Positions 1 to 63,899 are shown, numbered from the whole stretch's first letter. The stretch: 63,899 bases of DNA, filler included, from Reclinomonas americana ATCC 50394 (GCA_048213135.1; 11 parts of 5 records of this genome joined end to end with filler, not necessarily neighbours in it); one strand, 5' to 3'. The notes: a model not told the origin generated them from the letters alone. A program made the numbers and translations.

Positions 1-879
1 GAGGAGCGGCGGCTGGCGCCGGTGCTGCCGGCAAGTGCAGCGGCGACGGCGTCGGTCGCTTGGTGCGATTGGTCGGCGACATGATGGTGATGGTGTCGAG
101 CGGCGTCGGTGCCACGTTGCGCAACAGCAGCGAGGACGCGCATAGGGTTGGGGTGCTCATCGCCGACGACGACGTGACGTCGTTGTTGCTGGCGCTCTCG
201 CCGAGCGGAATGTCGGTGACCCACTGGCCTGGTGTCACATTGACAACACTGGAGCGGCGCTGCTGCTGGCGCATGACGGCCAGGGTGGCCTCGGCCTTGC
301 GCAGCCGCTCCTCCTCGTCTTTGCGCACGCGGCGGTTCTTGGCCACAAACTGGAACACCAGCACCAGCGTGACAATCAGCACCAGACCGCCGCCAATGCC
401 GAGTCCCAGCGACAGCGGCTTGCCCAGGTGATCGGCGATCGACATGCTGTTGTTGCCGCTGGAGCTGGAGCTCTCGTCGGTGGTGGATGTGGTTGGTGCG
501 CCGTCCACGGGCACGGGTTTCGGGGAAACCGCGGCGTACGTGGCGTCTGCACGCCAAGGAGGGTGAGTGGAAAACGAAACATGTACAGTTTTTGTGAGGG
601 AGGGAGGGGAGATGGCGGCGCACGCGTACCTGCGACAGTGGATGTCGCCTCCACGTCGGCGGCATCGTCGGTCAGTGGAGCCACCGAGGCCGCGGACTCT
701 GGCAACTGGAACAGGCGTCGTCGCTGGCTGGCGGCGGCCGCAGCCTGCTCGCGTGCCTGCATCACTGCCTGCATGGTCTTGGTCTGTGCGGCCGCCAGCA
801 GCGGGCTGCTGCAGCACCACACCACGAGTGCGAGGAGTGCCAGTGATCCGGTGATGGTCGCCGAGTACCGTCTGGTCAT
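1..879 (-). CDS. Hypothetical type I single-pass membrane protein (3' end beyond window start)
   Basis: ATG at 879, signal-peptide-like MTRRYSATITGSLALLALVVWCCSSPLLAAA. GT-AG intron 629-547. Exon 2 is open to position 1 and encodes a TM helix LGLGIGGGLVLIVTLVLVFQFVA followed by basic KNRRVRK and a Ser/Pro-rich tail. Confidence 0.6.
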
Positions 880-1141
880 GTCTCACGAGAAACTCTTAAA
901 AAATAGTACAACCAAAAGAAAAACCGCAAAAAACAACTGTTTGTCCGGAAAATCGATTCGTTGGTTCGCTGCATGGGAAAGACGAGGGCGACGTGGAGGG
1001 CGACGGAGGGGGGAATAGGGGAGTGAGGGGGGTGGATGGGTAGACGTGGGGAGTGTGGGAAAGAGGTCGAGAAGAAATGGTGTGGTGTGCGCATGTGCGA
1101 AATTGGTTGTTGTTCGGTAATAACCGGCGAGCGTAAAAATG

Positions 1142-1938
1142 TTATTTCGGAGGACATGTAGTGGCTGGAGGTGGTGCTGGAAGGTTGTCGAGTGTCTGTA
1201 TGTTTGTGGTGCGAGGTGATGGCGTTTCGTGGTCTTTTCTGGTTTGAATAGCAGTATGGCAAATCGGCATTGGTTTTGCGCCAACGAAATCGATGGCATG
1301 GTTTTCGAGCGTAACGAAGACAAAAAGGACAGAGCACGTACTCCACTGAAGTGGCGGTACATGTAGATGTATGGATGCCAGAAGCGCAGAGGCGGTCTCG
1401 TTCCTTCCGCAATGCATCAATATCGCTGCGATATCGGATTCGCAAAGCGCGTTACACAAGGCTACACGGGCGCACCACACTCTCTGCACGTCGTCTTCTA
1501 CATCACAGACGCCGAGGTCGCACACGTGGTGTCGCTCACGCAGAAGGCGAGCGATTCGAGACTGATTCCGGCGGTCGCCGGATCCACCAATCCGTTCGAA
1601 TTCCCTGCTTGCGCGTCAGTGCGACCCACGATGCAGAGCGCGCGGGCTCAGAGACGCTCAATGCTCGCTCACATCTCCGGCACCCATGGATCTCCGCGCA
1701 AGTACGCCCGCGTCAATTTCAGGTCTTCAAACTCTTCCCGTCTTGCGATATCGATGGCACTCTTCCAGCGGCGTGCATGTGCTGCAACACGTGCGCAGCG
1801 ATCAGCGAGCGTAGCTGCAGACTTCGTAGGAGAAGCAATCGGTGTCAGCACACTCACGATTTCCGATCTAAAGACAGCGACGATGCCCAAGCACACAACC
1901 ACAGCCACCATGCACACTCCGACAATTACGCAGTCCAT
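1142..1938 (-). CDS. Hypothetical N-terminally anchored protein (spliced, 3' end uncertain)
   Basis: MDCVIVGVCMVAVVVCLGIVAVF hydrophobic start. A plausible intron (AT|GTGAGC...GCAAGCAG|G) joins ...DPWVPEM to EFERIGGSGDRRNQ...LCNALCESDIAAILMHC. No recognisable homology. Confidence 0.35.
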
Positions 1939-2041
1939 GATCACGATCTCTCAGCACTTCGACCGCGAGAGTGACTGCAAGCGCGAGTAATGGCCTTCTT
2001 TACACTATTTACTTCTTCCTCATATGCATGCTGCTTGCAGA

Positions 2042-3202
2042 TTACACATGCACCGGCAAAAAGTACGTCAGCGTCAACTCGTCCATCAGCACCACAATCA
2101 CCAACTGCTGGTCGACAAAGTCTGTGCGCCCCACGCAGTCAGCAATCACCACCTCTCCTCTCATCCTCCCTCCCTCCCATCCACACGCAACGACAAAACA
2201 CATCCCGCGGATTCACGTGGTACGCCTGCAAGAAACGCGACAGCTTCTTCAACTCGACCTGCGCCGATAACCGCTGCGACATTTCCTCGTCCTCTGTGCT
2301 CCCACCGAGTGAGTGTCGAGCGCACGGTCCACTCACCCCCCTCGCATCGCATCGCATACGCACCACCGGCCATCTTCACCTCCAAGCCACGATAGTGCGT
2401 GGTCATGGACAACAGCTCGCCCTCGATGGACAACTCCAACACACCGGTCTGCGCGCTGGCCGTGATGCGGACCAGCGGATCGCCAAAGGCGCGCATGCGA
2501 TCCACCACACGCAGGAGATCACGCAGCGGCGGCAGGCACACCTGCATGTCGTAGTGAAAGTCGTCGCGCGTCGACGGATCCGCCTCCTTTAGCCGCTCCA
2601 GCTCCGACGGCGCCAGCACGCGCACCGAGATCGAGTGCTCCAGCGAGTCGATTTGCGGCTGTCACACCACAGTGAGCGACACGGCGCAGTAAGACAGAGA
2701 GTGGTAGGATGGGAGACCAGGAGAGCGCAACATCGCGCATGGTGAAATTCAGGACGGCTTGTGATCCGCGCTTGGCCAACTTGACTTTGACCAGAGACAT
2801 GGACTCGGCGTCTTTCAGCACCTTTTGCAGCATGCTGGCGTCGATCTCCAGGCACACATCGTTGTGGAGGCTCTCAAACAGGTACTGATCAAAGAGTTTG
2901 CTGTGCGGAACGCGTCCCCACACCTGTTTCTGCGTGTGTGAGAGAGAGACACAGGCGAGGAAGAGAGAGTGTGTGTGTGCGCGCACCTGCATGCCATCGG
3001 AGGCATCGGCGGTGGTGGCAATGAACATGATGGTGTCGGGTTGAAGTCGCAGAAACATGCGACGATCGACTTTCTCCAGGCATTGACACACCCCTGGCAC
3101 CACCCACGAGTGAGACAAGGAGAGTGACACAGAGAGCAAGAGAGAGAGAGAGACGCAACGGCAAAAGAGAGCCGAGTCCGTGAGCTTTGCTCTGAATTTC
3201 AT
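2042..3202 (-). CDS. HUS1: Checkpoint clamp 9-1-1 subunit Hus1 (6 exons)
   Basis: Starts MKFRAKL, contains VKVKLAKR and CLPPLRDLLRVVDRMR, ends LTYFLPVHV*, all typical Hus1 motifs. Five GT-AG introns restore one continuous frame; donors include 3159, 2986, 2731 and 2191. Confidence 0.88.
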
Positions 3203-3430
3203 GAGAAAATAAAATGGCGGGAGGTCGATGTCGACTCCGGGAAGGACGCGTCGACGTCAAAGTGCGACACACACAGCAACAACCGCACCAACACCTCGTG
3301 CGCTTTAGTACACGCACACACACGCACACATGCAGAGAAGAAAAAAAGAGACAACAACACCAACTTCCAACCACACAAACAAATCGTGTCCTGTTGCCCA
3401 GCCGGCTCTCTCTCAATCAATCAATCGCAA
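3203..3430. promoter_or_regulatory. Putative bidirectional promoter between HUS1 and the divergent gene at 3431
   Basis: Only ~228 bp separate the divergent ATGs (3202 minus, 3431 plus). Contains AAAATGGCGG at ~3211, matching the YY1-type core AANATGGCGG. Confidence 0.45.
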
Positions 3431-6400
3431 ATGAGCAGCGCGTCGTCGCCGCCTCCTCGCGACACCTCGTCCATCACCATCGCCGCCACACGGCCTCATC
3501 ATCGACACGGGAACAAGGCTTCGTTGCGATCGGTGTTTGCTGCTCCTGCCAGCAAGAAGCCGGCGCCGCAGCCTTTGCGTGGCCGACCTCGTGGTGGCGG
3601 GCGGGAGGAGGAGGAAGCGGAGAGAGGAGAGGACTCGTATGATGAGTGGAAGGCGTCGTCGAACACGGAGGCAGAAGAGGATGATGAGGATGATGACGAG
3701 AAGGAGGAGGATGAGGATGATCATCGTCCAGTGATACAACAGACAGTGGCGTCTCCGCCTCCACCGCCTCCACCACCGCCACCACCTCCGCCACCTCCAC
3801 CTCCACCACCGCCACCTGTGGCAGAGGCACCGGTGAGTACACAGTGTGTTGCCTCTGCTGCTCTCTGCGTGTGCTAAAGAGTCGCGACCTGCAGATGTAT
3901 GTCATTCCACAGATCGTGCTCACTCCGACGCCACCACCTCCACCGCCACCGCCACCGCCACCACCAGTAGAAGCAGAGAAACAACAGAAGCCACGGGATG
4001 TCGACACTGACGACGACGATGGGATTGAGTGCTTTCCGCCAGTGTCGGAGCTGCTAGCTGACATTTTGGGACCGAAACGACGAAGTGGGGCCCACACCAC
4101 CGCCACCAGTCTGGAATCGCTGGCGCTCTCGCCACGGGCGCCTGCTCTGTCGTCCATGTTGACGGAGGAGGAGAAGGCGCGGCACGATAAGAAGCAGGGG
4201 GAGGAGGAGGAGGAGGATCCGTTGGCGTCGTTGCGGAAACGACAGCAGGAATCGACGCTGTCGGCGGATGTGGCGGCGTACTTGTTGCGTTTCCTCTTGT
4301 CTTGTCTTGTCTCGATCACCCTGCTGTCGTTGCCGTGGAGCTCACGCCCGTTGTTGCTACTTCGCAGGCGTGGCATTGGTCAGACGTCGCTGTTGTTGAG
4401 TCCACCGACTTCGTCGGCGGCATCGTCCGTGTCGCCGGGTCCTACACCGCGCGCCAAGTCGGCCTCCGGGTCACCGCGGCGACGGCGCCTCACTAAGCAG
4501 GAGACGGTGGAGTCGAGTCGACGGCTGTGCGAGGAGGAGGTGGCGAAGCGAGCGGAACACCTGAAGCAGTTGCGCGAGCAGCATCCGCTGGTGTCACCTC
4601 GACGACAGTCGCCACACTCCAAGCGGCAGCGTGACGAGGACCGAGGTGCGTGAGACGGAGAGAGAGAGATGATGACGAAGAGTGGTTGCTCATGCTTTTG
4701 CGTGCAGTACCGCTGGTGGAGCGAATCGATGTGATTCTCGAGCGTCGCAAGACGTGGCTGGCCAAGCAAAAGGCCGAGATGGATCGACGCACCGAGCAGG
4801 AGATCACACTCAAGCCGGAGATCAACAAGAACTCCAAAACCATCGAGCGCTCCGTGACACACCTGCTGGCCTGGGTTCGTCCCCCACTTGTAGCGAGTTT
4901 TCCACCATTGCTCTGCTGATCCACTCATGTTCGCTGTGGTGCAGGATGAAGCTCGAAAGGCCAACCTCACCAAGACCAAGGAAAAGTTCAAAGCTGCCGA
5001 GGCCGCTGTGGTGACGTTCAAGCCACAGCTGTCGCCCACATCCATCAAGGTGAGGAGGACGACGCCTGTGAATGCTGTGTTGGAGAAACTGACGGTTTTC
5101 TTGTGAGCAGCTTGTGAAGCAGAAACGCGAGTCTGGTGGATCTGTCGCTGGTGCGCCGTGTGATCGCACGCCTGTTGTGTTCTCTTGCGGGTGCTCATCC
5201 GTTCTTCGTCGCAGAATCAACGTCGGTTTCACCGCCACTGGGCGACGCAGCCGCGCCGCCAATCAACGGCGACACTAATGGACGCAGACCAAGTCGCAGT
5301 GCGTACACAATCCTGTGCTTTCACTTTTTCGTAGACATGCAGAGTGTGCTCATGCCTCGATGCCCTGCTGCGCAGCCAAAATATCAAAGACCGAGCTGCT
5401 GGCAGAGGTTGCGCAGTCGCGTCGACAATCGGGGACGTTTGAAATGATTCACCAGCGCATGGCCAGTCGCGAGCTGTTGCGTTTTGGCGAGGCTTGAGAT
5501 GTTGGTGTGAGTACGTGACCTCATGCAGCGCGTAACAGGAAAAAGCGATTGCGGGAGATGCGAGAGATGGAAGAGGAGCAGGTGCTGGCAGAGGAGAAGG
5601 TGCAAGAGGATGTGGTGCAGTCTGCGTGCGATCGATTGTACAGTGCGGCTTTGTCGGATCGCGGTCGACGGGAGGAGAAGAGGAGGCAACGGGAAGAGGA
5701 GGTGCTACAAGAGGAGGAACGGCTGGTGCGTTCCCCTGCCGATGTTCCCTGTTTCTTTCCACCACCTCATTGTCTGCGCAGAGAAGAGAGGGTGAACGCA
5801 TCCGTGCGGTGGCGGCTCGGCGGCGAGTGCCGTTAGCACGGTCAGCATCCTCGTAATCCGTAACCACTGGTTTCCGTTCTCAACCCCCTCTGTTGTTCGT
5901 GTCGCAGCGAGGAGACGCCACTGGATCCGAGCTTGGACGATATTGTGCGGCCGGTGAGTGGCGAAAATCAAGTGCAGAAGTGTTGAGCTCCTTCCCAAAG
6001 TCTCACTCTCCTCCTCAAAAAGGTGGATGCAACGGAGTTGTATCAGCGCATTGTGGATGCCGACGCCTCTGGTGTCGAGTTCGACTGGGCCGCCATTGAC
6101 GCCTTCACGCGATCGCTACCACCCACCGGGACGCACAGTCGCAACGCCAGTCACCACTCCAACTCCAGCTACCCGTACCTCTTGTTCAGCACGCCACTCT
6201 CCGCACACGCTCGCCGTCCACTGCCGGAGGACGCCGCAAGCAGCCACAGCGGTGGCAGTCACAGCCACAGCAGCAGTGGCAACGGTGCGTATCGTCGCGC
6301 CGGACTGCGACCACCGCAGTGGGATCAGGTGCCACCTGCAGCAGCAGCAACAGCATCAGCAACAGCGTCGCCTCGTTCACCGCGACAAGCACAACCAGCT

Positions 6401-6481
6401 GTCGGCGATCTCGACGACTTTGCCGCCTGGCTATCGCAGCGCTTTGGCGCGCGTGTAGAGATTGCCTCGTCGAGATCATGA
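3431..6481 (+). CDS. Hypothetical multi-exon low-complexity/coiled-coil protein with poly-Pro tracts and (F/L)KPx(I/L) repeats
   Basis: ATG 3431. Exons chain through GT-AG introns, e.g. CCG|GTGAGT ~3833, TT|GTTGCG 4284, G|GTGCGT ~4646, AAG|GTGAGG ~5050. Motifs EITLKPEINKNS, VTFKPQLSPTS, CDRLY. Ends ...ARVEIASSRS*. Middle exons uncertain. Confidence 0.55.
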
Positions 6482-6620
6482 TACCATATGGTGTAAATAC
6501 AACGAGCAAGAGAACAGCAACAAGCGATCGATATCAATCGGTGTCGCGTTATCGTCCTCCCAGCATCATTGTCGTCCATCGGTCGCGTTTGTCACGGCTC
6601 TTCCCATTGTCCGCACAGTC

Positions 6621-8269
6621 ATGGTGAGAGGGGAGAAGAACACAAGACACACGCTCTTGTCGTGTGCTTGCTGACACTTGCATGCAGGGAAGAATCAACA
6701 TTCGTGTTCGCAGTTCACAAACCTCGGCCACTGGTACGTACACACACATGCATCACTCACTGCGTGCGTGCGAACATTGTTCTCACACACACATGCGCAG
6801 TGAGCTCTGAGCTTGGAGGCACAGTGCTGCAACTGAAAGAGGGTACGTTCACCACTAACTACTGACGCATCTCTCACCTCCCCGCAACTCACACTGATCA
6901 CAGACATTCGTGCGGCGGTGCCACAGTGGGCACGTTTTCCGGCCTCTGACTTGACTCTGCTCTTCCGCGGTCGCCGTTTGGACGACACTGATGTGCTGGA
7001 GGCGGCAGGTCTCAGTGACGATGTGGCACTGGTGCTTGTGTTGCCGCCCTCGTCGGGCTCCTCACTGGGATCAGTGGCCTCTTCGTCGCCTCTCGACGCT
7101 CTCGGCTCAAGTCCACCGCAGAGTCCGCCTGGCGCCTCTGCTCCGCCGGCTCCGATTGCACAGGGCGGGGGTGGAAAGGCGGTGGCGGGATCACAGGCAC
7201 CGGTGTGTTCGCTTTTCATTGCCATGCAAGACACATGCTGGGATTCACCTTGCCGCGCGTGCAGATCGACGATTCGGTGCTGGTGAACGTGCGCATTGGT
7301 GATGGATCGCACTCGCGTTGCGTGCTCTCCTCCCTGTCGCGCTTGTCGCGTATCCTGTGCGCTGATGCGTCTTTGTCGGTTTGCAGTGCGAACAAAGCTG
7401 AACCGCACCACGTTCCTGTTGAAACGAGGTGTGTGCTTGTGTGTGCGCCGATCCCTTGACTGCCTCCGCACCCACTGCCTCACTCGTTGTTTTCGTTGGC
7501 CAGATCTCAAGGCACTGGGCATTCCGGCGTTGGCGCGTGTCGAGCTCGAGGACATTTGCTTGGTGTGGGGAGGTCGCGAAATGGTCGACGGCAACACACT
7601 GGCCGCCGAGGGTGTCTACGAGGGTGCCTCGTTGCTCTTTGTGCAAAGGTCGGTGCCCCTTGTGTGTGTTTTATCAATTGTTCTTCTCCCCACTCACTCG
7701 CAACATGGACAGAGCGCGTGGAACGTCGCCGCCACCACAGCAGCCGCCAATATACCCACGAGCACCACCAGGTTACCCCTACCCACCCAACCTCAACTAC
7801 CCCACCAACCCCAACTACTACGGCGCCGTGCCACCGGGGGCGTACCCGCCCGTGAATCCTCCGATACCGGTGGCGCCACCACTGCGCGGTGGTGGTGTCG
7901 AGCGGCGACCACTGCTGGGCGGTGATAATCGCGACGCAGGTAGAAGCGCGAGCTGTGCGAGTTGTGGCACGCGGATCACCAACAAGGGCGCGTGGGCGTT
8001 CTTTGCACTCTTTATTGGCGTCACCTCGATTCTCGGCATGGTGGTTGTTGTGTCGCCGGTGCAGTACCAGAGCGCCGGCATCTTCACCTTTATCCGCCTC
8101 CCGTGCATCATCATTCCACTGTTGACGGTGTTGGGGACGTGCTTCGAATGCTGCGTGACGCCACCGGCCGCACGGCTGCGCATCGCCTCATTCATCTCGG
8201 CTGCGTTGTACGCCGGCACGTTTGTCTGTCTGCTGGTGCTCGACGGCTTCGGTTTCTACTTTTCAACCA
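6621..8269 (+). CDS. Tandem ubiquitin-like domain, Pro/Tyr-rich, multipass membrane protein (3' end in gap)
   Basis: Spliced frame gives MGRINIRVR...TVLQLKEDI...LTLLFRGRRLDDTDVLEAAGLSDDVALVLV (UBL1) and VLVNVRIG...ICLVWGGREMVDGNTLAAEGVYEGASLLFV (UBL2). These are followed by a PPIY/PPGY-rich linker, ERRPLL and three hydrophobic helices. Confidence 0.7.
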
Positions 8270-9064
8270 NNNNNNNNNNNNNNNNNNNNNNNNNNNNNNN
8301 NNNNNNNNNNNNNNNNNNNNNNNNNNNNNNNNNNNNNNNNNNNNNNNNNNNNNNNNNNNNNNNNNNNNNNNNNNNNNNNNNNNNNNNNNNNNNNNNNNNN
8401 NNNNNNNNNNNNNNNNNNNNNNNNNNNNNNNNNNNNNNNNNNNNNNNNNNNNNNNNNNNNNNNNNNNNNNNNNNNNNNNNNNNNNNNNNNNNNNNNNNNN
8501 NNNNNNNNNNNNNNNNNNNNNNNNNNNNNNNNNNNNNNNNNNNNNNNNNNNNNNNNNNNNNNNNNNNNNNNNNNNNNNNNNNNNNNNNNNNNNNNNNNNN
8601 NNNNNNNNNNNNNNNNNNNNNNNNNNNNNNNNNNNNNNNNNNNNNNNNNNNNNNNNNNNNNNNNNNNNNNNNNNNNNNNNNNNNNNNNNNNNNNNNNNNN
8701 NNNNNNNNNNNNNNNNNNNNNNNNNNNNNNNNNNNNNNNNNNNNNNNNNNNNNNNNNNNNNNNNNNNNNNNNNNNNNNNNNNNNNNNNNNNNNNNNNNNN
8801 NNNNNNNNNNNNNNNNNNNNNNNNNNNNNNNNNNNNNNNNNNNNNNNNNNNNNNNNNNNNNNNNNNNNNNNNNNNNNNNNNNNNNNNNNNNNNNNNNNNN
8901 NNNNNNNNNNNNNNNNNNNNNNNNNNNNNNNNNNNNNNNNNNNNNNNNNNNNNNNNNNNNNNNNNNNNNNNNNNNNNNNNNNNNNNNNNNNAAAGGGGAG
9001 GAGGGGTCAGCGGCGTGGCTCTCATCGTCATTATGCATCATCATGATCATCGTTGGTTACTCAC

Positions 9065-9821
9065 CAAACTTCTTGACCGCAGTCTTGTCCTTGCCGAGCG
9101 ACTTCAGGTAGTCGGTGTCGTGGAAGGGGATGCCGAGGGCGGCGGCCTTCTCGCAATGGAACTGGTCTCCCAGAATGCAGATGCGCTCGCGCGGGCGGGC
9201 CAAGTGCGGCAGACGGATGGAGCCCTGGAAACGCTTATCTTTTTGCGTGTCGTAGCTCTTCAGCAGCACCTGCAGCTCAATGCTCTCCTTGAACTTGCGG
9301 GGCTTCTCCTCACGCGAGAACTTCAGCAGCTTCTCGACGGACTCGCGCAACGTGTCGGCGGGGATCTTGCTGTAAAGTGGGGGCGCACACAGCGTGAGTG
9401 AGCGCCATGCATGCACATGGACATGAAGAGCACACAGCCCTCCCCTTCCCTGCTCTCTCTCTCTCACTGCACGTGCACAGATGAAAGAGGGGTGCATGGT
9501 ACTGACAGAGTAGAGGCGTGCATGTGTGCGGCAGGGTGTTGCAAGAGAGTGGCGCAGTGGAGCCAAGTTTAGGCCTCAAGTCAATCACACAGCACAATGC
9601 ACGCCAGTCAACCCGACGCACAGCACAAGAGCACATGCGCAGAGAGGGAGACATGCCACAGAGAGACAGAGAGCGAGAGAGAGGGAGAGGGAGAGAGCGC
9701 AAAGGGCATGTCATGGCATGCGCCACCAGAGACGAAGAGCATTCTCTTGCACACACATATTCCCTCCTCCTCCCTGTCGCACACAACACACAGCGCAGCG
9801 CAGTGGAAACACAAACCTCAT
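9065..9821 (-). CDS. RPL10A: 60S ribosomal protein uL1/L10a, 5' part (remainder in gap)
   Basis: 5-nt coding exon ATGAG (9821-9817) plus exon 9369-9065: SKIPADTLRESVEKLL...RKFKESIELQVLLKSYDTQKDKRFQGSIRLPH...ICILGDQFHCEKA. Confidence 0.95.
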
Positions 9822-9961
9822 TTCCTGTCTGTGTTTTTTTCGCTCTCTCTGGGGGGGGTGGNNNNNNNNNNNNNNNNNNNNNNNNNNNNNNNNNNNNNNN
9901 NNNNNTTAATTAATTAANNNNNNNNNNNNNNNNNNNNNNNNNNNNNNNNNNNNNNNNNNNN

Positions 9962-11731
9962 ATCGAAGAAGGTCGCCACGGCAATCATGGCGATCTTCAG
10001 ATGCGTGTACGAGATGATGTAGCGGCCGTCGACGCGGACTGTGCGGGCATAGGTCGCATGAGGCAAGGGGTGGGGGAAAGGGGCGAGGAAGGAGAGTGCA
10101 GTAGAAGGGGAGAAAAGAGCGAAGCGAGTAAAGAGAGAGAGAGAGAGAGAGAGAAGGGATAAACCGAATGTGAGAGAGAAACAAAGGCGAATGAAGATCG
10201 TAGGGCAACCTGCTCGGCAACTGTCGGGCGCGGGGTGAGGACAGCGGAAAGAAGAGAGGAGAAAATATGCAAATCGGAAGTAAAGGAGAAGGGATGAACC
10301 AAGCGAGAGGGAGAGAAATGAGTGAAGTGTGTATGGCGAGCGAAGGAATAGGGGAATATGCGAGACAACCTTTCTGCGCCTGTGAGACGCGGGAGAGTAC
10401 TCTAAAAAGAGGAAACGTTACAGGATGCAAATCACGAGTTGGGATGGAGGGGAAAGAGCAACCCGAGTGGAAGGAAATGGAGAAGAGATAAAACGAATGC
10501 GAAAGACTGAAATCTTACAAGAGTCACTGCTCCGCAACCGGCTGGCGTGGGAGGAAGACAAGGGAAAGAAAAGAGGAGAGGGATACCCTGAGTGGAAGGA
10601 AATGGAGAGACGATAAACCGAATGCGAAAGAAGGAAATCCCACGAGAGTCCCTGCTCCGCAACTGGCTGACGTGGGAGGAAGACAAGGGAAAGAAAAGAG
10701 GAGAGGGATACCCTGAGTGGAAGGAAATAGAGAGAAGATAAACCGAATGCGAAAGAAGGAAATCTCACGAGAGTCTCTGCTGCGCAACTGTCGGACGTGG
10801 GCGGAGGACAAGGGAAAGAAAAGAGGAGAGGGATACCCTGAGTGGAAGCAAACGGAGAGAAGATAAACCGAATGCGACAGAAAGAAATCCCACGAGAGTC
10901 CCTGCTGCGCAACTGTCCGACGTGGGAGGAAGACAAGGGAAAGAAAAGAGGAGAGGGATACCCTGAGTGGAAGGAAATAGAGAGACGATAAACCGAACGC
11001 GAAAGAAGGAAATCCCACAAGAGCCACTGCTCCGCAACTGGCTGACGTGGGAGGAAGACAAGGGAAAGAAAAGAGGAGAGGGATAATCCGAGTGGAAGGA
11101 CATGGAGAGAAGATAAACCGAATGCGAGAGAAGGAAATCTCACGAGAGTCCCTGCTGCGCAACTGTCCGACGTGGGGTCCGAGTAGCTTTGGGGCACTGC
11201 TCAGAAAGAATAAATAAGCTGGAGGTCGGGAAAAACCGTACAGGCGACCCAGGGGCTACGCAACTGTAGATGAAGGCACAGACATAGTACAGCGCCATGC
11301 TCAGCACGCTGAATACGGCGTACGCAATGTGGCGCCCGGACCAACAAGGCAACCTTCACACACACACACACAGCAATAATGAGTCACCAACATGTGCAAC
11401 AGGATGCCGCTCACACCATCACCACCGCTGCACTCACGTGGGATCGTCGTCGAGGTACGGCATGACTGGACATGCGCCGGGGGTGGCACACTCGTACGTG
11501 CATGAGATGGCCGAGAACAGCTTGAAGTAGACCAGCACACAGAGCACCGAGTAGAAATACTCGACCAGCAGTGTGTTGTCCTTGAGGGCACGCAGGAAGC
11601 GCACGTTGTTGTTGAGCAGGAGCAGCGAAAAGAGCAGCACCAGCGCGACCACCGGCCAAAAGGCGTACGGGTAGTACGAGGTGTTGTTCGGGATGCGGAG
11701 GAGGAAGACCGAGAAGACGTCGCGGAGGTTG
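9962..11731 (-). CDS. Internal exons of a multipass (7TM-like) membrane protein with Cys-containing extracellular loop
   Basis: Four exons splice in frame: ...YFKLFSAISCTYEC...YLDDDPT / LPCWSGRHIAYAVFSVLSMALYYVCAFIY / MPQSYSDPTSD (11196-11164) / IRVDGRYIISYTHLKIAMIAVATFF. Both ends lie in gaps. Confidence 0.65.
10450..11175. repeat. 125-bp tandem minisatellite, ~6 copies, intronic
   Basis: GGATACCCTGAGTGGAAG (last copy variant) recurs at 10581, 10706, 10831, 10956 and 11081. A degenerate copy lies at ~10155-10265. Confidence 0.95.
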
Positions 11732-12040
11732 CTGAGTGGCAAAGGGTGAGGCAAGGAGAAGGCGGAGAGGAGAGAGAGAGGAAGAGGGAGGCGAAGACAG
11801 GGAAGGAAGGAAATACAACAGAGACTGCGAGGGCGGAGAAGTAGAGGAAGGGCGTGTGTGCGTGTGCGCGAAAGAGAGAGAGAGAGAGAGACAGACGGAA
11901 AGAGGGAGTAAATGTGCATCTTGGCACGATGCAACAGAACAGAGAGTACGAGGGCATAAGGAGAGAGCAGGCGAGAGCGATGGAAGAAGAAGAGGAGGAC
12001 AAGGACAGAAAGCGCAATGGCGGAAGAAAGGAAGGCGGAG

Positions 12041-12089
<49 letters not shown>

Positions 12090-12138
12090 AGAGTAGAAGA
12101 AAGAAGAGAGAGAGACGANNNNNNNNNNNNNNNNNNNN

Positions 12139-12629
12139 TCATCACTCCCGATGGTCAGCATGTCGTGAGTGGCAGCTGGGACAAGACCGTACGCGTGTGG
12201 TCACTGGCGAGTGGAGAGGAGGTGCGACGATTTGTTGGACACACCAGGTCGGTGAGGTCTGTCGTCGTCACTCCTGACGGTCAGCACGTGGTGAGCGGCG
12301 GTGCCGACAAGACAGTGCGAGTGTGGTCGCTTGCCAGTGGCGAGGAGTTGCGACGATTGGAGCACCATCATACAGTGAAGTCTGTCGCCCTCGCCCTCGA
12401 TGGTCAACACATTGCGAGCGGGCATTACGACTGGAATGTGCGTGTATGGTCCACTGCACGTGGTCTTGCGCAATGGGAACTCGGCATCGCCAGGATGGCC
12501 ATGCAGGCCGTGCAGGAGACGATGCAAGAAGAGTCGCGGTGCCTGGCCGAGCTGGTGCTGCGCTGCTTCATTGTCGAGGATGCCGAAGTCGTGCTGTTTC
12601 GCTGTTCGGTGGACGAGGCAGTGAGCTAG
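12139..12629 (+). CDS. C-terminal part of WD40-repeat protein (near-identical repeats)
   Basis: ITPDGQHVVSGSWDKTVRVWSLASGEEVRRFVGHT... about 3 repeats, then a helical tail ending CSVDEAVS*. Confidence 0.85.
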
Positions 12630-13237
12630 TGACGGTATGCGACGGGGTAGGTGATGAATGAACGTCGTGGCTTAGGTCCTGTGTTCCATTATGACAAACA
12701 AAACAGCGGTCTCACTCACGGAAAGCACAGTGCGGCATGAAGGTGAGTGTGAGTGTGAGTGTGTGTGTTTGAAAGAGAGAGGGAGGAAGGGAGTAAGTGG
12801 TTGCGCGCGCGTGTGTGCATCTCTCTCTCACTCTCACTCACCCTGTGCTTGCATCTCACTGTGTGTNNNNNNNNNNNNNNNNNNNNNNNNNNNNNNNNNN
12901 NNNNNNNNNNNNNNNNNNNNNNNNNNNNNNNNNNNNNNNNNNNNNNNNNNNNNNNNNNNNNNNNNNNNNNNNNNNNNNNNNNNNNNNNNNNNNNNNNNNN
13001 NNNNNNNNNNNNNNNNNNNNNNNNNNNNNNNNNNNNNNNNNNNNNNNNNNNNNNNNNNNNNNNNNNNNNNNNNNNNNNNNNNNNNNNNNNNNNNNNNNNN
13101 NNNNNNNNNNNNNNNNNNNNNNNNNNNNNNNNNNNNNNNNNNNNNNNNNNNNNNNNNNNNNNNNNNNNNNNNNNNNNNNNNNNNNNNNNNNNNNNNNNNN
13201 NNNNNNNNNNNNNNNNNNNNNNNNNNNNNNNNNNNNN

Positions 13238-13262
13238 TTCGGTGGACGAGGCAGTGAGCTAG
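13238..13262 (+). CDS. Extreme 3' end of a second WD40 paralog
   Basis: TTCGGTGGACGAGGCAGTGAGCTAG is identical to the end of the 12139-12629 gene but followed by a diverged 3' UTR. Confidence 0.5.
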
Positions 13263-13388
13263 TGACGATGAATGAATGTGGCGTCAAACGGCGGCGGAAG
13301 ATCGATTGTTGTTGTCCGCGGAAATCGAACCTTCTCACACTCTCACACGCGCACACACACGCTTTCTGCTCCCCCCCACTCTTGCCAC

Positions 13389-13811
13389 ATGTCTGACCAA
13401 CCCACCGGTGCCTGTGTGCCCATCACGACGCTGATCATCGTGATGATCATCTCCACGTGCGTGCACATCCCGCTCTTCATCATCTTCCACGACGCCAACA
13501 TGAGTGGCGTGCACCAAGCCGAGGTCGCCGTCCGCCTCTCTCTCGCCGCCTACCTCCTCGTCATGGCCCTCTTCCTCTTCATCATCATGTCGGTGTGCTG
13601 CGCGCGCAAGTGCTCGCCCGGATGCACTGTGCTGGTCGCCATCCTCGCCCTCGTCATGCTGCTCTCCTCGTCGGTGATGAGCATTGTGTCGTTTGTGTTC
13701 CAGTGCATTGAGTTTCAGTTCTTTTGGAACACGACACTGGGATCGGCCGGACGGGCCTATTTCGTGCTCTCGGTGATCTCGATCGCCTCCAGCCTCTTTA
13801 GCTCTGCCAAC
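13389..13811 (+). CDS. Small four-TM membrane protein (3' end in gap)
   Basis: MSDQPTGACVPITTLIIVMIISTCVHIPLFIIFH... four hydrophobic helices, a Cys cluster (SVCCARKC) and GC3-rich codons. Confidence 0.55.
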
Positions 13812-14470
13812 NNNNNNNNNNNNNNNNNNNNNNNNNNNNNAGGAGGAGGAGGGGGAGGAGGAGAATGGAGGAGAAGAGGAGAAAGTAGGAGGAGAAGGTG
13901 GAGAAGGAGAAGGAGGTGGGTAAGGAGAGGAAGGAGGAGGAGGAGGAGGAGGAGGAGGAGGAGGAGGAGGACGAGGTGAAGGAGAGGAAGGAGGAGGAGG
14001 AGGAAGGAGAGGAAGAAGGAGGAGGAGGGAGACGACGAGACGGAGAGGCACGAGGAGCAGGAGAAGAAGAGGAAGAACAACAACGACAACAGAACAGAAA
14101 AACGCAGGAAGGAGCAGAGGAAGCAGGAGAAGAAGAAGAGGAAGGGGAAGAACAAGGAGAAGACTATGAAAGAGGAGGAGAAGAAGACGAACAAGAATAA
14201 CAACAACAGCAAGCAGACAGAATGAAGGCAAATCGTCACAATTCCCCGCTCTCTCATTCCCACACTCTTCTCACTCTCTCACTCTCTCAGTGTACGTACG
14301 CGAGTGTGTCTGCGAGAACGAGTGTGCGAGAACAGAGATTCGGTGTGCACATTGTGGTCTTCAGGGCAACACCAAGTTGTCACCTCCCACTTTCTCTCAC
14401 ACACACTCTCCTTGCCCCTCCTTCTCTCTCTCTCACACACACAGAGACTGTGCACAATGACGTCACTCAC

Positions 14471-14588
14471 CAACATACACGCGCGTGAGGTGCGTCTGCA
14501 CAGTCACTGAAAAGTCACTGACATTGAAGATGGCCTCGGCGGAGAGCTTGCCGCGGCTGAAGAGAGAAGAGGAAGACGCAGAGGCCAT
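14471..14588 (-). CDS. TMBIM6: Bax inhibitor-1, first coding exon
   Basis: MASASSSSLFSRGKLSAEAIFNVSDFSVTVQTHLTRVYV resembles the BI-1 N-terminal motif (..(T/V)Q.HL.(K/R)VY). Ends at G|GTGAGT; downstream exons are not visible. Confidence 0.65.
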
Positions 14589-14949
14589 GTTGTTTCTTGG
14601 CTCTTGACACGTGTTACAAAGCGAAGATTGTGACGTCGGAGATTCGGGCGGGACAGCGTTGAAGTTCGTGTTGCCAGAGTGAGGTTTGAGAGTGTGTGCA
14701 GCTGCAAACAACAGTAGCAACCTTTGCTATTGCAAGCAGAGGCAGAAGCATGTCACCTTTAAAGTAGTGAGTGAGAACAGCGGAGGAGAACGTCGACTTG
14801 CAATTGGCGAATGCTTGCGTTCTCTTGCAACCATGGCATGTGGCAAGCAGTGACTGTGGAGAGGTGTTATGTGTGAGCGCACGGACGCGGGTGATGTGTT
14901 GCTGACGTTTTGTGCGCGGAAAGTCCTCGTGAGTTTGTCAGACGAGAGG

Positions 14950-15950
14950 ATGGCGACGAAAGTGCGTGTGTTGTGTGTTCCGTGTTTGTTGCAGCTGTGT
15001 CTCACTACGTGTGTGGAATGGTGGCACAGGTTCTGGAGGGACACACAGAATGGGTGTGCTCTGTTACTGTCACTCCCGATGGTCAACACATTGTCAGCGG
15101 CAGTGATGACAAGACCGTGCGCGTGTGGTCACTGGTGAGCGGCGAGGAAGTGAGACGGCTGGAGGGACACACTGATTCGGTGGAGTCTGTCGCTGTCACT
15201 CCCGATGGTCAGCACATTGTGAGTGGGAGTGATGACTGCATCGTGCGGGTATGGTCGGTTACGAGCTGGGAAGAAGTACGGCAGATGGAGGGACACACTG
15301 ATGTTGTGTGGTCTGTCGCCGTCACTCCCGATGGGCAGCACGTTGTGAGTGGGAGTGACGACGAGACAGTGCGAGTGTGGTCACTGGCAAGTGGCGAAGA
15401 ATTGCGACGGTTGGACGGACACATCGGTGGAGTAAACGCTGTCGCCGTCTCTTTCGACGGTCAGCACGTGGTGAGCGGCAGCGACGACATGACAGTGCGG
15501 GTGTGGTCACTGGCAAGTGGCGAAGAATTCCGACGGTTCGAGGGACACACTGATGTTGTGTGGTCTGTCGCCGTCACTACAGATGGTCAGTACGTTGTCA
15601 GCGGCAGTGACGACAACACAGTGTGCGTGTGGTCACTGGCAAGTGGCGAAGAGGTGAGAAGGTTGGAGGGACACAGTGGGGTAAACGCTGTCGCCGTCTC
15701 TCTTGATGGTCAACACATTGTCAGCGGCAGTGACGACAAGACAGTGCGGGTGTGGTTACTGGCAAGTGGCGAAGAAGTGAGACGGTTGGAGGGACACACT
15801 GATGTTGTGTTGCCTGTCGCTATCACTCCTGATGGTCAGCACGTCGTGAGTGGAAGCAAGGACAACACTGTACGTGTGTGGTCGCTGGTGAGTGGCGAAG
15901 TGGTGAGAAGGTTGGAGGGACACGCAGATGGTTGGGACGACGTTGTGCGA
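14950..15950 (+). CDS. WD40-repeat protein with 7 near-identical 41-42 aa repeats (3' end in gap)
   Basis: Micro-exon MATK (AAA|GTGCGT...GCACAG|GTT), then an intronless array of GHxxxVxxVAVTPDGQHxVSGSDDxTVRVWSLxSGEExRRLE repeats. Confidence 0.9.
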
Positions 15951-16735
15951 GGTTTGTGCTCAGCATGCATCCTNNNNNNNNNNNNNNNNNNNNNNNNNNN
16001 NNNNNNNNNNNNNNNNNNNNNNNNNNNNNNNNNNNNNNNNNNNNNNNNNNNNNNNNNNNNNNNNNNNNNNNNNNNNNNNNNNNNNNNNNNNNNNNNNNNN
16101 NNNNNNNNNNNNNNNNNNNNNNNNNNNNNNNNNNNNNNNNNNNNNNNNNNNNNNNNNNNNNNNNNNNNNNNNNNNNNNNNNNNNNNNNNNNNNNNNNNNN
16201 NNNNNNNNNNNNNNNNNNNNNNNNNNNNNNNNNNNNNNNNNNNNNNNNNNNNNNNNNNNNNNNNNNNNNNNNNNNNNNNNNNNNNNNNNNNNNNNNNNNN
16301 NNNNNNNNNNNNNNNNNNNNNNNNNNNNNNNNNNNNNNNNNNNNNNNNNNNNNNNNNNNNNNNNNNNNNNNNNNNNNNNNNNNNNNNNNNNNNNNNNNNN
16401 NNNNNNNNNNNNNNNNNNNNNNNNNNNNNNNNNNNNNNNNNNNNNNNNNNNNNNNNNNNNNNNNNNNNNNNNNNNNNNNNNNNNNNNNNNNNNNNNNNNN
16501 NNNNNNNNNNNNNNNNNNNNNNNNNNNNNNNNNNNNNNNNNNNNNNNNNNNNNNNNNNNNNNNNNNNNNNNNNNNNNNNNNNNNNNNNNNNNNNNNNNNN
16601 NNNNNNNNNNNNNNNNNNNNNNNNNNNNNNNNNNNNNNNNNNNNNNNNNNNNNNNNNNNNNNNNNNNNNNNNNNNNNNNNNNNNNNNNNNNNNNNNNNNN
16701 NNNNNNNNNNNNNNNNNNNNNNNNNNNNNNNNNNN

Positions 16736-17550
16736 GCTCCTTGTCGTCGCCCACAGAGTAGCCGACGAGAGGGACAATGCGACGGTCTCGCAGGCGGCCG
16801 ACAGTGGCGACCTGCGGGCGATGGGTGAGGAAATGGAGCGAGAATAGAAAACAGAGGGAGAGACAGACCTCGCTCTCGAATGACTCCATCGTCCACGGCG
16901 CAGCGGGGTCGAGCACCTTGATGGCCACGTGCATTTCGCGAAGGAGGGTGATAAAGACTGAACCTTGGCCACCTTCGCCCACCTTGAGGCGGCGAGAGAA
17001 GGAGTTGGTGGCCTGTACGATTTCGGGCCACTCGAAGCGCTGCACGGAGGTGTCGACTGAGGGAGGAAAAGTTAGCGGATACAAGGCGGACGGGGTGAGA
17101 GAGGGCAACAGACCTTGAGCGAGAAGGAGTTCTTGTCGAAGCTGGGAAACAAGTCGATCGCTCTCCGCGAGTCGCGCAGTGAGGTCGTCCTTGTCAAGCA
17201 AGGCGACTGCCAGCTGCTGGGTGACAGCGGACAGATCGGCTTGCAGTTGCTGAGACTGTTGTTCCGCGGTTGCCAAACGAGCGACCATGGCGTCCTCTCG
17301 GTGTCGAGAGACGGCGCGCTCCGTCTCAAGTTGGGTGGTGTGCTCGTTGCGCTCTGTTCGCAGTCGGGCGTCGAGGGCGGCGGACTTGGCGGACTCCTCG
17401 CGCAGTCGCGCTTCAAGTTCAGCGAGGCGTGCCGCCAGCGATTGGTCGGTTGCTGCCGGAGGTGGCGACGATAGCCTGCCGAGTGCACGAGCTGGACGAT
17501 TGGTGTTTAATACTACAGAGGAAGGCGAAGTGAGAACGACAGATGGGAAG
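16736..17550 (-). CDS. IRAK/Pelle/RLK-like kinase, N-terminal half (coiled coil plus N-lobe); contig apparently inverted
   Basis: Coiled coil (LAARLAELEARLREE...), then RFEWPEIVQATNSFSRRLKVGEGGQGSVF...VAIKVL...FESE|VATVGRLRDRRIVPLVGYSVGDDKE. Confidence 0.8.
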
Positions 17551-18056
17551 NNNNNNNNNNNNNNNNNNNNNNNNNNNNNNNNNNNNNNNNNNNNNNNNNN
17601 NNNNNNNNNNNNNNNNNNNNNNNNNNNNNNNNNNNNNNNNNNNNNNNNNNNNNNNNNNNNNNNNNNNNNNNNNNNNNNNNNNNNNNNNNNNNNNNNNNNN
17701 NNNNNNNNNNNNNNNNNNNNNNNNNNNNNNNNNNNNNNNNNNNNNNNNNNNNNNNNNNNNNNNNNNNNNNNNNNNNNNNNNNNNNNNNNNNNNNNNNNNN
17801 NNNNNNNNNNNNNNNNNNNNNNNNNNNNNNNNNNNNNNNNNNNNNNNNNNNNNNNNNNNNNNNNNNNNNNNNNNNNNNNNNNNNNNNNNNNNNNNNNNNN
17901 NNNNNNNNNNNNNNNNNNNNNNNNNNNNNNNNNNNNNNNNNNNNNNNNNNNNNNNNNNNNNNNNNNNNNNNNNNNNNNNNNNNNNNNNNNNNNNNNNNNN
18001 NNNNNNNNNNNNNNNNNNNNNNNNNNNNNNNNNNNNNNNNNNNNNNNNNNNNNNNN

Positions 18057-18872
18057 GTTGCCTGGTGTACAAGGCCCTCGAGTGCGTCTCACGTATTCTC
18101 TCTGGCTTTGATCATGTCACTCATCATATGGAACTGGCGCAGATCCCAGAACCTGGAAGACCTCCTTCTCCTTCCGCGTGCCGGCCGTGCTCCACTCTCT
18201 GTCGTACAGCGCGTGCAGATTGGTCTGGGACTGGCCGAGGCCGTGGTGTTCTTGCACAAGGTCTGTGACACTGCACAGTCATTCCTCCCTCTCCTTCCAT
18301 CTGACCATCACCGCGCCCCGGTCGCAGAACAATGTGGTGCACCGCGACATCAAGCCCTCCAATGTACTCCTGGATCACCGACTGGAACCATGTCTCGGCG
18401 ACTTTGGCATTGCGCGTTCCATCGCTGCTGGCAAGGTTTGTTGACTCGTCCTCCGTGCCTTCCGATTCTCTATCTTGCTCACGCTCCTGTCTCATTCTTT
18501 TCGCAGACCACCACCGCCGTCGGCACGCTGGACTACATGGACCCTCTGCACATGCACTCGAGGAGCCCGCAGCCCGAGAGCGACGTTTTCGCCACAGGCA
18601 TTGTGCTCGTGCAACTGGTCACCGGCAAATCCGTTACCTCCGTGCGCGAGTGGTTGAGTGCGTGGGACCGACAGCCTACTTCCATCCGCGTGATGGAGCT
18701 GGTGGACGCCGGTGAAGGCGTGGAATGGACTCCACGCATCGCCGAGCCCATGTTCGAGCTCGGCATGCGATGCATGAGTTTGCGGCGGGACCGGCCGGCG
18801 GCGCAGGAGGTGCTGGAGGTGATGCGCGCACTTAGGGAGGCGTGCGGGCAGTTTACGTTGATTGTGGGATGA
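18057..18872 (+). CDS. IRAK/Pelle/RLK-like kinase, C-terminal half
   Basis: CLVY...RVQIGLGLAEAVVFLH / VVHRDIKPSNVLLD...DFGIAR / VGTLDYMDP...SDVFATGIVLVQLVTG...RDRP across three GT-AG introns. Confidence 0.88.
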   Translation, partial: VAWCTRPSSASHVFSLALIMSLIIWNWRRSQNLEDLLLLPRAGRAPLSVVQRVQIGLGLAEAVVFLHKVCDTAQSFLPLLPSDHHRAPVAEQCGAPRHQALQCTPGSPTGTMSRRLWHCAFHRCWQGLLTRPPCLPILYLAHAPVSFFSQTTTAVGTLDYMDPLHMHSRSPQPESDVFATGIVLVQLVTGKSVTSVREWLSAWDRQPTSIRVMELVDAGEGVEWTPRIAEPMFELGMRCMSLRRDRPAAQEVLEVMRALREACGQFTLIVG

Positions 18873-18997
18873 GATTATGTTGGCAAGGAGTGAGGCTCTT
18901 CGTTTTTTTTTGTATTCAGAGAAGGATTGAATGGTGTTGTCTTTGACAGCGAGGAGCGAAACCATTCCCCAATGTAAGATGAAGTTGCAGCGTTTTT

Positions 18998-19797
18998 TCG
19001 ATATCGCATGTCCTGCAACTCTCAGCACGAGGAATGCAGCGCGACCTTTAGGGAACTCCCGTGAGTGATCCCGGTAGTGGCGAGACTGTCACTGCACCTC
19101 CCACGATCATCACAACTGCAGCAGCACTACCACCACTCCCCGCTCAACACCGCCACTCCCACCAACCATCGTCGACCTATAGGCCTCGCTGCACCACGCG
19201 CAATGGCGACAAAGTACAACAATCAAGCCCCGAATTACATAACACCCTAATACGCAGAACGTAACCTGCTTTCGTCACCAAAGACACATGCACTTCGAAG
19301 CTTCGATATCTGAAGTCCTGCAAGCTTTGTCGATCACTTTGCAGCAATCGCGCGCGCACGGAATGCAGCGCGACCTGCCGGGAACTCCCGTGAGCGATCC
19401 CGGCAGTGGCGGAGACACTGCCACTGCAGCAGCACCTCCCACAGCAGCATTACCACCACTGCCCACTCAACACCGCCACTCCCACCAACCATCATCGTCG
19501 ACCTAATAGGCCTCGCTGCACCACTCGCAAAGGCGACGTTAAACCACGATCGCCAAGCCCCCAATAAGCACAGCGCGTCACTTCAAGACACACTTCGATA
19601 TCAGAAGTCCTGCGCCTTCATTGATCACTTTGCAGCAATCGCGCGCGCACGGAATGCAGCGCGACCTGCCGGGAACTCCCGTGAGTGATCCCGGCAGTGG
19701 CGGTGACACTGCCACTGCAGCAGCACCTCCCACCACTGCAGCATTACCACCACTTCCCACTCAACAACACCGCCACTCCCACCAACCATCATCAACC
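18998..19797 (+). repeat. Tandem triplication (~290-330 bp) of the TMEM94 upstream/start-codon segment
   Basis: GGAATGCAGCGCGACCT...CACCGCCACTCCCACCAACCATC occurs three times, with ATGs at 19034, 19363 and 19654. Confidence 0.9.
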
Positions 19798-22700
19798 TCC
19801 TCTCACGCCCACTCTCACCACTCACTGCATCACCACTCACTGCATCACTCATTGCATCATCATCATCATGCGCCTCATGTGCACTACTCAGTGGCCACGA
19901 ATTCGTCTCCCGTGGCGGCCGCGGCTGCGTTGGCGACACCCACTGGCATGGTGGCGTCGGCATCGTATCCGTCGTTGACACGTGTGCATACTGCGTGTGA
20001 GTAGGAGAGGGAGTGGAGAGAGAGAGAGGGAGAGAGAGAGGGTGTGTGTGCATTGATGATTGCAATCAGCGACTGTGTCTCTCTCTCTCTCACTCTCTCT
20101 CACTCTCGCTCTGTCTCTCTCTCTCACACACACATGCTCTCTCTCTCGTCGCCTGTCTCTTCTGTTGACTGTCTCTGCAGCTGTGCAATCAGCGACTGCG
20201 AATCTCTCTCTCTCTCTCTCTCACTCTCTTGTCTGTGTCTGCGGCCATTGTGGCGTCCGTCGTTGACACGTGTGCATACTGCGTGTGAGTAGGAGGGAGG
20301 AGTGGAGAGGGAGGGAGGGAGGGTGTGTGTGTGTGTGTGCATTGATGATTGCAATAAGTTCTTGTTCTCTCTCTCTCTCGTCTTGTATCGCTGTGGGCGC
20401 TTTGGTGCGAGGAAAGAATGCAAGCAGCATCTCAGTCCTTCGATCTCTCACTGTCTCTCTCTCTCTCTCATCACCTATCACTCTCCCTCCCCCATCTGCC
20501 TTGTCCCTCACCCCTCCCTTCCCCTTCCCCTTCCCTCACCCCGCAGCCTCCTTCGGCACCCCCACCCACATCGTGGTCCTCGACGACGACGGCGCGGAGA
20601 GCGCGAGCGAGGGCATGCCAGAGGACCTCGACGGCATCGCTGGTGTCGGCGGCGGCGGCGGTGGCGCAATGCTGACCGAGATTCTGACGCCCACGGCGGC
20701 CTCGGAGGGCGGTGTGTTTCCTGCAGTGACCGCCGCCGCCGCAACAGGAGCAGGAGATGGTGGCGATCTGTCGTCGGTTCACTCGTCGTCGGCTGCCTTC
20801 CCGCCGCCGCCACTGCCCCTGCCACCACCAGCAGTGCCACCGTCATTGCCGCCGGCCGCCGCGTCCCTGGCACCACCACCACTGGCAGCATTTCCACGCA
20901 ATGCGTCGCTGTCCGGTGGCATGGACGACTCGGTGGCCGAGCCGATTCCGGTGGAGACGCGCAGTCGCCTGCTGAGTGGAGTGTTTGGTCTGACCAGCGA
21001 GGAGGCGCACAGGTTCCCTCGATTTTCCTGGTGAATCCCTCCTCTGTGGGTGTCGTCGACTCACACACACCCTTTGTGTGCGCAGAACCCTAATTCAGCT
21101 GTGCGAATCGGTGGCAGACGAAGGTCTCCGCCGCCACTCGTTCACGCACTACCTGGGCCGATTCGTTTTCAACGACATGGCAATGCTCTTCACGCTGGCC
21201 GTCGGCATGCTCATTGCCGTGTTTGTCATTCGGCAGGTGAGGCGGTGAAAAGGGATTCTTGAAAGTGTGGGCTGATCTTGTTGCTGAGTGCATGGTGTCA
21301 CAGGTCCGCGACGACAGCGACGCGTACATGCACGGCTCTCCGACGCGAACGCTGGTCGAGTTCCTCGTGGGCCTGGCCATTCTCATCACCGCCGGCTCGT
21401 TTTACATGCGCGAGACGTATCTCACGGTTCGCCAGCAAGAATCATCCCTGCACCTTCACACACCGCCGCTGCTCACCCCCCTGTCGCCGCGCAGGATGTG
21501 GAGTACTATCGAAGACTCAAGCTGGTCACCGAGAATCTCGTCAAGAACGGCTTTGGCGACACCACTGCATTCACGCAACCGTATCGCGAGCTCGACTCGT
21601 CGCGCATCGTGTCGGTGCGCCGTGATGGCAAGTGGGTGGCGCTGTCGACGATTCTGCTGGTGCAGGGCGACATTATCGGGTGTGCCGTCAATGTGCTGCA
21701 CAAGTTGAGATTATCGGTGGCGCCAGTGGATTTGGATGGTTTGTGAGGGAGGAGGAGGGAAGGAGGGAAGGGGAGAGGGGAGAGGGGGAAAGGGGAGAGG
21801 GGAGAGGGGGAATGGGGGAGGGGGAGGAGGGGCAGAGTGAGGGTGTGTTAGTTGAGCATTCTCTCTCTCTGTGCTCGTGTAAGATGCCTGTTTGCCAGTG
21901 TCGGAGGACTTCTTTGTTGAAGAAGTGAGAGTGAGAGAGGAAGTGCAGTTGTAGAGTTACACGCACCGCACAGTCTCCGGCTCTCTCCTTCTCTCTCTGG
22001 CAGGGCAGGCGCCGAGTTTCTTGCGCGCGCTCTCTCTCTCTCCCCCTCTTCTCTTCTCTTGATCTCGACATGCCTGTCACCTGAACTTCTGTAGACGAAG
22101 AGAGAGAGAGAGAAAGAGGAAGTGCAGGTGTAGAGTTGCATGCCCGTACAGTCTCTGGTTCTCTCTTGTTCACTGTGGAAAGACAGGCGCCGAGTTTCTT
22201 GCGCCTCTCTCTATCTCTTCCCTTCTCTCGTGTAGTGCCTTTTTGCCTGGACATCTCCGCTGAAGAAGAGAGATAGGACGTGTAGGTGCAGAGTTGCATG
22301 CACCGCGCAGTCTCTGGTTCTCTCTTTCTCTCTCTGGAAGGGCAGTCGCCGAGTTTCTTGTGCCTCTCTCTATCTCTTCCCTTCTCTCGATATGACATCT
22401 CCCCTGAAGAAGAGAGATAGGACGTGCAGGTGCAGAGTTACACGCACCTCGCAGTCTCTGGTTCTCTCTTTCTCTCTCTGGAAAGACAGGCGCCGAGTTT
22501 CTCTCTCTCTTCTCTTCTCTCGATATGCCTGTTTACCTGGACGCTCTCGCTATCTCGTTTCGCTGCTTGTCCGTCATGTGCGCGCGCTTCAGAGAATATC
22601 TGTGTTGTGGAAGAGGACTTGCTCTCTCACTTTCACTCTCTCTTCTTCATAGGGAAGTCTGCGTCAGTCTCACAGTGCGTTCTTGGAACGATCCTGTCAA

Positions 22701-35900: not shown

Positions 35901-37066
35901 GTGGAAGGGATACACAGAAAGCGAAGTGGAGACAAAAGGGCAAGGTGAGGACGAGGTGAGGATTAGTGAGACCAAGAAACAAGGGCGAACTATTGAAAGA
36001 TTGAGTCGAATGAAGGGAGTGCAGGAGGAAAGTCAGACCAAGGTGAGAGATACAACCGGAAGAGATTGAATGAGAGACGAGAGGCACGGTCGTGACGAAT
36101 TAGAAAGCGGTGGCGAGGGCAAGGAGAGCAAACAGAGGAGAGACCAGCAATGTGTCAACAGAGGGGCAGAGAAACACCAAGCTGGGAGACACAACGGGAA
36201 GCAATAGAGTGAGATGCGAAGGGTAGAGATGAGAGACAGATCAACATACAGGCGAAGGAAACGAGATGCAACAGAGTGCAGTGGGAGAGGAAACGGCGAG
36301 CAAGAGAGAGAAATGGGTGAGACTGTGAAGTGAGTGAGTGAGTGAGTGAGTGAGTGAGTGAGTGGGTGATTGTGTGAGGGAAGGAGGGGAGAGGATAAGA
36401 ATGAAGTGAGATTAGAGAGATGAGAGTAAGTTAGGTGCGAGGCAACTCCTCCACGGACACATCGAGAACACTCACCAGTGGCCGTAATCGCCACCAACGA
36501 CGTGGGCGTGGTCAACTGCGCCAACGATCCACTGACAAACACAATCTCCGACAGTGTCAACGTCGGCACCGTATTGCCCGGGATCGACGCCATCGACAAC
36601 AGACTAATCGCCGACGTGCTCGGTGTCGTCACCAACCAGCGCACCAGTGCATTGTCCACGGGAAACGCTTGTAATGTAATCGATGCTTTTATGTAGCGCA
36701 AGTAAGTCACCCCGCCGAGGGGTTTCGGCGGGAACGGAGGACGCAACTGAGTGATGGCAGTGAGACCGTGTCGGTGTAATTTCCGGCGGTCATGCATACG
36801 ACGCAGGCGGGTGTGATGGTGCCTACAGGACACTGCGCCAGGGCGTTTGTCACGGTGCATGGTGTGGTGGATGAGGTGCAGGGCGACGTTGAAGTTGCGG
36901 AGGGCGCGGCATAGACTGTGTGAGAGTGTCAGTCACAGAGAGAGATGTGTGTGTGTATGTGATTGACGAAACATTGGCATGCGGGCGCGGAGGCGACGAG
37001 GAGAGGTATGTGGAAGAGGAGGAGGCACGTGGCTAGCGCCACTGTGAGAAGCCACAATCTTCTCAT
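29587..37066 (-). CDS. Large receptor-like protein: signal peptide, Pmp/pectin-lyase-like beta-helix repeats, Cys-rich (GCC2/GCC3-like) region, multipass TM C-terminus
   Basis: MRRLWLLTVALATCLLLFHIPLLVASA signal peptide. Many FxxN...GGA(I/L/V) motifs (FIANSATSNGGAMF, FNANTALLNGGALAV). TCPPGDG...CIPCSPGFY...CQPCPVGITCLGG...CGGCLPGYS, then TM helices. More than 25 GT/GC-AG introns; the 3' end continues into a gap. Confidence 0.8.
31064..31243. repeat. (TCAC)n / (GTGA)n microsatellite at the start of an intron
   Basis: Long ACTC run. On the gene (minus) strand the intron begins ACG|GTGAGTGAGTG and resumes as a (GTGA)n run. Confidence 0.9.
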
Positions 37067-37213
37067 TGCGCTGGCATTGGTGAATGGTGATTGGCAGGGC
37101 ATGGGACTAATGTGGACGTTCGCTATTCATTTTTGTAACACACTTTCTCTCTCTCTTGCTTGCTCGTTCTCTTTCGCGCGAAGGCGCTGGTGAGAGGGCG
37201 CGAGTCGAGGTGA

Positions 37214-40200
37214 TTACGTGGGATTTTGCATGCGAAGTTCGTAGTCGCCGCTGACGGTGATGTAGCGCACCCATGGCAGGGCTTGGTAGCCGCTGGCCTC
37301 TGAGATCTTCAGGTAGCGGACCTGGTGGAGGGGAAGAAGAATGGGNNNNNNNNNNNNNNNNNNNNNNNNNNNNNNNNNNNNNNNNNNNNTTAATTAATTA
37401 ANNNNNNNNNNNNNNNNNNNNNNNNNNNNNNNNNNNNNNNNNNNNAGGGGAAGGGGAAGGGGAAGAGGGAAGAGGGAAGGAGAAGGGGAAGGGGAAGGGG
37501 AAGGGGAAGGGGAAGGGGAAGGAACAGGGGGAAGGAACAGGGGGAAGGAACAGGGGGAAGGAACAGGGGGAAGGAACAGGGGGAAGGAACAGGGGGAAGG
37601 AAAAGGAGGAGGAGAGTGAGACAACGAGAGAGAGAGAGAGAAAGAGAGTGAAACCAAGTGACCACGAATAACGAAGAAGCGCACACAAAGACGGACAGGA
37701 GACATTCCTGAACCATCTGCCTCCCCTCTCCTCCTTATATCTCACCTGCAATCCCGACACGGTAAAGTACGGAATCTCAAAGTTGACACGAATCGGTCTC
37801 CGCTCCTCCTTCTCCTCGGCTTCCACGCTCGGCAACCCGAATCGTCCGCGCATAATGTACTCCTTGTTGCCGGGGAAATTCTTGATGGTCCATACCACGG
37901 CGTCGAGTTCTGGTGCGTACCGCACTGTGCCGACATTGGTCTGGAATTTGGGCGTGTCGGCGTCGCTGGGTACGGGGATGACAATCTCCACATTGTTGGC
38001 GGTGGAGCGCTCCTTGAATTGTGAGCGCGCCTTGGCCACGAATTCATAGACGCTGTGCGAGTGCGTCTCCACGCGGCTGGTGACCCAGATCAGCGGCTTG
38101 ACGCGCGTGCTCAGGCGGTAGTTCATCAGGTCGAACTGTGTGTGCGAGTGGATGATGAGAAGGAGTGCGACGGGGAAAAGGGAGGGTGTGGCAGACCTCG
38201 CCGTCGGGTGGTACAAAGGAAATGGTCTTGTTGGTGTCGAGAGTGTTGCTTCGCACGCACTGGTGGAATCTGATGTCCTCCAGTTCGACGGAGCGTGTTC
38301 TCGATCCAGAGGCTCCCGCTGTGCGAAGGGATGAATGAGGGAAAGGGAAGGAAAAGAGGAAGCGAAAGGGTGATAGGGGGAAGGAATGTCTCAATGCTTT
38401 CTCAACTCCAATGTGGTAAAGGGTGAAGCGAACGGCCTGATACGGCAGCAAGGAAAGACATCGAATGTTTATCTCTCTCTCGACGATGGATTCTCAGGCG
38501 TGCATTAAAGGTCACGAGCACCAGAGTGAAGATACGCATACAACTCGCAACACACTCTTCTCCCTTCAACATAAGCACTCTCTTTCGACGATGTGTTCGC
38601 ACACACATGCCCATACATCTATGCAGGAAGCACAAGAGGAAAGAGACTGCAGACGGCTGCTGTGTATTGTACCGTTCTCGACTGCTGCATCTTTCTTTCT
38701 CTCCTCTTCTACGACGCATGCACACGAATGTGCCCGCGCAGTGGCGACAAAAAAGCACGCAGCCACGTCCCATTATCTCTCTCTCTCTCCTTCACACTCA
38801 CCATTGGCACCGGCACCCAGAATCCGATCATTGAAGCCGATTTTCAACCGCGGCATACCCGACAGGTACACACGCATCTTTAGTGCGCCGAGCACCTCCG
38901 AGCGCAGCAGCGACCCATTGCTGTTCACCAGCAGGTTGACACTCTCCACCACATCCAGGTACACCTCGTTTTTCCTGTGCACGTTGATGAGACGACGGAG
39001 TGAGAATGGGCTGCTGTGTGTGCACGCGAGCGCAACTTGTAGAAAATGTTCTCACTGCGCCAGCCGACAGGACCTGTGACGGCCGCCGACAACTTGGCGT
39101 CCTTCTTGTCCAGCTTGTGGTACTGTGAAAAGGAGAAGGGAGGGAGAGAGGTGAGGAATGGAGAGGGAGGAGGGAGAGGGTAGAGTAAGGATATAGAGGA
39201 GGGGAATTAGAGGAAGCGAGAATGGGAGAGAAAGCAGAGGCAGGGCCAGGGCGAGAGAGAGGAATAGACGAAAGGTGATAAATGGCGCAAGGGAGAGGAG
39301 AGGGAGGTAGAGAGAGGAATAGTGCACGCGGGGAATGAGAGAATGAATGAGAAAGCAGACGAAGGGAGAGGGAGAGGGGGAGAGAGGGCGGCAGAGGAAC
39401 AGGGAGAAAGGGAAGGTAGGCGGTGAGAAGAAATGAAGGAGAGAAAGGGGAGAAAGGAGAAATGGAGAGGAACAGTAAAAGTGAGAAAGTATGCGAGCGA
39501 GAGACTGAGTGAGGAGGAGTGAGAGAGGAACACAACTGAGTGTGGCAAAGCGAGTGCATAGAGTGAGGGCCAGAGAAGGAGAGTAACAGAGAAAGGAGAA
39601 AATAGAGCGGAACAGTAAGAGTGAGATAGCATTAGAGCGAGCGACAGGGATGAAACACAACTGGGTGCGGCAGAGTGAGAGAGTGCATAGAGTGAGGGCG
39701 AGAGAAGGAAAGGAGATGGTAATAGAGAAAGGAGAAAATGGAGAAGAACAGTAAGAGTGAGAGAGCATTAGAGCGAGCGACGGGAAGCGAGGGATGAGTG
39801 CGGCAGAGTGAAAGAGTGCAAAGAGGAAGGAACGTATGCGCAACAGGAGCAATCTCCCATCCATTTCCCTTCTTTGAGCACGCACCTCCTGCGTGATGTA
39901 GTCTTGCAAAACACCGCTCTCCACCGTCTGTGGGAAGCCAAAATCCATGACCTCGTCCAGCAACTCATACACAATGACAAAGTTGTCGCGGATGCTCTCC
40001 TCCTCGACCTCCTTGAAGTACTCCTGGAACACGTGCAGCAGCTTGTACAGGAACTCGAAGACCATCATGATTTGCGTGTTGACTCGGGTGACGCCGACGA
40101 CTGCGGAAGGGGGTGAGGGGGAGGGTGAGGAGAAGAAGGAAAGGGCGATGAGGACGAAAGCGACACAAGGTATCGATCAGGAGTCGAGTGCGAGAGGAGA

Positions 40201-42105
40201 TATACATGTAGCGACGCGATTCCAAACAAACAAGGAGTGTGAGAAAGGAGAGCCAAGAGAAGGAGAATGGAAACAGAAGTGCAACAAGTCTCGAACGCAT
40301 CCTACATGATTCCCAACTAAGCCAACCCAGTCTATCGACAGGATCCTTTCGCTGTGAATGGATGACTCTCGACTCGCCACGCCGCCATGGGCCTCTTTCT
40401 AAGGTGGCAGTGATCAGCAGAAAACGTGCTATTGTGCCTCTTGTACAATGAATCAACGCGTGTGAGCGGCTGACTCTCAACTCGTCTCGATCGCAGAAGC
40501 TTCTCAGACGTGCATTACACGTGACCTCTGCAGCCCACAGGCTCCCAATCATTCTCGCACGTGCAACGCGCAACACTACAGAAGCTCAACTAGCCTTGCA
40601 TTCTCTCTACTCGTCTCGCTCGCAGAAGCTTCTCAGAGGTGCATTGCACGTGACCTCTGCAGCCCAGAGGCTCCCAATCATTCTCACATGCTGTGCAGGC
40701 TTTCTCTCATTCTATGCGTCATCGCCTGACTGTCAACTCGGTTCGCTCGCAGAAGCTTCTCAGACGTGCATTACACGTGACCTCTGCAACCAAGAGGCTC
40801 CCAATCCTTGAAAGTCAACCCTTCTCACAAGTGCAACTCTATGCTTTGCAGGCTTTCTATCATTCACCGCTTGACGGTCAGCTCGTCTCGCTCGCAGAAG
40901 CTTCTCAGAGGCGCATTGCTCTGCAGCCAATCCTGATCTCGAATTACAGTCAATCATTCTCACAAGTGCGACTCTATGCTGTGCAGGCTTTCTCTCATTG
41001 AACGCCTTCACAACTTGTCTCGCTCGCAGAAGGCTCCCACTGAACGCTCGACTCTCGACTCACAAATGAACCGTCTGAAGATGGCCTTCTCCCCACATTC
41101 CCTTCCCCTTCTCTCTCGCTGTCTCTCTTCCATTACCTCCTTCTCTTGGTCATCTATTCCCCTGCTCTTCCCCTTCCCCTTCCCTCCTCCTTCCAACGCA
41201 ACAATACAGATTGTTATGCTTGATAAACGCATAGCTGACGCCATTGTCCTCAAACACCGGCTTCACATTCGAATCCTCGCCCTCAATCACAACCACTATG
41301 CAACAAAGAAAAACAACAAAAAAAACAAAAAGAGTAAATGCAACGTTTCGATTATTTTCGCGCGCCATGTCCACTTGTCACAGAAAAACACAAACAAAGA
41401 GTGCAACGAGTCTCAACAGCACACACTCTGAGAGAGAGAGTGTGTGTGTGTGTGAGAGAGAGAGGCAAGAAGTCTTTCTTTCTCTCACAGAAAGAGTCTC
41501 TCTCACTTGTCTCACTCTCTTTGCACTCTTGCCTCTCTCTACCACGCACACACACACATACACACACACACAAAGAGAGAGAGAGAAAAGAGTGAGAGTG
41601 CAAGAGCGTGCAAACAGAGAGGCAATCAGTGAAGTCACACTGACACACACACGCACGCTTGTCTCTCTCTCACACACACGCACATATACACATGCACACA
41701 CACACACAGAGCAAGAGAGCGTGTGTGAGGAGAGAGGAGAGAGGAGAGAGCGCACAAAATGACAGTGCAACACGTGTCTCTCACTTGTCTCACACACTCA
41801 CTCTCTCACAGACCTCTCTCTCTCACACACACATACACACACACACACACGCATACACACACGCACACGCACACACACACGCACACACACACACACACAC
41901 ACACTCCCACAATCTCTCATGCCCTTTTCCTGCCACTTTCCTGCACTTTTCCACCCATTCTCCTCTCATTCTCCTCTCACTCTCTTTCATGTGCTACGCA
42001 ACAACCGAAGCGATCGGGGGCGTTGTGAGGGGCGTCGCCGCGATATCGCCGCGAGATGACCACCTTGCCCTTCAAATCAATCACATACACTGCTGACAAG
42101 CCCAT
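37214..42105 (-). CDS. AP1M: AP-1 adaptor complex mu subunit (8 exons)
   Basis: MGLSAVYVIDLKGKV...IKHNNLY...EEESIRDNFVIVYELLDEVMDFGFPQ...KNEVYLDVVESVNLLV...VELEDIRFHQCV...FEIPYFTVSGLQVRYLKI...YQALPWVRYIT. Near-continuous match to mu1. Confidence 0.96.
37446..37605. repeat. (GGGGAA)n plus 13-mer (GGAACAGGGGGAA) tandem repeat in last AP1M intron
   Basis: Seen directly. Confidence 0.85.
40475..41040. repeat. Intronic tandem repeat, ~5 copies of ~125-145 bp (AP1M intron 2)
   Basis: TCGCAGAAG(CTTCTCAGA) recurs at ~40491, 40620, 40748, 40893 and 41024. A separate ~130-bp repeat lies at ~39470-39790 in intron 3. Confidence 0.85.
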
Positions 42106-42260
42106 CTCTTACTCTTCCTCCTCTGCTTCTTCTCTCACACTGACACACACGCCTCTTGTGAGCTCTGTCTCTGCGCTGCTGTGCAAATGGCCAATTGAAC
42201 GAAATTGAAGTGTCGAGCCATTGTCCCTCCCGCGCATTTGTAAGGAAACCGTTTCTTGGA
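42106..42260. promoter_or_regulatory. Putative bidirectional promoter between AP1M and the gene at 42261
   Basis: About 155 bp between divergent ATGs; contains CCAAT at ~42191. Confidence 0.4.
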
Positions 42261-43278
42261 ATGAGCGACGCGAGAGAGATTGCCATGTCAGACGATGACT
42301 CCCCCTTCAAGTTTCACTTGCACCACGAGCGCGAGGAGGATGAAGACCAAGGACCGCCTGTGCACAAAGACAATTTTGAGGTTGTGTGTTTGCGTACGCG
42401 TGTGTGTGTGTGTGTGTGTGAGAGAGAGATGACGTACGTCACTCACGCGCACGCTCACACAGCACGCCCTGCTTTATGCGACTGCCACAATTGAGGCGTC
42501 GATGGAACGCGAGTATGACGCACGCCTGAAGGCCGCTCTGGTGTGTGGTCACTCTTCTCTTGCACTCCCTCAGAACCTCTCCTCCCTCACACCGACGCAT
42601 GTCGTGCAGGCTGACGCGCGTGCCGCGCATGCTATTGCAGAGGCCGCGCGCGCTGAGACGCTTGCTGACGCAAAGGCAGCGCTGGCAACAATTGCCAGGC
42701 GGGCAGAGGCGTCGATGGAACGCGAGTATGAAGCACGCCTGAAGGCTGCTCAGGTTTGTGGTCACTCTTCTCTTGCACTCCCTCGGAACCTCTCCTCCCT
42801 CACACCGACGCATGTCGCGCAGGCTGACACGCGTGCCGCGCAAGCTATTGCAGAGGCCGCACGCGCTGAGACGCTTGCTGCACAACTGCAGACAGAGACA
42901 CGTGACGCAAAGGCAGCGCTCGACACACTGACCACGCGTGTCGTGGATTTGGAACGCATGGTCAAGAATGCCGGCCTTGCTGAAGTCACAGTCCAGGTGG
43001 CTGTTGGCGAGGAGCAGGTGGTGCACGTGCTCAGGGAGGCTCGGTTCCTCGTCCCCAACAACATGCCGGTCGGGTGTCCTGCGTTCCTCGAGGTCGTCTC
43101 CCAGCGCGCCAACTTTGACCTGAGTACTTACGAGTGCACCGTCGTCGACCAGCGTGGCAACAACATCGGTGGCAAACTGGTTGGCGCCCGCGGTGACCTG
43201 CGCGTTGTTTGCATGTCGCCGCCACCGCCGCCAGCTGAACAGCCACTGCCGCGGCAGGCCCACTGTGATATAATGTGA
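42261..43278 (+). CDS. Hypothetical coiled-coil protein with internal exon-intron duplication and C-terminal CaaX (CDIM)
   Basis: ATG 42261 or 42285. Introns start at GAG|GTTGTG (~42381), 42541-42609 and 42754-42822. Repeated EASMEREYxARLKAA / ADxRAAxAIAEAARAETLA. Ends PRQAHCDIM*. Confidence 0.65.
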
Positions 43279-43627
43279 AATGAACTGTGAACGTGCACTA
43301 GTGTGACCGCATCAAGCGATCGAGTCGGCGATCGTTTTTCCCAGGCTGCAACATGTACAGCGCGCGAGCGATGCTGAAGAGGTCGACACACGGCTGAGCT
43401 GTTCACGACTCCGTGTAAAGCTCGCAGTCGTCGTCTGTAAGCTCTCCATCCCCACCACCAAATCCCCGTCCTCTGCTTACTCTAAAGAACACAGAGCTTG
43501 AGCGGCCATTGTTGTTTCCCGCAATCACCAAATCTGGCAAATTCACTGCCGGCGTGTTCGCATTTCATTCAACGCACTTGCTCGTGTGAGAAGAGAGGTG
43601 GTGTGGGGGTCATTGCGCACTCCAACC

Positions 43628-46600
43628 ATGGCCTCCTCTCGTCGCCTCCCCCTCCTCCTCTCCACCCTCTGCGCCCTCCTCCTCCTCTTCACCATCCTCG
43701 CCATTGACTCGGCCTCCGCGTTGCACCCGTTCCACGCACTGGCGCCTCCGCAAATCGCGCCCGGTCCGCGCACACGAGGCGGCAGTGCAGTCTACATTGA
43801 TGATGAGTGGGGCAGTGGAGGCGGCCCGCCACACTCGCAGTGCTTTACCGACTTGCAGGCGCTCATGGCGAGAACATACCCCAATGCTGCTGCAATGGTG
43901 AGCATACACAGACACATGCACACACACACTTAACACTTCTCCTCCCTTTCTTTGCTCTCTTGTGCATGCTCTCGCGTGTGTGCACAAGTGTGAACGGAAC
44001 TTTAATGTGCAAGTTTGTGTGCTTGTCTTGCTCTTCTCGCTCTCTCTCTCTCGCTCGCTCTCTCTCTCGCTCGCTCTCTCTCTCTCTCACACATACGCAC
44101 ACACGCACGCATGCACACTGTGTGCAAGTGTGTGCAACAGTGGAGAACGGAACTTTAATGTGTGTTCAAGTTTGCGTGTTTTCGTGCTCTTGTCACGCTC
44201 TCTCGTCTTCTGTCTCTCCCCACTCACACTGCGTCTCTTCTCTTGCCTTTGTGCTGCTGCTGCCGATACTTGTCATGTTCCGACTTATTGATTGACCGCT
44301 CAAATGCTCTCTCACTCTTTCTCACTCACACCCTTTCTCGCCTCCCGCGCAGCTCATTGAGGCCACTGGCAAGACGATCCCCAACGACGCAGGTGCGTTT
44401 GTTTGTCTGCGTTTGCGAGTGTTTGTGTGTGACATCTGATCAGCAAATGTCTCACACTTTTCCCTTTTCGCCCTCCCCTCTCTCACACACACAGGCAACT
44501 ACGACGCATGCGTGCTCATTCCCAACGCGCACTACTGCCTCCTGCAAGTGATTTCGTCGACCACCAACTTTACTTCATCGTCGTACGAGGTCGACATCGA
44601 CTCGGAGAATTCTCCTGTGTATGACTATGAGCAGAAGAAGGTCGGCGACGGTGCCGTGACGATTCCGATTACGCAACTCGGCATGTGCGTGCCGCTTTCG
44701 TGCAACAATACCTCGTTGCCGCCGGCGGTGCAGTACTTTTTGGCCGAGTACAATCTCGTGCACATTCCCGAGGGAGACTTTGTGTCGGCGTGCACGCTGG
44801 AGACGACGGATCACTCGGATGGGTCGCTGCCGACGGGTGCGATTGCGATGGTGGTGGTGTTGTCGGTGTTTGGTCTGTTGATGGTGCTGGGCACGACCAT
44901 TGAGCTGTTTGGCTTGTTTGGCGTCAAGTCGAGCAAGAAGACGGAGGGTGCTGGTGGTGCGGCGGGCGGCGCCAATGGCATTCTGTCGCCGACGCCGGCG
45001 TCGGCGGCTGCCACTGGCAAGATCGGCAACGGCAATCCGCCCAGTGAGCGCGACTCGCTGCTCGATAACGGTGCGCGTGCCATCCCCATATCTCTTTCCC
45101 TCCTCTCTTGCTCATTTTCCTTCCTCTTCCTCGTTGTGTCCACCAGGCTCGGTCGGCAGCTCACCAAGCGGCCGCCACATCCCCGCTCTCGGCTCGATGG
45201 CCGGTCTCTCCTCGTACAGCGACATGACGTCGATCCAGTCGCAGGATCTGAAGCGCAGCAGCTACGCAGACGCCGACGGCAGCAACCAGCGCCGCAAGCC
45301 GCGCAAGTCGTGCATGCAGATCCTGGCCGACGTGCTCGCATGCTTCTCCGTCATCACCAACTCGGAGAAGTTGCTGGCGCCGTCGCCGGATCCGTCGCTG
45401 GCCAGTCTCAATGGCATTCGCGTCATCTCCATGTTTTGGATCATTCTCGGCCACACGCAGTCGTACTCGCTGACGCTGCCGGGTCTCACCAATCTGGTGC
45501 AAGCGACGGCGCAGGGTGGCGTCATTACGCAGTGGCCGATTGTGTTGATCAATGGCGCCGAGTTTGCCGTCGACACGTTCTTCTTGCTCAGTGGGTTCCT
45601 CGTGGCGCACTTGTCGTTGAAGGAGTTGATGCCGTTGCAGAGGCCGGGAGGTGAGGGGTGGAGAGGGGGGAAGGGAGGGGCAGAGGAGGATGAAGGGGGA
45701 AGGGAATAGGAGGCAGAGGTGGCTAGTGCAAGTTTGTAATTGTGCTGTGTCAGGGCAAGTGAGCTATTGGTTGCTATCCATTTGTGGTGCTCTCCTGCGT
45801 CGTGGCAAGTTGGTGTGTTTTGTGTTCTCTTTCGCCCAGTCATCTGTCACACGCACTGCCTCTTTAGACGTTTCTCTGACGGAAGCGTGTGCTGTCCCTA
45901 CTTCTTTGTTTCTCTCTTCGACGCGTCTGCTGCAATTCAGAGAAGCTTAACAACATATTCAAGGAATGACTCACATGCTCTCTCTCTTCTCTTCCACACT
46001 TTGGGCAGACATTGTCGCCCTCTCTGTGTAAGACTTTCCTGTTTCGCTTGTGCCGTCTCCTATATCTGGGCATGTCATCTTCGATGGCTTGGTGTGTCGT
46101 CTCAATGCTTTCCTCCCTTGTGTGCATGATCCACTGCGTCTATTCTTTCTGCTGCATGCTGATTCCTTCTCGCTCTCCTGCCCCTGCCCGTCCGTTCTCC
46201 TTCTCCCTTCATTCGTGTCAGTTTATTCACTCGTTTCCCACACAGAACGCCAGCGCAAGGGCCGCCTCAATCTGGTGCTGTACTACGTGCACCGCGTGTG
46301 GCGCCTCACGCCGTCACTGGCACTCATCCTGCTGGTGTACTGGAAGGTTTGGTATTCTCCCCCTCTCTCACCTCACAAATCTCCAATCATCTCACTTCCC
46401 CTCTCCCTCCCTCTCCCTCCCCCCCTCCCAGCTCACTCCGTACATTGCCGAACCCGGACCCTTCTGGTGGGAGTACCAGCAGTTCGTCGACGTCGGCTGC
46501 AACAAGTACTGGTGGTCCGACCTGCTGTTCATCGACAACCTGTACCCGTCCAAGTGGACCGACGGCTGCATGGCCTGGCTGTGGTACTTGGCCAACGACA

Positions 46601-48843
46601 CGTTGCGTCGGCCTCCTTTTGAAATTGAGTGGCTCCCCTCATCTTCACTCACTCTTTCCCTCTTGCAGTCAATTCTACGTCATCACCCCCATCTTCCTGT
46701 TCTCGTACAAGTTCCGCCGCTGGCTCGGATGGTCGCTGCTGTCGCTGTTCACTGTCGGCAGCCTCGTGTCCACGGTGCGTCACCTTTTTGCACCAGCATT
46801 ATCATCATCTTGTGAGGCTCACCCGATCTTCCCCTTACTCCAGGCCGTCGTCGTGCACCTCAATCCCATGACGTTGTACCCGCTCGATACCACCGGCAAG
46901 ACCGAGGCCTACATCACCAACGTGTACTCGAAGCCGTGGACGCGCATCAACACGTACCTCATGGGTATCGCGCTCGGCTTTGTGTTTGAGTGGCTGGAGA
47001 AGCGCAACCAGGAGCAGGCCTCCTCGGCCGCCGCCACCACGACGTACGTCTCGCTGTACGACACGCCCGCGGGTCCAGTGGGGCAACCGCGCTGGTTGAT
47101 GATCCGCAACTACACGGTGTACGTGGTCTCGTGCACCATTATGTTGGCGTGCGTTTTCGGTGCCTACGACTTGTTCCATCACCGCTCGTTGAGCTGGACG
47201 CAGACACAGGAGCTGTTCTACATCAGTTGCGAAACTAGCAAATTGATTGTCTGTGTCTGCGCAGTATCTCACTGTCTCGTGCCAGCGTTTTCGCGATTTG
47301 GCTGGTCGTTTGCGATTGCCTTGCTGGTGTGGGTGCTGGCCACGTCGGTGAAGCATCCGTTGCGTGCATTCTGCTTGGCGTAGGCACCGGTGATGGCGAC
47401 GATGGATTGCTCACACTACGCGTCTGTGTATATGTGCAGATCGTTCCCGCACATCAAGGTCGACAACATTTGGCGGAGGTTCCTCAGCAGCGCCTACTGG
47501 GCGCCGTTTGCGCGTCTCACCTGTTGCGTTTGTGTGTCGCTGAGAGGGGAGAGTGGCAAAGTTGTGTGTGGTGGTGCTTACGGTCGGTGGCGAGCAGACT
47601 CGGCGTACTTGTTGCACCCGATTACGATTCGCTATTTCTTCGCCTCGCGCAAGACGTTTTTCATGTACACTGGACAGGTGAGCGGCGGGGGGCGAAGGGG
47701 AAGGGGAGAAGGAGGGAAGAGGCAAGGGAGAAGCAACCGTGCGTGTTGGAGAGGGACATTAGAGTGAGTCGTGTAGATGGCACCTGGTATCGTGGTGTGT
47801 CTTCAATTATGCGTCTAGTTGTTGGTTCGTATTGTGAAGGAATCGTATCTGCACGAGGTAGAGCGTGCTGAGTCTTCTCTCTCTCTGTCAACGTCCCCCT
47901 CTGGGTGACAGAGTGCTGAGCTTCCTCTGCCTCTCGCTGCGCTTGTCTGTGCGTGTTGTGCGTTTGCGCATGTCCGTGTGCTGAGCTCTTACTGTACTCG
48001 TGTCACATGGTTGTGTATGTGAGAGTCATCTTCTTTCGCACGCTGCACTTGCCTGTGGAATTGTGTGCTGCGGTGTGTGGTCGTTTGATGTGAGAGTGAG
48101 AGTGAGTTCTGTGCCTTCTCTCTTTCTCGCTGTGTGTTGTGCGCTTGTTAATGCTCGTGCACATGTCCGTGTGTTGAACTCTCTCACTGTGCTCGTGTCA
48201 CATGGTTGTGTATGTGAGAGTCGTCATCAATCTCTCGCGGCGCTTGCCTGTGGAATTGTGTGCTGCGGCGTGTGGTCGTTTGATGTGAGAGTGAGAGTGA
48301 GTTGTGTGCCTCCTCTCTTTCTCGCTGTGTGTTGTGCGCTTGTTAATGCTCGTGCACATATCCGTGTGTTGAACTCTCTCACTGTAGTCGTGAGTGTGTA
48401 TCCGTGCGAATGAGAGATTGCTCTTCTGTCTCTCGCTGCGCTTGCCTGTGGAATTTGTGTGCTGGGGTCTTCCTCCCCGCACATGTGCGTCTGTGGTCGC
48501 GCAATTGTATATCCGTGCGAGTGAGAGAGTTCTGAGCCTTCTCTTTCTCACTGTGCTTGCGAACATGCGTGCTATTTGTGCGCTGATGAGCCCGTGTGCT
48601 GTCTGCGTGTGCGTTCTCTTGATTGTGCAGTTGTGCATTCTTTCTTCTGAACTCTTCTCCCGCTCCCTCCCCTTCCCTCACCTCCTTCCCCTCCCACAGA
48701 GCGTGACGGTGTACGCCATTGCCAACATTCTCTGGGCCTACGTGCTGGCCTACGTGGTGTTTTTGGTGGTCGAGCGACCCTTTATGAACCTCGAGCGGTT
48801 CGTTTTGCCCCATCGCCGCAGCCCAGCCCAACCACAGAAGTAA
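43628..48843 (+). CDS. NRF-6/OACYL-like acyltransferase-3 family membrane protein (12 exons)
   Basis: Signal peptide and NRF domain (GNYDAC...LGMCVPLSC). LNGIRVISMFWIILGH, AVDTFFLLSGFL, HRVWRLTP, CMAWLWYLANDTQFY, YSKPWTR, FARLTYSAYLLHP, VERPFMNLE. Confidence 0.93.
47930..48560. repeat. Intronic tandem repeat (~200 bp; two near-exact plus degenerate copies)
   Basis: CTCGTGTCACATGGTTGTGTATGTGAGAGTC...GCCTGTGGAATTGTGTGCTGCGG at ~47997 and ~48192, partial at ~48440. Confidence 0.88.
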
Positions 48844-50115
48844 TCCGCCCTCCTCCTCCTCCTATTTCTCTGTCATTTGTCGTCCTCAAAAAAAAATGTC
48901 AAGCAAGTTTTCTAGGTCATTTTCGTTTATCCACCCTCCCTCATCTCTCATCTCTCCTCTTCTCCTGTGTCTGTCCCTCTTGTCGTGTTTCGCAAACAAT
49001 TATAAACGCCCTGTTGATCAAGTTACTCGCGACTGGTGGTGGTGGAAGGAAACATCGGGGTTTTGAATGCATTGTGAATTCGTCTGTTCAGCCACGCTGC
49101 ATAGTGATGCAGTTCTCGACCAGTTCGCAGCTCGGCCTCGGCCACTTGGTCACGTGCTCTATCATGCATGTTTGGAAATGATTGCATTGTGAGTTCCAAG
49201 TTGCACTACTTCTCGGCCCTTTATCGCGATAGACTTAATAGTAATAGTACAGCTTCTTCCCTCCTTGCAAGAACAACGGAGGTCGTTTCCCGCACACATG
49301 AGAAAACAGGAGTGGACAATGCTCGCGAGGGCTCAGAAACCGGCAAGCACCTGTGTAGTGAGAGAGAGCCACTCGCCTTCTCTCTCACTCTCTCTCTCTC
49401 TTCCACTCTTTCGCACACACGCACACACAGAGTGACAGTCGCGTTGAGTGTGTGTGAGTGAACGAATAAGAAAAAACAGGGCGAGAAAAAAGGTAATTTG
49501 CCTTTGTGAGAGAGTGAGTGTGAGTGAGAGAAGTGTGTGTCTCTCTTTCACAGAGAGAGAAAACGCGAAAGAGAGCGTTGACACACAGGAGAGCGCGTGT
49601 GAGAGTGGCAATGGCCGATCAGACTCGCTCTCTCTCACACACTCTCTCTCACACTCACACACGATCGCTCTTTGTTCTCTCTCTGTCTGTGTATGTGTGA
49701 GCACTGAGTGTAGAGAGAGAGAGAATAAGAGAGTGCGATCGATTGTCGGTGTCTGTGAGAGAAAGAGCAGGCGAATCGTACGTGCACTCAGTGTGAGAGA
49801 GAGAGAGAGAGGCACGCAGAGACAGTGTGTGTGTTGTGTTGTGTGTGAGAGAGAGTGTGTGTGAGTGTGTGTGTGTGTGTGAGTGAGCGAATCATGACCA
49901 GTTCTTCCTCACTGTCATGACTGACGACGCGTGCGACGAAAAAAGAGTGTCATTTGCGGTTTCCACTCACTTCTCACACACAGACAGACACACACACCAG
50001 TCACTATCGCTCTCTCTCTCTCTCACACACACAAGAGACAGAGAATCGCTCATTGCTGTTCATCCGCAATTCTTACGCCTTGACCCCTTGACACAGAAGA
50101 GGGCGTGAGAGCAAC

Positions 50116-52728
50116 ATGGAGTACCCGCTGCTGGTGCAGCAGCCGCCTCCTCCTCAGCACCCACCTCCTCCTCCACCTCCGCCTACGCGAAAGCCACCTC
50201 CACCATCACAGGCGCCTCCTCCTGTGCCTTCTTCGCAGTCTGTCGGTCAGTCGCTGGTCGGTGGAGGAGGAGCGAGGAGTGTGGCCTCGTCTGCGGCCAC
50301 CACTCCTCCGCAGACACCGTTTGCGCATGTGACGACGACGGCAGCTGCTGGGCATCACTATGCGTCGCATCAGCAGCAGCAGCAGCACTATCATCATCAT
50401 CATGTGACGGTGCCGGTCGGTGGCACGTTATCGCTGCCGGCCGGTGCGCAGCAGCAACCGCAGAGGTACTGCTCTCTGGGAATAGAGAGTGTTGTGTGTG
50501 TGAACAGGTGATTGATTGATTGTGGTGGATATATCGCGCAGTGATGAGGAATCGTGCATCTCGGTGGCGGTCCGCTTGCGGCCGCTGACGGAGCGGGAGA
50601 TTGCGACGCATGCGACGCCGCGGTATCAGAATAAGATGGGCGTGGTGCTGCGGGCGCAGGATGGGTGAGTTGGTGGGAGAGAGATAAGGGGGGAGGGGGA
50701 GAGGGAGGGGAGGAGAAGGGAGAGAAGGAGAGGGGAGGAAGAGATGAAGAGGTGAGACGGCTTGGGAGCGACTGTGCGGTCGTGCGATGGAGAGAGAACG
50801 AACGTGTCTCGAGTCGGTGACAGTGTGTCATCAACTTGCAGAGCTTGTATGAGAGTGTGAGAATGTGTCTGTGTATATCGATGAGAATGGGTGAATATGG
50901 AAAGCAGAGAGTGCGTGCGGATCTCAGAGAGGGAAGGATAGCACAACTGTTAGCTTGCGAGAACACAGTGACACTCAATTCCACCAAGGATGCGAAAGAG
51001 GAGAGAGAGGGCGAGGGAGAGAGGCACGCAATCGTATAAGTGTCGAGCGCATCTAGCTGTGAGAAGATCACCGTGTACGCATACGTTTGTGAGTGAGAGA
51101 GAGACACGATTGAATGGGTGTCGAGTGCATGTAGACCTCCTTGTGACGTCGTGAGATGCACATCGCAATGCCGTCTGCCTTGCCTCATCTCCTGCTCACT
51201 TCCTGCCTCCACAGCATGGCGTGCCTGTTGGACCCCGAGTCACAAAACCGTGAATCATATCCCATGGAAAGACATCGTCGAGAACGGACGTATGCTTTTG
51301 TTGCGTATTCCCGCCCCGCCATCCACGCATTGTCCGACTGTCTCTGAACGCCGACCTGCAGGATCACGTGTTTGACGAGAGCACTCAAAACGAGGAAGTA
51401 TACAGCGTGTGCGCCAGACCACTGGTCGATTCAGTAATGGAGGGCTACAATGCGACATGCTTCTGCTACGGCATGACCAGCGCCGGCAAGACGTTGAGCG
51501 CTCACCTCCCCATCTCCCTCCTCCTCCTCCTCCCTCTCTCTCACTTACACGTATGCACGCACAGCTACACCATGATTGGTGCAACGAATGAGGATGGAAC
51601 GATCAGCAATGCGGTCAAGGGCATCTACACGCTGGCCATCGAAGACATCTTTTCTCGAATTGCCGTTGCGCTCCTTTTTCTTTTCCTTGTTTCTCTCTCC
51701 AATGCACTCACACAGCATCTATTTTACTTGGAGCAGAAGGACGACGACAATGCATGCACTGTACGAGTCTGCTTTCTCGAAATCTACAACGAGAAGATCA
51801 AGGACCTGCTCACAGCTCCACCTGGTGCGCACAACAGACTCGCCTGTTCAACCATGCATGTTCCTCATCTCCTGTTGCTGCAGCACCAACGGGGAACTCA
51901 AACGGCACCACCGGAGTCGGCAACGGAGCGTCGGCACCCTCGCTGGAGCTGCAAGAGGATCCTGTGCGTGGCATGGTAGTGCAGGATCTCACCGAGTACG
52001 AGGTGCACTCGGTGGAGGAGATTCACGGCATCATCAACTATGGCAATAGGTGAGCGACAGCGCTCAGGTCTCCTCTCTCTGTTTCTCGCAGGGCTCTGAC
52101 TCTCTCTCCTCAACAGTCGCCGCACCATGGCGCCCACCGGCGCCAATGTGGTCTCGTCGCGTTCGCATGCAATTTTGCAAATATCGGTGGAGATTCGACC
52201 GCGCATGCGTGACATTCGGGAGAACGTGCGTATTGCCAAGCTGTCGCTGATTGATCTGGCCGGTTCGGAGCGGGCGGCGGCTTCGGACAATCGGGGCATT
52301 CGCATGGTCGAGGGCGCCAACATTAATCGCTCTCTTCTCGCCCTCGGCAACTGCATCAATGTGCTCTCGGACCAAAGCAAGCGCGGCGCCTTTGTGCCGT
52401 ACCGTGATTCCAAGTTGACGCGCCTGCTCAAGGACTCTCTCGGCGGCAACACCAAGACCGTCATGATTGCCAATGTTTCTCCGTCGTGCGTGTGCTACGA
52501 GGAGACGCTCAACACGCTCAAGTACGCCAACCGAGCCAAGCATATCAAGAAGAAGGTGTGCGGGTGGAGGAGGGGAGAGGGGAGGGAAGGGAGGGGAGCG
52601 GGCACGTAACGGCGAGCAGCACGCGCGGGGGAATGATTTTGCGAACCCATGTGTGTGGATGTGTGTGTGTGTAGAGAGAGAGAGAGAGAACTGTGTGTGT
52701 GTATGTGTGTGGGTGGGTGTGGATGGGC

Positions 52729-52797
<69 letters not shown>

Positions 52798-53198
52798 AGA
52801 GTAGAGAGTCGTACGGAGAGTAAGAAGTGAGTACGTCTTCGTCGTCGTAGAACGAAGACGAGGACGGACGCGACGTCGTGTAGTACGACGAANNNNNNNN
52901 NNNNNNNNNNNNNNNNNNNNNNNNNNNNNNNNNNNNTTAATTAATTAANNNNNNNNNNNNNNNNNNNNNNNNNNNNNNNNNNNNNNNNNNNNGGTACGGG
53001 TACGGTAGGTACGGTACGGTACGGTACGGTAGGTAGGTACGGTAGGTAGGTAGGTAGGTAGGTAGGTAGGTAGGTAGGTAGGTAGGTAGGTAGGTAGGTA
53101 GGTAGGTAGGTAGGTAGGTAGGTAGGTAGGTAGGTAGGTAGGTAGGTAGGTAGGTAGGTAGGTAGGTAGGTAGGTAGGTAGGTAGGTAGGTAGGTAGG

Positions 53199-53260
<62 letters not shown>

Positions 53261-56200
53261 GGAGAGAAACTGAGTGAGGATGAAAAAACGGGATGGTGAA
53301 GCTTCGGAGAACGTGAAAATGAGAGCTTCTCGCCGTTGCAAAGTCAGAGGGACGCAGCTGAGTTGCCGAAAGTCAGAGAGGGAAAGAGAGAGAAATTCTC
53401 GCTGCAGCGTATTGACAGCGGGAGTCGCTGTAACCGAGAGAGACCGACACCGCAATCAGAGATTCAGATACATTGTGCACTTGTCGCTGAAGATGAAAGC
53501 AGAGACGTGCCGTGGGAGAGTGTAGGCAACATATCTAACTCTTCCTTGTATCACCCACGCAGGTCCACAAGAACACGCTGATGGTGGAGAACCACATTTC
53601 GCAGTACAAGCAAATCATCGAGGCGCTGCATGGCGAAATTCACGAACTGAAGGTCTTGTCATGCGGCAACTTGCTGTCGACATCCTCCTGTTCTTGTGCT
53701 TACATTCCTCGCTATTGTAGGAAAAACTGCGATACTCGGAAGCAGAAAAGGAGGAGATTGTGCGCGAGCGATCTGTGCTGATGCTGTCGTCCAACTCGGC
53801 CGACGGCTTCAGCGAGGTGCCGCCGGCGTCGCCGTCGGCCGCCGACATGATTGTCACGGAGGAGGAAATGACGCCAATCAACGAGCAAATATCGCGCACC
53901 GAGGAGCAGCGGCAGCAGGTCAAGGCAATGCTGACCAAGCACAAGGAGACGCTGCTCCGCACGCAGCCGCAGTCCGACGAGGAGGAGGAATTCGAGAAGT
54001 TTGCGCAGCGATTACTCGGCAATTTCCAAATGCGCATCGACCTGTCGCAGTCGCTGATGGAGATTGAGGAGCAGAATGCGCAAAACCACAATGTGGTGGA
54101 GCGTGTCACTGCCGATGTTGACAAGCTGCAGCAGCAATTGGTGCGTGTCTCCAAAGCCTGGGAACCCTTATGATTGCACACTCTTTTCTCACGCACTCTG
54201 CTTGGTCTCGTTGCAGGAGCGCGCCCAGTCGCAGGACGAGTGCAGGAGATTACAATTGCAGTTGTCCAAGTCACTGCAGGAGATTTCCACCATTGAACGA
54301 AACACGCAGCAAAACGAAAAGGTAAGAGTCTACAGGAGAGGGAGGAGGAAGAAAACAGGAAGCCCTCTTTGCTGAGCGTCTACTGCAGATCAAGGCTGGA
54401 CTGGTACAACGGTTACGCGACAACGAGGAGGAGAAGAAGAGGTTACAAGAGGCCTTGCTTGGGCTCAAAGCCGGCAACCAAAGAAGCATTGTGGAGCTGC
54501 AGGTGCGTGTGTGTGCGCGCGCGCATGTCAGTCGCCCCATCTATTTTGATTACTAAATTCGTTCTCGACAGGTTGCCGTGCATCAACTGAAGCTCGAAAA
54601 ACTCGAGATGCAGCGCAAGTATCTCGAGCTGCAAAAGGAGGCCTACATCAAGGACAAGGAGAAGGCGGCGAAGGAGAGGCAACTGAGTCACATGCAGAGA
54701 GAGGTGCAGCACTTGAAGGCCGAGCTCATTCAGCGAGAGGCATTGCTGCACGGCTCGCAAATGTCCGTGTCGTTTGACACGAGTGGCACTGGTGAGTGCC
54801 ATTGAGATGCTTGTCTTTGCGCCGTAGTTTCACGTGAGTAACACTGTGGCGTACACCTACAGATCGGAAACAATCGAGGAGAAGTGGTGGTGACGGGAAA
54901 GCGACTGGCTCATCATCGCAAGCGGGAGGCAAATCGTCGACACGGGGTGGCGGAAGCAACGGTGGTTCCAGTGCTCGGTGAGTGGTTTCTTCTCTCGCTG
55001 TCGTTTCTTTGTCATCCTCTTTATGACTCACACTTTGACGGCCACCAGCGTACCACCACTGAATCTGTCGGCGGTGGCGGGAGGATCGAGTTCCGGCAAT
55101 CTGGCTGTGCGCGGCGCGCTCTCCGACCACACTCGAGGCAGCTTGTCGGCGCGCGAGGATGAAGGAGGTACCGAAGAGGAGTCACTGTCGGCTCGCTCCA
55201 AGCAGGCGCTGTCAGATCGATCGCATCACCACGGTTTGTGCGTGTGTGTCTCTTCACTCCTCCACACGCTGCGCTCACGGTCGATTGTCGAACAGGTGTC
55301 GATCTGGCTGCACGGAGGCGATCGTTGGGAGCACCGGCGGCTACTGCCGCAGCCGCAGCAGCTGCAGCCACGCTCGGTCAGCGCAAGAAGCCAGTGTTTG
55401 GATCTAGTCGCGTGCAGCAGGGTGCTGCCTCGGCGGCGGTGATGGGTGTGGGCAAGGTGAGAGTGGAGGAGAGGAGGAGAAGGGGGGAGAGGAGAGAAGT
55501 AGGAGGGAGAGGGGGATGGGAGGGAGGGATAAAAGAGAGGGNNNNNNNNNNNNNNNNNNNNNNNNNNNNNNNNNNNNNNNNNNNNNNNNNNNNNNNNNNN
55601 NNNNNNNNNNNNNNNNNNNNNNNNNNNNNNNNNNNNNNNNNNNNNNNNNNNNNNNNNNNNNNNNNNNNNNNNNNNNNNNNNNNNNNNNNNNNNNNNNNNN
55701 NNNNNNNNNNNNNNNNNNNNNNNNNNNNNNNNNNNNNNNNNNNNNNNNNNNNNNNNNNNNNNNNNNNNNNNNNNNNNNNNNNNNNNNNNNNNNNNNNNNN
55801 NNNNNNNNNNNNNNNNNNNNNNNNNNNNNNNNNNNNNNNNNNNNNNNNNNNNNNNNNNNNNNNNNNNNNNNNNNNNNNNNNNNNNNNNNNNNNNNNNNNN
55901 AGGGAGGGAGGGAGAGGAGAGAAAGTGTGTTTGCTTGGAAGATGAATGAGAGATTGCATGAGTGCGGAGATAAGGATGGGAGAAATGTGATTGTGCGTGT
56001 AATGTGACAGCAGCTGGTCGTCCGCTGCGTGTGCTGCTTTGCACCGGCCGGTAGATAAAGGCTTGTGGACGTGTTTCTCTCTCTCTCTCTCTCTATGTAT
56101 GTGTATGTGTNNNNNNNNNNNNNNNNNNNNNNNNNNNNNNNNNNNNNNNNNNNNNNNNNNNNNNNNNNNNNNNNNNNNNNNNNNNNNNNNNNNNNNNNNN

Positions 56201-59200
56201 NNNNNNNNNNNNNNNNNNNNNNNNNNNNNNNNNNNNNNNNNNNNNNNNNNNNNNNNNNNNNNNNNNNNNNNNNNNNNNNNNNNNNNNNNNNNNNNNNNNN
56301 NNNNNNNNNNNNNNNNNNNNNNNNNNNNNNNNNNNNNNNNNNNNNNNNNNNNNNNNNNNNNNNNNNNNNNNNNNNNNNNNNNNNNNNNNNNNNNNNNNNN
56401 NNNNNNNNNNNNNNNNNNNNNNNNNNNNNNNNNNNNNNNNNNNNNNNNNNNNNNNNNNNNNNNNNNNNNNNNNNNNNNNNNNNNNNNNNNNNNNNNNNNN
56501 NNNNNNNNNNNNNNNNNNNNNNNNNNNNNNNNNNNNNNNNNNNNNNNNNNNNNNNNNNNNNNNNNNNNNNNNNNNNNNNNNNNNNNNNNNNNNNNNNNNN
56601 NNNNNNNNNNNNNNNNNNNNNNNNNNNNNNNNNNNNNNNNNNNNNNNNNNNNNNNNNNNNNNNNNNNNNNNNNNNNNNNNNNNNNNNNNNNNNNNNNNNN
56701 NNNNNNNNNNNNNNNNNNNNNNNNNNNNNNNNNNNNNNNNNNNNNNNNNNNNNNNNNNNNNNNNNNNNNNNNNNNNNNNNNNNNNNNNNNNNNNNNNNNN
56801 NNNNNNNNNNNNNNNNNNNNNNNNNNNNNNNNNNNNNNNNNNNNNNNNNNNNNNNNNNNNNNNNNNNNNNNNNNNNNNNNNNNNNNNNNNNNNNNNNNNN
56901 NNNNTGTCACACAAACACATACACAAAGAGAGAAAGAGAAACACGTCCACAAGCCTTTCTATCAGCTTGTGGAAAGCAGCACACGCGGAGGACGACAAGC
57001 TGCTTCCCTACACATACACGCACGCACACCACACTTCTCCCATGTTCACCTCTGCGCTCATACTTTCTCTCGTTTCATCTAGTAACAAACACACACTCTC
57101 TCCCCCTCACTCTGTGANNNNNNNNNNNNNNNNNNNNNNNNNNNNNNNNNNNNNNNNNNNNTTAATTAATTAANNNNNNNNNNNNNNNNNNNNNNNNNNN
57201 NNNNNNNNNNNNNNNNNGAGAAAGAGAGAGAAGCAACGAGAACGAGAGAGATAAGCAGAGAGGAAACAGAAAGGGTCACAGAGTGAGGGGGAGAGAGTGT
57301 GTGTTTGTTGCTAGATGAAATGAGAGAAAGTATGAGCGCAGAGGTTAAGATGGAAGCAGCTTGCCGTCCTCCGCGTGTGCTGCTGTGGACGCGTATTCTC
57401 ACTATCTCTCTCTGTGCGTGTGTGTGAGAGACTAAGAGTGAGTGAGAGAGCGAGAGAGCAAGAGTGCAGTAGATTATTGACTTTGTCTTTACGATACGGT
57501 GATTTGAAGGATAGTGTGTGCGTGTGAGGGATTGATTGGCTATCAGTATCGTGTGTCTGTACAAGTCTCTGACAGTGCACCCGCGCAGGTCCCCGTCATG
57601 TCCGCCGACATTGGCGCTGCATCCAAGTGCGTCCATTATTCTCGATTGCGCTTTGTGTTCCCCCCATCTCACTCTTACTGCTTGACAGTCCGGCTCTGCT
57701 TGGTCGCAAACTGAGTTTGGGACAGCCACAGCGGTCACCGCGAGGTCAGTGCCTGTCTTGATATCTCCTATTTCTCTCTCCTTCGGTTCTCATTTACTCG
57801 CACAGATGTGGTTCCGTCGCAACCCGCATCGCGCACCAACAAGCTGTCCCCGCGTCAAAAGACGGGTGGCTCGTCGGCACTGTCGGATGTGGTCAGTCAC
57901 TGATTTTCCTGTTTCCCCCGTGTGTGTGCAATTTGCTGACCACCTTCGCGCAGCCCACTTCCGAAACATCGAGCCAGGAAAATGACGCGCAGCGAATTCG
58001 GCGGCAGATTATGGAGCGCCAGAAGAAGATTGGCATGCTGAAGCAGGCCAACACGTCCGAGGTGGCAGTTGCGTAACGAATCCTGTGCCTCCTGAGAATA
58101 TTGTGCGAGATCTAATCTCCTGTGTACCCAGCACCAATTCCAACGTCAGCGGCAGCACCAAGACGGCGAATCGTCGGCGTCATCCACGGGCCCACTGAAT
58201 TTCTCCGTGGCACCCGTCAGCCAACCGGCGTTCTCGCCACAGCGACAGACCCCCACTCCGCCGCATGTGACTGTCGCCGCGGTGGCAGGTACAGCGGCAG
58301 CGGCAGCCTCGCTGCGGCCGAAACCACGGCATCCGCCACCTGCGCCACCCGTGGACAGTGCGCCGACTGTAGTGGACATTGCGTCGGCGCCGGAGAGCAG
58401 CATCGATGCCACGGCTTTGCAACAGCAGCAAGTTACGCTCCCTCTGTGGTGATGTATTTCCTGTTTCGATACTTGGCTGACACTCCCTACGTGTGTAGGC
58501 GCGCCTGGCCCGCCGTCGACTCATGCGCCAGCAGCAGCAGTTGCAGGCGCAGCAGAGCCAGCAGCAGCAGATGCAGCAGGCGGCGTCGGCGCAGCAAGCG
58601 CAGTTGGTGGCAGCGTATGAGGAGCAAAAGGCGCGTGAGCGTGCCGAGATGCAGGAGCGTGAGCGCCAGCTGCAGGAGCTGTCGCGTCAGCTGGAGTCTC
58701 GCAAGATGGTTGTGCCGTCGCAGCAGCATGCTGTTGCACCTCCGCCTGTGCCGGCCAGCGTGTCGCTGGCACAGCTCATGGGTGGCAGTGGTGCGCAGCC
58801 ACCAGCCGTTCCGCAGTCGTCGGTGCCGACTGGCGCTCTACCGAAACAGAAGCCGCAGCCAGCGTCGCCGCCGCCTTCTGCGCGCAACTCTGCCATTTCG
58901 CCACCACAAGGTGGCAAGCGACAGTTGTCGGATTCACAGCACAGTGCCTTCCGTCCCGTGGGCAAGCTGTCACCCACCACTGGCATGTCGGTCGACAACA
59001 CGCCGCGCACATCGCAGCAGGCTCACGCTCAGGCACCGCTGCAGCAGCAGCAGTCATCGTCGGCCATTCCGCCGTTTGTGCGCCCCGTGCCAGAGCGACC
59101 ACCACCACAGGCCCCCACGCATGTTGCGTTTTTGCGAGAGGAAGGATACAGGAGTCTTGCTGATAACTCACATTTCACTCGCCACAGGCTCCGCAGTCTG

Positions 59201-59430
59201 CAATCTCGGCCTTGTCGCAACAGCAGTCGCAACCGTCACGCATTGCCGGTGCGCCGCCATCGTCGGCCGACACGCTGGCGGAAATGTCGATGAATGAGCT
59301 GCGAGAGCGCGTCACGGCTCGTCGCGAGAGGTATCAAGCCATGGCCAATGAGCTGTCGGGCACTGTCAGCAGCGGCACCATGCAGCAGCAGTATCACCAG
59401 CAGCAGCAACAGCAGCAGCAGCCGCAGCAA

Positions 59431-59464
<34 letters not shown>

Positions 59465-59782
59465 CGCGCGCGACGTACTGGCGCGACTCCTCCACCATCG
59501 ACTCGTTCTACGATGTCGACAGCCACCGTGCCGACGCCCGCTCTACGTTGCGTTCTGCTTTAGCCCACATCCATGTCCCTCGTGATCGTCGTCGCTCACC
59601 GTCCACTCGCTCTACAGCATGCAACAACGACTGGCGGCGATGCAGGGCAACCCGACGGCCGACTCGGCCTCCGTGACCCGTCGCGCCGATGGGGTGGCGT
59701 CGTCGTCGGTGGTGCCGAGCTCCAACGCGCTGTTCATTTCCGCGGCTCGAGGCGGTGGTGCGTCCGCTGGTGCGCTGCAAGT
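50116..59782 (+). CDS. Kinesin-8 family (KIF18/KIF19/Kip3-like) motor with long coiled-coil and Gln-rich tail; 3' end in gap
   Basis: [98 protein letters not shown]. Tail exons chain in frame, but their continuity across gaps is assumed. Confidence 0.9.
52993..53252. repeat. (GGTA)n followed by (GA)n microsatellite, intronic
   Basis: About 40 GGTA units preceded by GGTAC variants. Confidence 0.92.
55901..57390. repeat. ~200-bp intronic repeat in three copies; middle copy (56905-57117) reversed
   Basis: GTGTGTTTG...GATGAA...GCAGCT...GTCC...GCGTGTGCTGCT...GTGGACG at 55901-56110 and 57276-57390, with the reverse complement at 56905-57117. Confidence 0.75.
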
Positions 59783-59934
59783 NNNNNNNNNNNNNNNNNN
59801 NNNNNNNNNNNNNNNNNNNNNNNNNNTTAATTAATTAANNNNNNNNNNNNNNNNNNNNNNNNNNNNNNNNNNNNNNNNNNNNTCCCCCCCCTCCTCTCTC
59901 CCCCCCTCTCTCCCTCCATCTCACTCTCCTCCAG

Positions 59935-61491
59935 TCGATGGGCGTGTGCACACCATGTCACCGCCGCACTGCTGACGTGTACGAGACATCTTCGGCCACC
60001 ACCGCAGTCATCAATAATAATAATGGTGTCCGACAACAACCACAACCACAACCACAACAACAACTGGAAGGAGAAGAAGAGGCCGTTGAACAAGATGATG
60101 ACTTGGAGGTCCACCAGCACGCTGTCGCCGATCACAAGCGACACAGGAGAAGATCAAAACGGAACACGCCAGCAGTTGCAGCTGCCGTGCCGGCGAGTAC
60201 CGCCAGCAGCCGATCGAGTGAGTCATCGTCACGGCGCAAGAAACGGCGGTTTGGATCCATGGGAACAGGCTCGTCGGCGGCTCGTCGAGTGCAGATGTCG
60301 CGTCATGCTTCCACCACTATTGTCCAGAAACGAACACGTAAGCTGCCGCCACTGTCGCCAGCGTCCACTGTGAGTCGACAACAGCAACAACAACAACAAC
60401 AACAGCAGCAGTGTGGAGTATCGTCACCATTATCGCCGTTGCAGCATGTGTCATCGTCCATGGCATCGTCGTCGTCGTTGCAATCGAAAGTGGTGGTCGG
60501 CAGTCAGGCGGCGTTGTACCGGTCGCCGGTGAGGGCGCTGGCACCGACGGCTTCGCGACATCCGAGTGTCGACTCCCCGTCTGTAACTGGTATGCACTCG
60601 AGCAGTGCCACCACCGTCGGCAGTGTGGAGCCGACGTCGCGCGCGCCGGGAGCAGCAGCAGCCGCAGCAGCGTGCAGCTTTGATGACGACCTGTCGCAGT
60701 TTCTGGTGCCGCTGGTGGAGCGCGGCCTGCTCGGGCCCATCAACTCGGGTGCGCCGCTGGTGCTGGCCGGCATTGGGCACGATTTCGAGCTGCAGCAGAG
60801 CCGTGCTGGTGGTCATGGTGTGATGCCGCCCGAGAGCACGCTGTTTTCGCCGATTCGTGAGCGAGGGAACAGTCCACTGGCGTCGACGCGCTTCCTGCGG
60901 CCGATTCCGGTGCGGCCGCAGTTGAGTGGGCGAGTCCACAGTCAGTTTGGCAGTCCCACGCATCACACGTACTCGGATTTCCACCCCACGCCGGTCGCCT
61001 CGCGGCACGGAAGTCCCTCGCGGCACTCGCTGATTGCGATGGCGCCGAGTGCACTGCCGGTGTTTTACAACTCGGGCGACTTTCCCGTCACATGGACCGG
61101 CGAGCGCAGCAACTCGTCGGCCACCTCGTGGGACGATGGCGATCTGTGCGCCACACTGCACGCCGAGTCGACGCCCCGGCGCACGGTCGACACTGGTGTC
61201 GCGGACGGCGACGAGGAGCAGGTTTCCGTGCATCGCGGCACCATTGTCGGTGGTGTGCATCACGATCACGCCGAGTTCGACACGGCCGCGTTGGACGACC
61301 AGGACGAGGATGCGGAGGTCGACGAGGCAGCGGCACTGATGAGGCAACAAGCCAAGTGGCTGTCGTCGCCGCCGCCACCGCACTTTGTGTGCGGCAAGGG
61401 AGCTGAGGAGCTGCACGAGTGCATGCTGGTGGAGGGGGAGTACGATCAGGTGGCAGACGACGTCCTTTCGCCCTTGCCACGCGATTTGTGA
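59935..61491 (+). CDS. Large terminal exon of a low-complexity Ser/Gln-rich protein (kinesin tail or separate nuclear protein)
   Basis: 517-codon open frame after the acceptor CTCCAG. NLS-like KRHRRRSKR and RRKKRR, poly-Q, acidic C-terminus. Separated from the kinesin by an unsized gap. Confidence 0.6.
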   Translation, partial: SMGVCTPCHRRTADVYETSSATTAVINNNNGVRQQPQPQPQQQLEGEEEAVEQDDDLEVHQHAVADHKRHRRRSKRNTPAVAAAVPASTASSRSSESSSRRKKRRFGSMGTGSSAARRVQMSRHASTTIVQKRTRKLPPLSPASTVSRQQQQQQQQQQQCGVSSPLSPLQHVSSSMASSSSLQSKVVVGSQAALYRSPVRALAPTASRHPSVDSPSVTGMHSSSATTVGSVEPTSRAPGAAAAAAACSFDDDLSQFLVPLVERGLLGPINSGAPLVLAGIGHDFELQQSRAGGHGVMPPESTLFSPIRERGNSPLASTRFLRPIPVRPQLSGRVHSQFGSPTHHTYSDFHPTPVASRHGSPSRHSLIAMAPSALPVFYNSGDFPVTWTGERSNSSATSWDDGDLCATLHAESTPRRTVDTGVADGDEEQVSVHRGTIVGGVHHDHAEFDTAALDDQDEDAEVDEAAALMRQQAKWLSSPPPPHFVCGKGAEELHECMLVEGEYDQVADDVLSPLPRDL

Positions 61492-61720
61492 GAAAGAGAG
61501 AAAGAGAGAGGGAGAGCGGTAATCCTAATCATTAAAATACTGTTGTTGCTCAAATCATCAAATTGCTTGCTTTACACGTGTTTCTTCGAGCCACATTCGA
61601 GATCACATATCATCATCATCATCATCACCAGCCATACACACAAACACGCCACCACCGCCAAACTCAAGCGGCGCTCACAAAAACGAGATGCCCAGAGAGG
61701 GAAGCACACACACACACACA

Positions 61721-62029
61721 TCAGTCCGACTCGGCCGGTGGCAGGTGCTGGTCTAGCCACTCTGCCAACCACTCGCACGACGGGGCAGTGGCAACGAACG
61801 GGTGCGACAACAACTGCGTGGCCGTCTGCCGTCTTGCGGGATCTTTTTGCAGGCTGCGCTCACATTTAACAAGTGAGGGAGTGATGCGCACGGGGGTTGG
61901 CGGATCTTTTTTTTCTGTCGACTCACCAGCCCTCAATGAAGTTGCGGAACTCGGCTGAGTACTTGTCGGCCGGCAGCCGTGGTGCATCGCAGCGCACCAC
62001 GTTGTCCATCACCTTGAAGAAGCCGTACA
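61721..62029 (-). CDS. MAP kinase kinase (STE7/MEK-like), last two exons
   Basis: GFFKVMDNVVRCDAPRLPADKYSAEFRNFIEGC|LQKDPARRQTATQLLSHPFV matches MAP2K subdomains X-XI. Confidence 0.75.
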
Positions 62030-62536
62030 CTAGAAGGGAAAGGAGAATGGAGAACAAATGAGGCACACACAAGGAAAGGGGTAGGGAGGACAGAAAATGA
62101 GCGTCACTAACACACACACAAAGAATTGATAGCAGAGAGCGGCGACACTTTCTACGTCTCACTCTCCCTCAACACATGGACGGAGGGACAAGGCAGGCAC
62201 ATACACAAACAGACGCATCATGGGCGTTACTTTCCTGCGTCGCACTCTCTCCTCGCCCCATCACATTTACACATGGCATTGCGGCAACAATGCAGCAGTA
62301 CCGCACTCTCTTTCTTACTCAGCACACGCACATATTAAAACAAATGCACAAAATAGTTGCATTCTGCGAGGCATTGATCTACACCACACTCTCCTCACTC
62401 CCTCCACACACACACACACGCACACAGGGAATCATGCATGCACAAACAGTAGCTTCACGAGCTCACCCACTCCTCTCCCCAATTCCTCTCCTGTGTGTGT
62501 GTCTTTGTCTGTCTCTTTGTGTTCTCTTCGCGCCTT

Positions 62537-62572
<36 letters not shown>

Positions 62573-62884
62573 TGCTGAGTTCCTCTGTGAGCTCTCTTTC
62601 TCTCTTGTAGTCTTCATTTTCTTCTCTTCTCTTCTCTCTCCCTCCCTCCCTCTCTCTCTCNNNNNNNNNNNNNNNNNNNNNNNNNNNNNNNNNNNNNNNN
62701 NNNNTTAATTAATTAANNNNNNNNNNNNNNNNNNNNNNNNNNNNNNNNNNNNNNNNNNNNGTTCTCTCCCACGTGGGAACGACGACTTCAGGCACGACAT
62801 TGAATCGAACACCGTAGGACAAAATCAATCAGCGACACAAAAGCGTGCCAAGTAAGCCGCGACACACAGCACCAGTCACACGCC

Positions 62885-63899
62885 ATGGCCTCCAACATCC
62901 TCGCCAGCACCTTCAGCGACGACGTGGACAGAACTCGCGGTGGCGGCAGCAGCGCGCCTCCGCATCGCAGCAGCAGCAACGGCAGCACTCGCGCTGCCTC
63001 GCACATAACTGCCACCAGCTCCGCTCCCTTCCCGTGGCTGCGCGACAACACCACCGAGTTCCGCCCATGCCGACGCGTGCAGCCACCACTTGCCGAGTAC
63101 CAGAAGCAGTTCAGTCAGCGCAGACACACAACAACAACGGCTGCAAGTGCTTACATACTGACTCTCTCTGTGTGTGTGCACAGTGAGTTCCTGCACTCGA
63201 GCAGCAGTGCCAGTGACGGGTTGCACGCGGGAGAGGGCCTCACATCCACACGCTTCCACCGCGGCTTCCAGCGGCGACCAGTGTCGGTCATTGATCCGTT
63301 TGTGGAGCGGCATCAGCAGGAGGTGCGACAGGCGGAGCGTCGCGAGCGCTTTGACAGTAAGCGACAGGCGGTGCTTGTGCACATGGATCAGTACAATGGG
63401 TTGAATCCGTTCAATGGGGAGACCACGTCGCCGGAGAAGGCGCGACCGGGGTACAAGCCGGGGCGGCGGCATGTGGATGATGCGCTGGCGTCGAGGGTGT
63501 TTGCTCCACCGCCACGCGCAAGGCCTGTGGTGGACCACACAGTTGCGGGGGAGACAGAGAAAGGGAGGAGAGATATCGAAGAAACAGCCACTGACTGACT
63601 GGCAATGTTGCATGCAGTGGCGTGACATGGAGTTCCGCACCCCCGACGAACCCATTGCTGGGGTGCCACTGACTCGCGAACAGCGGGCACTGCGACTGGC
63701 CACCGATGGCCTGGTCGAGACGAGACGACAGGGGTCGGTCAAGGACACGCTGCAGGGCGGTCACTTTGGGTATGAGTTGCCGGCGGGGATGCGGGCACCG
63801 CCTACCAACACGGCGCCGGCCGCGAAACCGCTGCGACCGGCTCGCACCGCTGCGCAGTCGTCGGCACTGCGCACGGCCATGGGTGGATTGCCGAGCATC
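62885..63899 (+). CDS. Hypothetical protein (runs off window end)
   Basis: ATG 62885. Introns 63109-63183 (CA|GTTCAG) and from 63542 (ACA|GTTGCG) to CATGCAG, then open frame WRDMEFRTPDEP... Confidence 0.55.

Follow-up and report, generated by a model that had tools for sequence, protein, structure and literature searches.

The window analysed here, a single 64-kb stretch (63,899 nt) made up of 11 parts of 5 Reclinomonas americana ATCC 50394 records, carries genes for a kinesin-8, AP-1 mu, an NRF6-like acyltransferase, HUS1, a kinase and a repeat-rich secreted protein, and their introns begin in two ways. The ordinary local donor is G/GTG(C/A)G(T), the slash marking the cut, with an exon-final G in every supported case. 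The preliminary description of the window had claimed about 30 further donors of a GTT type, following exons that end in A, C or T, with one exception, and both points hold: the respective hexamer was verified on its strand at 32/32 listed positions by a coordinate check, and the preceding base is A, C or T at 31 of the 32, being G only at 32065. Over both strands, the window holds 68 copies of the word GTTGCG, and GTTGCGT was counted 23 times against 10.32 +/- 3.04 expected from 100 dinucleotide-preserving shuffles, none of which (0/100) reached 23 or more; 17 of these 23 occurrences are listed sites.

Support for the donors was graded by the kind of evidence. At the homology level, nine listed donors (51300, 51493, 51665, 42002, 41202, 39036, 46602, 47226, 47523) were placed exactly before GTTG(C/A)G by spliced alignment of homologs of the kinesin-8, AP-1 mu and acyltransferase, with a protein-to-DNA aligner that sees only GT, GC and AG and is blind to position -1 and positions +3 to +7; the listed pair was the top GT/GC-AG pair within +/-9 nt at 8/9 of them. 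In the kinesin-8 gene (plus strand), the intron 51300..51361 (T/GTTGCGT), aligned to the homolog P0001, ties for best with an equivalent +1/+1 slide in the unbiased junction search, 51493..51564 (C/GTTGAGC) has no competing GT/GC-AG pair within +/-9 nt and its splicing restores the P-loop GKTYTM, and 51665..51736 (C/GTTGCGC), likewise placed by spliced alignment, is less certain, as a GC..AG alternative lying 3 nt upstream has a slightly higher score (504 vs 499). In the AP-1 mu gene (minus strand), 41296..42002 (T/GTTGCGT) is supported by 2/3 homologs, the GC donor being favoured by 1/3, and is the best GT/GC-AG pair in the junction search (408 vs 397 for GC at +3), while 40101..41202 (T/GTTGCGT after ...NNLY; 493 vs 438) and 38975..39036 (A/GTTGCGC; 653 vs 598) are supported by 3/3. 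The acyltransferase gene (plus strand) contributes 46602..46668 (C/GTTGCGT; 9/9 homologs, 599 vs 554), 47226..47285 (A/GTTGCGA; 6/9, 283 vs 250) and 47523..47597 (T/GTTGCGT; 8/9, the unique best junction at 444). The GC donor after GTT (GTT/GCG), which would keep the same frame, scored 11-55 units worse at all scored sites (7/9).

In HUS1 (minus strand), the donors 3159, 2731 and 2191 agree with the colinear coordinates of the Pfam Hus1 profile. Intron 1 (3094..3159, C/GTTGCGT, 3' signal at 66 nt) follows a 14-codon exon 1 and precedes an exon 2 that starts from profile position 17; intron 3 (2659..2731, T/GTTGCGC, flank score 43.1) separates exons covering profile positions 49-113 and then, from residue 7, 125-205; and intron 5 (2122..2191, C/GTTGCGT, flank score 36.0) follows an exon 5 that reaches position 260 of 288 and is followed by 25 codons, an alternative GT 3 nt upstream being possible.

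Against these stand 18 contrast donors from the same four genes and one kinase. The kinesin-8 spliced alignment (plus strand) gave G/GTGAGT at 50665..51214 and 54978..55048, G/GTGCGC at 51825..51883, G/GTGTGC at 52556..53562 (N runs inside the intron) and G/GTAAGA at 54322..54388, and together with the junction search G/GTGAGC at 52050..52116 and G/GTGCGT at 54141..54216 and 54503..54571. AP-1 mu (minus strand) has G/GTGCGT at 39123..39885 (3/3 homologs), G/GTCTGC at 38136..38196 (spliced alignment and junction search), G/GTGAGA at 37322..37745 (spliced alignment; N runs inside the intron), and the intron 38319..38816, whose donor is ambiguous among 38816, 38810 and 38801 (G/GTGCCG, G/GTGCCA, G/GTGAGT), all after G; the alternative T/GTGAAG at 38795 ranks last among the 6 options listed. 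The acyltransferase (plus strand) has G/GTTTGG at 46347..46431 (8/9 homologs; G at +5, the canonical register) and G/GTGCGT at 46775..46843 (4/9) and 44393..44494 (2/9). HUS1 (minus strand) has G/GTGCGC at 2930..2986, between profile positions 17-49 and 49-113, and G/GTGCGT at 2294..2363 (or G/GTGGTG 3 nt upstream), by Hus1 profile and flank score. In the kinase (plus strand), the Pkinase profile, 116-151 and then 153-259, spans the junction of G/GTTTGT at 18436..18506.

The remaining listed sites were graded lower. The coding-flank level, defined as a flank score of at least 20 with an intron of 60-100 nt, holds seven: 4284..4367 in an unnamed gene (plus strand, T/GTTGCGT; 32.8, 84 nt, 3' signal), 35095..35167 in the secreted protein gene (minus, A/GTTGAGT; 29.9, 73 nt, 3' signal), the variant 34917..34976 (minus, A/GTTTCGT; 31.3, 60 nt), near which in-phase GT alternatives score alike, 47359..47439 in the acyltransferase (plus, C/GTTGCGT; 22.4, 81 nt, 3' signal), where homology does not resolve the junction, and, in the kinesin tail (plus), 58068..58149 (A/GTTGCGT; 30.3), whose acceptor may be 58131 or 58149, and 59123..59187 (T/GTTGCGT; 23.4, 65 nt, 3' signal), as well as the variant 58432..58531 (plus, A/GTTACGC; 22.6). 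The kinesin tail around 58068 is not conserved, and no homology was found at 58432. By manual frame reading, the variant T/GTTTCGT at 36916..36972 (minus), after a signal-peptide-like exon, opens a 57-nt intron with a CTGAC branch-like motif and a CACAG acceptor; A/GTTGCGT at 36686..36747 (minus) has fitting frames and the atypical acceptor AAAAG; the variant A/GTTCAGT at 63109..63183 (plus) opens a 75-nt in-frame intron that agrees with the flanking frame, where a GT 5 nt downstream breaks the frame and retention of the 75 nt preserves it; and A/GTTGCGG at 63542..63617 (plus, 76 nt, 3' signal present) shifts the frame from the upstream to the downstream ORF. The exception, G/GTTGCGC at 31996..32065 (minus), is a candidate 70-nt GT..CAG intron by frame reading, with a branch-like CTAAA and a flank score of 2.3, for which the 3' regex found no signal.

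Only the 3' signal, a branch-like motif and YAG at 64-71 nt, supports 7317..7386 (plus, C/GTTGCGT; 70 nt, weak flank score 7.4), 30787..30856 (minus, A/GTTGCGC; 70 nt, -14.5), 31468..31531 (minus, A/GTTGAGT; 64 nt, 0.1) and 59547..59617 (plus, C/GTTGCGT; 71 nt, weak, 10.6). The motif itself marks the candidates A/GTTGCGT at 25697..25703 (plus), in the gene called TMEM94 in the preliminary description, with an open hydrophobic frame upstream, A/GTTGCGT at 11258..11264 (minus), A/GTTGCGC at 11157..11163 (minus), belonging to the first unit of a tandem repeat of 125 nt in which this word recurs, and T/GTTGCGT at 29580..29586 (minus), where no short-intron model was found. Of the 32 listed sites, at least 10 are therefore weak or lack independent support: four have the 3' signal and nothing else, another four have no such support, and in two the acceptor is atypical or gave no scored signal. 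No refuting evidence was found against any of the 32 examined.

Among the introns supported by homology or Pfam (n=30), the shifted donors follow a non-G base in 12/12 cases and the others follow G in 18/18 (Fisher p 1.2e-8); within the motif-blind homology set, the donors of non-G exons are GTTG(C/A)G in 9/9 and all others are post-G in 15/15. Three aligner introns of the poorly conserved kinesin tail, 53663 (T/GCGGCA), 54796 (A/GTGCCA, 32 nt) and 55248 (T/GTCTCT), were omitted from the -1 table and, if real, would be unshifted donors after an exon that ends in a base other than G. The base at -1 is non-G in 27/27 listed GTTG(C/A)G sites, the exception 32065 apart; since the ordinary class has G at -2 in only 2/17, the avoidance of G at the shifted -1 is less striking against that column. 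The position tables of the two classes mirror each other at an offset of one, with G at +4/+6 in the shifted and at +3/+5 in the ordinary donors, +5 of the former being 24 C and 3 A, and +4 of the latter 9 C, 5 A and 3 T.

The dependence is also seen in an annotation-free test, in which the 3' signal was a branch-like motif and YAG 45-110 nt downstream of GT: it follows H/GTTG(C/A)G (H, non-G) in 31/84 cases vs 1110/7602 for all GT (p 3e-7) and G/GTTG(C/A)G in 1/11, and for H/GT(A/C/G)G(C/A)G it was found in 22/201, giving no intron signal, so that the extra T alone is enriched. The further claim that some non-G exons take plain GTGAG or GTGCG was not borne out: no supported case was found in the window, and unshifted H/GTG(C/A)G does not differ from background in the combined test (12/521 vs 155/7602 for all GT). 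At the level of the sequence, the second donor class, H/GTTG(C/A)G, is confirmed as real in the window.

These introns are probably best understood as genuine GT-AG introns of the U2 type whose 5' splice site is of a second, frequent kind, recognised in a register shifted by one base. The 7-letter words of the two classes, GGTGCGT and GTTGCGT, differ in the second letter, G or T. As the sole GT of GTTGCGT starts one base earlier, the cut lies one base further upstream of GCG(T), and the intron's first G thereby replaces the exon's last G. The 5' end of U1, or of a cognate variant, would read the 7-letter word early, in one fixed frame, which for the second class would amount to the register shifted by one base, and the scissile bond would be set later, at the sole GU. 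The shifted class would permit introns where the coding sequence has no G for the exon end. We infer the shifted register itself from the way U1 pairs with donors and from what Tan et al. 2016 (PMC4856993) set out. The preliminary interpretation is borne out in part: G at +1 replaces G at -1, no base other than T is inserted, and G is shunned at -1. The genome-wide mode proposed there is seen here over one 64-kb window. With the textbook U1 5' end, the predicted pairing in any register is +0.7 to -2.6 kcal/mol for the 12 shifted donors vs -3.8 to -11.3 for the others, and the shifted register is optimal in the predicted duplexes of 5/12. As this pairing is very weak, the plain shifted register with ordinary U1 is not obviously sufficient.

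The same weakness, affecting all 12 shifted donors although they lie in housekeeping genes, favours a dedicated factor, such as an additional U1 variant, or else a different snRNA or a protein, that matches GTTGCGT perfectly, which would make the class cognate, not shifted. GCG is also kept more strictly in the shifted donors than in the ordinary ones (at +5, C in 24 and A in 3), and the usual pairing partner would not prefer C. However, weak donors are tolerated by the short introns of many protists, and neither U1, U5 or U6 nor any other snRNA gene was found within the 64-kb window. A dedicated factor is possible and rather unlikely. A bulged register, with U1 in the canonical frame and one T of +2/+3 looped out, is more doubtful still. 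It has a precedent in the human 'bulge +2/+3' class (68 predicted sites, 54 after curation; Tan et al. 2016, PMC4856993), and either T of GTT could pair. However, any base could bulge, and the enrichment concerns T only (31/84 vs 22/201 for the other three bases); an exon-final G would contribute one more pair, and yet it is avoided in 27/27 listed GTTG(C/A)G sites, one exception apart; and nearest-neighbour folding chose the bulged canonical register at 0/12 sites. For the first two of these reasons the one-base shift fits the data better than a generic bulge. That there is no special class, and degenerate donors or misplaced junctions (GC after GTT, a neighbouring GT) were picked by motif, is very improbable, although the earlier list was compiled by motif, at least 10/32 sites lack independent support and an ab initio gene finder recovered only 12/21 verified introns, as the motif-blind set splits 9/9 vs 15/15 by the exon-final base, GC-donor alternatives score lower, and GTTGCGT exceeds all 100 shuffles.

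The one-base shift has its nearest likeness in the human shifted-register 5' splice sites, reportedly described by Roca and Krainer in 2009. As described by Tan et al. 2016 (PMC4856993), they too have the consensus match one base rightward, the cut kept at GU, T at +3 and G at +6. However, they are there rare exceptions with long downstream pairing, whereas 12/30 supported introns here belong to the class, use of the donors here goes with the identity of the exon's final base, and the GCG that they contain pairs poorly with the textbook U1 end; the class of this organism, unlike the human one, is known from sequence alone. What is a rare oddity in humans thus appears to be a routine intron mark in this window. 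The human bulge +2/+3 sites share the GTT start and the consensus displaced by one base. Their frequency (68 predicted sites; 2.1% of human sites for all noncanonical registers, in the same paper) is orders of magnitude below that found here, and the T-only extra base and the G avoided at -1 speak against a generic bulge. GC-AG introns would be obtained by the GTT/GCG reading, in the same frame, which is disfavoured by the 11-55 units (7/9 scored). Finally, two major 5' splice-site classes, AG//GU on the exon side and //GURAG on the intron side, have been described by Parker et al. 2022 (PMC9803359) and in a review (PMC11732430), and LUC7 classes of 5' splice site in PMC11842720. As reported for AG//GU and //GURAG, a G on the exon side is traded against the sequence on the intron side, as it is here; those two classes, however, share one register, whereas in the window the motif within the intron is shifted by one base and, among the supported introns, the base at -1 separates the two kinds of donor without exception.

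All 32 donors named in the preliminary description, whose positions denote the first intron base, hold the expected hexamer on the expected strand, and the base preceding the cut is A, C or T (H) at 31 of them, G standing only at 32065. The hexamer GTTGCG occurs 68 times on the two strands of the window and its extension GTTGCGT 23 times, against 10.32 +/- 3.04 expected, a count reached in none of 100 dinucleotide-preserving shuffles; 17 of these 23 copies are listed donors, the other six being located at 5476, 21579, 24842, 33390, 33808 and 44677. The shifted donor, H^GTTG(C/A)G(T) with the caret marking the cut, is real and beyond chance, and the ordinary local donor beside it is G^GTG(C/A)G(T).

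The window, a eukaryotic draft scaffold, comprises 63,899 bases, including 6,074 N in 31 runs, with about 40-60% G+C and numerous short introns, and neither Rfam families nor tRNAs were found in it by the Rfam and tRNA scans. The Pfam search, applied to stop-free open reading frames of at least 80 aa up to about 41.7 kb, matched HUS1, a ubiquitin-like domain, a ribosomal-L1-domain protein, WD40 proteins and a protein kinase; AP-1 mu, kinesin-8 and an NRF6-like O-acyltransferase were also recognised. The closest kinesin in the protein collection, P0001, shares 85% identity over the motor exon, and AP-1 mu shows about 70% identity to proteins of animals, haptophytes and other protists. Metagenome kinesin loci were considered as possible kin of this organism and rejected, the 9 aligned of the 80 kept having ordinary donors of the GTAAGT type and a G+C of 29-51%. 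Eleven pairs of 44-N runs with 12 bases inside each pair (e.g., 9862-9905/9918-9961 and 24518-24561/24574-24617) look like a masking or scaffolding artefact, not biology. Long proline runs coded by CCA, CCG and CCT lie at 3740-3830 and 3920-3965 (+), on either side of a G^GTGAGT intron at 3833. The minus strand at about 29500-37000 carries one or more genes of many short exons, which encode a start resembling a signal peptide, a stretch rich in Cys, Thr and Ser, and repeats of the GGGAL...FxxN type; its open reading frames of at least 80 aa gave no Pfam match, and no ortholog of the repeat-rich gene (exon at 33 kb) was found among 1.84 billion representatives, which returned 10 weak repeat matches only.

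Junctions were placed with our own protein-to-genome spliced aligner, which penalises GT (or GC) and AG less, uses nothing else about splice sites and is blind to position -1 and to positions +3 to +7. Removal of the GT-AG intron restores the frame of a conserved protein at nine shifted sites by spliced alignment and at three by Hus1 colinearity. The alignment of kinesin-8 (+) with P0001 returned 14 introns, with the shifted donors 51300 (T^GTTGCGT), 51493 (C^GTTGAGC), at which splicing regains the P-loop GKTYTM, and 51665 (C^GTTGCGC), and with eight ordinary donors, all after G, at 50665, 51825, 52050, 52556, 54141, 54322, 54503 and 54978. Three further kinesin introns in poorly aligned tail segments were omitted, namely 53663 (T^GCGGCA), 54796 (A^GTGCCA, 32 nt) and 55248 (T^GTCTCT), which, if real, would put unshifted donors after exons that do not end in G. 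The kinesin tail at 55.9-61.5 kb scored just 152 and 127 against P0001 and P0002, respectively, and yielded no usable junctions. For AP-1 mu (-), the shifted donors 41202 and 39036 were returned by all three homologs and 42002 by two of three, the third moving 3 nt downstream to a GC donor; all three agreed on 39885, 38196 and 37745 as ordinary donors. The remaining AP-1 mu intron is ambiguous in its donor, with 8 homologs the top three options (38816, 38810, 38801) all following G and a T^GTGAAG option being the lowest of the six listed. The acyltransferase (+) contributed the shifted donors 46602 (9/9 homologs), 47523 (8/9) and 47226 (6/9) and the ordinary donors 46347 (8/9), 46775 (4/9) and 44393 (2/9); the nine homologs did not resolve the junction at 47359. 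At 45044-45146 (+) three in-phase donors, 45044 (A^GTGAGC), 45071 (G^GTGCGC) and 45077 (C^GTGCCA), share the acceptor 45146, and homology gave no decision among them; 45044, if used, would pair an unshifted donor with an exon not ending in G.

All frame-preserving junctions within +/-9 nt were then scored with five homologs per gene, and the listed GT..AG was the top GT/GC-AG pair at 8 of the 9 shifted sites, the remaining one being 51665, where a GC..AG pair 3 nt upstream reached 504 vs 499. Same-length slides with non-canonical ends sometimes scored equally or slightly higher, as expected from the resolution of protein comparison. A cut after GTT was worse wherever it was scored, one of three homologs preferring it at 42002. 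In HUS1 (-), five larger exons bounded by the listed and two ordinary donors are colinear with the Hus1 profile of Pfam; four match positions 17-49, 49-113, 125-205 and 230-260 of 288, and the last, of 25 codons, has no profile match of its own and a length that fills the remainder. This colinearity is consistent with donors at 3159, 2731 and 2191 within a few residues, not to the base. The kinase (+) contains an ordinary intron at 18436-18506 (G^GTTTGT), whose junction the Pkinase profile spans from position 151 to position 153. Our own ab initio gene finder fragmented or over-merged genes, recovered 12 of 21 verified introns and was excluded from all counts; acceptor choice by local coding alone was often wrong and was used just for flanking peptides.

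The shifted donor is a major class here, with 12 of the 30 introns backed by homology or Pfam. Within this supported set its tie to the last base of the exon is absolute: non-G precedes the cut in 12/12 shifted introns and G in 18/18 others (Fisher p 1.2e-8), the homology-only subset giving 9/0 vs 0/15 (p 7.6e-7). The exon-terminal G in every one of the 18 ordinary donors goes well beyond the strictness usual among eukaryotes. Position by position, the two classes mirror one another at a displacement of one base: the 17 ordinary donors have G at +3 in 14, C/A/T at +4 in 9/5/3 and G at +5 in 16, and the 27 shifted donors have T at +3, G at +4 and G at +6 without exception, with C (24) or A (3) at +5. 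Sliding by one base improves the match to the local consensus, GTTGCGT and GGTGCGT being one letter apart. The GCG is stricter in the shifted donors (24 C to 3 A) than at the matching ordinary position (9 C, 5 A, 3 T), as if compensating for the weaker 5' half of the shifted donor. By hand tally, phase 0 accounts for 3/12 shifted vs 11/18 other supported donors, a trend in keeping with a class that serves sites at which a codon cannot end in G.

The same picture was obtained from annotation-free counts, in which the 3' signal is a branch-like word with a YAG whose end lies 45-110 nt downstream and the combined test adds coding-like flanks. Among all GT sites, 1110/7602 (14.6%) have the 3' signal and 155/7602 pass the combined test; the corresponding counts are 31/84 and 15/84 for H^GTTG(C/A)G, 1/11 and 0/11 for G^GTTG(C/A)G, 22/201 and 4/201 for H^GT(A/C/G)G(C/A)G, 25/134 and 13/134 for G^GTG(C/A)G, and 72/521 and 12/521 for H^GTG(C/A)G. 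The excess of H^GTTG(C/A)G over the other GT sites has p 3e-7 (3' signal) and p 1e-10 (combined). This class is enriched in the branch-plus-YAG end of GT-AG introns, the branch-like motif reading CTCAC or CTGAC in individual introns. H^GTG(C/A)G does not differ from the rest (p 0.63), and the suggestion that some non-G exons use plain GTGAG or GTGCG found no example in the supported set. A further score, which takes no account of the donor motif, reached at least 30 in 9/68 shifted sites after non-G, 9/205 GT(A/G)NG sites after G, 4/811 GT(A/G)NG sites after non-G and 25/3209 other sites after non-G; it is crude, verified introns spanning -28 to 51, and gauges enrichment, not single sites.

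None of the 32 listed sites was refuted, and the backing of those beyond the supported set is graded. Seven (4284, 34976, 35167, 47359, 58068, 58432, 59123) have a flank score of at least 20 with an intron of 60-100 nt; at 36972, 36747, 63109 and 63542 the flanking frames fit by manual reading, the acceptor of 36747 being AAAAG; 7317, 30856, 31531 and 59547 have a 3' signal at 64-71 nt as their sole backing; and 11264, 11163, 25697 and 29586 have no independent support. By manual reading, the exception with G at -1, 32065, would open a GT..CAG intron of 70 nt that holds a branch-like CTAAA; the 3' pattern search finds no signal at this site. Donor 11163 is the first copy in a 125-nt tandem repeat at 10461-11176 (- reading; 5.7 copies, 89% matches), each unit of which carries CAGTTGCG(C/G)AGCAG, and the shifted-donor word recurs in every unit; the repeat, just downstream of this donor, is probably inside an intron. 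Three unlisted H^GTTGCG sites with a branch-like word and YAG, 5476 (63 nt), 29770 (-, 69 nt) and 33808 (-, 72 nt), may be extra members of the class.

A change of the second letter to T turns the ordinary 7-mer into the shifted donor, which is cut at its sole GT, the first G of the intron occupying the place normally held by the last G of the exon. It is tentatively proposed, at somewhat less than an even chance, that the 5' splice site is a seven-letter word, G-N-T-G-(C/A)-G-T, read in one fixed frame and cut at its GT, with an obligatory G in the first position. With G as N the cut would fall after the first letter and with T before it, the obligatory G being supplied by the exon or by the intron, so that about a third of all introns would be in a one-base-shifted register; a second U1 variant may serve this class. 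Two known schemes of U1 pairing could recognise a GTT-type site, a one-base-shifted register and a bulge at +2/+3 (compare Tan et al. 2016, PMC4856993), and the former is consistent with the pattern seen in the DNA.

The register was also considered by nearest-neighbour folding with the textbook U1 5' end, which may not be that of this organism: ordinary donors gave -3.8 to -11.3 kcal/mol with the canonical register in 18/18, and the 12 shifted donors were all weak (+0.7 to -2.6 kcal/mol), the predicted optimum being the shifted register in 5/12 and the canonical one in 0/12. The preference for C over A at +5 (24 to 3) is not expected of the usual U1 end, and together with the weak duplexes it keeps a variant snRNA or a protein contribution as a live alternative for the reading of the shifted class. 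The bulge could also be invoked, -1 and +1 pairing canonically with one base looped out; however, it favours G at -1, found at 0/27 sites (plus the separate exception at 32065), and lets any base be extra, yet A, C or G as the extra base stays at background. The shifted register is favoured over it because T alone serves as the extra base and -1 avoids G, the latter being less remarkable since the shifted -1 corresponds to the ordinary -2, where G is already rare (2/17). The GC-AG reading, with the exon running through GTT and the intron starting from GC, was 11-55 units worse at all seven sites at which it could be scored. A U12-type intron, the hallmark of which is a long conserved RTATCCTT-type donor, does not match donors that are GTTGCG or GTTGAG.

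Shifted and bulged registers in human are rare and have been studied minigene by minigene, and the fixing of the exact cut site after U1 is debated, with the exon-last G, U5, U6 and the LUC7/SNRNP27K/METTL16 axis in play. If true, the fixed-word reading would show the cleavage site naturally uncoupled, across the genome, from the frame of early recognition. A genome with displaced donors in many constitutive housekeeping introns, all-or-none with the last base of the exon, would be a natural experiment, giving thousands of paired sites with a comparable snRNA set and a distinct prediction for each model (shift, bulge, variant snRNA), and gene finders with one donor matrix would misplace about a third of its junctions. 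Searches of the literature outside subscription journals turned up no lineage in which a GTT-shifted donor is described as frequent. The work on two major classes of donors (PMC9803359, the review PMC11732430 and, on LUC7, PMC11842720) describes exon-side and intron-side pairing that trade off with the register constant. The human bulge +2/+3 class counts 68 predicted sites in Tan et al. (2016, PMC4856993), who put the sum of the noncanonical registers at an estimated 2.1% of human sites, whereas here the shifted donors make up 12 of 30 supported introns.
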